A stretch of DNA of 64,000 bases from positions 32,001-96,000 of IMG/VR virus record IMGVR_UViG_3300030419_004788; one strand, 5' to 3'. Positions within the stretch are counted from its first letter, which is position 1, and every line of letters starts with the position of its first letter. The notes beneath the pieces are model-generated. The model did no database searches, had not been told where the DNA came from, and was given only the letters and a program-made list of their open reading frames with translations. Position numbers and translations under genes: made by a program. Origin of the DNA: a virus. Positions 1 through 64,000 of the stretch are shown here, piece by piece.

Positions 1-58
1 ATAAACTTGCAATAACTAACTGATTGTTGTCTAATAATATAATAACAAAATCCTTACT

Positions 59-367
59 TTAAATTTCTGCCCATTGGGTGGCGCCACTATCAGATTTTAG
101 ATAAACAAATAATTTTCCACTATCGGTATTGAACCACTCATCTCCTTCTTGTGCCATTTCTGGTGCAGAAGTACTCTTGGAGAATTTGGTGATTCTTGTT
201 TTGTTTATTTCTCTCCATCCTCGTCTTTCTCCATGTTCAGGAGAATATCCTCGAATAGTTTTGGTGGCGATATATTCTTTACCGTTTTTTCTAACGACAT
301 CACCCTGTTTATATTCTTTCAAATTTCCATTTGATTCACGAATTTTAAAATCTTGTATGTTTTCCAT
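59..367 (-). CDS. Small protein with CBM5/12 (ChtBD3)-like N-terminal module and a short phage-fibre-type C-terminal motif
   Basis: YKQGDVVRKNGKEYIATK...SPEHGERRGW fits the Y-x-x-G-D-x-V-x-(Y)-N-G-x-x-Y...P...W CBM5/12 pattern. The C-terminus PEMAQEGDEWFNTDSGKLFVY resembles the G-D-x-W-x-D/N-T motif of phage virion proteins. SD-like AGGTAA lies upstream. Confidence 0.45.
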   Translation of the reverse strand: MENIQDFKIRESNGNLKEYKQGDVVRKNGKEYIATKTIRGYSPEHGERRGWREINKTRITKFSKSTSAPEMAQEGDEWFNTDSGKLFVYLKSDSGATQWAEI

Positions 368-372
368 ATTAC

Positions 373-756
373 CTATGACTTCTTCATGTTTTCAAATAAC
401 TCTTGTGTACTACCAACATTTGCAGGTTTGTTCTTTCTGACTACCTTCTTTGCTGGCTTTTTCTTAACTATAGCATTTCTACATGCATTAATTTTTACAT
501 CTGCATGACGGCGCATATATATCCTATCTTCTTTGTTGGTGTTTCTTTGCGACCAAAAAGGTTTTTCTGTAATCCACTCCCAAATACAATTACCATTCCA
601 ACAAATTTGAATTCTTAGGTCTTTACCCCTTTCAAATCCATTCCAATCTTCTTGGTTCGCAGTTTTGTAAGTCTTTAAAGAAAAATTAGAAGACAAAAGA
701 TTTAACTGGTCTTTCATATAATTTTCGTATGAAACATTTGACATTTTATTTTTCAT
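373..756 (-). CDS. Hypothetical protein (127 aa, Lys-rich C-terminus)
   Basis: Tightly packed ORF, 1 nt after the GS stop and 5 nt before the next gene, on the same strand. No recognisable motif. Confidence 0.6.
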   Translation of the reverse strand: MKNKMSNVSYENYMKDQLNLLSSNFSLKTYKTANQEDWNGFERGKDLRIQICWNGNCIWEWITEKPFWSQRNTNKEDRIYMRRHADVKINACRNAIVKKKPAKKVVRKNKPANVGSTQELFENMKKS

Positions 757-757
757 A

Positions 758-2251
758 TTATGTAGTTATAAGAAGTTCTTCGTTTACTTTAATTATTGTT
801 GTGTACAAGTAATTAAATGCTTCATATGGGTCGATATTTGCCGCTGGTCGCCTATCTTCTAGGTGTCCTTTTCCACCACTTTGCATGGTAGATTGTGGAA
901 TACGAATAGAAGCACTTCTATCCATTTCTCCCCATGTAAATTCGTCCATAGATGAAGTTTCATGTTTGCCAGTAAGTCTTCTATTATTTTCTTCACCATA
1001 AACACCTATTGATTCTTGGTGATATCTTTCCATACTTGCACAGAGCAAATTGAGATATGAAGTATCAGATTCTCTCCTCATATAATCTGTGGAAAAATTA
1101 ATATGTCCACCAGAACCATTCCAATCACCATCTACTGGTTTTGGGTTATAAGAAATTGATAATTGCATATCTTCTGCCAATCTCTGTAATAAGAATCGAG
1201 AAATGATTACATCATCCGCTGCCTGTATTACCATCTTTGGAGCGGTTTGATATTCCCACTGTGAAAGCATTACTTCTGCATTTGTTCCTGCAATACCTAT
1301 GCCAACTTTGTTACATAAAACAGCATGTGTTTCTGCCAATTTTCTTCCCTTTGTCACATCTGCACCAACACCACAATAATACTTTCCTTGTGGTGGAGGA
1401 GTATCATCATCATAATCCGACCAACCGAATGGATTTCCTGTAATTGGATTGGTTATAATATATTCTTGCTCAAATCCTACTAGCAACATATCACTTTTTT
1501 GTTCTGCTTCTCTTAGTCCCCTTTCTCTTTCAGAAACAGTGCTTGATAATTTTGCTCTAGTATTTGTTTCGTGGGGGTTTCCTTCAACATCTACTACCTC
1601 ACATAAAACAATATATGAAATTGGTTTTCCACTTAACATTGAGGGTGGGTCTAATGGATTTTCAACAATCTTTATTGGATTTAATCCGCAATCACTTTCT
1701 GTTGTGGTTGCTTGTAATGTTGAAGAACCATCAAATCCCCATTTTGGTATAAATCTAATCATAGCATTCACATTATCTGGCATTCTTGACAAATCCATTC
1801 TTTGATATCGTGTTTTGCTTCTAATATTTTTTGGTGTGTCGCCATCTAACCAGATATATTCCAACTTTAAAGTTTCAATTTGTTGTTGTGGTGGTTGTGG
1901 TCTTTGGGGTGGTGCAGGCATTTCCTCACCTTTTGCCCACTTTTCTAAATCGTTTTTTTCTCTAAATCCACAAATCTGATTACCAGTTTCAGCATCAATA
2001 AACTGTGGTGTACCACATTGTGCATTATATTTTGCTTTTATTTCATTTGCTCTTTCAGCCTCATCGGGTTTGGTAACATCCAATGTGGTTATGTCATAAC
2101 CTTCTTCTGTTAATTCTTTAACTACTGGGTCTGCTTTCTTACACCATCCACAGCCAGGATTCATGATATAAAGAAGGTCGTGCTTTTCTTTTTTTGCTCG
2201 TTTTGATTTCGACTTCTTTTTTTTATCTTTACCACACTTTTTACAAGCCAT
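758..2251 (-). CDS. glnII: Thioredoxin-like domain fused to type II glutamine synthetase (auxiliary metabolic gene)
   Basis: N-terminal CGWC thioredoxin fold (YIMNPGCGWCKKADPVV...CGTPQFID), then a Pro/Gln linker. GSII motifs follow: KLEYIWLDG, IRSKTR, WGFDGSST, FEQEY, YCGVGAD, GTNAEVM-SQWEYQ, PKPVDGDWNGSGGHINFST, RRLTGKHETS, DRSASIRIP, LEDRRPAANIDPY. Confidence 0.93.
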   Translation of the reverse strand: MACKKCGKDKKKKSKSKRAKKEKHDLLYIMNPGCGWCKKADPVVKELTEEGYDITTLDVTKPDEAERANEIKAKYNAQCGTPQFIDAETGNQICGFREKNDLEKWAKGEEMPAPPQRPQPPQQQIETLKLEYIWLDGDTPKNIRSKTRYQRMDLSRMPDNVNAMIRFIPKWGFDGSSTLQATTTESDCGLNPIKIVENPLDPPSMLSGKPISYIVLCEVVDVEGNPHETNTRAKLSSTVSERERGLREAEQKSDMLLVGFEQEYIITNPITGNPFGWSDYDDDTPPPQGKYYCGVGADVTKGRKLAETHAVLCNKVGIGIAGTNAEVMLSQWEYQTAPKMVIQAADDVIISRFLLQRLAEDMQLSISYNPKPVDGDWNGSGGHINFSTDYMRRESDTSYLNLLCASMERYHQESIGVYGEENNRRLTGKHETSSMDEFTWGEMDRSASIRIPQSTMQSGGKGHLEDRRPAANIDPYEAFNYLYTTIIKVNEELLITT

Positions 2252-2263
2252 TATCTTACTTCC

Positions 2264-3865
2264 TTATTCTGGTTTCCAAAATATAAATACAGGTTCATAC
2301 TTTAAGTATTTCCCATCAACTTGACAGTAATTTTTACATGTGGGTTTACCATCTTCACCCATTCTGTTTTGTCCAGGCATTCCTTCTAATGCCATCTTTA
2401 TCGTATATTTATACATCATACCACAAGATTCAAGTATGTCAATACTATCTTTCTCTATAGGCAGATATTTCCCACTCACCAACAAATCTGCGACATTCCA
2501 TGCCATATATCTGCCTGGTCGCAAGTATTCTGCACAGGTTTCCAAAGTCGGTGCAAGGAAGCCATGCCTCCACGACTCATAAGATGAGCCATACTTTTTA
2601 TAAGATTGGTTTTCATCTTCACTATATGCTTCACGGTTAAAATATGGCGGGGAAGTAAATATAAAATCTACTTCTCCTTTGTATTGTTTAAAGTCGGGAT
2701 GGAGGTGGATTTCTTCCGAACCTTCTTGAAAAATGTGGTAAGTGTTTGTTTCGGAAAAGAATGGATTTCCTCTATAAGTTCTGGTATTGTAAAAATCAGC
2801 CAAAGACTCATATTTACTACCTGACACATCGCCATAAAAATTATCAGGATTAGGGTCAGTACCAACATAATGCACCCTACGGTCATCCCTAACACCCATA
2901 GCACCAAGTATACGACCACCCCAGCCAGCGGACGGGTCATAGATGACAATTCGTTGTTGTCCTTTAACATCTTCAGTAAATCTCTCATATAAGTATTTAG
3001 CAGTCATTGGTGGGAAGTTTACCGCAGGTTGAATATATCCAATACGATATGCGGCAAATGCTTTTGGAAACATCTTCTTTCCCTTTTGATATACACGAAT
3101 ATTGTATCTTTTATCGTCTGACATATTCTCGATATCAAATGTAGAATAGTGTCTGTACTCCAACCACCCCTTATCTTTATATTCTTGTACTTCATCCTTT
3201 GTTAAATTAAGAATTTCACTTTGTTCTACTTGGAAGTATCCACTATTTAACCCTTCTCGTATCTTTACTTCTTCTAACATAAAATCATATCCCTTAAAGA
3301 TATTACGATTATTATGAAATGCATCCATCCATGCATGTGCATCTTCTGTTGCAACTATTGCATACTTCTTATTGTTTGTGAACGCACTCTTTGCGTGTTC
3401 ATATAGGGAATCTCTACGAAAATGGCGCATTCCACCCTTTACCATTTTATCTAAATGTCTATCATCTGCAAATAAATCATATATGGAATATCCGTTATCT
3501 TTTTCTGTATAGTTGATGCGTGTCTGCATCATATTACTGAACCATTGGTCTGCTTCACCGCCAATTCTGGACTTGTTAATAATTACATCATCTTCAACAT
3601 CAGAAAGTTCATCACTATATGCAAACTTATGTACAGGGTATTCTGCAATCTTATTAAATTGCTCTATAATTGCTTCTTCGTTTTTTCCTGTTCTTGGTGG
3701 GCAGCCATACTCATCCCATGATTCTTTTACTACCTTTCGGAATTTGATTACCCATTCCCTAAACTGGTCGGGTGTCATTTCCAAAAGGTCTTCAAAATTG
3801 CAATTAATATCTGAATTAATCACATGGTCGTTTCGTTCGTAAAAATGTTTTGTATCGGTCATCAT
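2264..3865 (-). CDS. DNA amino-methyltransferase (SPPY type; N4-cytosine or N6-adenine)
   Basis: SAM-binding motif I YDPSAGWGGR precedes catalytic motif IV FTSPPYF (alpha-type order), followed by LRPGRYMAWNVAD and C-terminal YEPVFIFWKP. Confidence 0.85.
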   Translation of the reverse strand: MMTDTKHFYERNDHVINSDINCNFEDLLEMTPDQFREWVIKFRKVVKESWDEYGCPPRTGKNEEAIIEQFNKIAEYPVHKFAYSDELSDVEDDVIINKSRIGGEADQWFSNMMQTRINYTEKDNGYSIYDLFADDRHLDKMVKGGMRHFRRDSLYEHAKSAFTNNKKYAIVATEDAHAWMDAFHNNRNIFKGYDFMLEEVKIREGLNSGYFQVEQSEILNLTKDEVQEYKDKGWLEYRHYSTFDIENMSDDKRYNIRVYQKGKKMFPKAFAAYRIGYIQPAVNFPPMTAKYLYERFTEDVKGQQRIVIYDPSAGWGGRILGAMGVRDDRRVHYVGTDPNPDNFYGDVSGSKYESLADFYNTRTYRGNPFFSETNTYHIFQEGSEEIHLHPDFKQYKGEVDFIFTSPPYFNREAYSEDENQSYKKYGSSYESWRHGFLAPTLETCAEYLRPGRYMAWNVADLLVSGKYLPIEKDSIDILESCGMMYKYTIKMALEGMPGQNRMGEDGKPTCKNYCQVDGKYLKYEPVFIFWKPE

Positions 3866-5574
3866 TTTATTTTACTAAAATTGTTCTTTTTCTCAAACAC
3901 AATATGGTTCTCAAACTTATCTGTCATTGTATCAGATTTATGAGAAATTACAAATATATTTGCTCGATTTCCGAAAGAAGTTAATATTTTTAAAAATTCT
4001 TCAGTGCCAACTGCATCTAGGCTGGAATCAAATACCTCATCCAGAACCAATAAGTTACAATTAACACTATTCTTTAATCTGGCAATTTCTCTCCATGCTA
4101 AAAGCAAAGACAAGTCAATTCTTAGTCGTTCTCCTTCACTGAAACTGTTGTATGTAAATTCATCTCTATGTCGGCTTTTTATAGTTTCTACAAAATTCTC
4201 ATCTAAATTAAACTGACAAAAGAAATCCATGTCTGTAAGGTACTTATTAATAAGTCTATTCATTATTGGTAAATAGTGTTTGATAATCTTTGCTTTAATG
4301 CCACTATCTTTTAAAAGAGTAGAAGCAATGCTATAATAATGCTTATCTTCCACCAATTCTTTTCTTCTTTCGACATGTTCTTTACCTTCACCAATTAATT
4401 TATTTAATTCATCTTTTGTTTCTTGTACTTCTGTTCCTTCGTTCAACACTTCTTCAATTTTATTTTGTATTGTATTGATATATTTCAGTGCTACATTTAT
4501 TTTGGTTTGTTTTTCATTCATTTCAACTTCAAAATTATCTATAGAATTCAATATTTCATTAATTTCCGTCATTCTTTCACCAGTAATTTTTATGTTTTCT
4601 GTCAAGTCTGAAATACCATCTTCTACTTCTTTTCGTTCATTTGCTTTATCATCAAACATAGATTTTTTGTGATGTTCTTTAATGTCTTGTTTACATGACG
4701 GACATGTATCATTTTGTTCATAGAACTTTACATTCTTTTCAATGTTTTTAATTTTATTATTAAGTTGTTGTTCCAATCCTTCCATTTTTAAAAGTCTTTT
4801 TGGAACATCATCTTTATCTTCTACTTTATTAAAAAGAGATTCAATCTTATCTTGTAATTCTTTAATTTCTTCTTGTAGTTTTGAAACTTCTTTATTGTTG
4901 GTTTCTATTTCGTTTTTATATCCTTCTATTGAATCAGAAGATTTCTTTTTGAGTGTATCGATTAATTTTTGTTTTTCGTCTATCTTACTTTTAGCAATTT
5001 CAATTTTAGTATCAATATCTTTGATATATTCTTTTACCATCTGTAGTCTTGAACGAACTAAAGTATTCATAATAGAAAATACATCAATATCTAAAAGGTT
5101 CTCTACAACCAATCTTCTATCTGTTGTGGATAATTTCATAAACGGAACATAATTAGATGAACCAAGAATAACTACCTGACAAAAGGATTTATAGGTCATT
5201 TTTAAAATCTGTTCTTCTAAAATCTTTTGATAATCTCTAGATTTAGCATCTTGGTCCAATAAATCACCATTCTTATAAATTTCAAATATCTTTGGCTTCA
5301 ATCCACGAATTATTTTATAATTATCTCTACCAACTGAAAATTCTATTTCTACTACACAATCCTTATTATTGATAGAATTAATTAATTGGGGTATCTTTGT
5401 CCCTCGAAAAGACTTTCCAAATAAGGCATATGTTAATGCATCAAGCATTGTTGATTTGCCCGCTCCATTATACCCAGATATTAATGTGTTGTTACTCTTT
5501 ATGAGATTTATAGTTGTTTTATAATTTCCTGTTGAAAGGAAATTTCTATATGAAAGTGTTTTAAAGATTATCAA
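3862..5574 (-). CDS. gp46: Recombination endonuclease ATPase subunit gp46 (Rad50/SbcC-like); start refined to the TTG at 5574
   Basis: Walker A GYNGAGKST, coiled coil with zinc-hook CPSC, signature FSEGERLRIDL, Walker B LVLDEVFDSSLD and ISHK. The TTG ATA ATC start overlaps the upstream TGA. Confidence 0.96.
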   Translation of the reverse strand: MIIFKTLSYRNFLSTGNYKTTINLIKSNNTLISGYNGAGKSTMLDALTYALFGKSFRGTKIPQLINSINNKDCVVEIEFSVGRDNYKIIRGLKPKIFEIYKNGDLLDQDAKSRDYQKILEEQILKMTYKSFCQVVILGSSNYVPFMKLSTTDRRLVVENLLDIDVFSIMNTLVRSRLQMVKEYIKDIDTKIEIAKSKIDEKQKLIDTLKKKSSDSIEGYKNEIETNNKEVSKLQEEIKELQDKIESLFNKVEDKDDVPKRLLKMEGLEQQLNNKIKNIEKNVKFYEQNDTCPSCKQDIKEHHKKSMFDDKANERKEVEDGISDLTENIKITGERMTEINEILNSIDNFEVEMNEKQTKINVALKYINTIQNKIEEVLNEGTEVQETKDELNKLIGEGKEHVERRKELVEDKHYYSIASTLLKDSGIKAKIIKHYLPIMNRLINKYLTDMDFFCQFNLDENFVETIKSRHRDEFTYNSFSEGERLRIDLSLLLAWREIARLKNSVNCNLLVLDEVFDSSLDAVGTEEFLKILTSFGNRANIFVISHKSDTMTDKFENHIVFEKKNNFSKIK

Positions 5575-6038
5575 ACTGATGCTCCCGAATACCAAGATGG
5601 AACATTACCATCTTTCCATTTCGCAAACTCTGATTTCTCGTTAATATAATAATTACGATACGACTCAACAACTGATTCTGTCTTGCAGTAATCTGGCATA
5701 CAAGTTGGTTGCTTTGTTAATCCGATGTTTGGTAACTCTGGACGGTTATTGTCGCACCATTCTATAACTTCTTCTGTTTTATGCACCTTACCATATCTTC
5801 GAGTGTATTCATCGCACAATGCATACGCATGTAGTAGTAACCACTCGTAATTTCTTGCAGATTCACGAACCCACTTAGTGCATGGGTGATTATAGAATGA
5901 CCTCTTATATGGTGCTGTTCCCTCTGGGTGAACGGCACACAACATCTGTGCAGATTCTAAAATCATCTTTACCACATGTTTGTCACATGCATACTTGGCA
6001 GAAACCACTGGACTTTCATCCAGAACAAAAATATTCAT
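5571..6038 (-). CDS. Pyrimidine-dimer DNA glycosylase / endonuclease V family protein
   Basis: MNIFVLD...SAKYACDKHVVKMILESAQML, HPCTKWVRES...NYEWL...LCDEYTRRYGKVHK, QPTCMPD and VESYRNYYINEK are typical of the short DenV-like family. Confidence 0.85.
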   Translation of the reverse strand: MNIFVLDESPVVSAKYACDKHVVKMILESAQMLCAVHPEGTAPYKRSFYNHPCTKWVRESARNYEWLLLHAYALCDEYTRRYGKVHKTEEVIEWCDNNRPELPNIGLTKQPTCMPDYCKTESVVESYRNYYINEKSEFAKWKDGNVPSWYSGASV

Positions 6039-7081
6039 AACGACAAACTCTCCATATACAAATCTTTGATAATCTTCTTCATTTTTGTTTTATCTTTTAC
6101 TTCTTCAATTAAATCTATTTCGTTATTGATTAGTGTAACAGTATCTTGCGCCAAGTCAACAATTTCTTCCTGAGTCCATTCGGAATTAATTAATTCCTCT
6201 ACTACTGTAATCTTAGCCACACCACAATCATAGAGTTTATCCATAAACCTTTCAAACGAATATGGATGTTTTTTATTTTCCACATATAATTTTACATACG
6301 CACCCCTTAAATATCCACAATCTAATTTGTCGATATCAACTGGTCCATCTTCATCGTTATATGTTACTGAATGAAACATTTTATGGGGGTTTTGAATAAA
6401 TTCAATATCTCTTGTTTCTGTATCTAATACATGAAACCCCTTTTGTTCTTTTAAATCTGCAAAGGTTATTTGATACTGTGTTCCTAGATAATGAATGTTT
6501 CCGTGTTCTTGGCGACAATGAAAATGTCCTGTGTATACCTTCTCATATCTACCAAATAATTTTGCATCCATTCCACCGTCATATTTAACCCCTCTCATTA
6601 CATCATACCCCTGTAATTCAAGATGTCCAATAAGAATTGGTGCCGCTGCAGTCTTGATAAACTCTACAGATTTATCATAATTTTCTTTATTTACCCAAGG
6701 AAGAAGTGCAATATCTAATCCATCGAAATTTACCACATCAGGTTCTTCATATAAAATTAAATCGTTACCAAACAATTCCCGAATTGAATTTATTACATTC
6801 GTATTTCGGTAGTAGACATCATGATTGCCAAGAATACAATGTAATTCTACATCCATATCTCTCAACCTGTCCATAAATCTTGTTCGGACTTGATTAAGAA
6901 TATTGAAGTTTACAAACTTCCTTCTATCCATCAAATCGCCTGCATGGATTATCGTCTTTATGTTATTCTTTTTGATGTGTGGGAAAAATACATCGTCAAA
7001 GAACTCCATAAAATAATCTAAAAATAATTGGCTATCGCCTCTTGCACCGAAGTGCGTGTCATTTATCAGTGCTATCTTCAC
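6035..7081 (-). CDS. gp47: Recombination endonuclease subunit gp47 (Mre11/SbcD-like)
   Basis: Phosphoesterase motifs INDTHFGAR, HAGDLMDRR, ILGNHDVYY, GHLEL and YTGHFH, in the standard position beside gp46. Confidence 0.96.
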   Translation of the reverse strand: MKIALINDTHFGARGDSQLFLDYFMEFFDDVFFPHIKKNNIKTIIHAGDLMDRRKFVNFNILNQVRTRFMDRLRDMDVELHCILGNHDVYYRNTNVINSIRELFGNDLILYEEPDVVNFDGLDIALLPWVNKENYDKSVEFIKTAAAPILIGHLELQGYDVMRGVKYDGGMDAKLFGRYEKVYTGHFHCRQEHGNIHYLGTQYQITFADLKEQKGFHVLDTETRDIEFIQNPHKMFHSVTYNDEDGPVDIDKLDCGYLRGAYVKLYVENKKHPYSFERFMDKLYDCGVAKITVVEELINSEWTQEEIVDLAQDTVTLINNEIDLIEEVKDKTKMKKIIKDLYMESLSL

Positions 7082-7697
7082 TTACTTCATCCTGTAAAAC
7101 TTTGTCTAAATTATTTTCTTTTACTACTTTCTTTTTAGATTTCTTTTTAGATTTCTTTTTGGGGGTAAATTTTTCTATATCATTTTCATTTAATTTAAAA
7201 TGCTTGGCAAGAAGTTTATCAGAAGATAATTCTTCGTTAGTGTCTTCTTCTATTGTCTTTTCTTTTTCAAAATAATTTTCTTTAAACCAATTTCTAATTT
7301 GAGCATCTTCGGCTGTTTCTAATACTTTATATTTAATATAGTTCTGTTTCTTTTCTTTTTCTATTCTCCTAAGAAAAGCATAATATATTATTTGAGTAAA
7401 ATATGAAAATGGATTTTTTGATTTTTCTGGATTGAAGTTATGAGCATACATCAAACAATTTTCTATACCATCACCAATCATTTCTTCTCTAAAGGGATAA
7501 TTTATAAAATTAGGTCTATAAGACAAATGCTCTGCAATCTTTAAGAAACATTCGCCTATATAGTCCGTAACTGGCGGTCTTGCTTCATCACACGATTCTG
7601 CTTCTACTACAATTCTTTTCCATTCAACCATGCATTTAAAGAATTCTTTATTATCTACATAATGTGGTTTAACAGGTTTTTTATCTTCTTTACTCAT
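7059..7697 (-). CDS. gp55: Late-transcription sigma factor gp55
   Basis: HYVDNKEF, IGECFLKIAEHLSYRPNFINY, EMIGDGIENC and NFNPEKSKNPFSYFTQIIYYAFLRRIEKEKKQ are hallmark gp55 sequences. Confidence 0.97.
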   Translation of the reverse strand: MSKEDKKPVKPHYVDNKEFFKCMVEWKRIVVEAESCDEARPPVTDYIGECFLKIAEHLSYRPNFINYPFREEMIGDGIENCLMYAHNFNPEKSKNPFSYFTQIIYYAFLRRIEKEKKQNYIKYKVLETAEDAQIRNWFKENYFEKEKTIEEDTNEELSSDKLLAKHFKLNENDIEKFTPKKKSKKKSKKKVVKENNLDKVLQDEVSEDSTDK

Positions 7698-7706
7698 ATG
7701 TTACTC

Positions 7707-7734
7707 ATTATACATTGATTTTTTAAAATGTACA
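7707..7734 (-). promoter_or_regulatory. Probable sigma70-type promoter for gp55
   Basis: Minus strand TGTACA-N16-TATAAT, with TATAAT at 7712-7707, 9 nt before the ATG at 7697. Confidence 0.45.
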
Positions 7735-7814
7735 CAAAAATATTATTTTTTTACTTGACAAAATTGCATTTATAGTTTACACTTATCTGTGCCAGGGAAA
7801 TAAAATAGATTTAA

Positions 7815-8501
7815 TCACTTTAAATAATCTTCTGGGTCTGGACTCCAATCTTTCCAGTCCATACCGAAGTCTTCTTCTGTTTGTCTTTTCTTATCATTAC
7901 CTTTATAATTATCATTTCTCATAGAATCGATTAATGCGTTTACATCTTCTATGTCCAATAGTCCTGCATCAACTAAAGATAGGAGTGCTTCTGGTGGGAG
8001 GAATATTGACATAGTTATAAAATTTTTCATGTTAGGTGGCATTAATGATTGTTCATCTTCAAATGCATCTGGATTTTCATCCATTTCTCGTTTTACCATA
8101 TTTAAAAAATCATTTAAATCTTCTGGTGTCATATCATCTAGTTTTTTAGGTTCTTTACTAGAAAACGGATTATCTTTTTTTGTATCAATGATTTTTCTTT
8201 TTGGATTTAAATCTTTATCTTGTTTTTCTTTTTCTAGGTTGTAAAGTTCTACAACATCGTTATCTGGTTTTAAATATGTTGCAATAAAGTCTTTTGGTAT
8301 TTTAGTTTGAATTTCATTTGTGTGAGAAAGCCAATTTTTAAGAATTGTTATTTCTTTTTGTTTTCCAAATGGGTCGGGAATAACTATACTCTTAAAAATC
8401 ATTGGTCTTTGTAGAATTAGTTTGTTGTTGGATTCACCACGAAGTTCAGCAATAAGTTCTTCTCCACTTCTTAATTTTAATATTCTATATGAATTTTTCA
8501 T
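7815..8501 (-). CDS. Conserved T4-like hypothetical protein between uvsW and gp55 (Sm/LSm-like N-terminal domain)
   Basis: YRILKLRSGEELIAE...KLILQRPM pattern. The position matches the conserved small gene between uvsW and gp55 in marine T4-like phages. Acidic C-terminal extension. Confidence 0.55.
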   Translation of the reverse strand: MKNSYRILKLRSGEELIAELRGESNNKLILQRPMIFKSIVIPDPFGKQKEITILKNWLSHTNEIQTKIPKDFIATYLKPDNDVVELYNLEKEKQDKDLNPKRKIIDTKKDNPFSSKEPKKLDDMTPEDLNDFLNMVKREMDENPDAFEDEQSLMPPNMKNFITMSIFLPPEALLSLVDAGLLDIEDVNALIDSMRNDNYKGNDKKRQTEEDFGMDWKDWSPDPEDYLK

Positions 8502-8512
8502 ACTACATTTCC

Positions 8513-10003
8513 TTATAGTTTTATTTTTAGTATATTAAAAACAAAGTTCTCTCTATTATATATCTTTATTCTTTCATCGAAGTGTCGCATAGTGTGATTC
8601 TTATACTTTTTAAAGTTTAAATTATCACTTATATCATACAATTTTACATGGTCTTTGTTACTTGATTTTCTTAATCCCCTACCAATGGACTGTAATACCC
8701 TTATGACCGATTTAGAAGGTGAAGAAAATATAATGTTATGAATATTTTTGATATTAATTCCTGTAGAACAAGTTCCATATGAAGCAATTAATATAGCATT
8801 TTTTTCTTTGTCTATAATCTTTCTAATATACTCTCTTTGTTCGGTTTCTGTACCACCATGAATAAAAAATACTTTTCTATCGCTGCATTCACGCCTAATT
8901 CTATCGAATAGTGGTTTACCATGATTCTCTACATAATTAAATAGGAGTAAAGTATTACCTTTCATACTGGAACATAAAGAAGTAATAAATTTATTTCTTT
9001 TTTCATGTGCAATTATCCATTTAATCTCGTCTTGATATGTTGCTCTTTTTACAGATTCTATATCCTTTATCGGATATTGTAAATTTATACAATCAATTTC
9101 TAATCTAGAAAGTAAATCCTTTTCTATCAATTTTGTGGTGGTGGTAACATTATAAACCCCACCAAACAATCCTTCTATTACTAACTTGTGTGTATGTGTT
9201 CCGTCTAAAGTACCTGTCGTCCCTATACGGTATTTGCAGTCCTTTAATTTTGTCATTAGACTAGTTAAGGACTTAGATTTAAATAAATGGCATTCATCAC
9301 CAAATATAGCACCATATTGAGAAAAATATTTTTCGGACATCTTATATAAACTTTGCCATGTAGATATCACCACCTTTTTCTCTGTTACTTTATCCTGTCC
9401 TGCATATACCACATGACATTTATCGTCAACATTCCAATTATTCTTAGATGAGTAATCTTTAAAATCATTATACATCTGAGAAACTAGTCCTGTTGTTGGT
9501 ACAATAATTAATATCTTTTTATCTTTTGGCAAAATAGATTCATAATATCTAACCAGGCTGTAAATTATCAAAGACTTACCACTTCCAGTTGGAGAAAGAA
9601 GAAGACACCGTTCTTTGTTTATTGCATGAGTAATGGCATCTATTTGATGGTCGTGTGGTTGTATTTCTTTTCCATTTACAGTTGGTTGTATCTTATCTAG
9701 AATATAAGAATTTACATCTTTGTGTGGTATGGCACTTTGTGGTTTTTTAATATCTGTTTCAACCGTATAGTTTCTTTCCTGTGCGAACTTATAAACATAA
9801 TCAAGCAATCCCGAATATAATAATTGTGTGTGGACACTATAGAGTCTAATTTGACCGTCCCATATTTTATTTTTATATGCAGGGGTATATTGATAGTTAG
9901 GAACAGTAAAGGTGAAGAAATCACTCAGTTCTTTTGCAATCGACCTTTCACATCTAATTTTGATATGAACAGAATCTATTTGTTGTACATCTAAATCACT
10001 CAT
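8513..10003 (-). CDS. uvsW: UvsW superfamily 2 DNA helicase
   Basis: FTFTVPNYQYTPAYKNKIWDGQIRL, Walker A LSPTGSGKS, GDECHLFK, GTTGTLDG, FIHGGT and RVLQSIGRGLRK. Confidence 0.96.
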   Translation of the reverse strand: MSDLDVQQIDSVHIKIRCERSIAKELSDFFTFTVPNYQYTPAYKNKIWDGQIRLYSVHTQLLYSGLLDYVYKFAQERNYTVETDIKKPQSAIPHKDVNSYILDKIQPTVNGKEIQPHDHQIDAITHAINKERCLLLSPTGSGKSLIIYSLVRYYESILPKDKKILIIVPTTGLVSQMYNDFKDYSSKNNWNVDDKCHVVYAGQDKVTEKKVVISTWQSLYKMSEKYFSQYGAIFGDECHLFKSKSLTSLMTKLKDCKYRIGTTGTLDGTHTHKLVIEGLFGGVYNVTTTTKLIEKDLLSRLEIDCINLQYPIKDIESVKRATYQDEIKWIIAHEKRNKFITSLCSSMKGNTLLLFNYVENHGKPLFDRIRRECSDRKVFFIHGGTETEQREYIRKIIDKEKNAILIASYGTCSTGINIKNIHNIIFSSPSKSVIRVLQSIGRGLRKSSNKDHVKLYDISDNLNFKKYKNHTMRHFDERIKIYNRENFVFNILKIKL

Positions 10004-10434
10004 GCGCCATTAGTGAATTTCAACCAATCAATGGCTGCACGAATATTCCACTGCCTATTGTTGATAATTTTAATTACACTTTCTAGATAGTTTACTTTTT
10101 CTTTTTGAAAGAGTATTCTATTCGCCAATTTAATCAAATCTTCATCCGCACTTAAAAATTTCTCTATGTCTGTTTTGAGAATATTTAGGTCAAATGTATC
10201 CCACCCTCTATCTTTTAGTTGTTCTGGACTCATTTTTCCTGTGTAATATAGCCACTTGTCCCTTTTAAGAATGTTTAAATCTGATTCGAGTTTGCCCATT
10301 ATTAATTTTTCATCTGTGTACATTACGAGATATTTGTTATGAATTTGTGGCGTTTTCATTGATTCTATATCTAATTCAGTTTTATCCATAACCAAATCAT
10401 CACTTACCATTTTTCTTAATTCTTCTATATTCAT
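10000..10434 (-). CDS. uvsY: UvsY recombination mediator
   Basis: LDIESMKTPQIHNKYL, KWLYYTGK, LKTDIEKFLSADEDL and IINNRQWNIRAAIDWLKF; immediately upstream of uvsW. Confidence 0.92.
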   Translation of the reverse strand: MNIEELRKMVSDDLVMDKTELDIESMKTPQIHNKYLVMYTDEKLIMGKLESDLNILKRDKWLYYTGKMSPEQLKDRGWDTFDLNILKTDIEKFLSADEDLIKLANRILFQKEKVNYLESVIKIINNRQWNIRAAIDWLKFTNGA

Positions 10435-10451
10435 AATAAATCTCCTGACTA

Positions 10452-10479
10452 ATTATAACACAAAAAAAGGTAAAGTCAA
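10452..10479 (-). promoter_or_regulatory. Sigma70-type promoter for the uvsY-uvsW operon
   Basis: Minus strand TTGACT(10479-10474)-N16-TATAAT(10457-10452) with extended -10 TGT, followed by SD AGGAG and the ATG at 10434. Confidence 0.75.
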
Positions 10480-10484
10480 GTTAA

Positions 10485-11069
10485 TTAAAGTGCCGTGACA
10501 CTATATGATGTGTATGTAAATGTTGCGTTCGCAATCACTGGTTCATTTTCGGTTAATGCCGAATTGAAATCTATTCCAGATAAGGCGATAGGGAAAGTGT
10601 CCTTAAATCGAACATGATATTTTGGTTTATATACACTGTTAGTTACTACAAGAAGAATATCAGAAAAGAATTCCATAGTTTGTTTTCTGTCTATGACTGG
10701 TTTATCTAGTTTTTCCATAGTACCAATATCTTTCATCCAATTGAAGACTTCCAGCCAATTCAGCATATTTTCATCTACTATAAAACTAACATTTAAATCG
10801 TCAAATGCATATTTACCACCTATAAATTTTGGATTTAAACCTAAAGCAGTAGGTTGTTCAACTGGAGTTAAAGTCAATGCAGGTAAACCAACACTTTGGC
10901 AGAAATATGTTACAGTGGGGAGTCTTGTAATTTCTAATCTAAAAAAGTTGGTAGAAAGATAATTATTGGTAGACGGTTGCCTAGGATTATAAGACCTAGT
11001 TACATCGGGTATTCCAGGACCAGTGTATCCACCAGTAGTTCCCTGTGCATTTGGATTTGAATATACCAT
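10485..11069 (-). CDS. gp3: Tail tube terminator / tail completion protein gp3
   Basis: NYLSTNFFRL...PTVTYFCQSVGLP, FDDLNVSFIVDENMLNWLEVFNWM, FKDTFPIALSGIDF and ATFTYTSY. Position after gp23 is typical of marine T4-likes. Confidence 0.85.
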   Translation of the reverse strand: MVYSNPNAQGTTGGYTGPGIPDVTRSYNPRQPSTNNYLSTNFFRLEITRLPTVTYFCQSVGLPALTLTPVEQPTALGLNPKFIGGKYAFDDLNVSFIVDENMLNWLEVFNWMKDIGTMEKLDKPVIDRKQTMEFFSDILLVVTNSVYKPKYHVRFKDTFPIALSGIDFNSALTENEPVIANATFTYTSYSVTAL

Positions 11070-11100
11070 AAACTTCTCCTACTATATGTATAAAAAGATA

Positions 11101-11122
11101 GGGGAGTCCCGAAGGACTCCCC
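11101..11122 (-). terminator. Rho-independent terminator after gp23 with cUUCGg tetraloop
   Basis: Minus strand GGGGAGTCC-TTCG-GGACTCCCC (perfect 9-bp stem) followed by TATCTTTTT, the classic T4-type UUCG hairpin. Confidence 0.92.
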
Positions 11123-11161
11123 ATCTATTACCTAGTAGATTGCTCTACATTAATTTAGGGT

Positions 11162-12541
11162 TTATGATGAACCACTAGTGTTACCATGTAGGTTAGTGAT
11201 TGCAAAGAGTCTGTAGTAGACATTCTTACTTGCAACTAGTTCACCACTTGACATTACGGCAGAACCGTCATCGTGTGCGAATGGGTTTGCTACCATACCA
11301 TATCGAGTCTTGAACCCGATTTTTGGTTGGAAGGTGTTTTCCCCAACGGCACGAACCATTTGTAGTGGAACATATGGACAGTAGAACAGTCCAGCATCGT
11401 ATGGGTTGCTACCTCTGTAACCAACACATGCGAAGTTTACATCTGAAGATGCTGTATCTGATGCACTGTATGGGTCGATGTAAACTTTCATCTTACCATT
11501 CAATGTACCTACAAAAGTGTTACCAGTGTCATCAACATCTAGATTAGTGTTGAGTGCTGGCGATAGTTGTAACCAACCACCCATTGCGAGTGCGGAAGCA
11601 ACATCGGATGAACAAACAACGAAGTTACCTTTGCCTCTACGGGTTTGCTTTGAGATTGTGTTTGCTTCTCGTTCGAGTTGGAACATCAAACCACGGAATC
11701 GTTCTGCACTCCATCGTCCGTCAGAGTCAACATTTAGGTCATAAGTACCCGCAGTTGTGAGGTCATTTTGTTGTGCGCCGTCTTTAGCAGTTACATAAAC
11801 ACTTCGGATTACTTCTCGGTTAATTTCTGCGAGAATTTCTGTGCTAAGAATATTAGCAAGTTCACTTTCTGCATCTAAACCATGAACTGCTTTCAAGTCT
11901 TGAGCAAGTTCAGTGGTGTATTCTGCTTTCAATGCACGAGTTCTGGCTTCTACAGCAACTCGTTCGATGCTGAATGCCATTTCTCGGAATGTAGTTGTGT
12001 CACCAAGGCCTTCGGCACTTGCTGTTAGCAATGCACGGAAACCTGTGAGTGCGGCACTTGTTGGGTTGATACCATCTTTTGATAGTGTTACACCACCAAC
12101 TGAAGTGTTACCTGCACCAGAGAATTTAGCAAATGCTTCTTGATACAATGCTTCTGCACCACTTTGACTATCATATTTTGCTCTCATAGCAAAGATAAGT
12201 CCAGTAGGCGCACTCATTGGTTGAACACCAACGAGGTCATATGCAAGTAGATTTGGCATTGCACGACGGACCAAACTGATTAAGATTGGGTCGTAACCTG
12301 CGAGGTTTGAAGAACCTGCTTGTGCGGCTTGAGTAACGGTAAAGCCACCACCACCCATTGCGTTTGCGGGTGCTTCTGTTAAGTGCTGTTCCCTCAATGC
12401 TTGTTCTTGATTTTCCAAGAGTACGGCAGTTACTTTTTGTTTGTAATTGTCGTTGATGCTTGGTAAATCGGGATGCTCCAGTACTGGAGCCCATTTTTCA
12501 GCAAGTACATCTGCTGTGCTGTTTTCTTTGTTGAAATCCAT
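11162..12541 (-). CDS. gp23: Major capsid protein gp23
   Basis: LAEKWAPVLEH, VTAVLLENQE, LISLVRRAMPNL, GVQPMSAPTGLIFAMR, RALKAEYTTELAQDLKAVHGLDAESEL, YCPYVPLQM and FQPKIGFKTRYGM. Probable gp21 cleavage site LTE/A. Confidence 0.99.
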   Translation of the reverse strand: MDFNKENSTADVLAEKWAPVLEHPDLPSINDNYKQKVTAVLLENQEQALREQHLTEAPANAMGGGGFTVTQAAQAGSSNLAGYDPILISLVRRAMPNLLAYDLVGVQPMSAPTGLIFAMRAKYDSQSGAEALYQEAFAKFSGAGNTSVGGVTLSKDGINPTSAALTGFRALLTASAEGLGDTTTFREMAFSIERVAVEARTRALKAEYTTELAQDLKAVHGLDAESELANILSTEILAEINREVIRSVYVTAKDGAQQNDLTTAGTYDLNVDSDGRWSAERFRGLMFQLEREANTISKQTRRGKGNFVVCSSDVASALAMGGWLQLSPALNTNLDVDDTGNTFVGTLNGKMKVYIDPYSASDTASSDVNFACVGYRGSNPYDAGLFYCPYVPLQMVRAVGENTFQPKIGFKTRYGMVANPFAHDDGSAVMSSGELVASKNVYYRLFAITNLHGNTSGSS

Positions 12542-12595
12542 TATAGATTCTCCTTGTTATGTTGATTTACTTTCTTATATATAAAAATCTTATTC

Positions 12596-13558
12596 TCAAG
12601 ATGTTTTATCTGCTTTACTGTGTCTGTGAATTGAGTTCATGTAAATGTCCATTGGACTTCCTGCTTCTGGAGCAGGTTTACTTTCACCGGCGCTCTCAAC
12701 TAATTCTTCTGTTGTTGAAGGAGCATTTGTGAAGTAACTTTCTCTTAGAATGTTAATCTTTTCTCGATATTGATTTTCATCATCAAACTCAATACCTTCA
12801 GATAAAGAAGCAAGTTTATCTACTTCAACATCTGTCAAACCATCAGTTTCTTCTGCAAAAATTTCACCGCAACGATGTGCAGTAATTTCTTTATGAAGTG
12901 CAATGTTTTCTTCGAGTGCTAGATTTAGATTTTCTTCTAATTGTTCGTTTGCTTCTGTGATATCACCAAGAACATCATATTTTTCATCTGGCATATCAAT
13001 ATATGAATTTTCAAACAATTCTTTTAAACCAGAGATAAAGTTTTCTGCAACATCTGTTCGGATACCATTTTCAACAGCAAGTTTATTTTCTTCCATCCAT
13101 TGTTCAACAACATAACCCAAGTAGTCATCTAATTTTTCTATTAGGTCTTTAGTTGTTTCTTCGATAGATTCTGTAAGATGGGCTTGATATTGTTCTATGA
13201 TAGCATCTTCAAATGCACCAACTCGTTCGTTGATTGCGGCTTCAAAGATTGTAGCAGCCTTACCCTGAAATGCTTCAGAAAGTTCTTCACCATCAAAAAG
13301 AGTGGCTAAGTGATGTTCTAATCTTTCTTTAGAAGTACCACTTGCTTTTGGCTTTTCAATGGTAGCAGATGCTTTTGATTTACCTTTTAACTCATTACCA
13401 CCTTGAGAAGTACCTTTATCTGTGTCAATCTTAGCATGACCGCCTTCAGCGTCCTGATAGAGTTTTGGGTCTTCTTCACTCGATGTATCAAGGGTAGGAG
13501 TTTCAGGTTTCTTTCCTGCCTCTGATAATTCTGTTGTATAATATTCTGTTTCGGACAT
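12596..13558 (-). CDS. gp22: Prohead core scaffold protein gp22
   Basis: LFDGEELSEAFQGKAATIFEAA, LDDYLGYVVEQWMEEN..AVENGIRTDVAENFISGLKELF and KLASLSEGIEF...KINILRESYF. Confidence 0.93.
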   Translation of the reverse strand: MSETEYYTTELSEAGKKPETPTLDTSSEEDPKLYQDAEGGHAKIDTDKGTSQGGNELKGKSKASATIEKPKASGTSKERLEHHLATLFDGEELSEAFQGKAATIFEAAINERVGAFEDAIIEQYQAHLTESIEETTKDLIEKLDDYLGYVVEQWMEENKLAVENGIRTDVAENFISGLKELFENSYIDMPDEKYDVLGDITEANEQLEENLNLALEENIALHKEITAHRCGEIFAEETDGLTDVEVDKLASLSEGIEFDDENQYREKINILRESYFTNAPSTTEELVESAGESKPAPEAGSPMDIYMNSIHRHSKADKTS

Positions 13559-13648
13559 GTTTACTTAACTCCTTGTTGTAGTCTTGTTTATTTTAAACTA
13601 TCTAATTATATATATTTTTTAATAATTCTACAGGCAATTTTACTTGGG

Positions 13649-13918
13649 TCATGCCTTACTTAATAGTTTATGTACCCATTTACCACCCAATTCTCCTGCC
13701 TTTGCAATCAAAGCAGCCTTTGCAGATTCTCCTGCGGCAGTAATTGCTTGTTTACCAACCTTTTCTATTTTATCTGTTGTTTTCTGACCTAACTTTTCTA
13801 CACTCTTTTTCTTCGCTTTACCATATACATCCTTTACTTTATCCACAACTTCAGATACATCTTCTTCATTGATTAGTGCTTGTTTTGATATGTGTACTAG
13901 AGAATTTTGTTGTGTCAT
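13649..13918 (-). CDS. Small Lys-rich hypothetical protein, possible internal head protein
   Basis: 89 aa ORF between gp21 and gp22 on the coding strand. Contains an L-I-N-E motif resembling gp21 cleavage sites. Confidence 0.5.
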   Translation of the reverse strand: MTQQNSLVHISKQALINEEDVSEVVDKVKDVYGKAKKKSVEKLGQKTTDKIEKVGKQAITAAGESAKAALIAKAGELGGKWVHKLLSKA

Positions 13919-13927
13919 TATAATACC

Positions 13928-14575
13928 CTATAGTTTTGATAGAAAATCTTTAAAAGCATGAATTGCTTTTTCTTCCAGTTCTCTTGCAGATGCTTTATTA
14001 ATCATCTTGCAATATTCATTAATTTGTTGTTCTTTGATTACACCATTTTCCCAAATCCATTCTTTACCTTCCATGATACCATTTACAAATGCGCCAGGTG
14101 CAGATGGGTCTGCGACAATATCTACTGCTGAAAGCATGAAGTCATCCTTTACATAATTGACACCACCTTTTTCTTCCAACGAACCCATCCCTCTAGATGA
14201 AACACCAAGTTGTGCGCCTTCATTTACTAAATTTTTTGCGATATTACCCATAGGAGTATCAAGAAGTTTCGCTTTACCTTGAACATCATTACCGTCAACC
14301 TTTAACTCTTTAATCATGTGAGAAACACGGTCAAGATTTACAGTTGGACCTTGAGGATGGTTAAGTTCACCCATTGCACGATTACGAGATACTAAATCTT
14401 TATTATATCTTGCAACTTCGTTTTCCATGATTCCGAGAGGATAGATTCTACCATTTCGATTCTTTTGCTCTGCTTGCATAAAGATACCTTGAATGTAGTG
14501 ATTCTTGGCGCCAGTACTTTTATCTTCTTCGATAAGAACTTGAATATCTTCGGTCATTTCCGTAATGAGTTTCAT
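13928..14575 (-). CDS. gp21: Prohead core protease gp21
   Basis: MKLITE, YIQGIFMQAEQKNRNGRIYP, GELNHP, NLDRVSHMI, LGVSSRGMGSL and DIVADPSAPGAFVNGIMEGKEW. Confidence 0.97.
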   Translation of the reverse strand: MKLITEMTEDIQVLIEEDKSTGAKNHYIQGIFMQAEQKNRNGRIYPLGIMENEVARYNKDLVSRNRAMGELNHPQGPTVNLDRVSHMIKELKVDGNDVQGKAKLLDTPMGNIAKNLVNEGAQLGVSSRGMGSLEEKGGVNYVKDDFMLSAVDIVADPSAPGAFVNGIMEGKEWIWENGVIKEQQINEYCKMINKASARELEEKAIHAFKDFLSKL

Positions 14576-15159
14576 GTTGCTTTTTCCTTTTCTTCTTTAG
14601 ATTGGGTAGCGTGCCATTTCGCTTTTATTTTGGATTTTAGAGCATCAGTTAATTTTTCATACTTCTTAATTTCTATCCCATAGATGTATTTGGCTCTACC
14701 ATCACCCCTAGAACCTTCATCCAAATCTTCATCTTCAGTGGTTGTATCTTGATACAAAGCCTTGGCTGCTTTTCTACCGGGACCAGATTTGGGTGCAAGT
14801 TTTAGATTTTCATCAACTTCTTCATCATCTTCGATTTCTTTCTTACGAACCTTTCTTCGGTTCTTTAGATAATCGTCAGATTCATCGTTATCTCCATCAT
14901 TATCAACATCACTATCTTCTGCATCAACAGGGTCTAATCCTTCACCGTCATCTTCTTTATCAGTTTTTTCTGCATAATCATCTTCATCATCATCTTTCTT
15001 TTTCTTCTTTTCATATATGCCATATACAGACCCAGTTATATCTTCTTTCATATCACTAAGTACTTCATTTACTTTAGAATATAAAAGATTATCGGTTGCT
15101 TCTTTTGCAGCCGAAATGTTTCCGTCTAGTAGGTCTTTGATGATGTTTTCCGTTGTCAT
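14572..15159 (-). CDS. Prohead core protein (gp67-like N-terminus) with acidic DxDNDG segment
   Basis: N-terminal IIKDLLDGNISAAKEATDNLLYSKV helix is gp67-like. Contains LDPVDAEDSDVDNDGDNDESDDYLKNRRK and several (L/V)xE motifs. Confidence 0.55.
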   Translation of the reverse strand: MTTENIIKDLLDGNISAAKEATDNLLYSKVNEVLSDMKEDITGSVYGIYEKKKKKDDDEDDYAEKTDKEDDGEGLDPVDAEDSDVDNDGDNDESDDYLKNRRKVRKKEIEDDEEVDENLKLAPKSGPGRKAAKALYQDTTTEDEDLDEGSRGDGRAKYIYGIEIKKYEKLTDALKSKIKAKWHATQSKEEKEKAT

Positions 15160-15170
15160 ATTTACTACCC

Positions 15171-15605
15171 TTATTCGTTAAATTGATTATTACAGAAGGT
15201 TAATACTTTTGTATAATCTTCCTCTGATTCTTCTAATAATGCTCTCATCTTCTTTTGATTTTCTTCATTTAAAGTATCATGTACAGAAGTGATATTGGTT
15301 GCATCTTCTTGTGTTATATGTATATTTGTTCCGTCTTTGGGTTCAAAATTTACGCCATTTTCATTATCTAGTGCTTCTTGTATTGATGATATGATGTCAT
15401 TCATAGTAGTTTCTTCCTTTATTGCTTTCATCTCATGTGATAAAAAGTCCATCATAGTTATCATTTCTTTATCTTTGATATTAGAAATACTAACACTTTT
15501 TGATATTGTTTTTATGTTTCGTTTGTTTACCCCTGCATTTATTATAGAAGATGCAAACTTTTTAGCATCTGATACATTTTTAAATTTATACTTTATGGGT
15601 TTCAT
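15171..15605 (-). CDS. Prohead core protein gp68-like
   Basis: C-terminal FEPKDGTNIHITQEDATNITSVHDTLNEENQKKM matches the gp68-like pattern. Lies between gp20 and gp21. Confidence 0.55.
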   Translation of the reverse strand: MKPIKYKFKNVSDAKKFASSIINAGVNKRNIKTISKSVSISNIKDKEMITMMDFLSHEMKAIKEETTMNDIISSIQEALDNENGVNFEPKDGTNIHITQEDATNITSVHDTLNEENQKKMRALLEESEEDYTKVLTFCNNQFNE

Positions 15606-15797
15606 TTATGATTCTTCCTCTAAATCGTCTTCCTCTGAACTATTTATTAAATTAGAAGAAATTTCAGATTCTTTATTTGCCATTTTTTGTCCAATTCTTT
15701 CTCCGATTTCAGCCTGAAATGCAGAAGAAAATTCTTCCCTATCTCCATCGAAAATAGAAGCAATCATATCATCCATATAATTTTTCTCATCGTCCAT
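15606..15797 (-). CDS. Small acidic prohead core protein gp67-like
   Basis: 63 aa ORF directly after the portal gene: MIASIFDGDREEFSSAFQAEIGERI, with an acidic tail. Confidence 0.55.
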   Translation of the reverse strand: MDDEKNYMDDMIASIFDGDREEFSSAFQAEIGERIGQKMANKESEISSNLINSSEEDDLEEES

Positions 15798-17326
15798 TAA
15801 TACTCTCCTTCTTGTCCCATCATATCTTCTTCAGGTTCTAAATTAGACCCTTCTTTTTGTATCTGTGCATCAATTTGCATAATTTCTTCTTCTGATTGTT
15901 GTAATACATTCTTTCGTATCCAATCTGTAGAATAATATTTACCAACATATTCCTCCATTTGAGTTAATATATCTAATCTATCCTTTAAAATTTCTGTTTG
16001 TTTTAATTCTGAAAAATAAGAATCCTGATTAAAATTAAATTTAATATCTGGAGAGAGTTTATCCCAATCTTCCTGTGACATTACACCCTTGAGTATTAGT
16101 TGAACTCGTAGTAATTGTAGGAACATATCAGAAAATCTCATTCTCAGTTTTTCAATAAACTTATAGAATTTAACTTCATCTCTAGTAATTTCAGCAGAGC
16201 GACCCATGTTGAATCCGTTTTCTGCTTCCATTCTACTGATAGGAACATTCAAAGAACGATATACTTTCTTGAGTAGATATTCAACATCTTCCATTTCACC
16301 AAGATTTTGTCCACCATCAAGTGTAGTAATCTCTGTTCCTCTACCACCTTCTCGTCTTGGTAGCCAGAAGTCTTCTAGCATATGAAGATGGTTTCTCCCA
16401 TCCTTAATTTCACCAGTACCTGCATCGTATGTTAATTTATTTCTATAACGATTCATAATATCACGAAGATATTGTTCTGCTTTATTCTTTGGAAGATTAC
16501 CAACATCAATATAGAATATTCTTCGTTCTGGCGCACGAGAGATTCGATAGATAACAACTGCATCTTCAATTTGTCGTAACATATTTGTTGGTCGTATGGC
16601 TTTTTGTAGATACCCAACAACTCTTTTAGTGGATAAATCTATAACACCAGAATGAGCATAACAGATAGAATCTGTTGAAATTTTAATACCTGATGTCGGT
16701 GTTGTATATACCGAATCTTTACTGGTATCCGTATATACATAAAATTCTTCCACCTTTTTAACAAAAGGAACTTTACCAGTTCCAACATGTCTTTGTTCTT
16801 TTTCAACTTTTCTAACTTTTTTAATTTTAACTGGGTCTATCGCACGAAGTTCTTTAATTCCTTTTTGTGGATTGTCTTGGTCAATAACAATATGATAATA
16901 TAATTTACTATCAATATACCATCTTCGGAATAAATCTACTCCCTTTCTATGAAACTCTAACATCCTTAGAATGCCATCATACTCATCATAAATTTTATTT
17001 TTAATACCATCAGATAAGTCCACACTCTCTAAATCCAATTTAACTGGTTTATGGTCTTTATCTAATATAATGGATTCGTTAATAATATCTTCAATTGCTT
17101 GGTCTACTTCGGGGAATAACGACATATTCCGATATTGCATGATAAGATTGTTTTCATCACGAACAGAACCAGAGAAGTCTACAAGTGTTCCGAAGACTCC
17201 GCCGGTTTCTAAAGTATAAGTACCATCGTAACTATCTGGTGCTACAAATGATACTTGTTTCTTTGATTCTTGTGGTTCTACTGGGGAACTTTTCCCTATG
17301 GTGTAACCAAAAAGTTGTATGGGCAT
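15797..17326 (-). CDS. gp20: Portal protein gp20
   Basis: YRNMSLFPEVDQAIEDIINE, FRRWYIDSKLYYH, RQIEDAVVIYRISRAPERRIFYIDVGNLPKNKAEQYL and MLEDFWLPRREGGRGTEITTL. Confidence 0.98.
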   Translation of the reverse strand: MPIQLFGYTIGKSSPVEPQESKKQVSFVAPDSYDGTYTLETGGVFGTLVDFSGSVRDENNLIMQYRNMSLFPEVDQAIEDIINESIILDKDHKPVKLDLESVDLSDGIKNKIYDEYDGILRMLEFHRKGVDLFRRWYIDSKLYYHIVIDQDNPQKGIKELRAIDPVKIKKVRKVEKEQRHVGTGKVPFVKKVEEFYVYTDTSKDSVYTTPTSGIKISTDSICYAHSGVIDLSTKRVVGYLQKAIRPTNMLRQIEDAVVIYRISRAPERRIFYIDVGNLPKNKAEQYLRDIMNRYRNKLTYDAGTGEIKDGRNHLHMLEDFWLPRREGGRGTEITTLDGGQNLGEMEDVEYLLKKVYRSLNVPISRMEAENGFNMGRSAEITRDEVKFYKFIEKLRMRFSDMFLQLLRVQLILKGVMSQEDWDKLSPDIKFNFNQDSYFSELKQTEILKDRLDILTQMEEYVGKYYSTDWIRKNVLQQSEEEIMQIDAQIQKEGSNLEPEEDMMGQEGEY

Positions 17327-17404
17327 AATATAAATTCCTTTTGATGATAGTTACTATATGTATAATACTTTAATCATCGTATTATTGGAATGTAGCACAG
17401 CACC

Positions 17405-17965
17405 TTAGTTGGCGCCAGGACCACCAGCACCACCAGCACCTTGACAATCTTGCAGATAGTCGTATGCAAGAGTTATTGAATACTCTGTTAGTGTGTCTGC
17501 TACATCGTAACTCAAGTCGATTGCACCAACTTCTACAGGCCATGTTCGCATAAGTTGTCTACATCTGATGACATTACCCATCATATCTAATTGTTTTACG
17601 GTAGCAGTACCGAAAGATTCACCCACACCACTTAATTGGTCAGGATGCGATACAACATTTTCTTTATGGTCATTGAAATCGTTGTGCCATTTTTGGAATG
17701 TACCACGAATGTCGTCAGTAATTTCATCGAGCATTGTGAATGTCCACTCTGGGTATGCTCTATCACCGGGAAGTTTAGCAACACGACCACGAAACGGAAC
17801 TTGAAGTATCCCAACACTTTCTGCTGGCATCGACGCTGCCTTCACCATGAATTGATTTTTTATATCCCCATATTCACCCATGTCTATTTCGACTACAAAT
17901 CTATTTGGTCGAGTTCCACCATCAAAATTAGTCTTGAAGGTGTCTATGTCCATTTTGTGTGTCAT
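17405..17965 (-). CDS. gp19: Tail tube protein gp19
   Basis: FDGGTRPNRFVV, KAASMPAESVG..QVPFRGRVAKLPGDRAYPEWTFT, WPVEVGAIDLSYD and EYSITLAYDY. Confidence 0.95.
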   Translation of the reverse strand: MTHKMDIDTFKTNFDGGTRPNRFVVEIDMGEYGDIKNQFMVKAASMPAESVGILQVPFRGRVAKLPGDRAYPEWTFTMLDEITDDIRGTFQKWHNDFNDHKENVVSHPDQLSGVGESFGTATVKQLDMMGNVIRCRQLMRTWPVEVGAIDLSYDVADTLTEYSITLAYDYLQDCQGAGGAGGPGAN

Positions 17966-17997
17966 ATGCTATTACTCCTTAATGTAATCCTAATCTA

Positions 17998-19296
17998 TTA
18001 GGGTGTGAGTCCTGATTCAGAGAGTGAACCAGTTAGGTCATCACCTGTATTCTTATTTGTAAATGTTAGTTTGATAAAGTTAATACTTTTTGCTGGCTTG
18101 ATATAAACATCAGCAACAAATTGGTTTGAATCTATGATGTTTGAAGTATTATTGGTTTCATCACAAACAACCCTATAGTCATAGATTCCCCTTCGACTTT
18201 GTATAGTTTGAAGCACTGGAACTACTGAATTTACAAATGCCGCCCTTGTTATTTCATCGTTGAATTCAAAGAGTTTATCTCTTGCAGCCGCACCGATTGT
18301 CCTCTTGAGGTATATAAAGAGTCTAGAAACATTAATTCTACTTAATGTGCTTGTTGACTCTGCACCAGTTTTATCCCCGAACAATACTGTTCCTTCGCCT
18401 GGGAAGGTAGTAACTGGATTAATCTTGAGGTCATACATTGTATCCATTTCAGAATCTGTTGGATTGTCAATAAGACTTACGACATCCAAGATTGTTCCTC
18501 GTTTAAATCCGGCAGGTGACCACCACATATCACCAAGTTTATCGTTTCTACAAATACACCCTGCAACATCTGCGGCTATATTTGTAGTGATATAGTTTGG
18601 TGAATCTGCTGTACCATAATCGTTGGATGTAGTTCTTGAGATGTTAAGGTGTTTCTTTTGTCCAAATACGCAGATATTGAATTCGTCTGCGTTTCCAACA
18701 AATGCCGCACTACCCGCTGCCAGTCCTGGCGCTACATTATTAATTGCTACACAATCTCCTCTTGTGGTTGCGACAGTTGAACAAGTACTTGTACCAGTTG
18801 CACCGAAAACTACATCTAAAGCAATACCCTTATCTGTAAGTGCAGCCACACCACTTGCATAAGACGATTCATCACCTGTTCCTGCAACAACCAAAACACC
18901 ACCATATTGTAGGAAGTTGTGGGCAGCCCACCATTCATTTTTCCATGCTCCTGTTGGACCTTGACTCCATCTTGCATAGGTTAATCCTGCAAAGGAATTT
19001 CCGTGTTCATAATTGTAAGTTGAACCGGGAGTTAGATGATAAAAAGGAAATCCTTGGTCGCCTTCCAACGCAGTATCCGTTTGTTCATGTATTGGTTCAT
19101 TGGTATTCAATCTTGACATGATATCAGCAACACTTTCAAGTGTCATTAAACCTGCTTTATATTCCGCAGTAGTTCCTATTGCTTGAATCAATCCTTGCGT
19201 ACTTGGCATACCTCCACGAGCAAGAGAACCTGATTCTGTATTTGGAATGAAGAAACTCTGGTCTTCTACTATAACTGTTACATTTGGTCTAGCCAT
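17998..19296 (-). CDS. gp18: Contractile tail sheath protein gp18 (short, 432 aa)
   Basis: AAHNFLQYGG, WWSPAGFKRG, INPVTTFPGEGTVLFGDKT, SRINVSRLFIYL, LFEFNDEITR, RRGIYDYRVVCDETNNT and IKPAKSINFI. Confidence 0.96.
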   Translation of the reverse strand: MARPNVTVIVEDQSFFIPNTESGSLARGGMPSTQGLIQAIGTTAEYKAGLMTLESVADIMSRLNTNEPIHEQTDTALEGDQGFPFYHLTPGSTYNYEHGNSFAGLTYARWSQGPTGAWKNEWWAAHNFLQYGGVLVVAGTGDESSYASGVAALTDKGIALDVVFGATGTSTCSTVATTRGDCVAINNVAPGLAAGSAAFVGNADEFNICVFGQKKHLNISRTTSNDYGTADSPNYITTNIAADVAGCICRNDKLGDMWWSPAGFKRGTILDVVSLIDNPTDSEMDTMYDLKINPVTTFPGEGTVLFGDKTGAESTSTLSRINVSRLFIYLKRTIGAAARDKLFEFNDEITRAAFVNSVVPVLQTIQSRRGIYDYRVVCDETNNTSNIIDSNQFVADVYIKPAKSINFIKLTFTNKNTGDDLTGSLSESGLTP

Positions 19297-19376
19297 TCTT
19301 AATCTCCTAGAAAGATGTGTGCTTTATTTTCATAAAAATATATATTTTATATTACTTTTTATATTCGTATTCTTGA

Positions 19377-19384
19377 TATTTATA
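19377..19384 (-). promoter_or_regulatory. T4-type late promoter TATAAATA upstream of gp18
   Basis: Exact TATAAATA on the minus strand in the gp17-gp18 intergenic region. Confidence 0.75.
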
Positions 19385-19395
19385 ATTTTTTGATT

Positions 19396-21048
19396 TTAGG
19401 CACTGAACCATCTCGATTCCCCATCCCACTCTCCTTCTTCAGTTTCGTCCATTATAAACCCAAATGGCAATAGGTCATCTTCTATTTCACGAATTTGACC
19501 TTCATATATCTGAGTTCGGATATCACTGTCAGTAAGAGATTTAAAATATTCTTGCCTAGTCATCCACGCAAACAAAACCAAACACATTACCAAATCGTCT
19601 GTATGACCATCATCTGCTTCAAATGAATTCTTTTTTGCAACAAAGGTAATCAATTCATTAACTACATCAACATCTTCCACAATAAGTTTATCTTCTTCAA
19701 TTAGACTTTTTAGTATAGAACACCCAAGTTTTTTCACAGGAACGGTTGTACGAACACCTAATTGCGATTGAGTTCTGCTAGAACCAAAACCACCATTCAT
19801 GACTTGTCCTGCTCTACCTTTATATGCAGTCATCATAATATTTTCATATTCTAAGTCTTCATGGAGAATATCTGCAACTTGCCCTCCAATGTCGTTAATT
19901 TCCACCAAAACCCCCGCATTATTATACTTTGTTGCAACTGCTCTTATCACTGTAGGAAACACCATAGGAGAAACTGTATTATTTTTATACTTTGCAACCA
20001 ACTTATATGGCATTTCTGTTGCATCTATAATAGTGAATGCACTATAATCCTTTCCTTGACCACGAGAAGTGTCTACTGTCATAAAATAATCTCTATCTGG
20101 TTTGGGTTCTTCATAAACCCATAAACCATCTGCTTCTCTTTTTATTGGAGTAGACCAGTTCAATGAACGAAGTTTCTGCGAAGAAATCAAAGTATTTTGA
20201 CTTCCAACAAAATCACATTCAAATTCTTGTCTAAACTGTTCAGCAGATGTATTTGCAATTGTTTCTGCTTTCCACTTTTCATCTCTTAGAGGACCACCGG
20301 GATATTGTGGGACTTGTTGCCATTCTACTTCAATTGGAATGTATTCGTTCTTTCCGTCTTCGCCAGGCTTCTTTGTTGCACCCTTCCAATAATAATAAAA
20401 CATATTCAATCCATTTGGAGTTGAAATCATAATAACTTTTGTATTCTGTCCCGCACTGATTGTAGGATATACAGAATTAAAGAATTCTTCAGCAATGGTA
20501 TTAGGAACATGTGCAAATTCGTCAAGCATAATAATGTTATATGAACCACCACGAATCGCACTTGATGATGTGGAAGATGCAATAATCTTTGAACCATTTT
20601 CAAGTTTGATAGAACCTTTGTTCCATTCTACAATTCCTTGTTGCAACCAAAGTGGCAGATATTCGTAGGTGAGTTGCAAACGACTCAAAATATCTTTCGC
20701 GACGGATTGTTTATTTGCTAGAATAGCAACATTCATACTTTGGTTGAAAAGGATATAGTGTAGAAGGTACGATACCATAGTGGTAGATTTACCAGACTGT
20801 CTTGGTAATTTACCAATAACAAATCTGTTGTTGTGTACCGCATCAATCATATGTTCTTGAAAGTCATACATCTTAAAAGGAACAAGTCCTTCATCCAAAG
20901 AAACAACCTTGATATACTTCTCGATAAAGTATATGGGGTCTGTAGCACAACGCATATATTCCTTCACCTGTTCTTTGGTGAATTCGATATTGACACCAGC
21001 CTCTTTAAGATTCTGGTTTCCTAAATAACCTTTTTGTTTATCAGTCAT
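19396..21048 (-). CDS. gp17: Terminase large subunit gp17
   Basis: YLGNQNLK, CATDPIYFIEKY, KLPRQSGKST, LDEFAHVP, ISTPNG, FRQEFEC, VDTSRGQGKDYSAF and HTDDLVM. No intron or intein seen. Confidence 0.98.
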   Translation of the reverse strand: MTDKQKGYLGNQNLKEAGVNIEFTKEQVKEYMRCATDPIYFIEKYIKVVSLDEGLVPFKMYDFQEHMIDAVHNNRFVIGKLPRQSGKSTTMVSYLLHYILFNQSMNVAILANKQSVAKDILSRLQLTYEYLPLWLQQGIVEWNKGSIKLENGSKIIASSTSSSAIRGGSYNIIMLDEFAHVPNTIAEEFFNSVYPTISAGQNTKVIMISTPNGLNMFYYYWKGATKKPGEDGKNEYIPIEVEWQQVPQYPGGPLRDEKWKAETIANTSAEQFRQEFECDFVGSQNTLISSQKLRSLNWSTPIKREADGLWVYEEPKPDRDYFMTVDTSRGQGKDYSAFTIIDATEMPYKLVAKYKNNTVSPMVFPTVIRAVATKYNNAGVLVEINDIGGQVADILHEDLEYENIMMTAYKGRAGQVMNGGFGSSRTQSQLGVRTTVPVKKLGCSILKSLIEEDKLIVEDVDVVNELITFVAKKNSFEADDGHTDDLVMCLVLFAWMTRQEYFKSLTDSDIRTQIYEGQIREIEDDLLPFGFIMDETEEGEWDGESRWFSA

Positions 21049-21514
21049 CTATAATATCCGTATCAATAATATCTTCTGTTGTGATTGCTTTTGTTCGACT
21101 TCTTTCTTGATTTATTAAGTCCTGCAAATCACTAGTAGAACCAACATAGATTGATTGGTTTGTAGTATTGTTGATATTAACTTCTTCCTTGTTTATATCT
21201 TTTACTTTCTTGTGTAAGTCTATCAAGTCTTTGTTCACTTCAGCAACCGTCTTAATCATTTGTGCTGCCACTTCATATGCTCGTGGAGAATCCCCTTCAG
21301 TTGCGACTTTAATAATACCTTCTATTGCATCTTCACCAGTAGATATTAATTCTTTCATGTTCTTACGAACTAACCAATAATCCTTCTCGCTATCAACTGC
21401 ATTCACCTCAATTGCTTTTGCGTGTGCGGGTACAGGTTTTGATAACTCTTTAGTTTTAAATTCTGTATCCAATGCTTCAGATAATTTTTCATCTACACTT
21501 TTCTTATGTTTCAT
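21041..21514 (-). CDS. gp16: Terminase small subunit gp16; start refined to the ATG at 21514
   Basis: DYWLVRKNMKELI..GEDAIEGI..VA...DSPRAYEVAAQMIK...NKDLIDLHKK and YVGSTSDLQ. SD GGAG 9 nt before the ATG at 21514. Confidence 0.9.
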   Translation of the reverse strand: MKHKKSVDEKLSEALDTEFKTKELSKPVPAHAKAIEVNAVDSEKDYWLVRKNMKELISTGEDAIEGIIKVATEGDSPRAYEVAAQMIKTVAEVNKDLIDLHKKVKDINKEEVNINNTTNQSIYVGSTSDLQDLINQERSRTKAITTEDIIDTDIIDD

Positions 21515-22301
21515 AATAAAAATCTCCATACCATTCGTTACCTGCTGTGAATCCACCCGCGAATTCACCTGTTGCGCCAGATGCTCCACTGTATCCACCT
21601 GTTATTCCAATTCTTAAATCGTGTGCGCCAGTTACAGGATAGTTGAATTTTTCTGATGTACCAAATATATCTATCTCTGATGTTGTAATAATTTTGCTTG
21701 TCTTTGGTGGTCCATATATGTAAGTCTTTGCTGTAAACTCAAAAGTGGTAGTTAAGTTTCTGCGAGTATCAAATTCGCCTTCATATTCTTCTGCTGTGCT
21801 TACTCCACCCAAAATAATAGGAACATCAACATTAGGATTAATTCTATTAACCTTTATCGAAACATTAAACTCTGGAGTAAAATAAGGAAGTATTTGTTCT
21901 ATAATCTGCAAGTTGTCTGTTTGATTTCTTGAGAATGCATATAATCCAAATGAGATATTATATGGAACTTCAGAATAATTATAAGAAGTAGTTGTACCAT
22001 CTGATGATTTCACGGAAGTTTTTCTTAGTTTATTTCCCTTTCTTTGAGGGTCATACATTATTCCAGTGATATCAAATCCCAATCTTGGTAAAGTTATTTG
22101 GGTATGTGTACCATTTGAGATACTACTACTCTCTTGTATCCTTCTTATAAACTTTTCTTTTGGACCATAAGACAAAGGAACACGAATGGTTTCTTTGGTA
22201 GTTCCATCCGCATTTTCTCTTTTGACCACTATATCATTAAACAGTGAACCAAATCCAATTACTAATTTTCTAATAGATTCATTATAGAATTGTCTAAACA
22301 T
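21504..22301 (-). CDS. gp15: Tail sheath stabiliser/completion protein gp15
   Basis: FYNESIRKLVIGFGSLFNDI, RVPLSYGPKEKF, LPRLGFDITG, VPYNISFGL and QIIEQILPYFTPEF. Confidence 0.93.
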   Translation of the reverse strand: MFRQFYNESIRKLVIGFGSLFNDIVVKRENADGTTKETIRVPLSYGPKEKFIRRIQESSSISNGTHTQITLPRLGFDITGIMYDPQRKGNKLRKTSVKSSDGTTTSYNYSEVPYNISFGLYAFSRNQTDNLQIIEQILPYFTPEFNVSIKVNRINPNVDVPIILGGVSTAEEYEGEFDTRRNLTTTFEFTAKTYIYGPPKTSKIITTSEIDIFGTSEKFNYPVTGAHDLRIGITGGYSGASGATGEFAGGFTAGNEWYGDFYYET

Positions 22302-23230
22302 TAATAATCACCCTCCGAGAATGGGTCAGTATCTGTAAAGTCAAATATATCATCTTGGTCACGAATCAATTCAATATCTTCATTATCACCAACTGGTGAA
22401 TCATCTTCTGGTTCATGTGGTATAATTATAGTAGTTGTGGTGGATGTTGTTATTGGATATTCTGCACTAGATACCGCACCCTTAATTGTTTCCGAAGCAG
22501 AAACATTAATAGTACCCACAATATTTGTAACTGTTAGTTTTGTTAGTGTAGAATCCCAATCAGTAACAACAGCAGTAGCAGTTGCATTGGCAAGTTCAGC
22601 AGTTGCACCAGTAACACCAGATACTTGATATACAGTTTCACCTTCAAAGAAATTGGTGTATGTACTGCTACTAACTCTAGTTCCTAAGTCCCATGTAACT
22701 GCAAACTTCTTGCTTACATCTTCTACTGTATCAATATCGGTATATCCAGTATCGATTTCTTCTTGACTGTATGTGAATACCTCACAAGATAATCTATAAG
22801 TGTATAATTTACCCAACTGATAAAATGGATTTTCATGTTCTACAAAATTGATTTCAAAAAGAGTTTTACTTAAAGGGAAGAATATTAAATCACCTTCTTT
22901 TGGTCTAGTAATACTTTCATAGTCCCCAACAGTCTGTTCAAATCTTTTTCTGGAAACTATAAGTTCTACTCTATCTCTAATCTCTAATCCAAACTTTGAA
23001 AGTATATCTCCTTCACCTTCAAACCCATCAATGGAAGCAATATACATTTCTAGTTGATATCCGTCATCAAACTTAGAAATAAGGTCTTCCCCGAAAAGTT
23101 TATCTTGATTAACTAGAGTTCTAGGAATATAGACCATGTCCTTACCCATTGCTTTTATTGTTTCAATGGTAAGGTCTTCAACTACATTCTGCTCTCCAGA
23201 ATATTCTTTAAAGTGTGGATTACGAGCCAT
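22301..23230 (-). CDS. gp14: Neck protein gp14
   Basis: EQNVVEDLTIETIKAMGKDMVYIPR, EMYIASIDGFEGEGDILSKFGLEIRD, RPKEGDLIFFPL and HENPFYQLGK. Confidence 0.93.
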   Translation of the reverse strand: MARNPHFKEYSGEQNVVEDLTIETIKAMGKDMVYIPRTLVNQDKLFGEDLISKFDDGYQLEMYIASIDGFEGEGDILSKFGLEIRDRVELIVSRKRFEQTVGDYESITRPKEGDLIFFPLSKTLFEINFVEHENPFYQLGKLYTYRLSCEVFTYSQEEIDTGYTDIDTVEDVSKKFAVTWDLGTRVSSSTYTNFFEGETVYQVSGVTGATAELANATATAVVTDWDSTLTKLTVTNIVGTINVSASETIKGAVSSAEYPITTSTTTTIIIPHEPEDDSPVGDNEDIELIRDQDDIFDFTDTDPFSEGDY

Positions 23231-23240
23231 TTATAAACCT

Positions 23241-24050
23241 TTAACCTATATCAAAATTAATTGGTAGTTCATATGTTAATTGGAGTTCTTCTTCTAATCT
23301 TAATATTTCTTCATTTGCTTCCGAATATATTTCTCCCCCTCGCAATGAAACTCCACCCGGTAATTGAACACCTTCAAATTTAGATAAATTAGACCCCCAT
23401 TGTTTTTTAATAAGTGCTGTTGTGTATTTTCTCAACCAAATATCATTAAATATTTCAGAAAATGTAGACGATTTTAATTTTACATATGCTTCAACAACAA
23501 CATATCTACCAACTGTAAGGTCTGATGGTCGCATATCTAAAAAGAGTCTATTTCTAACCTTATTAAATCTAATCATTCTTTCTGGTTGAAAGAAGTCTTC
23601 AATCATGTTGATATATCTTTTAGTTTGGTCGTATCTTGCAAGACCCATAGAACTGTTATATCCCAAACCTCTATTAATTCCAAAATAATCACTTAATGCC
23701 ATCTGATATCTTACATCGAACATATCAATACTAGCAAAATTTCCAAACTGAAATATTCCAGACACAGTTAATATGTCTGCTCCAGTTGGAGCGTCAACAT
23801 CAGCAGTAAGTCCATTAACTGGACCAAAACCACTAGTATCAATCCACAGGTTATCTTTGTCTGCCTGTGTTATTTGATATTTGAAATATGCTTTTTCCGC
23901 ACCGTCATGGTGTCTTTCAGCAAATAGCAAAAGAGCCTCGTCAAGACGGTCTTCGCATTGCTGTCTATCGACATTTATTTCTACTACGGGGTCGCCCAAT
24001 TTTCGTAGAGCATAATCGATTAATTCATCTCTAGTAGTAAGATTTGCCAT
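23241..24050 (-). CDS. gp13: Neck protein gp13
   Basis: ELIDYALRKLGDPVVEINVD, DEALLLFAERHHDG, WLRKYTTALIKKQWGSNLSKFEGVQLPGGV and GGEIYSEA. Confidence 0.94.
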   Translation of the reverse strand: MANLTTRDELIDYALRKLGDPVVEINVDRQQCEDRLDEALLLFAERHHDGAEKAYFKYQITQADKDNLWIDTSGFGPVNGLTADVDAPTGADILTVSGIFQFGNFASIDMFDVRYQMALSDYFGINRGLGYNSSMGLARYDQTKRYINMIEDFFQPERMIRFNKVRNRLFLDMRPSDLTVGRYVVVEAYVKLKSSTFSEIFNDIWLRKYTTALIKKQWGSNLSKFEGVQLPGGVSLRGGEIYSEANEEILRLEEELQLTYELPINFDIG

Positions 24051-24071
24051 TTAAAATACTCCTGATGCTTA

Positions 24072-24079
24072 TATTTATA
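24072..24079 (-). promoter_or_regulatory. T4-type late promoter TATAAATA upstream of gp13
   Basis: Exact motif 21 nt before the ATG at 24050, followed by SD AGGAG. A TATACATA variant also lies at 24094-24101. Confidence 0.8.
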
Positions 24080-24134
24080 GAAATTTACACATATATGTAT
24101 AAAAGCACCATGAGCAAGATTGTATATTAAGCAG

Positions 24135-24662
24135 TTAAGATTCTTCTTTTGTGTCTTCTTCTGGTGTTGTTTCTTCACCAATTACGACAGAAACCTTTTG
24201 AACTTCACTATAATCAATATTTTCAATATAGTATTTTCTTGTTACTGGTTCTTCTGCTTCGTCTGGAGAACTTACAACATAATTAGTAAATCCTGGCATT
24301 TGAAGGGTACATGCTACTTTCGGATAATCTAATTTACTATAGTCTTCTCCCTCTGCGACTAACCATGTCATCTTACTATCACCACACCCACAAGCACCGC
24401 AATAGTGTTTACCCTTACCAGTTTCACTTTCCGTTAAATATTCACAGGGTGGTAGTTCTCCGCCATTCTCTAAATTTCCAAAACAACTCAAAACTCTTAG
24501 TTGTTTAATGGGTTTATTGATTTTATTATTGTTTATATTTCTAGAAGCAAGAGCCACTGCAAAACTTTGAACCATTCCTAATTTCTTCTTTAATCCTCTA
24601 TGGTTTGGGTCGATAGGTACTTTTCTGAATTGCTTTTTTTCTTCTGACATATACATCTCCAT
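24135..24662 (-). CDS. Hypothetical Cys-motif (putative metal-binding) protein
   Basis: LRVLSC...LPPC...HYCGACGC...KLDYPKVAC. Six Cys in a compact central region and an acidic tail. Has its own sigma70-type promoter. Confidence 0.65.
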   Translation of the reverse strand: MEMYMSEEKKQFRKVPIDPNHRGLKKKLGMVQSFAVALASRNINNNKINKPIKQLRVLSCFGNLENGGELPPCEYLTESETGKGKHYCGACGCGDSKMTWLVAEGEDYSKLDYPKVACTLQMPGFTNYVVSSPDEAEEPVTRKYYIENIDYSEVQKVSVVIGEETTPEEDTKEES

Positions 24663-24679
24663 TTTAAGAATTTAATAAT

Positions 24680-24707
24680 ATTATACAACAAATATTACTA
24701 TTGTCAA
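24680..24707 (-). promoter_or_regulatory. Consensus sigma70 promoter for the 24135-24662 gene
   Basis: Minus strand TTGACA(24707-24702)-N16-TATAAT(24685-24680), a perfect hexamer match, followed by GGAG near the ATGs. Confidence 0.8.
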
Positions 24708-24722
24708 ATATATTTATTGGTT

Positions 24723-26429
24723 TTACCCAACGATTTCGATTGCCAAACATGCTCTTGCTCTATGTTTATTATCTCGTCTAGACAAAACAATCATAGGAGA
24801 ATCACCGAAAGATTGGCAGTATGCTAATTGTGTTTTAGTTCCATAATCAAAATTAGTTTCAAAAGTAGATGTCCAATAGAATGTTGCATTACTTCTTTGT
24901 AAACCTGTGTATGGATAGTTTGGAGAATCATCAGATACAGTTGTGTTGGAAATAAAATCCAAATCGTCTGTTTGTTTCGCTATGAATCCCCATAAATCTT
25001 TTGATGGTATACCCCAATTCCACCAAACATTTTTATTATATGTTCTATTAATATTTTTTGTTAAATTTAAATTGTTGTGTGCATGGTTATACCAAGAATC
25101 CCAATTAGAACTGCTTAATACATCAGAAGAATTTAAATCTGGTTCATATGCTAAACTAGAACTTCCAAAGTCGCTCTCTGCAATTATTATAGCAAATGTT
25201 TTATTGGAGTTTTTAGTATTATCATTATTCTTTGGATAATAAGTATAACAAATTCCTGTATTTTCTGATGTACCAAAACATTCACTGCCTGGACTATGTG
25301 TACTGTCTGCAACAATGAACTCCCCTACAAATCTACCCTGATTTAAAACTCTGCTTCCAAGTTTCCAAGTGTCTACAGTGCTTCTTGGTATTTTGTTTTT
25401 ATTTGTCATGTAGTTTTGTATATCTGTAGTAATTGTATCCGTACATAATACCTGTTTACCATCTTTATTATATCCTGCCCAAATTCCATTCTTTTTATCG
25501 CATATGGTTTTAGTTTCATTATTACAAACTAATTCTTTAGAAGATGAACTTGTCTTTCTTAAATATGAACAACTAGATTTTAAATCATCGGAATGAACAT
25601 CAAATAATAAATTATTAATATTACCCTTTGCAGTGTAAACATTTGTTCTTCGGTCTTTTTCGTAATATCCTTCACTTTCTGCTTTTTCATATTCTTCACT
25701 ATCACATGATGATAAGACAATATTTACTCCCTGATTATCTGGGTCATAATAACCATCACCTATCGGCATCACACAATAGTTGGCAGGATAGTAAGCAATT
25801 CCTGTTGCTCCATGAGCATTACCAAAAGTTGCACATTCTTTTGTAGAACAAGCACTATCACAAGTAATACCAGAACAACATGCACCAGGCCATCGGACAT
25901 CGGGAACTGTACCACCCTTTGTACATAACATGTGTGCGCCAACCCTAACTGCAAGGGGAGCATTTGGACCGTCATTTAAAGGAACTATATCTGTATATGC
26001 ACCACAAGATATACCTTGTGCCCATACACCACCCTTATCAGAACATTCACAAAAAGTTACATCGTCTTGTAATCCGCCTTGATAACAAGGGAAAGTATAA
26101 TTTCCATAGTTTATGTTTTCACAATTAGCACTCAATTCATTATAGGTGTCAAAGAATCCAGTCGCACCCGCTGGTCCTCCAACACCGTCCCCCCAATTAT
26201 CTACATAACTGCAAGAACAGCAACAACCAGTTGCACCCAAACTTGGGCATGAAACTTGTGTGATGTCATTGTTTTCAACAGGTTGCCAATGACCACCATT
26301 TGCAACGCAAGTATTATAATATTCCAGAATAGGACCATCCGCACGAGCGTAGCAACATGCACCTTGACTATTTGCGTTCGAGGTGTAGTCTGCAACAGAT
26401 TTTATTCTAGACCTGTGTTGAATACTCAT
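24723..26429 (-). CDS. Cys-rich putative virion fibre/adhesin with GACC-type repeats and C-terminal DUF1566/Lcl-like domain
   Basis: GACCY, GCCCSCS and GACCS units. C-terminal WGIPSKDLWGFIA...FYWTST...AYCQSF...HRARAC pattern. Late promoter upstream. Confidence 0.6.
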   Translation of the reverse strand: MSIQHRSRIKSVADYTSNANSQGACCYARADGPILEYYNTCVANGGHWQPVENNDITQVSCPSLGATGCCCSCSYVDNWGDGVGGPAGATGFFDTYNELSANCENINYGNYTFPCYQGGLQDDVTFCECSDKGGVWAQGISCGAYTDIVPLNDGPNAPLAVRVGAHMLCTKGGTVPDVRWPGACCSGITCDSACSTKECATFGNAHGATGIAYYPANYCVMPIGDGYYDPDNQGVNIVLSSCDSEEYEKAESEGYYEKDRRTNVYTAKGNINNLLFDVHSDDLKSSCSYLRKTSSSSKELVCNNETKTICDKKNGIWAGYNKDGKQVLCTDTITTDIQNYMTNKNKIPRSTVDTWKLGSRVLNQGRFVGEFIVADSTHSPGSECFGTSENTGICYTYYPKNNDNTKNSNKTFAIIIAESDFGSSSLAYEPDLNSSDVLSSSNWDSWYNHAHNNLNLTKNINRTYNKNVWWNWGIPSKDLWGFIAKQTDDLDFISNTTVSDDSPNYPYTGLQRSNATFYWTSTFETNFDYGTKTQLAYCQSFGDSPMIVLSRRDNKHRARACLAIEIVG

Positions 26430-26445
26430 ATAGTTTCCTTTATAT

Positions 26446-26453
26446 TATTTATA
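26446..26453 (-). promoter_or_regulatory. T4-type late promoter TATAAATA
   Basis: Exact motif 16 nt upstream of the ATG at 26429. Confidence 0.8.
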
Positions 26454-26457
26454 ATCA

Positions 26458-29400
26458 TTAACATCGAGGCCACTCACAATTTCCTTCACAATACATTTCT
26501 TGACATATACCATTTACCAAATATCTACCAATTCCTTCTGTGGAGTTCTTTGTTGTTTGTTTTTGTATATTGCTTGATGTTTCATTTGTTTGAACTTCTT
26601 CTTGTGTATTATGGTAGTATGGAATATAATCTGGCATAGACGGGTCCATACCTTCATTATCTGGTGCAATTGCTGGTTCTGCCACATAGTTTCTTTCGTC
26701 TGGTAATAGTGGTGTAATAATATCTCCAGCACAACCCCAATGCGAATCACAGTCAGGGTCATCGCAATTTTCAGGGGTGCAATCGCCTTCCGTAGCCGCG
26801 CATTCCGTGCAACAAATCGAATCTGGGGCACCACACTGGTTACAACAAACTGGCGAACCCTCACTACAAGCAAACCCTTCTACATTGCAACAATCAACAC
26901 TTGGACCCCCTGGGACATCGGGTACTATAGTTGTATTACCATCTTCTGACAAACATTGGAAGAACCAAGGATGAACAATGCAATCAGGATTCGTACAACA
27001 TCGTTCTGTGTTTTTATCGTAACATGTCCCACCACAACATTGCTGGTCTGTTCCGGGAACATCAGGACAACAAACACAATCATAGGGAAAGTCCATATCA
27101 TATTTACAACAACAAGACTCTGAGCCAGAGTCAGCATTAACCATGTCTGGACACATGGTGTTGTTTTGGCAACAGTGTGAACCATAGTCTGGTCCTCCAT
27201 CTCGATTGTCGTAACATATTCCGTTACAACATCCAGAGTCTGGATGCCCATACGGGTCGGGATTAACTTTTTTATTCCAACCAGTACTTTCTGTACAGAA
27301 ACATTCCTCTGTAGTACCCAACCATTTACAAGGAAGAACACATTGTCCAGTTATTTCACAACATTCCTTTCTAAGCATATGTACACCATTACAACATTCA
27401 TCATAATCAGGGTCATTCTCATAGCACGCGCCCTTTCCTTCCCAACCACAGTGATTCACTCCTTCGCATGGCGACCCACCTTCACTATTTCGATATAGAC
27501 AAGGACAATCTTGTCCTGTAAATGCACCAATTGCATCAACATCCACACCATCACATCCTTGTACTGTTGAACAACAAACCCAGTTTCCAGTCGCTGTGCA
27601 ATTAAAGTCATTTTCTGGGTCGTAACTTATATTACCACCACAATCCCACTCCATTGCCCATCCTGTACAACATTCTCCAAACCATTCTGGTTCGTGTTCG
27701 TGTCCAGGCTTGGGTTCACCGGCATCATTACACTCATTTGCAACACAGTTATAACCCATCTCAGTACCGCACACTCTCGGAATAACATAGGAATCCCCAT
27801 TGCAGTGGTATCTTTCTTCCCAACCACAACAATTTACATTACCATCCCAGCCAGGACAACACGATTCGGGGGTTTGTATCGGGTCACCCAATTTGTCTAC
27901 TGCATCTGGAATAGTGTTGCCGTTATCACAACAAAGTTTTTCTTTAGAATCAGCACCTTGAATACTCAGACAACAAGTTTCACCCGGATGAGTGATTATA
28001 TTATTTTCAATATGTGGATTTAGACAACACGATGGGTCGGGGTCATGCAAAGAATGAGCGCAACATGATTCTCCAGGTTGAGTCCACTTTGTTTTACATG
28101 TTTGATTTGCCCTGAACTGGTAAGAACCATCATCAACAGGACAAGTATTATGGTCTGTAATATAACAACCAACATCACCCTCTGTGCCTGTGGGGAAACA
28201 TGCACCCCAATCGCAAAAACCTGCTGGACCAGGCAAATCATTCCATTGTCCACCAATACCGATACATCCATTTACAGTATTACATCTACTGCACCAACAC
28301 TTTCCTGTGTTAGAATCCCACATACCACCCCAAGTATTACATCCACTTTCTTGATAACAATTTTGACATCCACATTCTATAATGTTCGCACTGCCAGTAC
28401 ATGGGTCGGGGTTATCATCATAGAATATACCACCCTCTTTACAACATGTAGCGGGTTCATAACCAATACCATCAAACCATTCAGAGAAACAACAATACTC
28501 TGCATCACCATGCCCATCTACTTGCCGTGTACCACCACAACATTTTCCACTTGCAGAGCCGCAACATTCTTGTCCAGGCATACAACAATTTGCAGGGTCG
28601 CCACTCCCCATAGTTGAACCACAATAAAAACCACCAGGACAATCTGTTGGCCAGTATCCGCAACATCTTTCTTCTACACAATCACCATCAATACATGTCC
28701 AACCGCATGTATCTTCACATTCAAAAGTAACTGGACCACCAACACCAAAACAATCTGTTCCAATTCCACAATCGTTTACCCCATCACCATCTAAATCTAA
28801 ACACCCGTTACAGTTTGGAAAATCCCCTTCTTGTTGTGCTGGTCTACAACATCTATAGAATACACTTCTCATCCACGGTGGATTGTTTGAATCGATATTT
28901 TCACAATCATCTAATGGACTAGGTTCAAATGGATGCCAACAAGTTCCACTACATTGACCACCAAACTGTGGCCAATATGGTAAACATGAATCACCACCTG
29001 CCCAACAACAACAACAATATTGTGATGGCTCCCAACACATAAATGCTGTCATAATGTCACATACACTATCACACCCATGAAATCCACCACCTCCTGCTTG
29101 ACATGAACCCTCTGTGGTGTGTATGCATCGTGCGAAAGGTGTATTTGGGTCTACACAACATGCACCATAACAACTACCTACATTACAATCTATACATTGT
29201 CCTGGATTTGATAAATCATTTTTCTGGTCACCACATTCTCCATTACAACAGCAAGAACCATCTGGACAATCAGAATCAGTTGCACAAAGTTCACCAGGGC
29301 ACACTTCACATACTCCATCATCATTACAACAGAATTGATACCCACCAAAAAGACAATCAGGAACTGGTCCAGTGCCCACACAACCAGCGCAACAAGAGAA

Positions 29401-31419
29401 ATCACTTGATAAATTTTCACATGTAGTATTGGAGAAAGAACCTCCCGATGCCGTACATGATTCTTGTGTACTATCATTTAAAACTGACTCACCATCCACA
29501 CAAGTACAGCAACAACCACCGCATGAAATTGTATCACAAGATGTACCACTTCCTTGAAATTCACCACCACATGCACTTTCTTCTGTCATGGAACATACAC
29601 CATCAGTGCAACATGCACCAAAACCAAAATTACAAATGCTTGATTTTCCACATTGACAACTTCCTATTGAAGCATCTGGACAAACGCCTGAGTGCCAACT
29701 ACCACCAATATATTCACACTCTGAGAATGTTAAATTTTTACAACAGTTAGTTTGTTCTTCTATAGGAGCATCACAACAATTACACTGTGAAGAATTTAAA
29801 CAACAAATTCCTGTGTCACCAAAACAACAAATATCCGTTTCACAGTCAGTTCCTGGTCCCATGAATATACCACCAACAGATAAACATTCTTGATTTGTTA
29901 CATCATAACATTGTTCAAGTTGTTCAAGACAACATGCTCCAACTACAACACTATGGTCGCAACAATCAACACTTCCACAAACACCACCTTCTACTGGAAC
30001 ACCACCTAAAACATATTTGCAAATATTTGATGACACTGAACCAAGTTCACTAGAACCTATACTATCTGCAACACAGACACCATCTTTACAACAAGCAATT
30101 TCATCACAAGGGCTTGCACACAAATCTTCCATGATATAACAATCAATTGGTATTGGAGTTTCTAGTTCTTTTAAGTACCATGCACCATCTTCTGTTTCTG
30201 CATCTTCATAATATAAATGAGTCCAGAAACTCCCACCAAAGTAATTACATTCTGCTAAACCCTTTCCTTCTACACAAATACCAGTTCCAATATAATTTCC
30301 CCAATTTCCACCATCACTACAGCAAATTCCTTCAGCAGTTCTTCCACAATTTTCTGAACAGTCAGAAAGCATATTCCATATTGCCATATTCTTTTCTTCA
30401 CATATATTTTTTGTTGTATATTCTATACATTGATTTTCGCCTTGGTCATCAACAAAACAACAAGAACCAATGTTTATTATACCATCACAATCTCCCTCTG
30501 ATACTCCATATCCTCTAACTGTAAATGAAGCATTCCATGTAGAACCGCCATCGGTACTTATAAAGTTTATAATATCTTCTGCACAAGAAAAGTATGCATC
30601 ATCTTCATCAAAATAGACATTTACTGGCCAGTCCCATATATTATTACTTTGCATAATAATTGTAAAACTAAATACTTCATCTGAATTAAAGTCACCAGTA
30701 AATCCTGCAATCCCTATTGGTGTACTAACTTTATATACAGAAGCGTGTCTGACTTCTAATTGTATTCCTGTTCCATCGCCAGCAGTTGGACCAGAATTAT
30801 CCCAGATTCCACCAGTAATTCCAACAATTTCAACAGATTCTATTTCTGGTAAAAATATAATATTTTCTTCTGGGTCTAGTGTCACATTATTATCTAAAGA
30901 CATTATACCACCAGACTCGAAAGTCAACCCCGATGCACTAGCAGTTCCCCCATCAGAAAGATATAAGAATCTGTCTGTAGCAAGTGTTCCCGCAGATGAT
31001 ACTTGTTTACTATTATCACCACTGATTGCAATTGTTTTACTATCTTGTGAAAGATAAACAGAAACAGAACCATCTGAAGTGATTCCTCTGAACCACAATG
31101 TGGCACCAGTAACACCGTTACCCACTGTACTGAATACAGTTATACCATCACCGAGATTAACCCCATTAACAGTCCCTGTTGCTCCTGTAATCCCTGCAAC
31201 ACCCTTTATTTGGACTATAGAACCATCTGATAGGTTTAAATTTAAATATGGAAATTCTTTGCTAGTAGAAACAACATGGATACCAGTTGCACCAGTATTT
31301 CCTGTAGCACCAGTTGCACCAGTATTTCCTGTAGGTCCAGCAACAGTAGCACCACTTGGACCTGATGGACCAATTGCGTTAAAGTCTGGTGTTATTGAAC
31401 TACTTCCGATTACTGGCAT
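26458..31419 (-). CDS. Giant Cys-rich putative tail fibre (1653 aa): collagen-like GXT N-terminus, fibre domain, GACC repeats, then dicysteine repeats; paralogue of 31450-37218
   Basis: MPVIGSS...GPSGPSGAT..GPTGNTGATGATGNTGATG and TLWFRGITSDG. FSFTII..WDWPVNVYF...DIINFISTDGGSTW is a tail-fibre-type domain. GxCC units follow, then CC-x-G-x-C units. Confidence 0.7.
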   Translation of the reverse strand: MPVIGSSSITPDFNAIGPSGPSGATVAGPTGNTGATGATGNTGATGIHVVSTSKEFPYLNLNLSDGSIVQIKGVAGITGATGTVNGVNLGDGITVFSTVGNGVTGATLWFRGITSDGSVSVYLSQDSKTIAISGDNSKQVSSAGTLATDRFLYLSDGGTASASGLTFESGGIMSLDNNVTLDPEENIIFLPEIESVEIVGITGGIWDNSGPTAGDGTGIQLEVRHASVYKVSTPIGIAGFTGDFNSDEVFSFTIIMQSNNIWDWPVNVYFDEDDAYFSCAEDIINFISTDGGSTWNASFTVRGYGVSEGDCDGIINIGSCCFVDDQGENQCIEYTTKNICEEKNMAIWNMLSDCSENCGRTAEGICCSDGGNWGNYIGTGICVEGKGLAECNYFGGSFWTHLYYEDAETEDGAWYLKELETPIPIDCYIMEDLCASPCDEIACCKDGVCVADSIGSSELGSVSSNICKYVLGGVPVEGGVCGSVDCCDHSVVVGACCLEQLEQCYDVTNQECLSVGGIFMGPGTDCETDICCFGDTGICCLNSSQCNCCDAPIEEQTNCCKNLTFSECEYIGGSWHSGVCPDASIGSCQCGKSSICNFGFGACCTDGVCSMTEESACGGEFQGSGTSCDTISCGGCCCTCVDGESVLNDSTQESCTASGGSFSNTTCENLSSDFSCCAGCVGTGPVPDCLFGGYQFCCNDDGVCEVCPGELCATDSDCPDGSCCCNGECGDQKNDLSNPGQCIDCNVGSCYGACCVDPNTPFARCIHTTEGSCQAGGGGFHGCDSVCDIMTAFMCWEPSQYCCCCWAGGDSCLPYWPQFGGQCSGTCWHPFEPSPLDDCENIDSNNPPWMRSVFYRCCRPAQQEGDFPNCNGCLDLDGDGVNDCGIGTDCFGVGGPVTFECEDTCGWTCIDGDCVEERCCGYWPTDCPGGFYCGSTMGSGDPANCCMPGQECCGSASGKCCGGTRQVDGHGDAEYCCFSEWFDGIGYEPATCCKEGGIFYDDNPDPCTGSANIIECGCQNCYQESGCNTWGGMWDSNTGKCWCSRCNTVNGCIGIGGQWNDLPGPAGFCDWGACFPTGTEGDVGCYITDHNTCPVDDGSYQFRANQTCKTKWTQPGESCCAHSLHDPDPSCCLNPHIENNIITHPGETCCLSIQGADSKEKLCCDNGNTIPDAVDKLGDPIQTPESCCPGWDGNVNCCGWEERYHCNGDSYVIPRVCGTEMGYNCVANECNDAGEPKPGHEHEPEWFGECCTGWAMEWDCGGNISYDPENDFNCTATGNWVCCSTVQGCDGVDVDAIGAFTGQDCPCLYRNSEGGSPCEGVNHCGWEGKGACYENDPDYDECCNGVHMLRKECCEITGQCVLPCKWLGTTEECFCTESTGWNKKVNPDPYGHPDSGCCNGICYDNRDGGPDYGSHCCQNNTMCPDMVNADSGSESCCCKYDMDFPYDCVCCPDVPGTDQQCCGGTCYDKNTERCCTNPDCIVHPWFFQCLSEDGNTTIVPDVPGGPSVDCCNVEGFACSEGSPVCCNQCGAPDSICCTECAATEGDCTPENCDDPDCDSHWGCAGDIITPLLPDERNYVAEPAIAPDNEGMDPSMPDYIPYYHNTQEEVQTNETSSNIQKQTTKNSTEGIGRYLVNGICQEMYCEGNCEWPRC
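29630..31419 (-). repeat. Paralogous 5' block (~1.8 kb) shared with 35440-37218
   Basis: The first ~600 aa of the two giant ORFs align almost colinearly. Long identical nucleotide runs occur, e.g. aaatttaaatatggaaattctttgctagtagaaacaacatg near 31240 and 37040. Confidence 0.9.
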
Positions 31420-31449
31420 TTTTTATTCCTATAGAATCTCCATTTTTAT

Positions 31450-34400
31450 TTATGTTTCGTTTGTACATGCAGGATATGGACAACCTTCCTCATCACATCC
31501 AATCCATTCACACCTTCCATCTGGAAGTTGAAGATATTGAATATTTCCACTTTCATACCATATAAAGGTACTGCAACTGAGGGGGTCACATGTAATACAG
31601 TTATCCCAAAAACTACAATCCAAAGTTTCACAACCGCCTTCAGTTCCATCCGCAGGACACGCCCATGAGTTTGCAGTTGCTCTACAGCACGGTGACAACG
31701 ACTCACAATACAAATGCGCCGAGTCTGGACTATCTGAATGATGAATAGGCACATCTGCACAACATGCATTACCCTCACAATATTGGTCATATAAAGAACA
31801 ACAACAACAACTATATGAAGGGAAACAGTCTTTCATATTGTCTTCACAAGTTGTGCCTAAACCTTTCCATACACAATCAGAACCACTAATTTCACAACTG
31901 AACGCATCAGGTTTCAGTTCGCATTCGCAACTTGCATCATCATCCGAAGAACATCCACAACAACAAGCACCTTCTTGACTGCCCTGCTGACACACAACAC
32001 TCCCGCAATCTACGAAGCCCTCCCACGAACCTTCATTTGTTTCACATTCATCTTCATTCAACTCATAACAAGTTTCATTTATACAACAAGCACCAATTGT
32101 TGCACAAGGATTGTTGGTACAGTCTGAACCAGTACCTTCAAAGTCATTTGTACTACAATTATCAACAATTTCTACCGTACAATTTTCACCATCGCAACAA
32201 GCACCGCAACATTCATCATATTCAGCATCTCCTGGTGAGTAATCACCACAAGTTATAGTAGTACAATCAATACCACATAAATCATTTGTACAGACAGAAC
32301 CCAGACCTTGAAATTCTCCACCTGCAGCGTCACACTGCCATTCTGGAACTCCCTCTAAACCGACTCCATCCGCACCTATACAAACCTTCCCAAATGTCGG
32401 TGATGTCAGACAACACGCACCGCAACATTCATCAAATTCATCATCTCCTGGCGACCAATCACCACAATCTATGGTGCTACAATCGAGAGTACACTCTGAT
32501 TGATAATCATTACATGTACTTCCACACCCTTTCCAAACATAACCACTGGTAGTACAGTTTGATGGGATTTCTTCAGAACAATTAGCACCACAACAATCAT
32601 CATCCCAACAACATGCACCAGTAGATACTAAACAGTTCGTTCTTGTTGCACATGACTTTTCTTCAAATTGACCTCCAAAATCATAACATTCAGAACTCAA
32701 CAAATTATCTTCACAAACAACACAACCATTGTCAATTTGTATGTAACAACAAGAACCATAACAACTATCGATACAATCATTACAATCATGAATTATACTA
32801 TCACAATCGTATGCATTTCCTTGAATAATCTCATCACAACTATATGGACAATTATTATTACAACAATACTTTTGTGGACAGGTAATACCAGCACAAGTAT
32901 TTGCATCATTCCAATCACCGCCTGCGTCAGTGCAAACAGTGTCTACAATCCCCACCTCACAAGCACCCCAAGGCCAACAACATCGACCAATTGTTATGTT
33001 ATTGCAGTCAGTTCCTGGTTCATTATTACCATTACAGTCTGCTACACAACAAGTATTACAACCAAGCCAAGTTCCACCTGCACCTTTACACGCATCCTCA
33101 CTACCTCGTTGCTCACATGTTTCATCTGGCATACAACATGCACCATCATAAGATTCCGCAAGGCAGACCGGTCCATTTGGAGGGCATAAATGCGTGCCAC
33201 TAAATGTACCACCATTAGGACAACATTGTGACAATGTATCTTTGCAATCCGTTGGGTTTTCACAATCACCCCAACAACATGCACCACAATCGTTACAAGG
33301 ACAATCATTTGCACATACTTCATTAGGACGCCATATTATGTTTGAGTCTGTTCCCCATCCCACACAGTCAACCTCTAATACATGGTCGAAGCAAGTTATA
33401 GGGCAATCTCCAGCACATGGGCGTTCGCATATTGTACCGAAACGATGGTCACAACACATTCCATAAACTGGTTCATCACATATAGTACCATCACCACATG
33501 AAGTATTTTTTCCTTTGAATTCATCACCTCTACCGTCACAAATTTCAAAAGTTGTTATATAACACCCACTACCACCAGAAGAACAACATGCACCTGTTAT
33601 ATCTGAATTACACCAAGTACTTGTTTCAATCCCAGAACAATCTAAATTTGCATCCCATAACCCAAATAATTCTTCACATGCACATTCACGCATACTCTCA
33701 CATACCACAGAACCTGTTCCATCGATATAACAACAGTGGCCATTCACTCCAACATCTAGACAACAAATAGTATTAGAGCATAATGTTCCTAATCCATGCC
33801 AATGATAAGTCCATTGGTTACATTGTTCTTCGGTTTCGATTGTACATGTACCTGTACTATAATCACAGCAAGCACCAGTTAATTGTTCAAGTTCATCCCC
33901 ACAACATTTCCTTCCACCCACATCTTTAATCTGCTCGCATGTCAGGTAAGGATTCCATCGGTTACATGCTTCCCCACCTCCTGCAACATTTAAACAATAG
34001 TCTTCGTCCCAAATAACTCCATCAAAACAAGCATATTCACAGGAATTACATTCTGGATAGTCATTCGAGGATTGTTTAAAACAACATGCACCGTATCCAT
34101 TCCCGCTTGGTGGACATACGAAATCAACACATGTCGTTTGGTTGCCATGAAAAACTCCACCGAGAGTAGTGCAATCATCCTGTGTGTCCACCATTTGACA
34201 TTCATCTAGTACACAACATGCACCTATTACTGCATCACCACATGAAGTTGTATTACAAGATGTATTTGCTCCTTGCCAGTCGTTTATTGGCATCCCCCAA
34301 CAATCACACTCGGTCATTTCAATACATGTCTTTGCATCTACATCTCCATAGCAACACGCACCTTCATCGACATCATTACAGTTTTGCCAACAATCCACAT

Positions 34401-37218
34401 CACCATCATTGCAATCAGAAGCATCACCGTAATATATTCCATTCAGTTTATCACAATCCGATTCTTCTCGAACAGTGCATTGTTGGTGGATGCAACATGC
34501 ACCTGTTGGAATTAATTCACAATCAATGCATGTGTCTGTATCGTCCCCTTGATATACACCACCAATAGCATCACATTGAGATTCTTCGTTTATAATACAA
34601 GTATATTTCCAACAACACGCACCTGTTGGTGTTACGGGACAATCAACTCCCTTACATGTAATACCGTCACCTTGATATACCCCATCGGCATCATTACATT
34701 CTTGTTCAGTATATACATCGACAGCATAACATGTACCATCAATACAACATGCACCTGTCGGGTCTGGAATAATACAAACATCATCTGAATCACAGTTTGT
34801 ATTATCACCCTGATAAGTACCTTCTCCGCTTTCACAATTTCTCTGATTTGTTATAGAACATTTACCATTAATACAACATGCACCTGTCGGGTCTGGAGTA
34901 CCACAAGTGTCAGACTTACATTCTAATTCTCCCTGCCACTGACCATCATCATTAATACAGTCGGCTTCTGTTTCCGTTGTACAGGTATATCCTCTACAAC
35001 AAGCACCAAATGGGTCTGATTCACACTCTAAACCATCAATACATTTTTTAGAATTCCATTTCCCACCAATTTCACCACATTGACAAATATTTAAATCATC
35101 ACATTGGAATGACTTTAACCCTGTGTCAAACCAACAGCATCCACCAACCGTATCATCCTCACAACACTTTATACCATCACAACTATCAGAACCGTTCCAA
35201 GTATATCCAAGACTTAGACATATTGTTTCATCTTCTATATAACAATCACCATATCCTCTGCAACATGCACCAATATCATCAGTTACCCATCCACATAATT
35301 CATCATCACAAGTACTATTATCTCCCATGTATTCACCACCAAGTAATGTTTGGCAATTATTTTTAGTTTGATTGTTATAACATTGGTTTGTATAATCCCC
35401 ATTAATACAACACGCACCTGTTGGTTCGTCTGGTTCTATACAAGATGAAGAAGTCCCACACTGACAACTACTATTTTCTATACAAGTTCCTTTTTTCCAA
35501 CTACCTCCAATTCTTTGGCATATCGAATTATTTAAATTTTTACAACAGTTAGAATTTTCTTCTCTTGAGCCACAACAATCACACGCATTAGAATTTAAAC
35601 AACATATTCCTACCTCATCAGAGAAACAGCAAATATCATCTAAACATTCAGTATTTGGACCCATGAATATACCACCACTTGTCGTACATTCTAATGCAGA
35701 TGTTACAACACATCCTTCCATTTCTGGATAACAACATGCACCTTCCATCTTACTATAATTGCAACAATCTACTTCACCACACACTGCGTTTTCTATTACT
35801 TGTCCACCAAAAACTCTTTTACATATTAGTGGTGAAACAGAACCATGTGTTGTACTTCCTATAGAATCACCAATACACATACCATCTTTACAACAAGCAC
35901 TTTCTATACAGGGTTCTGCACATAATTTATCATAACCCGCTGGTAATTCCATAGTGCATTTAATTTCTTGTGGTTCTTCTAATAAATCCCCTTCAATATC
36001 ATAATAGAAATAATCCCAGAAACTCCCACCAAAGTAATTACATTCTGCAATTCCTGCACCTTGAATACAGAGTCCAGTTCCATCAAACAATCCCCAATCA
36101 CCACCTTCACTGCAACAAACACCTTCAGCAGTTCTTCCACAATTATCCGCACAGGAAGTCTGCGCTCCCCAAATTCCATGATTGAAGTCTTCCTTGCATG
36201 AATTTTGAGTAATATATTCTATACATTGTCGCATTCCATTACCATCAATAAAACAACAAGAACCAAATGTTTGTATCCCATCACATTCTCCATACTCTGC
36301 ACCATATCCTCTGGCAGCAAATGAAGCATTCCATGTAGTACCACCATCTGTTGTTATAAAATTGACTATATCTTCTGCACAAGAAAGGTATGCATCATCT
36401 TCATCAAAATAGACATTTGATGGGAAAGTCCATATGTGATTTCCATTAATAATAGCAGAGAAACTAAAGACTTCACTAGAATTAAACTCCCCAGTAAATC
36501 CACCAATTCCTATAGGTGTATTAATTTTATATACTGAGGCATATCTAACTTCTAATTGTATTCCTTTACCATCCCCAGCAGTTTCTCCGCCTACAACAAC
36601 TTCCCCGCCAGTAATTCCTACAATCTCACCAAAACTTTCAACAGAACCAATAGAGATAATATTTTCTTCTGGGTCTAGTGTCACAGTATTATCTAAAGAC
36701 ATTATACCACCAGATTCAAATGTTAATCCTGAAGCACTCGCAGTTCCTCCATCAGAAAGATATAAGAATCTATCATCAGTAAGTGTTCCCGCAGATGATA
36801 CTTGTTTACCAGTATCACCACTAATAGCAATAGTATTACTATCTTCAGATAAGTAGATAGAAACAGAACCATCAGAAGTGATTCCTCTAAACCATAATGT
36901 AGCACCAGTAACACCGTTGCCTACTGTACTAAATATTGTGATACCATCACCGAGATTAACACCACGAACTGAACCAGTAGAACCAGTTATTCCCGCAACT
37001 CCGTCTATTTGGACTATAGAACCATCTGATAGATGTAAATTTAAATATGGAAATTCTTTGCTAGTAGAAACAACATGAATGCCTGTAGAACCAGTATTTC
37101 CTGTAGCACCAGTTGCACCAGTATTTCCTGTAGGTCCAGAAACAGTAGCACCACTTGGACCAGAAGGTCCTATTGCGTTAAAATCTGGTGTTACTGAACT
37201 GCTTCCGATTACTGGCAT
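31450..37218 (-). CDS. Giant Cys-rich putative tail fibre (1922 aa) with ~30 tandem G-x-C-C repeats
   Basis: Same N-terminal architecture as 26458-31419. About 20 literal GACC motifs (about 30 GxCC units) at ~40-45 aa spacing, consensus GACC-x3-4-C-x7-9-C-x3-GG-x-(W/Y/F)-x-G-x4-C-x4-C. Confidence 0.75.
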   Translation of the reverse strand: MPVIGSSSVTPDFNAIGPSGPSGATVSGPTGNTGATGATGNTGSTGIHVVSTSKEFPYLNLHLSDGSIVQIDGVAGITGSTGSVRGVNLGDGITIFSTVGNGVTGATLWFRGITSDGSVSIYLSEDSNTIAISGDTGKQVSSAGTLTDDRFLYLSDGGTASASGLTFESGGIMSLDNTVTLDPEENIISIGSVESFGEIVGITGGEVVVGGETAGDGKGIQLEVRYASVYKINTPIGIGGFTGEFNSSEVFSFSAIINGNHIWTFPSNVYFDEDDAYLSCAEDIVNFITTDGGTTWNASFAARGYGAEYGECDGIQTFGSCCFIDGNGMRQCIEYITQNSCKEDFNHGIWGAQTSCADNCGRTAEGVCCSEGGDWGLFDGTGLCIQGAGIAECNYFGGSFWDYFYYDIEGDLLEEPQEIKCTMELPAGYDKLCAEPCIESACCKDGMCIGDSIGSTTHGSVSPLICKRVFGGQVIENAVCGEVDCCNYSKMEGACCYPEMEGCVVTSALECTTSGGIFMGPNTECLDDICCFSDEVGICCLNSNACDCCGSREENSNCCKNLNNSICQRIGGSWKKGTCIENSSCQCGTSSSCIEPDEPTGACCINGDYTNQCYNNQTKNNCQTLLGGEYMGDNSTCDDELCGWVTDDIGACCRGYGDCYIEDETICLSLGYTWNGSDSCDGIKCCEDDTVGGCCWFDTGLKSFQCDDLNICQCGEIGGKWNSKKCIDGLECESDPFGACCRGYTCTTETEADCINDDGQWQGELECKSDTCGTPDPTGACCINGKCSITNQRNCESGEGTYQGDNTNCDSDDVCIIPDPTGACCIDGTCYAVDVYTEQECNDADGVYQGDGITCKGVDCPVTPTGACCWKYTCIINEESQCDAIGGVYQGDDTDTCIDCELIPTGACCIHQQCTVREESDCDKLNGIYYGDASDCNDGDVDCWQNCNDVDEGACCYGDVDAKTCIEMTECDCWGMPINDWQGANTSCNTTSCGDAVIGACCVLDECQMVDTQDDCTTLGGVFHGNQTTCVDFVCPPSGNGYGACCFKQSSNDYPECNSCEYACFDGVIWDEDYCLNVAGGGEACNRWNPYLTCEQIKDVGGRKCCGDELEQLTGACCDYSTGTCTIETEEQCNQWTYHWHGLGTLCSNTICCLDVGVNGHCCYIDGTGSVVCESMRECACEELFGLWDANLDCSGIETSTWCNSDITGACCSSGGSGCYITTFEICDGRGDEFKGKNTSCGDGTICDEPVYGMCCDHRFGTICERPCAGDCPITCFDHVLEVDCVGWGTDSNIIWRPNEVCANDCPCNDCGACCWGDCENPTDCKDTLSQCCPNGGTFSGTHLCPPNGPVCLAESYDGACCMPDETCEQRGSEDACKGAGGTWLGCNTCCVADCNGNNEPGTDCNNITIGRCCWPWGACEVGIVDTVCTDAGGDWNDANTCAGITCPQKYCCNNNCPYSCDEIIQGNAYDCDSIIHDCNDCIDSCYGSCCYIQIDNGCVVCEDNLLSSECYDFGGQFEEKSCATRTNCLVSTGACCWDDDCCGANCSEEIPSNCTTSGYVWKGCGSTCNDYQSECTLDCSTIDCGDWSPGDDEFDECCGACCLTSPTFGKVCIGADGVGLEGVPEWQCDAAGGEFQGLGSVCTNDLCGIDCTTITCGDYSPGDAEYDECCGACCDGENCTVEIVDNCSTNDFEGTGSDCTNNPCATIGACCINETCYELNEDECETNEGSWEGFVDCGSVVCQQGSQEGACCCGCSSDDDASCECELKPDAFSCEISGSDCVWKGLGTTCEDNMKDCFPSYSCCCCSLYDQYCEGNACCADVPIHHSDSPDSAHLYCESLSPCCRATANSWACPADGTEGGCETLDCSFWDNCITCDPLSCSTFIWYESGNIQYLQLPDGRCEWIGCDEEGCPYPACTNET
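34741..34897. repeat. 28-nt perfect direct repeat at 129-nt (43-codon) spacing inside the GACC array
   Basis: aatacaacatgcacctgtcgggtctgga at 34741-34768 and 34870-34897 (encodes PDPTGACCI twice). Confidence 0.95.
35440..37218 (-). repeat. Paralogous 5' block (~1.8 kb) shared with 29630-31419
   Basis: Colinear protein similarity from MPVIGSS to ...CQCG(K/T)SS. Confidence 0.9.
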
Positions 37219-37251
37219 TGTGTTTCATTCCTTGTAGAAGTTTCCATAATA

Positions 37252-37259
37252 TATTTATA
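37252..37259 (-). promoter_or_regulatory. T4-type late promoter TATAAATA
   Basis: Exact motif 33 nt upstream of the ATG at 37218. Confidence 0.8.
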
Positions 37260-37263
37260 TCAA

Positions 37264-40200
37264 CTACCCACAGGAATTGCCATCTGGGCATTCACCGCCA
37301 GCAACACCACCATTACATGTTCCTCGATGTACCCAACAACCACCGAAAAATTGACAACGAGTTTCATTCATTTGGTGTGCATAGTATCCACTCCATCCTT
37401 GTTCAATACAATCTCCTGCTTGTGGAATTTGCCAATCGTTAAATTCATATAACCATGTTAGATGGGAAGGTAATGCCCAATTATCTGTGAAGCAACAACA
37501 ACCATCCATATTGACATTATTACAATTATTATCTGGGAAAGAAGTACCATGTTTAAGTGCCATACAAACTTCATCAGCACTTAGCCATGGATGAGCGGGG
37601 CTTCCTTCACTACCAATCCATTCACACGAACGACCAACAGTTTCGTTGATAGCGTCCTCTCCTTCATTCAACCACCAACAACATGATGTCATTAGTTCTG
37701 AAGTATCAAATCCATCTGGGCAGGGTTCACCTCTTTCATCACAGCAAGACATATTGGTTTTGTCAGTAATTCCTTTATCGAAATTACCACCAATATTTTT
37801 CCCCTGCAATGCAGTACCATCATAGTCACAACAACACTCATAAGGAGTGCCATCTGCTAATATAATACTACCTGTCTGCATTGATGTTGTGGAAATTGTA
37901 ACATCTTCACCACCACATGAAATTGCATGACCAATTTGATTTAAAGTGTCTTTTATATCATTAATTCCAATCATTGAATAATATTCACTGCTTGTTGCAA
38001 GGGGACTTACCCATTCAGGGTGTGTATTTTCTGTTCCTACATCAACACATATAGCGTAAATGATAACACCATCATTCTTTAGATTTTCCGCTTCTGCTAT
38101 CGCTGCCTCTGCTTCTGCTGAAGAACGGAAGTTTCCATTGGATATTATTATTAATATTTTTCCATGAGTATGATTCAGTTCAGTGTTTATTCTATTTGTA
38201 ACAATTTCAAAATCACCCCTAACAAGTTGCAATGGTCTGGTGAGTACTCTATCACCTATTGCCATACTGTATATGCCTTCTTTTACTCTTGCATAATTAT
38301 TGGTAAGAGAAATATCTACTGAAGTGTCTGTAAATACTGAATCATTAAATCCTATTTTTTCATATCTTGAATCTAATTGGTCTACAAACGAAGTAAGTGC
38401 AGGTTTAATAATATTTGAGAATTGGAACATTTCTATATTTGTATCTGCGAGCAACATAACATCTGGACTGCTTGTTAAACTTCGACATTCATCTGCAAGT
38501 AAGTGTTCACCACCCAAAGAAGTTGGGGGTCCTATTGGGTCGGGTGTATTATAATTGTTGGTAGAACATCCACTCCAGAAAATATGAGAGTAAGAATTAT
38601 CGATACCATCATTTAAATCTGAACATGCTCGACTTGTTTTCTGCTCACATCCCCATACACCTTCAAAAGTGAGATGACAACACATACCTAAACATTCTTC
38701 TTCTATATTCACACTGCCTGGTTGACATATTGGAAGGTCTTCTATATAACACTGACCAGGTCCATCACCATAACCAACTTCAGGACATTCACAAATATTC
38801 CCACCAAAGTCTTCACACACACCACCTATACTTTGTTGCCATCCACGACATAAAGGACATGGTGCATATATTGGTGGGTCGTAAGGAACTCCATTTTCAT
38901 CTAAACAAAGTCCATCAACATTAACAAAACCAGCAGGACCACCATTCTCTGTTGGCCAGTTATCAATATCTGTTCCACTTTCACGACACCATGTACAACT
39001 AAATGGTGCATATGCCGCACCTTCATAATCTCCACCACCACCAATCCTATTTGGTCCAGCACAACGAGAACCAACACCCCAGAAAGTTCCTTTAGAACCA
39101 TCCGATGCAGTAAGATTTACACAAACTGAAGGGGAAGTTTCATAACATCTAGCAGATGTATTGGTATCACCGACACAACAAGCACCGATGCTTCCTTCTA
39201 GGCAACAGTTTACAGCATCTTCTCCTGTACACGAACCACCAATAAAGAATACACTATTAGGTTCAAACGAACATTGATATTCACTCATTTCATAACAAGC
39301 ATTTTCTACACAACAAGCACCTGTTTCTTGACACGGTTCTGGACAACCTCCTAAAATTTCAACATCAACACAAGTCTTTCCTTCAACATAGAAACCACCA
39401 TAAATATTTCTACATCTATTCAAAGAAGTTTCTGCACATATTCCATTTACACAACAAGCACCTTCCGAATAACAATTTGGTCCTTCTGGTCTTGAAAGAC
39501 AAGTTGTTGTATCAAATACACCACCCAGATTTGTGCAGTAATCTTCTGTAACATAATCCACACATCCAGGATAATCATCTTCACCTATTGTATTATCTGT
39601 ACAATAACAACAAGAACCTAGATTGCTAGAATCTGCGGCATATAAAGTATCATTTATAGTCTTTGAATTATCAAATACATGTTTTACATCTGTGGAAGTT
39701 CCTAATACAGAATCATGTGTTTGTCCCATATGGAATCCAGAATATATTTCAGTTTTACCATCAGCATTTGTGCTGATATATGTGAATGGAACAAATTCAC
39801 CAGTTTGACCAGCAGTAGAACCAACAGTCGAAGTGTTTTCAATAGAATCTTCTTTCTCTAGATTGACTGATGATTTTGCTTCTCTAAATGTTGTTAATCT
39901 TGCTATAAGATTTTTCTTATCATCATCCCAAAAAGTATTTAATGAACCATGTGCGGATAATCCATCATATATGTGTACCAATTCTCCAGTATTTCCCATA
40001 ATACCATATTGATATGTTGCACCCCTTATTCGTATATCATAATCTGTGACTCCGAGTATAGAAATATCTCTACCACTAGAAGTAAGGGTTCTAAAATATG
40101 CAGTACCGCCAGCAGTACCGTCTGATATTAATTCTTTAAAAATTTCACTATATGGAGAATTGGTAGTAGCATTATCAATATCAGAAGATGTATGCCATTG

Positions 40201-40527
40201 ACCAGAATCAAAAGTAATACCATCACCTGTTGCACCTGTACAACCTTCGACTGCAATTGTTGTTCCTGTGTCGATGGTAAATGTAAGTGTTCCAAGACCA
40301 TACGAATTACCACCAGAGGTTATACCATATGAAAATCCTGAAGTTCCATCATCAAAATCATACCATTCAAATGTAATTCCAGAACCAGTAATACCAGTAG
40401 CACCTGTTGGACCAGTAACACCAGTAGCACCAGTTGGACCTGTTGGACCTGTATTACCTGTGGGTCCTTGAATCGAACCCATAGCACTCGTGTCGTGTAT
40501 TCTACTTGAGCCGTGAATTACTGCCAT
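37264..40527 (-). CDS. Cys-rich putative fibre/adhesin (1087 aa) with collagen-like N-terminus, GACC repeats and a von Willebrand factor A-like domain
   Basis: GPTGNTGPTGPTGATGVTGPTGATGITG, TAYFRTLTSSG and GSCC/GACC units. vWA-like block DVMLLADTNIEM...KILIIISNG...AENLKNDGVIIYAICV...LATSSEYY at about 37915-38470. Confidence 0.7.
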   Translation of the reverse strand: MAVIHGSSRIHDTSAMGSIQGPTGNTGPTGPTGATGVTGPTGATGITGSGITFEWYDFDDGTSGFSYGITSGGNSYGLGTLTFTIDTGTTIAVEGCTGATGDGITFDSGQWHTSSDIDNATTNSPYSEIFKELISDGTAGGTAYFRTLTSSGRDISILGVTDYDIRIRGATYQYGIMGNTGELVHIYDGLSAHGSLNTFWDDDKKNLIARLTTFREAKSSVNLEKEDSIENTSTVGSTAGQTGEFVPFTYISTNADGKTEIYSGFHMGQTHDSVLGTSTDVKHVFDNSKTINDTLYAADSSNLGSCCYCTDNTIGEDDYPGCVDYVTEDYCTNLGGVFDTTTCLSRPEGPNCYSEGACCVNGICAETSLNRCRNIYGGFYVEGKTCVDVEILGGCPEPCQETGACCVENACYEMSEYQCSFEPNSVFFIGGSCTGEDAVNCCLEGSIGACCVGDTNTSARCYETSPSVCVNLTASDGSKGTFWGVGSRCAGPNRIGGGGDYEGAAYAPFSCTWCRESGTDIDNWPTENGGPAGFVNVDGLCLDENGVPYDPPIYAPCPLCRGWQQSIGGVCEDFGGNICECPEVGYGDGPGQCYIEDLPICQPGSVNIEEECLGMCCHLTFEGVWGCEQKTSRACSDLNDGIDNSYSHIFWSGCSTNNYNTPDPIGPPTSLGGEHLLADECRSLTSSPDVMLLADTNIEMFQFSNIIKPALTSFVDQLDSRYEKIGFNDSVFTDTSVDISLTNNYARVKEGIYSMAIGDRVLTRPLQLVRGDFEIVTNRINTELNHTHGKILIIISNGNFRSSAEAEAAIAEAENLKNDGVIIYAICVDVGTENTHPEWVSPLATSSEYYSMIGINDIKDTLNQIGHAISCGGEDVTISTTSMQTGSIILADGTPYECCCDYDGTALQGKNIGGNFDKGITDKTNMSCCDERGEPCPDGFDTSELMTSCCWWLNEGEDAINETVGRSCEWIGSEGSPAHPWLSADEVCMALKHGTSFPDNNCNNVNMDGCCCFTDNWALPSHLTWLYEFNDWQIPQAGDCIEQGWSGYYAHQMNETRCQFFGGCWVHRGTCNGGVAGGECPDGNSCG

Positions 40528-40528
40528 A

Positions 40529-43500
40529 TTATTGATTAATTCCTTGGTCTGAATCTCTTATTACTTTTGGTAAATCCCAAAGTTTTTGGTTTGCATGACC
40601 ACCAGTAGCATATTTACCATCGCATCTGATTAAACGAATTGGTCTTACCTTATATGTATTTCGTGTTCTGTTTTTCTTTCCTACAAGGAAATTATTTTCT
40701 TTTTCATTTATATCGAACTTCATTGCCCATGCAAGACTGCCTGCATCTGCGGTAGAACCACCACTACCTATAACTCCTTCTCCCGATGCAGTTCTTCCTT
40801 TTGTTTCATCGAATGCACCAGTAGATGTCCAGTGCCAACCATCAAGTGGAACAGCACCTTTTATTAAGAGAGAAGCATTTAAATCAAAATCGTGTGGATT
40901 ACTGCTTACACAATTTGAAGCAATGAATGACATTTCATCATGACTTGGAATATACCACGATGAAACTACAGCATCATTTGTTCCAGTTCCACCAGTAATA
41001 GTTGTTAAGTTATCATCCATTAATCTTGTTGCTCGGAATGCAGAAATATAGTCACTCGTCAATCCTGGACCAAAGTCTGTTGATGAATAGTGACCATCTT
41101 TATCATCATATCCTTCATATAATACATTGTCAGCATTAATGATTCTAATGGTATTATAAATTCCCCAGTTCCTGTGCCAAAGTCCATGTGCAGACTGCAA
41201 AGGTTTTGTGGTAAGTTTTTGTGCATATCCCGAACCAAGTCTTCGTGCATTCCTACAAGATGTAAATGTGTGACTTCCTAAAACATTTAATGATTTCTCA
41301 CCAATATTTTCATTAAACCAATATCCTTCGGAAAGTTTAAATACTGTTTGAATATAATTTTCGTGTATTTCATCAACCTGTCCTGTATCTGGATTGTGCA
41401 ATGGTCCCCATGAACTTCCTCTATTACCCCAATAGAATTCTTGAGTTGCACCATCAAAGTCTGAATTATAATAGTTTATAACTTGTCTGTCGCCAGTTAT
41501 TGCAACTGGTGATGGTGAGATTATCATATAATATGCATCTGGTCTAGATAACTCATCGTCCTCTAATGGTAATCTATCATAATCTGGACATCCTTTTTCT
41601 GAAGTAAAACCATATCCATGCCAGTCATATTTAGAACGATATAAATCACAGGTTAATCCTAAATTGTCCGATAAAGAACCAGTTGCACCAAGCATTAAGT
41701 TTTGCCAATCAGCATCTTTACTTTCACCAAAACTTTTAGAACCAAATACCTGTGAACCAAATGGTCTATAGAGTCCAACTACAACACCACCTGCATATTC
41801 ATCTCCAGGCATAAGGTCTAATCCTGCAACAACTGGAACACAACTACTGTGTTCGTCTGTTCTGTGTCTGGTATCTTCACACTTTGTACCCTTGCCTGCA
41901 TATAAGTTACCACCACTTATACAGTCACTTCCTGTAATCCCATTACCACATGTTCCACCAGAATAATAGCAAGCACCTGTTCCTCCATAACAAATTTCAG
42001 TTCCATCATCTAATGAACATACACTTCCTTCTCCATGAAAATAATAACCAAGTGCAAGACATTCTTTTCTTGTTCTTTGTGAACATCCTCCTCTACCATC
42101 ACAACATGCACCCAAACCTCTACTAGCATTATCACAGTCCATGTTTCTACAGTCTGCTGATAGTCCACCAAATGAAGTTTCTACATCTAAAAGTTCACCG
42201 AGATTTATACAATCATCTACACTTAAATCATTAAAACATTCTATCTTTCCACTGTTTGTGTAGTGAACACAACACGCACCTGTATCAAAACAAATACTTC
42301 CTGTCCATCCACTAGTTAGTCCACCACATACTGTATTAGAACCGTGCCAATATCCTGTGCATAAATCTTCTATTGTGTGTATACATTCACCTTCTCCTCT
42401 ACAACACGCACCTGTAGAACCAGTTGCACCAAATAGTTTTCTTTCACTACCCTTATATGAAACTTGTTCTTCTGGATAATATAAAAACTCACCGCATTGT
42501 TTTTCTCTATCATGACAGAAAAATGGGTCATCAGAAGTTCCTTCTGATATAACAGTACCAGCAGAATTCCATTGAACTATGTTTCCATGCCACGCTACAC
42601 CATCTGGACAAATTCTACCGCCTGGGCAATCAGAATTTCTTGTTTCACATGGCAACCAGAAGAAGTTAAATATATCTGTTCCACCACTAAAACAAGGTTG
42701 TCTGTCGAATGGCCATATAACATTAGAAAATTGAAAATTGTTTTGAGGTCCATATGTTGCACCCTTAACTATAAGTGTAAAGGATTTACCTATATCATTT
42801 AATGTACCTATATTATTTCCAGTGTATCCAAAACTTGCATCTGCAATATCAATCGTTTGTATTGGTCCAGTACTACCTACACTATAATCAAAATCATTAA
42901 GAGCAGTTAAGTCCAATTCAACTACACCAAATTTGTTTGGTTCTAACACACCACCAATTCCACCAGACTGCAACACATATGGTGGCCAAGCACCATCATA
43001 TGTTGTAATTTCATATGTTGTTCCTGCTCCATCGTTATTGTGTCGGAAACTTAAATACTTTGAGTTTTCTCTATAACTTTTTAGTCTAACACTAATACCA
43101 CCAGAAGTTCCACTTATATTATAAGTTGCTCCAGTAAGTCCTGTTAATTGTCCACCAACTAACTGTCCAGTAACCCCCGAACCACCTGTAACATCTAAGT
43201 AACCAAAGTTTCCTCGGTCATAATTTAAGTCGATTGTATTTAAATGTTCTAATGTTGTGTTTGTTAAAACACCACCAGTACCTTCGATGCTTCTTATAGT
43301 AATTTTATTTGAAGAATCTTGAACCTTAAATACTGTAGCACCACCAGAACCACCAAATCCTAATAGATTTTCACCATAGGTATTTCCACCATCTATGATA
43401 GTTTCTGTATTACCAGTAGGTCCTATAATAGAAGTGGGAGTTGTCCAAGTGGTAATAACAGAAGTTCCACCATCTTCAAACCTTTCAAATTGTGTGTAGA

Positions 43501-43675
43501 GTCCATCCGTTGCATTTATAGACATTGCAGTGATACCACCACCACTCCAACCAATAGGTCCTTCAACTGTTGGTCCATCAGGTCCAGTAGGTCCCGTTTC
43601 ACCAGTGTTACCAGTCGGTCCAGTTACTTCGGTTGCCCCAACGACTTTAAAATAACTGCTACCATATACTACCAT
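40529..43675 (-). CDS. Cys-rich putative tail fibre (1048 aa) with collagen-like N-terminus, four GAC(C) units and C-terminal DUF1566/Lcl-like domain
   Basis: GPTGNTGETGPTGPDGP and SFTLIVKG...VIWPFDRQPCFSGGTDIFNF fibre domain. GACC x3 plus GACY. C-terminal GDEYAGGVVVG...WYIPSHDEMSFIA...WHWTST...AWAMKF...KVRPIRLI. Confidence 0.7.
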   Translation of the reverse strand: MVVYGSSYFKVVGATEVTGPTGNTGETGPTGPDGPTVEGPIGWSGGGITAMSINATDGLYTQFERFEDGGTSVITTWTTPTSIIGPTGNTETIIDGGNTYGENLLGFGGSGGATVFKVQDSSNKITIRSIEGTGGVLTNTTLEHLNTIDLNYDRGNFGYLDVTGGSGVTGQLVGGQLTGLTGATYNISGTSGGISVRLKSYRENSKYLSFRHNNDGAGTTYEITTYDGAWPPYVLQSGGIGGVLEPNKFGVVELDLTALNDFDYSVGSTGPIQTIDIADASFGYTGNNIGTLNDIGKSFTLIVKGATYGPQNNFQFSNVIWPFDRQPCFSGGTDIFNFFWLPCETRNSDCPGGRICPDGVAWHGNIVQWNSAGTVISEGTSDDPFFCHDREKQCGEFLYYPEEQVSYKGSERKLFGATGSTGACCRGEGECIHTIEDLCTGYWHGSNTVCGGLTSGWTGSICFDTGACCVHYTNSGKIECFNDLSVDDCINLGELLDVETSFGGLSADCRNMDCDNASRGLGACCDGRGGCSQRTRKECLALGYYFHGEGSVCSLDDGTEICYGGTGACYYSGGTCGNGITGSDCISGGNLYAGKGTKCEDTRHRTDEHSSCVPVVAGLDLMPGDEYAGGVVVGLYRPFGSQVFGSKSFGESKDADWQNLMLGATGSLSDNLGLTCDLYRSKYDWHGYGFTSEKGCPDYDRLPLEDDELSRPDAYYMIISPSPVAITGDRQVINYYNSDFDGATQEFYWGNRGSSWGPLHNPDTGQVDEIHENYIQTVFKLSEGYWFNENIGEKSLNVLGSHTFTSCRNARRLGSGYAQKLTTKPLQSAHGLWHRNWGIYNTIRIINADNVLYEGYDDKDGHYSSTDFGPGLTSDYISAFRATRLMDDNLTTITGGTGTNDAVVSSWYIPSHDEMSFIASNCVSSNPHDFDLNASLLIKGAVPLDGWHWTSTGAFDETKGRTASGEGVIGSGGSTADAGSLAWAMKFDINEKENNFLVGKKNRTRNTYKVRPIRLIRCDGKYATGGHANQKLWDLPKVIRDSDQGINQ

Positions 43676-43691
43676 AGAATTATTACCTCAT

Positions 43692-45014
43692 TCAAGGGGT
43701 GACCGCAGAAACTGTAGAAGTTAAATTGAGTTTATCATTAGCAGTTCTTACATCAGTGGTAAGACTTTGTACATGGTTTGCCAAATCTGCAATTGTTGCA
43801 CCGTCAGTAGTCTTAGCAGAAATTGTACCAGTTGCTGTAATACTACTGATATTGATATTATCTGCAATGGTAACTGCCGCTTCTCTCATATCCCCTCCAG
43901 TATAAATTACTAGTTTTTTGCTTTTTGTTGTTGAATTTCCATACATGTCGGTGAAGGACATTGAAGTAGTATCACTTATAAGTGGCAACCTAAATGCCAT
44001 TTTGGTGACACTACTTGGTGTATATTGAGTATTGTTGTGATATACCGTTTTATTAACATCTGGTCCAACCGAATAATTATTACTGTCTATTACCGCAGAT
44101 TGAACAGTGATTGTACTTGTTACTCTATTTACTGCTGTAACCACACCCCTCCACACAACTTTACCTTTGTCATTCTTCTGCATAATCGTTTTATTTGTCA
44201 TAGTGGTTGATGGGGTAGAAGAAACAACCACATCATCTTCTCTACCATAAATCCCACCTGCAAGGTATCCATCACAGAAACCCACATATGTTCTATCTTT
44301 ATATGAATCGTGTGATGAATCATAAGGCAACCATGTTACTTCACTTAAATCATGCCAATTATCATCAGTAGCACTAATATCAAGGCTGCCATCGAAATCG
44401 ATAACCTCTGCAATAGCACCCTCTACATTTGTGGGTTCTGTTTGTCCTGCAACATTACCCCCAATTTGATATCCGATATAATTTACAACATGTGCATTAA
44501 ACACACCATCATTTGCAACCTGAAGAATTGGTTTAGCAATCTGTCCAGAAACATTTGGTGCAAGGTTGCTAACACCACCGGCAGTTACTCCACTTAAAAA
44601 GTAAACATCATTACCACCAGATGCACCACCTATTCTATTTGAAGGTTGATAATCTGCTGTGGCAAATCTAGCAGTTGGAAAATTAATCTGTCCAGATAGA
44701 ACAACATTAACGACTTCAAACCCACTATCACCCTGCATACTTTCAATAACACCAACAACCTCTGCATGTTCGGATACATCACCCTTTGCTTTAGTAAACT
44801 TTTGATAACTTGAAGAATCTGGGTCTGTGTCATATCGAATAACATCACCAGCCGTAACACCATCACCATTATATGTTCCACCAAGAGGAATAGACATAAC
44901 ACCACCAGAAAATCCACTAATAGGATGCGACATTAAAAGTCTTGCACCACTATTAGAAATATCGATGTTATTCGTATTTCCCCAAAGATTTGAACTACTT
45001 CTAGTACTTGACAT
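43692..45014 (-). CDS. Putative tail fibre / baseplate-peripheral structural protein
   Basis: GDVIRYD...AEVVGVIES...VVLSGQI...VYFLS...GQIAKPIL domain, shared with 45033-47390. Short C-terminal coiled coil. Confidence 0.55.
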   Translation of the reverse strand: MSSTRSSSNLWGNTNNIDISNSGARLLMSHPISGFSGGVMSIPLGGTYNGDGVTAGDVIRYDTDPDSSSYQKFTKAKGDVSEHAEVVGVIESMQGDSGFEVVNVVLSGQINFPTARFATADYQPSNRIGGASGGNDVYFLSGVTAGGVSNLAPNVSGQIAKPILQVANDGVFNAHVVNYIGYQIGGNVAGQTEPTNVEGAIAEVIDFDGSLDISATDDNWHDLSEVTWLPYDSSHDSYKDRTYVGFCDGYLAGGIYGREDDVVVSSTPSTTMTNKTIMQKNDKGKVVWRGVVTAVNRVTSTITVQSAVIDSNNYSVGPDVNKTVYHNNTQYTPSSVTKMAFRLPLISDTTSMSFTDMYGNSTTKSKKLVIYTGGDMREAAVTIADNINISSITATGTISAKTTDGATIADLANHVQSLTTDVRTANDKLNLTSTVSAVTP

Positions 45015-45032
45015 TATCGTATAACTCCTCTA

Positions 45033-47390
45033 TTAACTAGGCCTTCTCCAGACCATATTGTCATCCAACTCTGCATCTGCAAGGTAATGTAATGAAATAT
45101 TATCAAACAAAACTGCTCCGGCAGGAATGCTTATATACATTCCATACTTATCATAATAATCTGCACTAATTGTTGTTGCACCTGCTCCTGCTATTCTTTC
45201 AGTACCATTCCACCCAGAAGTTCCTGATGTATTTCTTAGGTCTTTTTGTGCAGTTCTATTATATGCATCTCCTGTATATCCACTACCAGGCGAATAGAAT
45301 GTAATAGATGGAGTATCTCTCAGTGGTACTGGGAATTTATAGAAGAAATCTTTTTCTGGTGTGATTGTAAAGTCTACAACACTAAGAACAGGAGTATTTG
45401 AATCCAACATAGTTGTCCAGTGTGTAAGTTCATCCATATTATAACTTCTTTGATAGAATCTCTTACACTTATTGTGTTCTTCGTCTTCATCTGTCCACGG
45501 ATTGTTTGTAGCAACCAATCCTCTTTCCAATTTAACCTTTGCCAAATCTAAAGTTGTACCAGATAATTTTTCTGTTCTAAACCCTACACCAAGATAATGT
45601 TTTCCTGTTGGGGTTGTAGTTATATTTGGAACTTGGAATGCCACTTCATATTTGTTCCACACTGTTCCTAAAGAAACTGTGGAAGGGTATGTTGTTGATG
45701 CAGTATTACCATCCCATTGAGTAACAGCAATATCCATAGTTGAACCAGTGACACCGCACTTAGACCAGAACGATAATGTTACTGTTTCGTTTCTAGCAGT
45801 ACGAACATCTTCTATTCTATTTTCAATATGAACATAATCTAATGTTGTTCCAGATGAAATATCGTTCTTAATAGAACAGTAATATTTTGGTCTACCATAT
45901 ACTTCTGTTTGGTTTGTATCGAAAGTTCGTCTTTCAAGATTCCATGTTGAACCATATGATGAACCAGTTCCATAAGAAATACCATCATTTCTTACCCACC
46001 TATCTGCAAAGTATGTGCTTCCTGTTGTTCCGTATGGTTCTCGTCTACCGATATCTCTCTGCCATACATCAAACCCACCATTAATTAACATGTTTGGATT
46101 TATTGCACTTCCGAATGTAACACCACCGGCAGTAGAGGAACGGGCAGCCCAACTACCAACTTCACCACCCGATGGTGCAGATGATTTGTATAGACCACTA
46201 TTTTGAGCCAATCGGTTCATTATAACACCACGAGTTGTTCCACCTTCATCCCATGCAATTGCAAATACTTTATCCAACGAACCTACTACATTGCTTGTTA
46301 ATTTTCCGTCTGCACCAATATATAACAAACCGTAATTGCTATTTGATGGGAAGTTGTCTACCCATCCAGTATTTGCTATTTCAATATATTTATTTCCACC
46401 TATATCAAAGTTTGCTTTTGTGCATATACCTACTGCTTTGTCTATAGAATCAATATTATTTTCGTTGCAGATGAACCAACCATATGCTCCACCCACATCA
46501 GCAGTTAAATCTTGACCAACAACATGACCAGTTTCAAATGTAACTGTGTTGTCCACCAACACTATAAATCTATTATTATCAATACCACCTGTGCCACCTG
46601 TACCAGTACCTTGTAAATATTGTCCTCTATAATTAAGAACCATTGCTTTATCAGCAGTGATTCCCAACAGAACTGGTTTGCTGACTTGTCCTGAAATTAC
46701 GGGTTCGGTTGTAGTTAATCCACCTGTTACGCCAGGGTCTAAGAAATATACTTCACCCGCACTAAGACCAAAACCTGTAACATTTGCTGTTGTAAAGTCA
46801 CCTTGAATTATTCCACTTGTAGCAACTTCAACATATGTGTTTGTTGTTGTATAAGGTCCTTCTGGTGTACCTGAACTACTCGGCCAAGTGATACCAGTAA
46901 CAACACCAAAAACTTCTGCACCTGTTACACCACTCGCTTGTGCAAGTGTAATACCATAACCGTGAGTACCGCCCGGAAGTGCTTCTAACCTAACAGGTTG
47001 TCCGAATATATAACCACCACCAGTTCCTAGTCCACCAGCACCACCAGAAATACCTGTTAATCCTGCGGAATGACCAAATCTGGTTTTCAATGCATCAAGA
47101 TTAAATCCACCATCTACATTTAAAGTACCCTTAATGGTAATATCATCACTAAATGTAATACCTTTGGTAATAGTATCGTTTAAATCACATCTAAATACAC
47201 CACCCCAAGTTGTACCATCCATGGTCGTGCCAAGTGTTATTCCTATACCATCACCAGAAACACCATTAAAAATTCGTATATTATTTAATTTTTCAACGGT
47301 ATAATTATTGTAATGGTTTACCCAATCCAAAAAGGTATCGTTACCTGTTAGATATGGTATATCAAAGTTATTGTCGTCTACTGTTGCCAT
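45033..47390 (-). CDS. Putative tail fibre with two copies of an internal fibre domain and a carbohydrate-binding-like C-terminal domain
   Basis: N-terminal GNDTFLDWVNHYN resembles the T-D-T-F-x-x-W start of T4-like fibre/fibritin proteins. AEVFGVV...GEVYFLD...GQVSKPVL and a second related copy follow. NMLINGGFDVWQR...YFADRW...VTLSFW...KVKLERG...CKRFYQ is a jelly-roll/CBM-like block. Confidence 0.65.
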   Translation of the reverse strand: MATVDDNNFDIPYLTGNDTFLDWVNHYNNYTVEKLNNIRIFNGVSGDGIGITLGTTMDGTTWGGVFRCDLNDTITKGITFSDDITIKGTLNVDGGFNLDALKTRFGHSAGLTGISGGAGGLGTGGGYIFGQPVRLEALPGGTHGYGITLAQASGVTGAEVFGVVTGITWPSSSGTPEGPYTTTNTYVEVATSGIIQGDFTTANVTGFGLSAGEVYFLDPGVTGGLTTTEPVISGQVSKPVLLGITADKAMVLNYRGQYLQGTGTGGTGGIDNNRFIVLVDNTVTFETGHVVGQDLTADVGGAYGWFICNENNIDSIDKAVGICTKANFDIGGNKYIEIANTGWVDNFPSNSNYGLLYIGADGKLTSNVVGSLDKVFAIAWDEGGTTRGVIMNRLAQNSGLYKSSAPSGGEVGSWAARSSTAGGVTFGSAINPNMLINGGFDVWQRDIGRREPYGTTGSTYFADRWVRNDGISYGTGSSYGSTWNLERRTFDTNQTEVYGRPKYYCSIKNDISSGTTLDYVHIENRIEDVRTARNETVTLSFWSKCGVTGSTMDIAVTQWDGNTASTTYPSTVSLGTVWNKYEVAFQVPNITTTPTGKHYLGVGFRTEKLSGTTLDLAKVKLERGLVATNNPWTDEDEEHNKCKRFYQRSYNMDELTHWTTMLDSNTPVLSVVDFTITPEKDFFYKFPVPLRDTPSITFYSPGSGYTGDAYNRTAQKDLRNTSGTSGWNGTERIAGAGATTISADYYDKYGMYISIPAGAVLFDNISLHYLADAELDDNMVWRRPS

Positions 47391-47408
47391 GTGTATTTCT
47401 CTTTACTT

Positions 47409-47416
47409 TATTTATA
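47409..47416 (-). promoter_or_regulatory. T4-type late promoter TATAAATA
   Basis: Exact motif 18 nt upstream of the ATG at 47390. Confidence 0.8.
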
Positions 47417-47426
47417 CCTTTTATAC

Positions 47427-48458
47427 TTAAACTTTATGAATTAATAAATTATTCATATATCTTATTTGCGATAACATTGAACTAGATGCTGAACCAGTAT
47501 CCACCACACATACAGGATTCATATTTTCTCTTATTGCGAAATCAGGATTATTTAAACTCCATGCTTCACCCGAACTAGGAGATGCAGGGATTTCAACATA
47601 ATGAGCCGAATCTTCATTGTCTGAACCAAATATATCTCCATGAAAGTTGATAGTATATCTACTTGCACCACAAGAAGCAGAGTTAGGTATACCTGTTGCG
47701 TTATCTGCAAGGTCTTCATCTTGATTTGTTCCTGTTCCACATTCTGTGATGTCGGTAACAAGATTAAGACCTACGGCAATATATCTAGTATTTCCATCAG
47801 TAGGCACATCTTTTACGATTTGATTTTTTAGATAAATCCAGTGTTTTAATCCACTAATATTTGTTGGCATAGGAGTATTATCATCATCTCCATTCCAGTG
47901 TCCTTTATTTTCTACTAACCACCATCCTGGATTAAATGCAAGTCTAACACTGCTAGAAGTATGTGAGATGTATTGTACAGATTTACTATTACCCCCACCT
48001 TGATATGGTGAGTAATAAGGATGTAGTGGTGTTGCACCCCTCCATCCAGGACCAGATACAACAAGTTCTTGATTGTGTCCTCCATCTGGAATACCACCAA
48101 TACCTATTCCTGTTTCAGTAGTTGAATTTGGCAACTCACCGTCCCAAGCACCACCTTCACCACCAAGAGAATTAGATTTCCAAGGCATCCATAAATGTCC
48201 TGCACCAGAAGTAATCCAGTTGTGCATCATTGAAATAGTTAAAGACATCTGCAATTGAAAATTTTCTTGCATTTCATTTAGTTCAGATGCTTGTAGGGAA
48301 AATCCAGGTCTAAATGCAACAAATTGATTATTACCATATTCATGAATAGCAGTAGCATCAAAGTCTACATTTTTATCTTCGATTCTACTATAGTAGGGTT
48401 TTGGTGATAGGGGAAATGACGGGTCCCCTCCTTTGTATAATGGTTGTATATTTGTCAT
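47427..48458 (-). CDS. Virion structural protein with DUF4815-like N-terminal motif
   Basis: PYYSR...VAFRPGFSLQASELNEMQ matches the F-R-P-G-x-x-(L/V)-Q-A-x-E-L-N motif of baseplate-associated proteins that follow gp8 in marine T4-likes. Confidence 0.6.
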   Translation of the reverse strand: MTNIQPLYKGGDPSFPLSPKPYYSRIEDKNVDFDATAIHEYGNNQFVAFRPGFSLQASELNEMQENFQLQMSLTISMMHNWITSGAGHLWMPWKSNSLGGEGGAWDGELPNSTTETGIGIGGIPDGGHNQELVVSGPGWRGATPLHPYYSPYQGGGNSKSVQYISHTSSSVRLAFNPGWWLVENKGHWNGDDDNTPMPTNISGLKHWIYLKNQIVKDVPTDGNTRYIAVGLNLVTDITECGTGTNQDEDLADNATGIPNSASCGASRYTINFHGDIFGSDNEDSAHYVEIPASPSSGEAWSLNNPDFAIRENMNPVCVVDTGSASSSMLSQIRYMNNLLIHKV

Positions 48459-48472
48459 TTTAAATTAATCTC

Positions 48473-50470
48473 CTAAGATGTTGTTACCTTACTAGGGTCT
48501 TGGCTACCCCACAAAATTTCAAAACTTATTACACTTTGTGTTGATGCTTGATTGTCACTTAAATCAATTGTTACTGGATTTCTAAATAGTGTTTTTGTTT
48601 TGGTAAAATCTATATCAGCATTTCCATTACTTTTTGGATGATAATAAACAGACTCCACATCCATTGACAATTTTGCGGCAATGTCATCAATGTTTGTAAC
48701 TACACAAAGAGTTTTGCCTACTAAATCCTTTGCATAAGAAGTTTGAAGTGGAACTCTAACTGCTTTGTCGCTTATGTATTCTGCATCGTATGCAACAAGA
48801 TTATTCAAAGTGGTGTTACTATATATTTTTTTATTCCCTGTTGTTACTAGTCGTTCACTGTTGTGCATTACATCTTTTGATTTTGGCAATGCTTCAAATC
48901 CACTCCCATCTGATTCAAAATTCCCCGATACTGGACCTACTGTAACCACAGGTACTAGAGATTTATAATTTGTAGCATTTTTACCCAAACCACTATAAAT
49001 TGACTGTCCTTCTTCATCTTTAAATTCTTGAATAGAATAAAAGTCAAATTCTTTAGGTCCAGGGCTATTTGTTGAAATCCCCTCAAAAGTATCTGAAATA
49101 TTTTTTGTATTTACCACTACATGTATTACTGTAGAAAGTTCCAAAATTTCATCAAGATGCATCGCTATGCCACCAATAGGTGTTAAGTTAATTTTAACTC
49201 TATCATTAACATCTCCAGACCAATTTGGAAATATCTGACCCCATACATTTGTATCAACTACTGCTGATGTATATCCAGAACCTCTTTCGTGTTCTTTTGG
49301 TTTTCCAAAACCATCGATTATATGTCTTCCCCTTGCAGAATCATATACTGTAGAGATTGGAATAAATGCTTCTTTTTTAGTACTACCTGCTCTTATAGGA
49401 AGATATAATGTTCCATTTTTTATATTAGTATCATAAGTTTCGGTAGTAATCATCTTTTCTTCAATTGTCAAATTACTCAAATCAATATTTGCAGACAATA
49501 CAGAACCAGAAAGATTTTCTTTATGGTGATTAATTATTGTTGCATTTCTTCCTAATGCAGTATTTGATGTTATATTATTGTCATTAATAACATTTATGTA
49601 GGAACTATTCTCATTCCAATCGATTGTACACCCGCAAGGACCACAGTCATCTGCTTTATTATCCTCAGAGTCACATCCTTTACATGCAGGTCCAGTTGCA
49701 CCTGTTCCACCAGTTGTTCCAGTTCCACCAAGAAACTTATGAAACACATATTTCATATTCAATGCTTCTGCCATCTCTACACATCTATAGCATTTAGAAC
49801 ATAGACATTTGTAGAACTCACCAGCGGCATATGTAATACCGGCGATGGAGTCATATCCAGACTCACTATAATATAAACAGCAATTTCCTGTTTTTAGTTC
49901 ATTGCCTGCACCACATATATTCATTGCTCTAGTTGACTCCGAAGTCGTTGAATTAACTTTTTCAAGCAAATCATCAAACAGTGCAACTTCCTGATATCTA
50001 CTACTCATTTGGTCAAAAGAATCTGGCACAGCATTAATTGCCATGTATGATATTCCGTCTACAGTTTCTATCCCACCATCAATTCTTGAAGGTTTATTTC
50101 TTGTAAGGATAGAACCCATCTTGTCTATTCTGTTTTGAATACCAGACATACCAACAACCATAAACAAAATTCCATCACTAACAAATAGATGTTGTCCCTT
50201 AGAAGTTCCGTCAGAGTAATAGCAATGTGGCGCTAAACCAGTTGTCCAATACTTTGTTTCTGTCGCTCCAAATTGAACAACTGTTTTTATATCGTTACTA
50301 GTAATTCTTTGTGCAAACATACTATTATCGTTAGTATCATTATTGCCCTCTGGGGAGTTGTTTATAATACTAGAATCAGACCTACCAAGACAAAACGATA
50401 AATTTCGTTCTTTGAGTCCAGCACTCATGAGTATTGCTTGGTCGTTTCTTTTTCCTACTGATTGCGCCAT
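48473..50470 (-). CDS. Divergent baseplate wedge protein, gp8-like, with Cys-rich insertion
   Basis: Follows gp7. MFAQRITSNDIKTVV...YWTTG...YYSD...LFVSDG..FMVV and DGISYM resemble gp8. Internal insertion NCCLY...CLCSKCYRC...CKGC...CGPCGC. Confidence 0.5.
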   Translation of the reverse strand: MAQSVGKRNDQAILMSAGLKERNLSFCLGRSDSSIINNSPEGNNDTNDNSMFAQRITSNDIKTVVQFGATETKYWTTGLAPHCYYSDGTSKGQHLFVSDGILFMVVGMSGIQNRIDKMGSILTRNKPSRIDGGIETVDGISYMAINAVPDSFDQMSSRYQEVALFDDLLEKVNSTTSESTRAMNICGAGNELKTGNCCLYYSESGYDSIAGITYAAGEFYKCLCSKCYRCVEMAEALNMKYVFHKFLGGTGTTGGTGATGPACKGCDSEDNKADDCGPCGCTIDWNENSSYINVINDNNITSNTALGRNATIINHHKENLSGSVLSANIDLSNLTIEEKMITTETYDTNIKNGTLYLPIRAGSTKKEAFIPISTVYDSARGRHIIDGFGKPKEHERGSGYTSAVVDTNVWGQIFPNWSGDVNDRVKINLTPIGGIAMHLDEILELSTVIHVVVNTKNISDTFEGISTNSPGPKEFDFYSIQEFKDEEGQSIYSGLGKNATNYKSLVPVVTVGPVSGNFESDGSGFEALPKSKDVMHNSERLVTTGNKKIYSNTTLNNLVAYDAEYISDKAVRVPLQTSYAKDLVGKTLCVVTNIDDIAAKLSMDVESVYYHPKSNGNADIDFTKTKTLFRNPVTIDLSDNQASTQSVISFEILWGSQDPSKVTTS

Positions 50471-50483
50471 ATAATTATCCTAT

Positions 50484-51725
50484 TTATGTCCAACATTGTC
50501 CAGTACCTAAAGTACATCCCGTTATCCCTATATTTGGACTGCTTGTAGAGGGATAAAGATATATAAAGTCACGAATATATATGCCTCCAAAAGTTAGTCC
50601 GGCATCAATATCAGAATCCCAAGTAGGCCATTGGTGTGATGGTAAATTATATTCAGCAGATATGCCTCCGCCACCTACTGCACCCCAACCTTGCCCCATT
50701 GTCCAACCACCAGATGGACCACCGAATGCACCTAAAGTTGCACCAATATATGCGGTAGGACCGTCATAACCAAACGCACTGCCACAACAGCCAATACATG
50801 CAGAATATCCTGTAGTTCCTAACGCAGAACCAATTCCTCCTGTATTACTTAAACGATATGCAAAATAATTTCCTAATACTGTCTGTTCACCCTGAAATAT
50901 ATTACCTTCATAATCATCTGGGGGAACATAATCATTAATGGTTTGTTCAAAAAATCCTTTAGTACCAGCAGGATGTAACATTTTATTTAAATCATTATAA
51001 TAAATTGGCAATCCAGTTGTTTCATCAACAACATCAACTCCTGCTTTCACAACATAAGAGAAATCTTGATAGAAATCACTGTCTTGTATTTTATAATTCC
51101 CATTTAGGAAACTACCACCAAGATGATTAAGACTTTCATAATAACCAGTAGAACCATCCGCACCCCATCCTTGGTCATCAAATTTACCACCGTTTAAACG
51201 AAATACGGTTTGCTTAGGATACTGTATGGATACATCAGTTCCTTTAGAACCAAAAAGACTTTGAAAGAAATATCGATATGCTTGTTCATTACTTTTCTGT
51301 TGATATAGATTTTGGCGAATTCCCTTTATGAACTCTCTTATATTTTCATCTGAAACTCCAGAAGTTGCACCAATAGATTCTGTTGAAAGACCAGTTGCAT
51401 AAGAATAAGCAAATTGTTTTAAAAATTTTGTGGGGGTTTCGTCCACATCTGATAATTTTCCAAACCCATTGTAATGATATGATGTTTTATTTAATTCATA
51501 TCCACTCTTGATGTATAACCAATTATAATATTCTTGTACAAAATTAACCAAAAAATTAGTAGGATTGCTTGATGACGACCTTTCCACTATCCAATATGGG
51601 AATAGGTCTGTAATATCCACCATTCTCTCATATTCTACATCTATTGACTGAAGTTCAGGTCCAAACGAAAGAGTTTGGTATCTAGTATTAGCATCAGAAT
51701 TTTTTAGAATAGAGCCATAAAACAT
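50484..51725 (-). CDS. gp7: Baseplate wedge initiator gp7-like (short)
   Basis: FVQEYYNWL, DVDETPTKFL, FIKGIRQNLYQQKSNEQAYRYFFQSLFG, YPKQTVFRL, KIQDSDFYQDFSYVVK and LHPAGTKGF. Confidence 0.75.
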   Translation of the reverse strand: MFYGSILKNSDANTRYQTLSFGPELQSIDVEYERMVDITDLFPYWIVERSSSSNPTNFLVNFVQEYYNWLYIKSGYELNKTSYHYNGFGKLSDVDETPTKFLKQFAYSYATGLSTESIGATSGVSDENIREFIKGIRQNLYQQKSNEQAYRYFFQSLFGSKGTDVSIQYPKQTVFRLNGGKFDDQGWGADGSTGYYESLNHLGGSFLNGNYKIQDSDFYQDFSYVVKAGVDVVDETTGLPIYYNDLNKMLHPAGTKGFFEQTINDYVPPDDYEGNIFQGEQTVLGNYFAYRLSNTGGIGSALGTTGYSACIGCCGSAFGYDGPTAYIGATLGAFGGPSGGWTMGQGWGAVGGGGISAEYNLPSHQWPTWDSDIDAGLTFGGIYIRDFIYLYPSTSSPNIGITGCTLGTGQCWT

Positions 51726-51729
51726 AGTA

Positions 51730-53565
51730 TTAATTTCTTGCTACTAACGCAAAGTCCTCAAAAATTAAATTAGAAAAATACATATTTTCTTTTATTTCAA
51801 ATTTATCAGAACCAATACCACCAGGCTTAACTTCCAAATCAATACTGTTGTCAGAGAAAATGTTTACCGTCACATTAACTTCTCCTGTTAGTGGTTTCCA
51901 ATTTCCAACTGAATAAATGGTATCTCCAACGGAATTAACAACATATAACTTTTGAAATCCTTTTGAATCAAGATTACCTTCTGAATATAGTTTTATTAAC
52001 TCTCCGTCATCCAATCCCATTTCACCTTTGATATAAGAACTTGGTGTGAAAAATTCAGTTACCAGAGAACTTTCTTCGCATATATTTCTAAAGTGTTGTG
52101 TATCTATACCACCGTTAGTAACTGGACATGGTTTTCTTAATTTTAAAGAAAGTTCGTCAGAAGAAACACCAAAAGAAGAATCTATAGAATTTATAGTGGT
52201 TGATATCCAAGAAGTGTCAAATTTTTCTAATTCAAATCTGGATGAATATGTTTCTAAAAGTTTTTGTCTTACATATCCCATTAATGTTTCTTGAGAATAT
52301 TCTGTTTCTCCAGGATTGTATGTGCATTCACCAGAAACAACACCATTGACTGTTTCCAGATTCATAAATTCTGGAATAATAGTGACACAAGTTTTCTCTT
52401 TTAAAATATTCATTGCAGTTGTAGATGCATATGGGTCTGTTGTAGTATCTAAAGAAACAAAAAGTCTTCCGTATCTTGGAGGTGTCATTGTTTCCCCACC
52501 CCACACATTAAATACAGAATAAGGGTCTTCAGAACCTGTTACAAATCCTGCTTCTGCAAGAATACCTCTACAGTCGTCCAAAGTAACTGCTCTATTTTGT
52601 GAAGCAAACCACTTTGGAGCAAAAAATCTAATTGCTTCTAAATCTGGTTTGTCCATACCACCGTTAGAAAGACCATTACTAGGAGTAGAACTAGTGAGGG
52701 ATACACTAGATGTACTTGCACCGTCAGGGGGATATGTTATATCTCTAATAGTAAAATTACCACAAGCATTTCCAACAGAACCACTACTCTTTAAATATGA
52801 AACTCTTACTTGTTGATTTGGGGTAAGTTCTTTTCCTATTTTTTCGTAGGAAGAATCAAACCCACCACCAAACACTACAAAGAATCCAAGTTCACTTCTT
52901 TCTAACCAATATACTTTACTTGTCTGATTTAATCCTGATTGTGTGTTAGTTGCTTGTGACCATTGTTCCCATCCCACATCACTTCCATCAGTATTTTGTT
53001 CTGTGCTATACACTTCGATTCTAACTGTCGATATGTCTATATCTAAACCAAAAAGAAATGATTTATTTGTTACACTATCTACAACTATTGGAGATTCTTT
53101 TACCAGAGCCTTTCCTTCTACAACAGTAAATGTATTTTCACCTTGACTGTCTAAAACCCCATCTTCAAGTGTATAGAAATTATATGCTATACCATTCGGA
53201 GAATTTCCAGTAAATCTTGTATATCTAGGAATAAGATATCCAGAACCATTGGCGCCATCACTAGACGAAACGGTTGCTAATCCTTTGGCAGAGGTTTTTC
53301 CTGGAACAACATAACCCAAAGGTTTTACAAGTGAAACTATAGATTGTTCTTTTTGTGCGGTGTCTAAAAACATTTCATTAGCAGTCATGTTTGCATAATA
53401 TCCATAATATAAAGTATTATATGCAAGCATATCTAAAAGAACTTGTGCAGCCGAACCATTATAATCATAATCTTTAATATCGTTTTGTGTTTTAAGGTGT
53501 TCTATGATACTGGATTTAATAGATTCAAAATCAAGATTACCAAGTTGAATGTTTACATTACTCAT
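51730..53565 (-). CDS. gp6: Baseplate wedge protein gp6
   Basis: LDFESIKSSI..HL, DYDYNGSA..VLLDMLAYNT, NEMFLDTAQ..SIVSL.K.LGYVP, IRFFAPKWFASQNRAVT.DD and VWGGET.TPPRYGRLFVS. Confidence 0.92.
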   Translation of the reverse strand: MSNVNIQLGNLDFESIKSSIIEHLKTQNDIKDYDYNGSAAQVLLDMLAYNTLYYGYYANMTANEMFLDTAQKEQSIVSLVKPLGYVVPGKTSAKGLATVSSSDGANGSGYLIPRYTRFTGNSPNGIAYNFYTLEDGVLDSQGENTFTVVEGKALVKESPIVVDSVTNKSFLFGLDIDISTVRIEVYSTEQNTDGSDVGWEQWSQATNTQSGLNQTSKVYWLERSELGFFVVFGGGFDSSYEKIGKELTPNQQVRVSYLKSSGSVGNACGNFTIRDITYPPDGASTSSVSLTSSTPSNGLSNGGMDKPDLEAIRFFAPKWFASQNRAVTLDDCRGILAEAGFVTGSEDPYSVFNVWGGETMTPPRYGRLFVSLDTTTDPYASTTAMNILKEKTCVTIIPEFMNLETVNGVVSGECTYNPGETEYSQETLMGYVRQKLLETYSSRFELEKFDTSWISTTINSIDSSFGVSSDELSLKLRKPCPVTNGGIDTQHFRNICEESSLVTEFFTPSSYIKGEMGLDDGELIKLYSEGNLDSKGFQKLYVVNSVGDTIYSVGNWKPLTGEVNVTVNIFSDNSIDLEVKPGGIGSDKFEIKENMYFSNLIFEDFALVARN

Positions 53566-53566
53566 T

Positions 53567-53989
53567 TTATCTTACCTTCTGTACTGTTACTTCTAAAGTG
53601 TCTGTTAATTGTGTCCTTCTTCCTTTAAGAATACTATAATTGATTTTTATATTAAACTGATTTGCAGTTCCAGAACTTCCTTCCTTTGCAACACTAGAAT
53701 CTTCTTCTATAACAACAGAATCGATTCTTGCTCTGGGTTCTAATCTAGAAATTGCTCCAACTATATCTCTTTGTAATTTTTTCTCTGTCAATGGAGTCCA
53801 CAATTCAAACAAACGACTACGAAGACCTACACCAAAATCATCATTAAATCTTTTTTCTCCAGGAACGGTCAAAACTATATTCATAATAGATTGACGAATA
53901 GCATCCCTATCTCTAACTATAGAGATATCATCGTTAAATGGATTTTTGTTTAAATCTATATCAAAATCTGTAAATTGAAAAGTTGACAT
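53567..53989 (-). CDS. gp25: Baseplate wedge protein gp25; start refined to the ATG at 53989
   Basis: FTDFDIDLNKNPFNDDI, DAIRQSIMNIVLTVPGEKRFNDDFGVGL..LFE and ISRLEPRARI. SD AAGGA precedes the ATG at 53989. Confidence 0.92.
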   Translation of the reverse strand: MSTFQFTDFDIDLNKNPFNDDISIVRDRDAIRQSIMNIVLTVPGEKRFNDDFGVGLRSRLFELWTPLTEKKLQRDIVGAISRLEPRARIDSVVIEEDSSVAKEGSSGTANQFNIKINYSILKGRRTQLTDTLEVTVQKVR

Positions 53990-54021
53990 TAAATGTTCCT
54001 TTTTGATATATGTATAATATC

Positions 54022-54837
54022 TTAACCAGATATCCAATTCCAAATTTCACCAAAGAGTCCCAAATATTCACTTGTTTCTGGGTCGATTGGACTGCTATCC
54101 CTCACTAAAGTTATTAACATCTTATGTTGTCCTCCCCTTATAATATTATGATGAATTTCAGCAACTAACCATCTACCACCCATTCTTCTTTCTTTATCCG
54201 AACCAACATTTTTATTTGTTATATTGATTAATTCGCCAGGTCTTAAAGTCAAATCGCCATTTAACATAATTACTGCTTGTTGTGACTTGATTAACATCAT
54301 TTGTGCATCTCTCCAAAGAGGAGTGTATGTTGGAGTATCCCAATATGTTGCACTTGTTCTTGAATATTCAATATATTTTTTAAAGTCTTCACCTACACAT
54401 GGACAATTACAACTGCTAGGGTGGTTTTGGTCTTTCCATAAACATCCCATCCAAGATTCTCCAAGTAAAGGATTGTTTTCAATCAAATCACATTCTTTTA
54501 TAGATTTTATAGATTCTATTATTTGTTCTTTTGTTGGTTCTTCATATGCACCACCCCCCAATAAAGAATTCAATATACCTTCTACAATACCAGTAGCAAC
54601 ACCAAAAGACCACCAAGGCAGGTCTATCAAATCATTTTCTTTGTATGGATTTAATTCTTGACATGGACAATTGCAAAGAGGATTATCATCAGAACAATCT
54701 GAATTATCCACAGGACCTTCTGGATTAGCACAGGGATAAGTATCATCAAATGCACCAACAGAATGTCCCAACTTGACACTAGGCCATTCGGTATTAGCAA
54801 AGTGAGTGAGTTTTACTAGAAAGTCATGTTTTGCCAT
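54022..54837 (-). CDS. Protein carrying the C-terminal portion of a gp27-like baseplate hub, preceded by a Cys-containing N-terminal region
   Basis: C-terminal AVIMLNGDLTLRPGELINI...RMGGRWLVAEIHHNI...MLITLVRDS is the typical end of gp27/gpD-type hubs. N-terminal CNCPC motif occurs twice. Confidence 0.65.
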   Translation of the reverse strand: MAKHDFLVKLTHFANTEWPSVKLGHSVGAFDDTYPCANPEGPVDNSDCSDDNPLCNCPCQELNPYKENDLIDLPWWSFGVATGIVEGILNSLLGGGAYEEPTKEQIIESIKSIKECDLIENNPLLGESWMGCLWKDQNHPSSCNCPCVGEDFKKYIEYSRTSATYWDTPTYTPLWRDAQMMLIKSQQAVIMLNGDLTLRPGELINITNKNVGSDKERRMGGRWLVAEIHHNIIRGGQHKMLITLVRDSSPIDPETSEYLGLFGEIWNWISG

Positions 54838-54852
54838 ATATTTCTCCTAATC

Positions 54853-54860
54853 TATTTATA
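54853..54860 (-). promoter_or_regulatory. T4-type late promoter TATAAATA
   Basis: Exact motif 15 nt upstream of the ATG at 54837, with SD AGGAG. Confidence 0.8.
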
Positions 54861-54864
54861 CGAT

Positions 54865-57800
54865 TTATAGACATACTATACCATTTCTTGTGTTTAAACA
54901 ATTACATTCACACCCTGCATCGATGCATTCTTGTCGGCAATCTCTTTCTCCGTTAGAAGGCTCATCATAGTCATCGTCATCCGTTAGCCCGACTAGCGGG
55001 CTCCATCCACAACCGTTCTTCTGCTCCCAGTAGAAGTCACCACATTGACCCCAAGTGGAGTCATCGGGATTATACCAAGACCAATCACCATCAGAACCAG
55101 CACATTCGTTCAAACATACCTCCCCACTGAATTCCTGAACAAAGCAATCCCCGCAATAAACCCCACAACAATTTATCATACAAGGAACTTGCGCGCATGA
55201 AACACAAGGACCTCTCCACGCAGGCCACCACATCCAACCATCATCAATGTCTGATTGATTCTGACATTCTGCCTGCGTGAGATAGTCTGTACAGCGTATA
55301 TAGTCGTCATTCGATTGCTGCCAACAACAAGCACCCCTCCAAGTGCAAAAATCACTACAACTTGTACCCGAACCTTGGAAATCACCACCTAAAAGTTGAC
55401 ATTGAAGTAGACCAATTTCCATACAATGCCCACAGTTATCGAGGCAACATGCACCAATATCTACATCACAGTCAAAATTACAATATTCACAACACGATTG
55501 GTTGTCAGGTATATAAGGCAACCAGTATCCATCATCAACTGCATCGCAATAAGGTTCTACACACCAGAAGTCACCAATACATTCACACCCTCTGCATGGG
55601 TTTGGAATTCCCTGAATTTCACACGCCGTCATACTTGTTGCATCCTGATTGCAACATGTTCCTTTTGGATAAACACATTGATATTGTGCAAATCCTCCAG
55701 TATCACAAACAGAACCTACACCCAGAAAAACACCCGAATAATTTTTTATACAATCATCTTCAGTATATCCATCACCACAATTACCAAAACAAGGACCAGG
55801 ACTACAAAATTCATCAACATCAATACAACAAGCACCAGTTTGGTCTGGGTCACATATACTATTATTTGTATCGTAGCAAGTAGGGTCTGGGTAATCATCT
55901 GCTAAACAATCATACTCATTCCAAGAAATTCCAAGCAAGTCATCAAGACATTCATTTTCAAATGAGCAGTCTTTACAGCAATAGTCATCCTTGCAATCAT
56001 CATGACAACAATATCCAGGATTACAATTTGTATCTTCACACAATCGTCCTTGATTATAATATACTGTCTTTGTTCCATTTTCGTCTTTGTCTTCACAGTC
56101 ATCTTGACTTACAACATCTTCACACTGTCCTACACAAGTAATTGGTTTGCCAACTTTATCAAAACATTCAGAAATACAACATGAGCCAAAGTCTAGACAA
56201 TTTATTGATTCATCGACATTACAGTCTTCCCCACAAGCACAATCTTCACAAGAATGCCATACTACAGTTCCCTCGCATTGTCCTTGCCCTGCGATATAAA
56301 CTTCACATAACCAATTACTCATCATATCACAACTACTTAGACATTGACTTTGATTACCATCTATACAACAACAAGAACCACAACAATCAACTTCATCACA
56401 AGATATTCCTTCATGGAAAGTATTGGTTGCTATTCCATCCTGTGGTCCTACACCCTTTAACATACATTCTTCATATGAATTTGCATAGACACAACAACAC
56501 CCAAACTCTCCAGTATTATCACATTCAGGACTTGCCCCAGCGTCCAAACCAATACAACATGCACCACCTTCACATTCACTTGTGTCGCATGGATTATTTT
56601 CACATTTATATCCTTCTTGCCAATCACCCTCATACTTATCACACCCTTGTTGTGTTATTGTGTCTATGCATTGTTGGCAAGTTTCTCCATAAGGAAAACA
56701 ACATGCCCAACCTTCACTCGGTTCTTCGCATTCAGCATCTTGACAAGAAACTCCATCTCCCTGATAATAACCACCACTACCCTCACATGCAAGTAGTGTA
56801 AGTTCTAGACAATTCCCCTCATCGTAACAACATGCACCTACTTCAAATTCACAAATACTACCATCACCGCATACTGTATCTGGACCTCGCCAAGACCCAG
56901 TTGAACTAACACAATCTGATTCAGTTAGTTCGTCAAAACATTCATCACTTTCTTCAAAACAACATGCACCAACTGGGTCACATATATTTTCATTATCCTC
57001 GCAAATAACATCTTCGTGAAAGTTTGCTTCTCCAGAATTTTTTACACATAAATGCTTTCTCACATTATTATTACACCCATCATTAGGCCAATTACAACAC
57101 ACACCTGTAATATAACAAGCATCACAATTGCCTCCATCGGATTCATCCGCAGAGAGTGTCCACATATTTTCAACATCCGATGGTTCATATCCATTCTCTT
57201 GTGCAATTCTACAACATTCATATTTGTATACTAAATTACCACCATCGAATCCTTTCCCTTCACTCAAACAACAATTAGGGTCTGTAAGACTATTTGCAGA
57301 ACATCCCTCTGCTAAAGAACAACATAATTTTTTATCTTGTTCATCACAAGTAATATCTGCACATGTTAAATCACAAGAACCAATACCACTTGGATGAACT
57401 TCTTCTGGACCCCACCAAATTCCAGGCAATCTATTTCCGTTGTCATCTTCATACCCAAAACATTCCCAGACAGTAACATCGTCTAGACACTCACCGTTTG
57501 GTAAACAACATGGTGCAGTTGGAAGACATGGATTTTCAGAAGTATAATTATCTGGGGCTTTGTTATCCCAATAACTATCACTCTCTGTGCATGAATAATT
57601 TGGCATCTCACCATCAAGAAAATCATCACACATAAATCTCCAGAAATCACTATTGCAGGCTCTTAGTTTTAATGTTTCTGCATCGAGTTGAATTTCTGGA
57701 TGTAAAGTTTCTTGCTCCCACCACCACATTGGAATCTGTGAATTGGTAGCACCCCAAACATTGGAATCATATACAACAACAACTGCACCGTCACCATTAG

Positions 57801-58956
57801 GTTTCCATACAACCGTACACCCTTCACCGTTACAATGTCCAACTAGTCCTTCACCTTTTCCTTTTGGAAGGAGTCCACTGCTAGAAGAACAATGAAACGA
57901 AAATGATTTTACTACTTCTTCATCTTGTTTTAGGAATGGTCTTTTTGACCTTTGACAACAAGAAATTGTTGGTGATGTTCCATCTTCCCTTGCAAATGCT
58001 TCAAAATTATTGATATAGTTTTCATCTCTTTCTGAATCATAATATTCATCATTTCTGAATTCAAAGAATTCTTCTATTTCTTCTTCATCATCTTGTCTTG
58101 CACAATGCAATGCAAAGTTTCTTAATAGTTCTGCCACTTCTTCACCAGATAAAGGCTCTGCATCGTCAACATCTAGACACTTAGTAGTATAATAATTTGA
58201 ATCATTAAAGAATCCTATCTTCTCTTTACATTCTATTGCTCCCGGACTTCCACTGGATTCTCCCATCACAATTAATTTACCACCAGACTTAACCCACTCG
58301 CGAACTTCATCCCAATCACTTTCTGGTGGTGGGACAGTAACAATGTCAGAACCACATAACGGAAATTGGTCTGTGTTTGGATTTTGAGAACCAAAGTTCT
58401 TTCCGATAGCACCAACGAATGCCAATTTATGACAACCAAGATTACCTTCCGCACCAAGAGTACAGTGCATTGTACAATCACCTTTTGGTAATAGTGGTCC
58501 TTCCCAATTGTCTATCCAATCTGTAAATGCTTGTGGTGACCATGGCAAAAGTCCCATAGGAGAATCGTATTGATAGAATGTAGATTTTGGAATAATCTTA
58601 TCATGAAAAGAATACGATTCGTCATTGATGTATTCTGTCCAACAACTATTCCACTCCTCACCACACCCCAACGAATAAAAGTCCCAACCTTCTTCTCCAT
58701 TGTGCCAACACAAATTTCCATAATGTAAATTGTCTGGATGCCCATCACTTTCTTGCAGTCTACCATCCCATTCCTCATCACCTTGATTTCGTGTAGGTTG
58801 ATATGGAGCAAATTCTTCAAAGTCTGTTGCACTAATTGTAGTTGTACCCAATGCACATATGGGACAGTTTGCTCCTCCACCGTTATAACGATATTCGTTA
58901 TCCCACTCTTTACAAGGTTTATCTCCGCAACAGCAACATGTTTTATATGTTCTCAT
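54865..58956 (-). CDS. Giant Cys-rich protein (1363 aa): N-terminal CCCC, GATase1-like/DUF4350-like domain, ~15 GxCC repeats
   Basis: MRTYKTCCCCG, then EVREWVKSGGKLIVMGES...GDGAVVVVYDSNVWG...FWRFMC, then tandem GACC/GVCC/GSCC/GTCC units to the C-terminus. Confidence 0.7.
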   Translation of the reverse strand: MRTYKTCCCCGDKPCKEWDNEYRYNGGGANCPICALGTTTISATDFEEFAPYQPTRNQGDEEWDGRLQESDGHPDNLHYGNLCWHNGEEGWDFYSLGCGEEWNSCWTEYINDESYSFHDKIIPKSTFYQYDSPMGLLPWSPQAFTDWIDNWEGPLLPKGDCTMHCTLGAEGNLGCHKLAFVGAIGKNFGSQNPNTDQFPLCGSDIVTVPPPESDWDEVREWVKSGGKLIVMGESSGSPGAIECKEKIGFFNDSNYYTTKCLDVDDAEPLSGEEVAELLRNFALHCARQDDEEEIEEFFEFRNDEYYDSERDENYINNFEAFAREDGTSPTISCCQRSKRPFLKQDEEVVKSFSFHCSSSSGLLPKGKGEGLVGHCNGEGCTVVWKPNGDGAVVVVYDSNVWGATNSQIPMWWWEQETLHPEIQLDAETLKLRACNSDFWRFMCDDFLDGEMPNYSCTESDSYWDNKAPDNYTSENPCLPTAPCCLPNGECLDDVTVWECFGYEDDNGNRLPGIWWGPEEVHPSGIGSCDLTCADITCDEQDKKLCCSLAEGCSANSLTDPNCCLSEGKGFDGGNLVYKYECCRIAQENGYEPSDVENMWTLSADESDGGNCDACYITGVCCNWPNDGCNNNVRKHLCVKNSGEANFHEDVICEDNENICDPVGACCFEESDECFDELTESDCVSSTGSWRGPDTVCGDGSICEFEVGACCYDEGNCLELTLLACEGSGGYYQGDGVSCQDAECEEPSEGWACCFPYGETCQQCIDTITQQGCDKYEGDWQEGYKCENNPCDTSECEGGACCIGLDAGASPECDNTGEFGCCCVYANSYEECMLKGVGPQDGIATNTFHEGISCDEVDCCGSCCCIDGNQSQCLSSCDMMSNWLCEVYIAGQGQCEGTVVWHSCEDCACGEDCNVDESINCLDFGSCCISECFDKVGKPITCVGQCEDVVSQDDCEDKDENGTKTVYYNQGRLCEDTNCNPGYCCHDDCKDDYCCKDCSFENECLDDLLGISWNEYDCLADDYPDPTCYDTNNSICDPDQTGACCIDVDEFCSPGPCFGNCGDGYTEDDCIKNYSGVFLGVGSVCDTGGFAQYQCVYPKGTCCNQDATSMTACEIQGIPNPCRGCECIGDFWCVEPYCDAVDDGYWLPYIPDNQSCCEYCNFDCDVDIGACCLDNCGHCMEIGLLQCQLLGGDFQGSGTSCSDFCTWRGACCWQQSNDDYIRCTDYLTQAECQNQSDIDDGWMWWPAWRGPCVSCAQVPCMINCCGVYCGDCFVQEFSGEVCLNECAGSDGDWSWYNPDDSTWGQCGDFYWEQKNGCGWSPLVGLTDDDDYDEPSNGERDCRQECIDAGCECNCLNTRNGIVCL

Positions 58957-58972
58957 AATATAAGTATACTAA

Positions 58973-61144
58973 TTAAGAAAGACACCCGCACAATCCATCG
59001 TGTGCATTTGGAACATCGAAGAAATATATGTCTTTCGGAATAGTTGGGTCTGGGTCACCCAATGGGTCTTCTTCGTTTGGAGCAATTGTTCCCTTTACAA
59101 CTTCTCCGTCTTCATTTAATTCTCCTAGCATATAATTAGGAATTCTATACATTTGTACAATATGGCGTTGCATGGTCCAAGGTCCATCCATTATATCGTT
59201 CTCGTTACTTTGTAAATCGCATGGGTCGTCCAATATATCAGCATCATCTGCAACTTGAAAATATCCACCTACTGGCATCATTTGATATGATTCGGGATAA
59301 TCATTATATTCTAAATCAGCAACATTAATACCAGGACCAACATTAACATTAGTACCGTCTGTTGTGTTCATTAATTCGTTTAAGTTATAAGCAGGGTTTG
59401 TCCATTCCTCACCTTCTGGGTTTGCTCCTCTAAATGTTCCTGCTAGACCTTGACCTTCAGGCGGTATAACAATTTTTACTGGTGAACCTTCTGGACTAAT
59501 GTCTGTACCTATATAGTTTTCCTCGTCCACATGGTCACTAGGCCATATCTCAACTTCTCTCCAAGAATATTCGTAGATTCCGCCCCTGTCATCTGGTGTA
59601 ACCTTTTTTGCATCTTCAATAACTGCAAGAAACACAAAAGGTTTAATAGTTTGTTTATCACAACAAATCGAGTGTCTGTACACATTAAACTTTTCTTTAA
59701 GGTTTATTAATTGTAAATGTTCTTTAAAGTTTTCAGATGTTGGGACTTTAACATCTTCTTGAATAGTTTTTATTATTTTACCCTCAAGGTTTGTTTGGTC
59801 GAACATTGTTTGCCAAAGAATATCATTTCTTTTTCCTTGTTTTCCTTCTAGTGCGGCAGAACCGAGAAAATCATAAGACTTATCCCCGTAGTAATTATAT
59901 GGAGAATCAAAATATCCATACAGCCCAGTATGGTCATGTTTCCTCACTGACTTTCTTTCTATGTTTACTGGATTGTCAATGTTTATAGAAGTGTCCACAC
60001 TTTCAGGTATAATTTTAAATCTTTCAACTCGTCCACCGTCCTCATTGTCCCCCCAATTTTCTTCTACATCTCGATGGTAATCATATGTAATAATTTCTCT
60101 ACCACCCCAATCAGTTGATAGCGGATGCGTATGCATTGTAGTGAAATCTAAATAATCAAAATATGGGTCATTATAATTTGGTTTAATTCTTTCATAATAT
60201 GCTGTATATGCACCACTCTTAAAAAGATTCAAATGGTCATATTCACTGATAGTTATCATTGCACCAATTCTTCTGTCGGGTTCTCCTTCTTGCATTTTTT
60301 CCCAATCTTCTTCATCAGTAATTGCATATTCATTTTTTCCGCCATGGTCCCCACCAAGTAATACACCCTTTTCGTTAGCATCTAAAATCATTTTCCTAAT
60401 AGACTTAAAATGCCATCCATCTAAATCCGCATAGAATAAATAATTTGCACCTTTCATGTCTTCATCAATGGAATTTTCTGAAAGGTTATTGAGAAGTTGC
60501 ATAAGATTTGGTGGATGAACATCCTTACCCCAAGGATACATACTTTGATTCTTTTTCAACCATATCCAGTTGTGTGTAGGGTCGATTTCCATTTCCTTTT
60601 GGGCAAAACTAAAATCACTTACTCCAGGATTTAAATATTTCCCTGCTAACTCATTTACTAAACCATCATCGCCAGCAATTTTACCAATAAAATCTTTATC
60701 CATATAATCTAGATTATCCCAATCTAAGATATAACTTTCACAAGATACAAATTCCACTTCCCATCCTGCTCCAGGTCTAGCACTTGGTCCAGATGTTGCT
60801 TCTAATGCATCATCACCAAGTGGTCTTACATCATTCACACAAAAAGTTAATTCATGTCTTGAATCTTCTATCAGTGGAGATTCTATCACAATGTCAATAA
60901 ATTCGTTACCTGTCATGTTGAAATAGTCACCAACAGAAGAAGGTTCTTTGAATTTTAAAGTTCCACTTATACCACTCGAAAATATACTTTCATTTATCTG
61001 TAGACTGACAAAGATTTCTTCCATCACACCATCTTGTACTTCAGCGGGTAAAACTTTAAGTTCTGTTTCACTTCTTACATTTCGTAAAACTATCTTTTCG
61101 ACATTAATATCTGATGATGTTTGTTTTTCGTTGTCTGGGGGCAT
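58973..61144 (-). CDS. Baseplate hub gp27-like N-terminal part, fused to an unrelated C-terminal domain
   Basis: INVEKIVL, VSLQINESIFSSGISGTLKF, GNEFIDIVIESP, NLMQLLNNL, YLFYADLDGWHFKSIRKM. Lacks the usual hub C-terminus and ends instead with IYEYSWREVE...PAYNLNE...YFFDVPNAHDGLCGC. Confidence 0.7.
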   Translation of the reverse strand: MPPDNEKQTSSDINVEKIVLRNVRSETELKVLPAEVQDGVMEEIFVSLQINESIFSSGISGTLKFKEPSSVGDYFNMTGNEFIDIVIESPLIEDSRHELTFCVNDVRPLGDDALEATSGPSARPGAGWEVEFVSCESYILDWDNLDYMDKDFIGKIAGDDGLVNELAGKYLNPGVSDFSFAQKEMEIDPTHNWIWLKKNQSMYPWGKDVHPPNLMQLLNNLSENSIDEDMKGANYLFYADLDGWHFKSIRKMILDANEKGVLLGGDHGGKNEYAITDEEDWEKMQEGEPDRRIGAMITISEYDHLNLFKSGAYTAYYERIKPNYNDPYFDYLDFTTMHTHPLSTDWGGREIITYDYHRDVEENWGDNEDGGRVERFKIIPESVDTSINIDNPVNIERKSVRKHDHTGLYGYFDSPYNYYGDKSYDFLGSAALEGKQGKRNDILWQTMFDQTNLEGKIIKTIQEDVKVPTSENFKEHLQLINLKEKFNVYRHSICCDKQTIKPFVFLAVIEDAKKVTPDDRGGIYEYSWREVEIWPSDHVDEENYIGTDISPEGSPVKIVIPPEGQGLAGTFRGANPEGEEWTNPAYNLNELMNTTDGTNVNVGPGINVADLEYNDYPESYQMMPVGGYFQVADDADILDDPCDLQSNENDIMDGPWTMQRHIVQMYRIPNYMLGELNEDGEVVKGTIAPNEEDPLGDPDPTIPKDIYFFDVPNAHDGLCGCLS

Positions 61145-61166
61145 TGCTATTCACCTTTAATAATCA

Positions 61167-62171
61167 TTACGAGTAAGTTATAATTTTGGTAGTACCTCTA
61201 GGAACATTTCCTTTTAATAGTGTGGTTATTTCTGAGGATACTTGTCCTGCTAAGTTTGGAGATAATAGTTTAATTGTTCTACTTCTATCATTATCATATA
61301 CAATTTCTTCTTCAACGGTAACTATAGAAACTGCTTCTGGTAATGATGCTCCTGTCATATATTTATAGAGTAAAGTTCCAGTCAAGCCACACATATTACG
61401 GAATTGAAAATAATCAGCAGTTAGTCCATCATTGGTATAGGGATTTAAATCATTTACTAATTCTCCAGTTCTGTATGAAAATCTAGAAACTGCTTCTTTG
61501 ATAGAAGTTTTCTTTTGTACCTTTGCAAATGTTGCACCTGCGGTTGCACACAATGGAGCGGCATCTGAATCAGGAGCAGTAAATACAGTACAACCTGTAG
61601 CAGTCACATTTTGTCTAAAGCATCCTGTTTCACCAAATCCTTCTGTTAATGGGTTTGTCCACTGTCCTTGTCCGTCTAATCCAAATGCACATATTTCATC
61701 TCCTGTAGAAATAGTTCCTTTCTTTTGTTTCACATCTATCCTATGAAAAATTTTATCATATGAGTCTACTACTCCAAAATGGTCTATATCAATCCCTCCA
61801 GTTTTAGTTGTATCTCTTTTGACTACTATATCTCCAGGACCGATGACTAAATCTTCTAATACAAAATAACTATCTCCATTTAAAAAGTTATTAAATAATG
61901 ATTTTATTTGAGATTGAGATTTAGGCCATTCTGTTTGTACATCAACTATATTATTTGACAATAAAACTAACCACCAATAATTTGAACTCCCATAAAAAAT
62001 TCTTGCAACATCATCTGGTCTTGCTCCTTCTGGAACTAAAAACTCCTCAAAGTTTTTAGCATCTGCAAGGGTTTTATCTGTAAATTTTACCCTACTAAAT
62101 ATGTCCTGCATTTCCAATTCTGGAATACCAGGAAAATTGTAATTTAACTGTTGCATCTTTTCAAAATACAT
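61167..62171 (-). CDS. gp53: Baseplate wedge protein gp53 (LysM-like) with internal insertion; start refined to the ATG at 62171
   Basis: MYFEKMQQLNY, VPEGARPDDVARIFYGSSNYWWLVLLSNNIVD...EWP and C-terminal EEEIVYDNDRSRTIKLL. Confidence 0.8.
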   Translation of the reverse strand: MYFEKMQQLNYNFPGIPELEMQDIFSRVKFTDKTLADAKNFEEFLVPEGARPDDVARIFYGSSNYWWLVLLSNNIVDVQTEWPKSQSQIKSLFNNFLNGDSYFVLEDLVIGPGDIVVKRDTTKTGGIDIDHFGVVDSYDKIFHRIDVKQKKGTISTGDEICAFGLDGQGQWTNPLTEGFGETGCFRQNVTATGCTVFTAPDSDAAPLCATAGATFAKVQKKTSIKEAVSRFSYRTGELVNDLNPYTNDGLTADYFQFRNMCGLTGTLLYKYMTGASLPEAVSIVTVEEEIVYDNDRSRTIKLLSPNLAGQVSSEITTLLKGNVPRGTTKIITYS

Positions 62172-62173
62172 TA

Positions 62174-62992
62174 TTAATCTCCACCTCTGGCAGCACCACT
62201 TCGCAACTGACTTCTTGATTGTATAAATGCTCCAGTATTGATTGCTGGTTCTAGTTCTTGGAATTGCAAGGTAAGTCCTGTAGCGGCAGGCCATCCACCA
62301 GAAACTCTATGTAATGAACCTTGTGCTGTAGTAACTTTTACATTTGCTAATACACTTGGTAATGGCTCCATGTCCCATCTGACTCCTTGACCTTCTGAAA
62401 AGTCAAAAGCAGAAATGTGCCACACAGGAGGATGAATAACTCTTGAGTATTGTTCATATCCAGATGCCATAGGAAATGCTAATGCTTGAAATGCCATGAC
62501 AATATCATGAATCTTTTGTCCTTGTTCAGAATTTTTTGGTATCAGTGTCCAAGAATAACTATGATTTCTAAAGTTCGCACCTTGAAATATACTATCTCTT
62601 TCATCCATTGGTCTTTGTCCATAAAGAGCAGAAAACCCTAACATATCCTTTGCCCAAGAAACAGCACCAAATCCAGTTTTAAGTGATTCCCACCAACCAC
62701 CAGGCGTCATGTCCCACAAACCACCAGTAGTTTCCGATTGTCCAGTACCATAATTTATTGCATTGTCCACTCCAACATTTAAAGGCAAAGGTAAAGTTAT
62801 ATCAGCAAATTTACCAACACCAGCATTTTCTCTAATTGCTTGTTTGTTTGTATATGGGTCTGCCAAAAAATTAATACTTACTGGAATTTTTAATCCATTA
62901 TTTGAGGGGTCTGCGCCAAAATCTTCTTCACTTGGAAATGTTAATTCTCCGTGACTAAAATCCGTTCCCATACCATGAAATTCTTCTGCCAT
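62174..62992 (-). CDS. gp48: Baseplate tail-tube cap gp48
   Basis: ITLPLPLNV.VDNAINY, FQGANFRNHSYSWTLIPKNSEQGQKIHDIV..F, HPPVW and LTLQFQELEP. Directly upstream of gp53. Confidence 0.78.
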   Translation of the reverse strand: MAEEFHGMGTDFSHGELTFPSEEDFGADPSNNGLKIPVSINFLADPYTNKQAIRENAGVGKFADITLPLPLNVGVDNAINYGTGQSETTGGLWDMTPGGWWESLKTGFGAVSWAKDMLGFSALYGQRPMDERDSIFQGANFRNHSYSWTLIPKNSEQGQKIHDIVMAFQALAFPMASGYEQYSRVIHPPVWHISAFDFSEGQGVRWDMEPLPSVLANVKVTTAQGSLHRVSGGWPAATGLTLQFQELEPAINTGAFIQSRSQLRSGAARGGD

Positions 62993-63039
62993 GCTAATGC
63001 TCTCCTGTATAATATATATCTAAAGAAAAGATATAATAT

Positions 63040-63474
63040 ATGGCATATAAAACAAAATATAAAACAATAAATCCATCAAAATATATAGGAAACCCAACAA
63101 ACATAATATGCCGCTCTCTGTGGGAAAGGAGAGTGTGTAAATACCTAGACTATAACAAAAATGTTATTAGGTGGGGCAGTGAAGAAGTAATAATCCCATA
63201 TTATTCTCCAGTGGACAAGAAGAATCATAGATACTTTCCAGATTTCATCGCAGAAATAAAAACCAATGATGGTGATATAAAAACCTATATCATAGAGGTT
63301 AAACCCAAAAAGCAAACTATCCCACCACCAAAGAAAAAGAAATCAACTAGGTCATATATTAAAGAATGTTTAACCTATAGTGTAAACGAAGCAAAATGGA
63401 AATCTGCTAAAAAATATTGTAAACAAAAAGGCTGGAATTTTATTATTTTGACAGAAGATACCATATTACCTTAA
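63040..63474 (+). CDS. gp4: Head completion nuclease gp4 (TnsA-like fold)
   Basis: MAYKTKYK.INPSKYIGNP, CRSLWERRVCKYLD, WGSEEVIIPYYSPVD...RYFPDF, IEVKPKKQT and VNEAKWKSA. Confidence 0.9.
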   Translation: MAYKTKYKTINPSKYIGNPTNIICRSLWERRVCKYLDYNKNVIRWGSEEVIIPYYSPVDKKNHRYFPDFIAEIKTNDGDIKTYIIEVKPKKQTIPPPKKKKSTRSYIKECLTYSVNEAKWKSAKKYCKQKGWNFIILTEDTILP

Positions 63475-63480
63475 ATTTGT

Positions 63481-63488
63481 TATAAATA
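63481..63488 (+). promoter_or_regulatory. T4-type late promoter TATAAATA
   Basis: Exact motif 18 nt upstream of the ATG at 63507. Confidence 0.8.
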
Positions 63489-63506
63489 TTATAGAGAAAA
63501 ATAAAC

Positions 63507-64000
63507 ATGGCAAACGAAGCATCAATAGATTATTTCAAAGAAAACTTTCTTAAATACGGATTAGCAAAACCCTCTAGATATAGGGTTGAATTTGCTAATG
63601 TGCAAGATGGTGGTCGTTCTCAATCAAGGCAGGATATTATGCCGGCAGAAACAGTCACCCTACCCACAAGAAGTTTTATTGTACTTGATGAACAATGGTT
63701 TGGTCCAAAAAGAGATATTCCTGTTGGTAACAATTATGCTGGAGATGTAGTTATTTCGTTTCCTGTATCTGCTGACCAAACAGAAAGAACATTCTTTGAG
63801 GGTTGGATGGACGAAATAGTTCCACCGCATATGGGGGTAGCAGGTGGTGATGGTGAACAACATAATTGGTTGAGTACCATTGCAAGCAGTACAACTATGA
63901 AGATAAAAACACTCAATGAATTAAATGAAGTAACTTCAACCTACACCCTACACGAAGCCTACCCCAACAATATATTTCCTATATCGTTGGGAGCAAGTAT
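63507..64000 (+). CDS. gp19/gp54-family tail tube initiator, truncated by the window end (absent from the ORF track)
   Basis: Manual translation: MANEASIDYFKENFLKYGLAKPSRYRVEF...AETVTLPTRSF...FGPKRDIPVG...ERTFFEGWMDEI...YTLHEAYPNNIFPISLGAS. Open to the end of the window. Confidence 0.8.
   Translation, partial: MANEASIDYFKENFLKYGLAKPSRYRVEFANVQDGGRSQSRQDIMPAETVTLPTRSFIVLDEQWFGPKRDIPVGNNYAGDVVISFPVSADQTERTFFEGWMDEIVPPHMGVAGGDGEQHNWLSTIASSTTMKIKTLNELNEVTSTYTLHEAYPNNIFPISLGAS

What the first reader, a model, noticed from the sequence alone, without database searches (positions are those of the whole stretch)
24723..43675. A ~19 kb array of five cysteine-repeat ('GACC') proteins replaces the T4 gp9-gp12/wac fibre genes: candidate new class of disulfide- or metal-stabilised virion appendage
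Seen: five consecutive ORFs (568, 1653, 1922, 1087 and 1048 aa) sit between the gp8/fibre genes and gp13. Several are preceded by TATAAATA late promoters. Four share an N-terminus M-x-V-(I/Y)-(H)-G-S-S plus a short G-X-T collagen-like run and an (F/I)R(G/T/S)(I/L) motif. All carry ~40-45 aa repeats beginning G-x-C-C; a typical 43 aa unit holds 6-7 Cys. A sixth member lies at 54865-58956, bringing the total to about 23 kb. Established: T4-like virions assemble in a reducing cytoplasm, and characterised T4 fibres are Cys-poor beta-trimers. Inference: these are modular beads-on-a-string appendages, more like secreted disulfide-rich adhesins, stabilised either by disulfides formed at or after lysis or by bound metal. 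No sulfhydryl oxidase is visible in the window.
Basis: partly seen in the sequence, partly recalled or inferred. Interest (0 to 1): 0.92.

Follow-up and report, generated by a model that had tools for sequence, protein, structure and literature searches.

The report
Cysteine-bead tail fibres of marine phage
An uncultured marine T4-like phage builds a set of giant tail-fibre-like proteins largely from a small six-cysteine bead that no domain catalogue names but that is very common in secreted proteins of planctomycete bacteria, so a virus assembled inside a cell seems to need several hundred disulfide bonds.

Summary
Six minus-strand ORFs (568, 1653, 1922, 1087, 1048 and 1363 aa) hold 729 cysteines (3.2-13.0% Cys; other genes mostly 0-2.3%). 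They share a ~40-aa six-Cys module (GACC-x5-C-x7-C-x3-GG-x-[YFW]-x-G-x4-C-x4-C): 34 significant copies, found only in these ORFs of the 123-kb contig.

The "new class" reading is only partly right. The module is missing from Pfam, NCBIfam, PHROGs and 50,697 phage records. Yet a profile of the phage's own units hits 8,610 protein clusters, mostly signal-peptide-bearing multidomain proteins of Phycisphaerae/Planctomycetota and Ca. Eisenbacteria. Its only solved relative, weakly, is the disulfide-stapled iRhom homology domain.

A fibre role is supported by:
- the position in the T4-like baseplate-neck module;
- a shared M-x-V-x-GSS plus collagen-like N-terminus in four proteins;
- conserved synteny with variable repeat number in four related contigs;
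- a confident model of protein E's C-terminus with an Lcl_C/C-type-lectin fold (Z 8.8-10.6).

Disulfides are favoured over metal, but I could not measure this. No thiol oxidase lies in the 68%-complete contig. Disulfide-linked fibres are known in cyanomyophage Pam3, though on a far smaller scale. This scan met the same module earlier on other DNA, including other T4-like phage contigs. Verdict: a new variant of a known kind.

The parts
24723..26429 (-). Protein A (568 aa, 29 Cys). It has a Cys-rich N-terminal half with two weak GACC-type units. Its C-terminal half carries W-G-IPS-K-D and F-Y-W-T-S-T motifs.
   Evidence: hhalign against the E family gives only motif-level similarity
26458..31419 (-). 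Protein B (1653 aa, 195 Cys). It is a paralogue of C, with 56% identity over the first ~850 aa. It has 3 canonical units followed by ~850 aa of non-canonical Cys-rich sequence.
31450..37218 (-). Protein C (1922 aa, 249 Cys, 17 canonical six-Cys units). It is the longest shaft.
37081..37170 (-). Collagen-like G-x-(T/S) run of C (residues 17-46). Equivalent runs follow the N-terminal GSS motif of B, D and E.
   Evidence: the Pfam Collagen match is below the cut-off (15.8-16.5 bits against 27.2)
31990..35742 (-). Region of C that holds the canonical GACC units (residues 493-1743). The three-unit segment 34504-34893 was modelled.
34728..34906 (-). Two neighbouring units that are 90% identical over 50 nt, exactly 129 nt (43 codons) apart. 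This indicates a recent unit duplication.
37264..40527 (-). Protein D (1087 aa, 66 Cys). It has a GSS plus collagen-like N-terminus, 3 units, a Cys-poor middle domain of unknown fold and a Cys-rich C-terminus.
40529..43675 (-). Protein E (1048 aa, 34 Cys). It has a GSS plus collagen-like N-terminus, 4 units (residues 421-602) and a lectin-like C-terminal half. It is the most conserved member, with 93 relatives.
40532..41848 (-). C-terminal domain of E (residues 610-1048). The predicted fold is C-type-lectin-like of the Lcl_C/DUF1566 type, making it a candidate receptor-binding tip.
54865..58956 (-). Protein F (1363 aa, 156 Cys, 5 units). It lacks the GSS/collagen start, has an unassigned N-terminal 480 aa, and lies between two hub-like ORFs.
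26446..26453 (-). T4-late-promoter-like TATAAATA, 17 nt upstream of the start of A.
37252..37259 (-). T4-late-promoter-like TATAAATA, 34 nt upstream of the start of C.

Best explanation
The six genes encode the host-recognition appendages (tail or baseplate fibres) of an uncultured marine T4-like phage.

Four of them (B, C, D, E) start with a common short anchor (M-x-V-x-GSS) followed by a short collagen-like run. That run probably makes them trimers and docks them to the same kind of site on the baseplate (inferred).

The shafts are strings of independent ~40-residue beads. Each bead is a beta-hairpin plus a short helix, held together by six conserved cysteines, most probably as three disulfides (inferred). 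The bead is homologous to a module that Phycisphaerae and other bacteria use in exported surface and secreted proteins (shown).

The distal ends differ between paralogues. E ends in a C-type-lectin-like Lcl_C/DUF1566-type domain of the kind used by phage receptor-binding proteins and bacterial adhesins (shown by model and fold match). The set therefore offers several binding specificities on stalks of different length.

Repeat number changes quickly by unit duplication and loss (shown). The phage proteins have no signal peptide and the contig encodes no thiol oxidase, so the beads probably become fully oxidised only when lysis exposes virions to oxic seawater (inferred, untested).
For: Position and context:
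- The genes lie in the structural module between gp6/wedge genes and gp13-gp14-gp15-gp17.
- The collagen-like N-termini hit tail-fibre PHROGs 6320, 819, 5073 and 30509.
- Gene order E-D-C-B-A-gp13 is kept in four related viral contigs, while C varies from 1695 to 3078 aa. A recent 43-codon unit duplication is visible.
- GC3 equals the phage background, so these are long-resident phage genes.

The bead:
- The model has pLDDT 88.7 and pTM 0.46.
- A profile of the phage units retrieves 8,610 clusters, 864 of them at E<=1e-30.
- Named hits are Phycisphaerae, Planctomycetota and Eisenbacteria proteins with dockerin, LTD, reprolysin, Cu-oxidase and FG-GAP partners.
- 163 of 257 retrieved hits have signal-peptide-like N-termini.

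Disulfide rather than metal:
- Each of the six Cys is 97.7-100% conserved over 1,670 units. The rare losses come in pairs: C1+C4 three times and C2+C6 twice.
- The only solved relative is the iRhom IRHD (profile E 7e-4 with all six Cys aligned; Z 3.4, 31% identity over 42 residues). That domain is 'stapled by 8 disulfide bonds' (PMC11248996).
- The next structural neighbours are Kazal/follistatin three-disulfide minidomains.

Tip of E:
- The model has pLDDT 85.5 and pTM 0.91.
- Matches are 4eps (Z 10.6), the Lcl C-terminal domain 8q4e (Z 8.8, 128 of 131 residues), then TvpA, the Bd2740 fibre tip, Mtd, invasin and intimin.
- DUF1566, tail-fibre and collagen-repeat phage proteins match in BFVD.

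Precedent: disulfide-linked fibres confirmed by mass spectrometry in Pam3 virions (PMC9942802).
Against: - There is no virion proteomics or imaging, so presence in the particle rests only on gene position and architecture.
- No match exists to any characterised fibre shaft, and no cultured phage has relatives.
- The paired-loss signal rests on only five units.
- The iRhom matches are marginal (E about 1e-3, Z 3.4).
- The collagen runs are short (about 10 triplets) and score below the Pfam cut-off, so trimerisation is not shown.
- A, B and C have odd cysteine counts.
- Folding roughly 120 disulfides per C chain without a catalyst is hard to picture.
- The contig is only about 68% complete, so an oxidase could lie in the missing part.
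- F lacks the shared N-terminus and may have a different role.
Confidence: 0.6

Rival explanations
1. The proteins are the same virion fibres, but the beads are held by bound metal (for example zinc-thiolate clusters). They could then fold in the reducing cytoplasm without any oxidation step.
For: - The phage proteins lack signal peptides and are made in the cytoplasm.
- No Erv/ALR or DsbA is present in the contig.
- The cysteine density is extremely high, and B and F contain many CC, CCC and CCCC runs outside canonical units. These recall metal-thiolate proteins.
Against: - The homologous bacterial beads are exported by signal peptides into oxidising compartments.
- Six Cys without conserved His, Asp or Glu ligands fit three disulfides better than one tetrahedral site.
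- The rare Cys losses occur in pairs.
- The nearest solved structures are disulfide-stapled.
Confidence: 0.13
2. The proteins are not built into the virion. They are late-expressed soluble or cell-surface-directed products released at lysis, for example mimics of host surface proteins that act as decoys, block superinfection, or bind host scaffolds or biofilm.
For: - The bead is shared with host-type secreted proteins that often end in dockerins.
- The same contig encodes a PEP-CTERM-tailed protein, which shows that the phage does carry envelope-directed cargo.
- F sits apart from the array and lacks the fibre-type N-terminus.
Against: - The genes lie inside the baseplate-to-neck structural block with tight spacing and late-promoter-like motifs.
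- The collagen-like N-termini and the lectin-like tip are typical fibre architecture.
- None of the six has a signal peptide, dockerin or sorting signal.
- Together the six genes take up 23 kb, 19% of the 123-kb contig (about 13% of the ~180 kb implied by CheckV), and they are conserved in synteny.
Confidence: 0.12
3. The array is a recent capture of host surface-protein genes and is evolutionary baggage without a dedicated phage function.
For: The bead is homologous to Planctomycetota proteins. Total GC is raised across the genes.
Against: - GC3 (0.17-0.22) and the TGT preference match the phage background. The extra GC lies at codon positions 1 and 2 only.
- The N-terminal and C-terminal domains are specific to the phage clade, with 93 E-type relatives down to 25% identity.
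- All frames are intact across diverged contigs.
Confidence: 0.03

Closest known systems
Unnamed 'GACC' six-cysteine repeat of secreted and surface proteins of Planctomycetota (mainly Phycisphaerae), Ca. Eisenbacteria and others. Examples are P0026 on chromosome CP030884.1 and MHC5002041.1.
   Same: - The same ~40-aa unit with the same six-Cys spacing and the GG-x-[YFW]-x-G motif.
- Tandem beads-on-a-string arrangement.
- A phage-derived profile scores these proteins at E down to 1e-147, and 1e-209 for unnamed metagenome proteins.
   Different: - The bacterial proteins have signal or lipoprotein peptides. They are combined with dockerins, LTD, proteases, oxidases and similar domains.
- The phage proteins have no signal peptide. 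They have a collagen-like N-terminus and phage-clade-specific end domains.
- Phage units are more degenerate, with extra cysteines, and have AT-rich codon usage.
iRhom homology domain (IRHD) of animal iRhom1/iRhom2 (PDB 8SNL, 9O58, 9XY4, 9Q7Y)
   Same: - One or two segments of the IRHD align with the unit with all six Cys in register (E 7e-4).
- Z 3.4, rmsd 2.1 A, 31% identity over 42 residues.
- Both are extracellular, and the IRHD is disulfide-stapled (PMC11248996).
   Different: - The IRHD is a single compact domain between two transmembrane helices of a rhomboid pseudoprotease, not a tandem array.
- The statistical support is marginal, so homology is not established.
Legionella collagen-like adhesin Lcl and DUF1566/Lcl_C (PF07603) domains at phage fibre tips; the C-type-lectin-like receptor binders Mtd, TvpA and invasin/intimin
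   Same: - E combines a collagen-like N-terminal run with a C-terminal domain whose model superposes on Lcl_C (Z 8.8, 128 of 131 residues).
- The model also matches DUF1566 phage proteins.
- WYIPSHDEL and WHWTSTG motifs are invariant in 45 relatives.
   Different: - The Pfam PF07603 model does not match E even at E<=10.
- The E domain is about 440 aa with large insertions.
- Four six-Cys beads and a 400-aa N-terminal domain lie between the collagen run and the tip.
Disulfide-linked tail fibres and wedge of cyanomyophage Pam3 (PMC9942802)
   Same: A myophage whose appendages depend on disulfides formed despite cytoplasmic assembly. DTT releases the fibres.
   Different: Pam3 has a handful of inter-subunit and intra-wedge disulfides. 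It has no Cys-repeat shaft. Here hundreds of intradomain cysteines build the shaft itself.
T4 gp9-gp12 and wac (fibritin); marine cyanomyovirus fibre genes
   Same: The same genomic neighbourhood (after the wedge genes, before gp13) and presumably the same role in the particle. gp17 is about 60% identical to cyanomyovirus gp17.
   Different: - No sequence similarity was found. The contig has no Pfam gp9/10 or gp11 match.
- T4 fibres are Cys-poor beta-helical trimers (established knowledge).
- gp6 is only about 29% identical to its cyanophage counterparts.

Membership tests
Uncurated GACC six-Cys repeat family (Planctomycetota-type secreted proteins) | Six cysteines in the pattern CC-x5/6-C-x7-C-x13-C-x4-C, with GG-x-aromatic-x-G between C4 and C5 | tested here: met
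   Alignments A1 and A2 show invariant or near-invariant Cys and Gly columns. Each Cys is 97.7-100% conserved across 1,670 units.
Uncurated GACC six-Cys repeat family (Planctomycetota-type secreted proteins) | Significant profile similarity to the bacterial members | tested here: met
   A profile built from phage units only retrieves 8,610 clusters at E<=1e-3. Phycisphaerae proteins score at E 1e-147 to 1e-25. One bacterial genome holds at least 119 units.
Uncurated GACC six-Cys repeat family (Planctomycetota-type secreted proteins) | Export signal (Sec or lipoprotein signal peptide) on the carrier protein | tested here: not met
   None of the six phage proteins has a hydrophobic N-terminal signal. 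By a crude rule, 163 of 257 hits do.
iRhom homology domain | Sequence and fold match to the solved IRHD | tested here: inconclusive
   hmmsearch E 7e-4 to 0.33; Foldseek E 0.13; VIA Z 3.4 over 42 residues
iRhom homology domain | Location as the loop between TMD1 and TMD2 of a rhomboid-like membrane protein | tested here: not met
   No rhomboid match was found (Pfam), and no hydrophobic membrane-spanning stretch was seen on reading the translations. No transmembrane predictor was run.
Lcl_C / DUF1566 (PF07603), C-type-lectin-like fold (C-terminus of E) | Match to the Pfam model | tested here: not met
   No PF07603 hit at E<=10 for residues 600-1048
Lcl_C / DUF1566 (PF07603), C-type-lectin-like fold (C-terminus of E) | Fold superposes on the solved Lcl C-terminal domain and on C-type-lectin-like receptor binders | tested here: met
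   8q4e_A gives Z 8.8, rmsd 3.0 A and 128 of 131 residues aligned. 4eps_A gives Z 10.6. The CTLD superfamily fills the list below. DUF1566 phage proteins match in BFVD, and the atlas gives a lead at 0.91.
Collagen triple-helix repeat (PF01391) | An uninterrupted G-X-Y run scoring above the Pfam cut-off | tested here: inconclusive
   Runs of about 9-10 triplets score 15.8-16.5 bits against a cut-off of 27.2. The same runs hit collagen-like tail-fibre PHROGs at E 1e-4 to 6.5e-7.
T4 gp9/gp10, gp11 and gp8 baseplate-fibre proteins | Match to PF07880, PF08677 or PF09215 anywhere in the contig | tested here: not met
   No match at E<=1. The GP11 control rang nowhere, so that one is weak evidence.
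Kazal / follistatin three-disulfide minidomains | Fold and cysteine spacing | tested here: inconclusive
   Z 2.0-2.3 with 3-8% identity. There is no Pfam Kazal hit.
Virus-encoded thiol oxidation systems (Erv/ALR, DsbA, thioredoxin/glutaredoxin) | Presence of such a gene in the phage genome | tested here: not met
   PF04777 and PF01323 are absent. The only thioredoxin-fold match is below the cut-off and lies inside the 497-aa Trx-GSII ORF. The contig is 68% complete.

The most novel reading that the evidence does not exclude
Infectivity of this phage clade is redox-gated. The fibres leave the cell as reduced, largely unfolded chains and become rigid, receptor-competent stalks only after spontaneous oxidation of several hundred cysteines in oxic seawater. 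The phage uses its host's own surface-protein bead, so the fibres are chemically and sterically compatible with the planctomycete cell surface. This would also make the clade the first recognisable T4-like phages of Phycisphaerae.
Probability: 0.2. Interest if true: 0.85.

Novelty: new variant of a known kind. Interest (0 to 1): 0.62.

Why it matters
Phage fibres decide host range. Known myophage fibres are Cys-poor beta-structures, whereas this clade builds its shafts from a six-cysteine bead otherwise used by bacteria outside the cell.

If the beads are disulfide-bonded, a virion assembled in a reducing cytoplasm must acquire about 350 disulfides per set of six monomers, and no oxidase is encoded in the available 68% of the genome. 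That poses a concrete, testable folding and maturation problem.

The bead is also a very large protein family (thousands of clusters) without a name, a structure or a function. The phage proteins add a new context for it. Together with the PEP-CTERM gene, they point, without proof, to Phycisphaerae. I know of no cultured T4-like phage for that group (my own knowledge, not tested here), and no cultured phage in the collection has relatives of C, E or F.

The weak but reproducible link to the 'unprecedented' iRhom homology domain would, if confirmed, give that animal domain a bacterial and viral ancestry.

Tried and rejected
Catalogue and phage-collection searches that found nothing:
- Pfam, PHROGs and NCBIfam on the whole proteins and on separate domains gave nothing for the Cys-rich parts.
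- Megablast and tblastn of C, E and F against 50,697 phage records gave no match.

Ideas that failed or stayed open:
- My idea that D residues ~750-880 form a vWA domain found no Pfam hit at E<=10 and no PDB sequence hit. I dropped it.
- A's C-terminus as a second Lcl_C-type tip: BLAST E 1.1, hhalign probability 9%. Inconclusive.
- F's N-terminal 480 aa: PDB sequence search and atlas gave only sub-threshold leads.
- The N-terminal domain of B and C has only 11 clade-specific relatives and no PDB match.

Structure:
- Foldseek of the three-bead model against the PDB gave nothing at E<=0.001.
- Direct measurement of Cys-Cys distances was not possible because model coordinates are not exposed.

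Host and taxonomy:
- Host inference through the Trx-GSII gene found no relative in genome contigs.
- Alignment A2 was too variable for a collection scan.
- Taxon names were not given for the relatives of G001. Only 4 of 151 sampled genomes of its phylum have the repeat.

Literature: searches for the repeat, for 'GC-type dockerin' and for Cys-rich T4-like fibres found no description.

Artefact reading: chance ORFs or a wrong frame are rejected by the conservation across contigs and by the 8,610 profile hits.
Full report
**1. What is there**

I label them:

| Label | Window coordinates | Length (aa) | Cys | % Cys |
|---|---|---|---|---|
| A | 24723-26429 | 568 | 29 | 5.1 |
| B | 26458-31419 | 1653 | 195 | 11.8 |
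| C | 31450-37218 | 1922 | 249 | 13.0 |
| D | 37264-40527 | 1087 | 66 | 6.1 |
| E | 40529-43675 | 1048 | 34 | 3.2 |
| F | 54865-58956 | 1363 | 156 | 11.4 |

Together they hold 729 cysteines. The conserved T4-like neighbours gp6, gp13, gp14, gp15, gp17, gp25 and gp48 have 0-1.0% Cys, and no other ORF in the block exceeds 3.7%.

I seeded an HMM on seven units of C and iterated it on all ORFs of the 123-kb contig. It converged on 34 significant units. All lie in these six ORFs: C 17, F 5, E 4, B 3, D 3, A 2. The consensus is TGACCVDAGTCIEETESDCDALGGEFQGDGTSCDDVIC, with six cysteines per ~40 residues.

- A is a marginal member of the repeat family.
- The C-terminal ~850 residues of B are Cys-rich but not canonical.
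- An exact TATAAATA precedes only A and C among the six. The motif is not enriched overall (10 observed, 8 expected). However, five coding-strand copies lie 10-34 nt before start codons.

**2. Context**

The window is part of an IMG/VR viral contig of 122,976 bp, estimated at 68% complete. PHROG and Pfam matches identify a T4-type structural block: gp48, gp53, hub-like ORFs, gp25, gp6, a wedge subunit and a tail-fibre-like 785-aa protein on one side of the array, and gp13, gp14, gp15 and gp17 on the other.

- gp17 is about 60% identical to the gp17 of marine cyanomyoviruses.
- gp6 is only about 29% identical.
- No gp8, gp9/10 or gp11 family match exists in the contig.

So the array occupies the place where T4 has gp9-gp12/wac. 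"Replaces" remains a positional inference.

**3. The genes are real, long-resident phage genes**

Four other viral contigs keep the order E-D-C-B-A-small ORF-gp13-gp14-gp15-gp17.

- The C-type gene ranges from 1695 to 3078 aa, with 181-359 cysteines. One contig lacks B.
- Inside C, two neighbouring units are 90% identical over 50 nt at a spacing of exactly 43 codons. A 72-codon super-repeat is 82% identical over 83 nt. The array therefore grows and shrinks by unit duplication.
- The raised GC across the genes lies entirely at codon positions 1 and 2. GC3 (0.17-0.22) and the 6:1 preference for TGT match the rest of the phage. That argues against recent capture.
- B and C are paralogues: about 85% identity over the first 300 residues (read from the alignment) and 56% over the first ~850.
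- The E type is the most conserved, with 93 relatives of about 1000 aa from marine metagenomes.

**4. The bead is not new to biology, only to the catalogues**

Pfam, NCBIfam and PHROGs have no model for it. No cultured phage has relatives of C, E or F.

A profile made only from 21 of the phage's own units was scored against 1.84 billion representative proteins. It found 8,610 proteins at E<=1e-3, 3,899 at <=1e-10 and 864 at <=1e-30, each with 8-37 units.

- Where sources give names, they are almost all Phycisphaerae, Phycisphaerales or Planctomycetota MAGs, with some Ca. Eisenbacteria. One is annotated 'GC-type dockerin domain-anchored protein'.
- Partner domains include Dockerin_1, lamin-tail, reprolysin-type metalloprotease, multicopper oxidase, FG-GAP, CHRD, Laminin_G_3 and GEVED.
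- A scan of named genomes adds Isosphaeraceae, an Ignavibacteriales MAG, and open-ocean Phycisphaerales MAGs from Station ALOHA and the Arabian Sea.
- One complete 5.5-Mb chromosome (CP030884.1) carries at least 119 units in about 25 large ORFs. Only 4 of 151 sampled genomes of its phylum have the repeat.
- The bacterial proteins I read have signal or lipoprotein peptides. By a crude rule, 163 of 257 retrieved hits do. None of the phage proteins does.

**5. Fold of the bead, and disulfide versus metal**

I modelled a three-unit segment of C with an alignment of 63 three-unit tandems from phage and bacterial genes. The model has mean pLDDT 88.7 and pTM 0.46. Each unit is a beta-hairpin followed by a short helix and a loop, which gives confident beads with undefined mutual orientation.

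Matches to known structures:
- Foldseek finds nothing significant in the PDB.
- The exhaustive aligner puts iRhom2 residues 568-613 first (Z 3.4, rmsd 2.1 A, 42 residues, 31% identity). Kazal and follistatin-type three-disulfide minidomains follow at Z 2.0-2.3.
- Independently, the phage-only profile matches iRhom1 at E 7e-4, with all six cysteines in register.

Across 1,670 distinct units, each of the six cysteines is 97.7-100% conserved. The few losses come in pairs (C1+C4 three times, C2+C6 twice). This hints at a C1-C4, C2-C6, C3-C5 connectivity.

Four points together favour three disulfides per bead over a metal site:
- the bacterial homologues are exported;
- an even set of six Cys occurs without conserved His, Asp or Glu ligands;
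- the rare cysteine losses are paired;
- the neighbouring structures are disulfide-stapled.

I could not measure S-S distances because model coordinates are not exposed. The paired-loss evidence is thin.

**6. The ends of the proteins**

B, C, D and E begin M-x-V-(I/Y)-x-GSS, followed by 9-10 G-x-(T/S) triplets. These score below the Pfam collagen cut-off but hit collagen-like tail-fibre PHROGs. The same start is nearly invariant in 45 E-type relatives.

The C-terminal 449 residues of E were modelled with those relatives and gave pLDDT 85.5 and pTM 0.91. Structural matches:
- a Bacteroides fimbrial protein (4eps, Z 10.6);
- the Legionella Lcl C-terminal domain (8q4e, Z 8.8, 128 of 131 residues, rmsd 3.0 A);
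- then the C-type-lectin-like superfamily: Treponema TvpA, the Bdellovibrio Bd2740 fibre tip, Bordetella phage Mtd, invasin, intimin and animal CTLDs.

In the viral model library the matches are DUF1566, tail-fibre, collagen-repeat and peptidase-S74 phage proteins. A language-model look-up also points to Lcl_C. The Pfam Lcl_C model itself does not match. I therefore call this an Lcl_C-type fold, not a family member.

Other modules stay unassigned:
- A shares the two key motifs, but only at motif level.
- The middle of D, the N-terminal 480 aa of F and the N-terminal domain of B and C have no assignment.

**7. Mechanism proposed**

- Shown: bead homology, bead model, lectin-like tip, synteny and array plasticity.
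- Inferred: the proteins are trimeric baseplate fibres anchored by the common N-terminus, with shafts of disulfide-stapled beads of different length and different distal binding modules.
- Inferred and untested: oxidation happens at or after lysis.

No Erv/ALR or DsbA gene is present. The only thioredoxin fold is fused to a type II glutamine synthetase at 758-2251, but a third of the genome is missing.

Disulfides in myophage appendages are not unprecedented. Purified Pam3 virions have disulfides within the wedge and between fibre and wedge, confirmed by mass spectrometry, and DTT releases the fibres (PMC9942802). What is unusual here is the scale (about 120 potential disulfides in one C chain) and the use of a bacterial extracellular module as the shaft.

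**8. Host**

Three facts are compatible with a Phycisphaerae host but do not prove it:
- the taxonomic concentration of the bead;
- its presence in open-ocean Phycisphaerales MAGs;
- a PEP-CTERM-tailed protein encoded elsewhere on the contig.

The codon-usage result shows that the bead genes are not a fresh host import. The Trx-GSII gene gave no host lead.

**9. Earlier notes of this scan**

The same module was noted before on other DNA: in Phycisphaerae, Zixibacteria and Peribacter proteins and in other T4-like phage contigs, with the iRhom resemblance. I reached the same points from my own searches before reading those notes, and I do not count them as support.

**10. Verdict**

I classify it as a new variant of a known kind, namely phage receptor-binding fibres whose shaft is a six-Cys bead from a large, unnamed bacterial family.

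Noticed in passing
window 758-2251 (-): A 497-aa ORF whose N-terminal part gives the only thioredoxin/glutaredoxin-fold match in the contig, below the Pfam cut-offs. No close relative was found in 185,579 reference genomes by pattern scan.
   Followed up: partly
G000:C1:104035-104100 (-), about 8 kb beyond the window's end: A PEP-CTERM sorting signal (TIGR02595, 19.1 bits, over the cut-off) at the end of a 142-aa frame. This means a phage-encoded exosortase substrate.
   Followed up: partly
window 54022-54837 and 58973-61144 (-): Two ORFs (271 and 723 aa) flank the Cys-rich gene F. Both hit the same tail-protein family (phrog_350) in different parts of the profile, as if a hub or spike gene were split around F.
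   Followed up: no
window 26458-29000 (-), B residues ~800-1650: About 850 residues at 10-14% Cys with many CC, CCC and CCCC runs but no canonical GACC units. This may be a second, unassigned Cys-rich architecture.
   Followed up: no
window 32195-32277 and 32411-32493: An 83-nt direct repeat, 82% identical and 216 nt (72 codons) apart, encoding a D-C-x-T-I-x-C-G-D-x-S-P-G-D-x-E-x-D-E-C-C-G-A-C-C super-repeat within C.
   Followed up: partly
L007:10001-19237: In the most distant related contig the C-type gene is 3078 aa with 359 cysteines. No B-type gene follows it; the A-type gene comes directly after.
   Followed up: partly
window 48473-50470, 54022-54837, 24135-24662 (-): Several non-repeat ORFs in the baseplate and neck block have moderately raised cysteine content: 665 aa with 15 Cys, 271 aa with 10 Cys, 175 aa with 6 Cys. 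They could provide fibre-docking cysteines as in Pam3. This was not tested.
   Followed up: no
window 36289-37218 (-), B/C residues 287-297: An Asp-box (BNR-like) S-T-D-G-G-x-T-W motif at the end of the shared N-terminal domain of B and C. It is a single copy at Pfam E 0.019 and is not significant.
   Followed up: no
window 45033-47390 (-): A 785-aa Cys-poor protein just upstream of the array. Its C-terminal 350 residues match tail-fibre family phrog_4492 (E 3e-38), so the phage also has at least one conventional fibre-like protein.
   Followed up: no

What the first reader, a model, noticed from the sequence alone, without database searches (positions are those of the whole stretch)
54022..61144. 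Baseplate hub (gp27-like) appears split into two genes by an inserted ~5.5 kb cassette containing a giant Cys-rich gene
Seen: 58973-61144 has the N-terminal hub motifs but lacks the hub C-terminus, ending in a foreign domain (IYEYSWREVE...PAYNLNELMN...GPGINV...YPESYQMMPVGG...YFFDVPNAHDGLCGC). The missing C-terminal hub motif (NGDLTLRPGELINI...GGRWLVAEIHH...LVRDS) lies at the end of 54022-54837, which has its own TATAAATA promoter, SD and a new Cys-containing N-terminus. Between them sits the 1363 aa CCCC/GACC protein. Established: the gp27/gpD hub is normally one polypeptide that forms the central trimer. Inference: a cassette was inserted into the hub gene, and both halves still assemble and may anchor the Cys-rich protein at the baseplate centre. 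From unverified recollection, a similar foreign domain followed by an M-x-x-x-CCC gene occurs in uncultured tailed phages.
Basis: partly seen in the sequence, partly recalled or inferred. Interest (0 to 1): 0.78.

Follow-up and report, generated by a model that had tools for sequence, protein, structure and literature searches.

The report
Split phage baseplate hub with nested gene
In an uncultured marine T4-like phage the central baseplate hub, normally one protein, is encoded as two genes that are predicted to refold into one hub, and a giant cysteine-rich fibre-like gene sits between them; this layout is common in ocean viromes and, in the sources searched here, unannotated.

Summary
In the operon gp48-gp53-X-gp25-gp6-gp7 (minus strand), X is three genes: a 723-aa protein, a 1363-aa protein with 11% Cys, and a 271-aa protein.

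- **Hub match.** Residues 6-264 of the 723-aa protein match the gp27 fold. Its first ~450 residues and the last ~100 residues of the 271-aa protein map onto consecutive parts of a compact 480-aa cyanophage hub (phrog_350).
- **One-gene relatives.** At least 30 metagenomic relatives carry both parts in one 1434-2118-aa protein, with an unrelated middle.
- **Co-folding.** The two halves co-fold with ipSAE 0.87 against 0.01 for the best control.
- **Conservation.** The three-gene layout recurs in all 23 IMG/VR loci found.

More distant relatives have the same split and the same "foreign" tail domain, with the two halves adjacent and no Cys gene. So the split does not depend on the Cys gene. The Cys-containing part of the 271-aa protein is ancestral hub, not new.

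The Cys protein has a conserved GATase1-like N-domain and hypervariable bead repeats shared with this phage's fibre genes. It is probably a hub-associated fibre or adhesin; that is inferred, not shown. First readers noted this same stretch twice.

Verdict: a new variant of a known kind, of moderate to high interest.

The parts
59660..61144 (-). hubN core, residues 1-495 of the 723-aa protein P0001. It comprises gp27-like tube domain 1, the middle domain, the start of the second barrel, and a long helix (455-494) ending in an invariant Cys-Cys (494-495).
   Evidence: Foldseek top hit is T4 gp27 1k28_D, E 6.6e-6. VIA gives Z 11.0, rmsd 3.4, 202 residues aligned, model 6-264 to chain 2-208 of the top hit 9f4a_BE, a chain of the Klebsiella phage KP1 baseplate cup. 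phrog_350 is matched at positions 31-96 and 173-275. It aligns to residues 1-~500 of all unsplit relatives.
58976..59659 (-). Tail domain of hubN (residues 496-723), ending in the invariant F-D-V-x-N-A-H-D-G-L-C-x-C. Fold unknown. It is absent from unsplit hubs and present in all split hubs seen.
   Evidence: Alignments A2 and A7. hhalign against unsplit hubs finds nothing. No Pfam, PDB or Atlas hit. It is present in two-gene split relatives without a Cys gene.
58957..58972 (-). 16-nt AT-only spacer between the hubN stop codon and the Cys-protein ATG. It has no Shine-Dalgarno sequence and no late-promoter motif, so translational coupling is likely.
   Evidence: In relatives the gap is 2-21 nt, AT-only, and the reading frame is not conserved.
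57457..58956 (-). Conserved N-domain (residues 1-500) of the Cys-rich protein P0003. It starts M-R-T-x-K-T-C-C-C-C-G-D-K-P-C and has a GATase1-like/GIFT-like fold.
   Evidence: Alignments A1 and A6. AF2 model: pLDDT 54.6, pTM 0.65. VIA hits: IFT52 N-domain Z 9.8, rmsd 3.9, 197 aa; GH42 domain Z 9.4; Planctomyces GATase1-like 3rht Z 8.0. Foldseek hit STM3548, E 4.9e-4.
54865..57456 (-). Hypervariable Cys-rich repeat region of P0003 (residues 501-1363, 13-19 Cys per 100 aa, twelve G-x-C-C bead starts), with the stop codon.
   Evidence: It is 44% identical to the nearest relative, against 76-90% for the flanking parts. blastp gives E 1e-4 to 4e-8 against window ORFs 26458-31419, 31450-37218, 37264-40527 and 40529-43675.
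54838..54864 (-). Intergenic gap holding TATAAATA (54853-54860) and AGGAG (54844-54848) ahead of hubC.
   Evidence: An exact TATAAATA lies at -17 to -27 in 9 of the 16 relatives' loci examined, and most of them have GGAG.
54022..54837 (-). hubC (P0002, 271 aa). Residues 1-33 are specific to split forms. Residues 34-150 form a Cys 'collar' with eight invariant Cys. Residues 149-252 are the hub's C-terminal ~100 residues (G-D-L-T-L-R-P-G ... G-R-W-L-V ... R-D-S).
   Evidence: phrog_350 positions 349-435, E 3.6e-9. The Pfam YQBQ C-terminal end is hit by 9 of 17 family members, best E 7.4e-4. hhalign aligns it to S-RSM4 hub residues 370-471, E 1.4e-4. It aligns to the C-terminus of all unsplit relatives. 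Co-fold with hubN: ipSAE 0.87 against 0.01.
61167..62992 (-). Upstream neighbours: gp53-like wedge protein (61167-62294) and gp48-like tube cap (62174-62992).
   Evidence: Pfam Phage_gp53, phrog_232 and phrog_230.
50484..54043 (-). Downstream neighbours: gp25 (53567-54043), gp6 (51730-53565) and a gp7-like wedge protein (50484-51725).
   Evidence: Pfam GPW_gp25 and Gp6-like_1st; phrog_261 and phrog_219.

Best explanation
The central baseplate hub (gp27-like) of this phage is a two-chain protein.

**The two chains.** hubN (723 aa) supplies the first tube-like barrel, the middle domain and the start of the second barrel. hubC (271 aa) supplies the last ~100 residues of the hub fold. The break lies at a single point of the compact hub fold. 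By order along the chain, that is the place where T4 gp27's second barrel is itself interrupted by an inserted domain.

**A variable site.** In this whole phage family that point carries a large elaboration. A conserved 'collar' (hubN helix 455-494 with Cys-Cys, plus hubC residues 34-150 with eight invariant Cys) holds a variable module. The module comes in three layouts:
1. In one chain, as a 700-1400-aa insert.
2. As two adjacent genes, hubN with a 200-260-aa tail domain followed by hubC.
3. As in this window, with one or two extra genes for a Cys-rich protein placed between the halves.

**Expression.** The Cys-protein gene starts 16 nt after the hubN stop codon, with no ribosome-binding site, so it is probably translationally coupled to hubN. 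hubC is restarted by its own late promoter and Shine-Dalgarno sequence.

**The Cys protein.** It has a conserved GATase1-like N-domain, taken here as the anchor, and a fast-evolving chain of Cys beads like those of the phage's fibre genes. It is most likely a hub-associated fibre or adhesin that helps recognise the host.

**Status of each step.** Shown: the split, the unsplit relatives, the conservation and the predicted co-folding. Inferred: where the module projects, and that the Cys protein docks on the hub.
For: - **Context.** The genes sit in a T4-type baseplate operon.
- **hubN fold.** Foldseek's top hit is T4 gp27 (E 6.6e-6). VIA gives Z 11.0, rmsd 3.4 and 202 aligned residues, model 6-264 to chain 2-208 of the top hit 9f4a_BE (Klebsiella phage KP1 baseplate cup), followed by Mu gp44 and VgrG.
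- **Complementary profile coverage.** phrog_350 is covered in complementary parts by the two ORFs. In Synechococcus phage S-RSM4 the same profile is one 480-aa gene at the gp27 position.
- **Single break point.** hhalign aligns S-RSM4 6-331 to unsplit hub 8-351 (probability 95.5%) and S-RSM4 370-471 to hubC 149-252 (E 1.4e-4).
- **Unsplit relatives.** Eleven plus about 21 unsplit proteins of 1434-2118 aa carry both ends.
- **Co-folding.** Score 0.87 against 0.01 for the best of 3 controls. That mark was reached by 58 of 80 solved complexes and 2 of 110 mismatched pairs. The runs agree in at least 85% of contacts, and the partner's pLDDT is at least 72. There are 547-589 contacts. hubN's pLDDT is 76-81 with hubC and 65-66 with unrelated partners.
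- **Conservation.** The three-gene layout is present in 23 of 23 IMG/VR loci, a four-gene version in L034, and a two-gene version in L041-L053. There are 113 stand-alone hubC clusters, many from Tara samples.
- **Junction signals.**
- **Cys protein.** The N-domain fold is. Identity to the nearest relative is 87% for the N-domain and 44% for the repeats. Relatives carry VWA, FG-GAP or dockerin domains after the N-domain. The beads are shared with the fibre ORFs.
- **gp27 second barrel.** It is discontinuous, at residues 207-239 plus 307-368 (PMC3004832).
Against: - The AF2 model of hubN alone is confident only for residues ~10-260 (mean pLDDT 52), so the second barrel was never seen as a model. 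The complex tool returned contacts but no coordinates.
- Single-chain hubs of this fold are solved, so the co-fold pass may reflect likeness to them rather than independent evidence of binding. My own alignments were used, and MAFFT misplaced the first 11 residues of hubC.
- The tail domain occurs without any Cys gene in two-gene relatives, so it is not a dedicated dock for the Cys protein.
- No test of Cys-protein binding to the hub was run.
- The CysN model is of low confidence (pLDDT 54.6), and its Z scores of 8-10 are only a little above background for this search.
- The direction of change between layouts is unresolved, because the hubN tree is rooted only at the midpoint.
Confidence: 0.7

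Rival explanations
1. A mobile ~5.5-kb cassette (foreign domain plus Cys gene) landed inside an intact hub gene and split it, and the cassette's own domain anchors its cargo.
For: The Cys gene lies exactly between the halves. The tail domain and the Cys N-domain are the best-conserved parts (90% and 87% against 76% for the hub core). They co-occur in 23 of 23 loci of this clade. Neither resembles the insert of unsplit hubs. The window's clade is nested among unsplit clades in the hubN tree (SH-aLRT 95).
Against: Two more distant groups have the same split and a homologous tail domain (ending ..N-A-H-D-G-F-C..) but no Cys gene. No nuclease, integrase or transposase is present in the intervening DNA. 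No relative of the Cys N-domain was found in 185,579 species genomes by the pattern scan. This version needs later loss of the Cys gene in several lineages.
Confidence: 0.2
2. The hub is split as described, but the Cys-rich protein is not hub-bound. It is simply one more of this phage's Cys-bead fibres, whose gene sits in a permissive gap and which attaches elsewhere, for example at the baseplate rim.
For: Its repeats match four other fibre-like ORFs in the window. The tail domain exists without it. No binding test was done.
Against: The gene position is fixed between the halves in 23 of 23 loci. Its start lies 2-21 nt after the hubN stop codon with no ribosome-binding site of its own. The N-domain family was found only in this context.
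Confidence: 0.25
3. The three ORFs are read as one polypeptide by readthrough or frameshifting, so there is no real split.
For: The Cys ORF and hubC are in the same frame in the window and in L007.
Against: The frame relation is not conserved: L009 differs, and the hubN-to-Cys gaps of 2, 6, 8, 15, 16, 17, 18 and 21 nt include lengths that are not multiples of three. The stop codons vary (TAA, TAG, TGA). hubC has its own promoter-like motif, Shine-Dalgarno sequence and ATG. There are 113 stand-alone hubC gene calls.
Confidence: 0.02
4. hubC is an independent baseplate protein that merely shares a short motif with hub C-termini. hubN is a complete, if odd, hub.
For: The matches of hubC alone to known families are weak (YQBQ E 0.057; hhalign probability 53%).
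Against: Every unsplit relative has the hubC sequence at its C-terminus (37-46% identity). All 27 unsplit proteins scanned match phrog_350; the one whose match is shown in detail (P0004) does so in three stretches, one at its C-terminal end. The co-fold has a very large interdigitated interface.
Confidence: 0.04

Closest known systems
T4 gp27 and the cyanomyovirus 'tail protein' phrog_350 (for example S-RSM4 SRSM4_227, 480 aa)
   Same: Same fold for residues 6-264. Profile match over the whole compact hub when hubN and hubC are taken together. Baseplate gene context.
   Different: Those hubs are single polypeptides of 390-480 aa. Here the chain is broken about 100 residues before the end, with a Cys collar and a large variable module at the break. 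The gene lies between gp53 and gp25 instead of next to gp26/gp51.
Hub proteins enlarged by extra domains (VgrG with C-terminal effector domains; the long hub chains of phage phi812 at 722 aa, cyanophage A-1(L) at 878 aa, and T5 pb3)
   Same: A gp27-like core decorated with extra modules. These long chains appear among the fold matches.
   Different: In those cases the additions stay within one chain. None was seen with the core fold divided between two genes or with another gene nested in the break. This rests on my own knowledge plus two literature searches that found nothing.
Genes of T4-like phages split by an inserted gene, whose halves reassemble (from memory: nrdA split by mobE in Aeromonas phage Aeh1; split gp43 DNA polymerase)
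   Same: An essential protein is encoded as two adjacent genes whose products must associate, with an unrelated gene between them.
   Different: Those intervening genes are homing endonucleases or nothing at all. Here it is a 1363-aa structural-looking protein with no nuclease domain, and the split is also found without it.
Cys-bead ('GACC') fibre proteins of the same phage
   Same: The repeat region of P0003 aligns with them.
   Different: P0003 has a different, GATase1-like N-domain and a fixed position inside the hub locus.

Membership tests
gp27-like baseplate hub (T4 gp27 / Mu gp44 / P2 gpD / phrog_350) | N-terminal tube-like beta-barrel followed by an alpha/beta middle domain | tested here: met
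   Foldseek 1k28_D E 6.6e-6. VIA 9f4a_BE Z 11.0, rmsd 3.4, 202 aa, model 6-264.
gp27-like baseplate hub (T4 gp27 / Mu gp44 / P2 gpD / phrog_350) | Second tube-like barrel that completes the pseudo-hexameric ring | tested here: inconclusive
   There is no confident model of this part. The co-fold contacts are consistent with it: for example, hubC 230-232 touches hubN strand 48-50, and hubC 164-166 touches hubN 193-195 and 449-451. No coordinates were returned.
gp27-like baseplate hub (T4 gp27 / Mu gp44 / P2 gpD / phrog_350) | Sequence-profile match along the whole hub | tested here: met
   Met only by the two ORFs together: phrog_350 positions 31-96 and 173-275 (hubN) and 349-435 (hubC). hhalign results are.
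gp27-like baseplate hub (T4 gp27 / Mu gp44 / P2 gpD / phrog_350) | Encoded in the baseplate module | tested here: met
   It lies between gp48/gp53 and gp25/gp6/gp7.
gp27-like baseplate hub (T4 gp27 / Mu gp44 / P2 gpD / phrog_350) | Forms a trimer on the tail axis | not testable with these tools
   A 3+3 model would exceed the 1000-residue limit of the complex tool.
VgrG / gp5-type fused spike | OB-fold and beta-helix after the gp27-like part | tested here: inconclusive
   No Gp5_OB, Phage_base_V or PAAR match in the 122,976-bp record, which is only 68% complete. The Gp5_OB control found nothing anywhere.
Class I glutamine amidotransferase-like (GATase1/GIFT) fold, for the Cys-protein N-domain | Flavodoxin-like alpha/beta sandwich matching GATase1-like domains | tested here: met
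   VIA: IFT52 Z 9.8, rmsd 3.9, 197 aa; GH42 Z 9.4; 3rht Z 8.0. Nearly all of the top 50 hits are of this fold. The model is of low confidence.
Class I glutamine amidotransferase-like (GATase1/GIFT) fold, for the Cys-protein N-domain | Catalytic Cys-His-Glu triad | not tested
   No residue-level superposition was made. There is no Pfam GATase hit.
Gene split by a homing endonuclease or intein | Nuclease or intein domain in the intervening DNA | tested here: not met
   No Pfam or PHROG hit of that kind in P0003 or in the tail domain.
Cys-bead ('GACC') repeat proteins | Tandem beads starting G-x-C-C, with similarity to the phage's other bead proteins | tested here: met
   Twelve G-x-C-C starts. 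blastp E 1e-4 to 4e-8 against four window ORFs.

The most novel reading that the evidence does not exclude
The break point in the hub is a swappable socket. Marine T4-like phages exchange host-recognition modules at the very centre of the baseplate. The module is built into the hub chain in some phages. In others it is supplied in trans as a separate Cys-latched protein that docks between the two hub halves. In this clade the Cys-rich protein would then act as a central fibre that takes over part or all of the role of the gp5 spike.
Probability: 0.3. Interest if true: 0.75.

Novelty: new variant of a known kind. Interest (0 to 1): 0.6.

Why it matters
In the solved contractile tails and related injection systems that matched here, the hub is a single chain. 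A large, abundant group of ocean phages that builds it from two chains shows that the hub's second barrel tolerates a break at a defined point. That point acts as a hot spot where very different modules are placed: a 700-1400-aa insert, a tail domain, or a whole extra gene.

If the Cys-rich protein docks there, host recognition in these phages would involve the baseplate centre and not only the peripheral fibres. That would bear on how host range is predicted for uncultured marine phages.

On the practical side, more than 100 clusters of 'hypothetical proteins' from Tara and other marine metagenomes can now be annotated as hub halves.

Tried and rejected
- **GenBank phage records (INPHARED).** tblastn of P0001, P0002 and two distant hubN proteins found no match. 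The family has no deposited phage relative at BLAST level.
- **PDB sequence search.** Nothing useful for the three proteins.
- **Pfam.** No family for the tail domain, either part of the Cys protein, or the unsplit hubs.
- **Atlas search of the tail domain.** No usable hit.
- **hhalign of the tail domain and the Cys N-domain against unsplit hubs.** No similarity, so the middle modules look unrelated.
- **Scan of 185,579 species genomes with the Cys N-domain.** No relative found, though this scan is limited to two patterns.
- **PAAR, Gp5_OB and Phage_base_V in the phage's own record.** None found, but the record is 68% complete and the Gp5_OB control failed. No conclusion about a spike is possible.
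- **The part of the record past the window's end (G000 96001-122976).** gp26 is there, but no recognisable gp5. Two further fetched stretches (G000 1-32000) were not examined.
- **Literature.** Two searches found no paper on a split hub.
- **A scan with P0063** (a hubN-only protein of unknown layout) found no IMG/VR locus, so about five such clusters remain unclassified.
- **Rejected ideas.** Recoding into one chain was rejected because the frames are not conserved. An assembly artefact was rejected because many independent contigs agree.
Full report
**What is there.** On the minus strand the window carries a T4-type baseplate operon:
- gp48-like (62174-62992) and gp53-like (61167-62294);
- a 723-aa ORF (58973-61144, P0001), a 1363-aa ORF (54865-58956, P0003, 11.4% Cys) and a 271-aa ORF (54022-54837, P0002);
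- gp25, gp6 and a gp7-like wedge protein.

The gap between P0001 and P0003 is 16 nt, AT-only, with no Shine-Dalgarno sequence. The gap before P0002 reads TATAAATA, 4 nt, AGGAG, 6 nt, ATG. Seven of the ten TATAAATA copies in the window lie in short gaps just upstream of a gene on the same strand, as expected for T4-type late promoters.

**The hub is really split.**
- PHROG phrog_350 (436 positions, 'tail protein') is matched by P0001 at positions 31-96 and 173-275, and by P0002 at positions 349-435.
- In Synechococcus phage S-RSM4 the same profile is covered end to end by one 480-aa gene. That gene lies after g26, g51 and a 3-kb gene and before g5, which is the gp27 position.
- hhalign places S-RSM4 residues 6-331 on the first 351 residues of an unsplit relative (probability 95.5%). 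It places S-RSM4 370-471 on P0002 149-252 (E 1.4e-4). A weaker alignment puts S-RSM4 211-381 on P0001 234-449.
- So everything between P0001 residue ~450 and P0002 residue ~149 sits at one point of the compact hub.
- An AF2 model of P0001 is confident only for residues ~10-260. That part matches T4 gp27 best by Foldseek (E 6.6e-6). By VIA it matches its top hit, chain 9f4a_BE of the Klebsiella phage KP1 baseplate cup, with Z 11.0, rmsd 3.4 and 202 aligned residues (model 6-264 to chain 2-208), followed by Mu gp44, VgrG and other hubs.
- The second barrel of gp27 is itself discontinuous, at residues 207-239 plus 307-368 (PMC3004832). By order along the chain, the break here falls where gp27 carries its inserted domain. 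That is an inference.

**Unsplit relatives exist.**
- IMG/VR locus L011 has one 1459-aa ORF between gp53 and gp25. Its residues 6-454 align to P0001 7-495 (33% identity, E 4e-69), and its residues 1180-1456 align to P0002 32-265 (37% identity, E 1e-57).
- A search for longer proteins with P0002, together with an exhaustive HMMER search with P0001, found about 30 such proteins of 1434-2118 aa.
- Their middle parts are conserved among themselves. They show no similarity to P0003 or to P0001 residues 496-723, even profile against profile.
- The Cys-containing region of P0002 (residues 34-150, eight invariant Cys) and the Cys-Cys at P0001 494-495 are conserved in the unsplit forms. They belong to the hub family and not to a new N-terminus.

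**The halves are predicted to refold together.** hubN 1-500 was folded with P0002.
- The score is 0.87, against 0.01 for the best of 3 controls. That mark was reached by 58 of 80 solved complexes and 2 of 110 mismatched pairs.
- The runs agree in at least 85% of contacts, and the partner's pLDDT is at least 72.
- The interface is very large, with 547-589 contacts, and involves hubC 152-267 as well as the collar.
- hubN's own confidence is 76-81 with hubC, against 65-66 with unrelated partners.
- Caveats: single-chain hubs of this fold are solved, so the pass may only show likeness to them. My own alignments were used. No coordinates were returned.

**How widespread, and in which layouts.**
- *Three-gene layout.* A scan with the Cys-protein family found 23 IMG/VR loci. 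All have gp48, gp53, hubN+tail (675-875 aa), a Cys protein (491-2745 aa), hubC (241-303 aa), then gp25, gp6 and gp7 wherever the contig extends that far.
- *Four-gene layout.* In L034, and by ORF spacing also in L022, L023 and L027, the Cys protein is itself divided into two ORFs.
- *Two-gene layout.* Two more distant groups (L041-L044 and L046-L053) have hubN+tail directly followed by hubC, with no Cys gene. Their tail domain is homologous, ending ..N-A-H-D-G-F-C.. in L041 and L044.
- *Consequence.* The split and the 'foreign' domain do not depend on the Cys gene.
- *Phylogeny.* In a hubN tree of 76 sequences the window's clade (24 split forms plus one fragment) has SH-aLRT 95 and is nested among unsplit clades. 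At least four or five changes of layout are forced. The root is only a midpoint.
- *Abundance.* There are 113 stand-alone hubC clusters, many from Tara samples. Every cluster for which a source gives a product name is called 'hypothetical protein'; none carries a functional name.
- *Cultured relatives.* The nearest cultured phages, judged by gp6, are cyanomyoviruses at under 30% identity. No deposited phage has this hub at BLAST level.

**The Cys-rich protein.**
- The family starts M-x-T-x-[KR]-T-C-C-C-(x)-C-G-D-K-P-C and has a conserved ~500-aa N-domain.
- A low-confidence model of that domain (pLDDT 54.6, pTM 0.65) matches GATase1-like/GIFT folds: IFT52 Z 9.8, rmsd 3.9, 197 aa; a GH42 domain Z 9.4; a Planctomyces GATase1-like protein Z 8.0; Foldseek STM3548 E 4.9e-4.
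- The rest is hypervariable. It is 44% identical to the nearest relative, against 87% for the N-domain, 90% for the hubN tail, 76% for the hubN core and 78% for hubC.
- It is made of G-x-C-C beads that align with four other fibre-like ORFs of the window, in line with note e1-5949426.
- Relatives carry VWA, or FG-GAP plus dockerin, after the N-domain.
- A conserved N-terminal part followed by a fast-evolving, adhesion-type distal part is the usual build of a receptor-binding protein.
- Its start is always 2-21 nt after the hubN stop codon, with no ribosome-binding site.
- I infer a hub-associated fibre or adhesin.

**Is there a spike?** No PAAR, Gp5_OB or Phage_base_V match was found in the 122,976-bp record. 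That record is only 68% complete, and one control was silent. Just past the window lies gp26, followed by unassigned ORFs, among them a 474-aa Gly/Thr-rich protein. The question stays open.

**Verdict.** This is a new variant of a known kind, a gp27-like hub encoded in two pieces at a hypervariable site, here with a nested fibre-like gene.

Noticed in passing
L034:6094-9242 (also L022, L023, L027): In one subclade the Cys-rich protein is itself divided into two back-to-back ORFs, a 498-aa N-domain and a 549-aa Cys-rich protein. The hub locus there has four genes.
   Followed up: partly
L042:769-8998 and L043:874-8992; L041:7136-8980: In two-gene-split relatives, gp53 is enlarged to 614-1349 aa. 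In L042 and L043 an extra ~1390-aa ORF lies between gp53 and the hub.
   Followed up: no
L054:3616-5040 and L054:5048-6961 (G000 99616-102961, just past the window): A 474-aa Gly/Thr/Ser-rich protein with no family hit could be a beta-helical spike or fibre. Next to it is a 637-aa protein with two W-V-C-C beads and a Ser/Thr/Gly tail. They lie near gp26 and gp32.
   Followed up: partly
window 19377-19384, 24072-24079, 26446-26453, 37252-37259, 47409-47416, 54853-54860, 63481-63488: Exact TATAAATA motifs lie in short intergenic gaps just upstream of same-strand gene starts. They are likely T4-type late promoters for the fibre and baseplate genes.
   Followed up: partly
P0029 and P0034 (metagenomic relatives of P0003): After the conserved N-domain these relatives carry FG-GAP repeats plus a dockerin-like stretch (P0029), or a VWA domain (P0034), in place of Cys beads.
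   Followed up: partly
Unsplit hubs, alignment A8 (for example P0004 residues ~880-940): The 700-1400-aa insert of unsplit hubs has its own strongly conserved motifs (R-x-E-F..P-I-G, G-x-E-Y..P-Y, D-P-Y-G-F-D) with no family assignment.
   Followed up: no
window 53567-54043 and 61167-62294: The longest ORFs for gp25 (TTG start) and gp53 overlap their neighbours by 22 and 121 nt. Relatives suggest shorter products (132-144 aa and 330-350 aa), so the true starts are probably further downstream.
   Followed up: no
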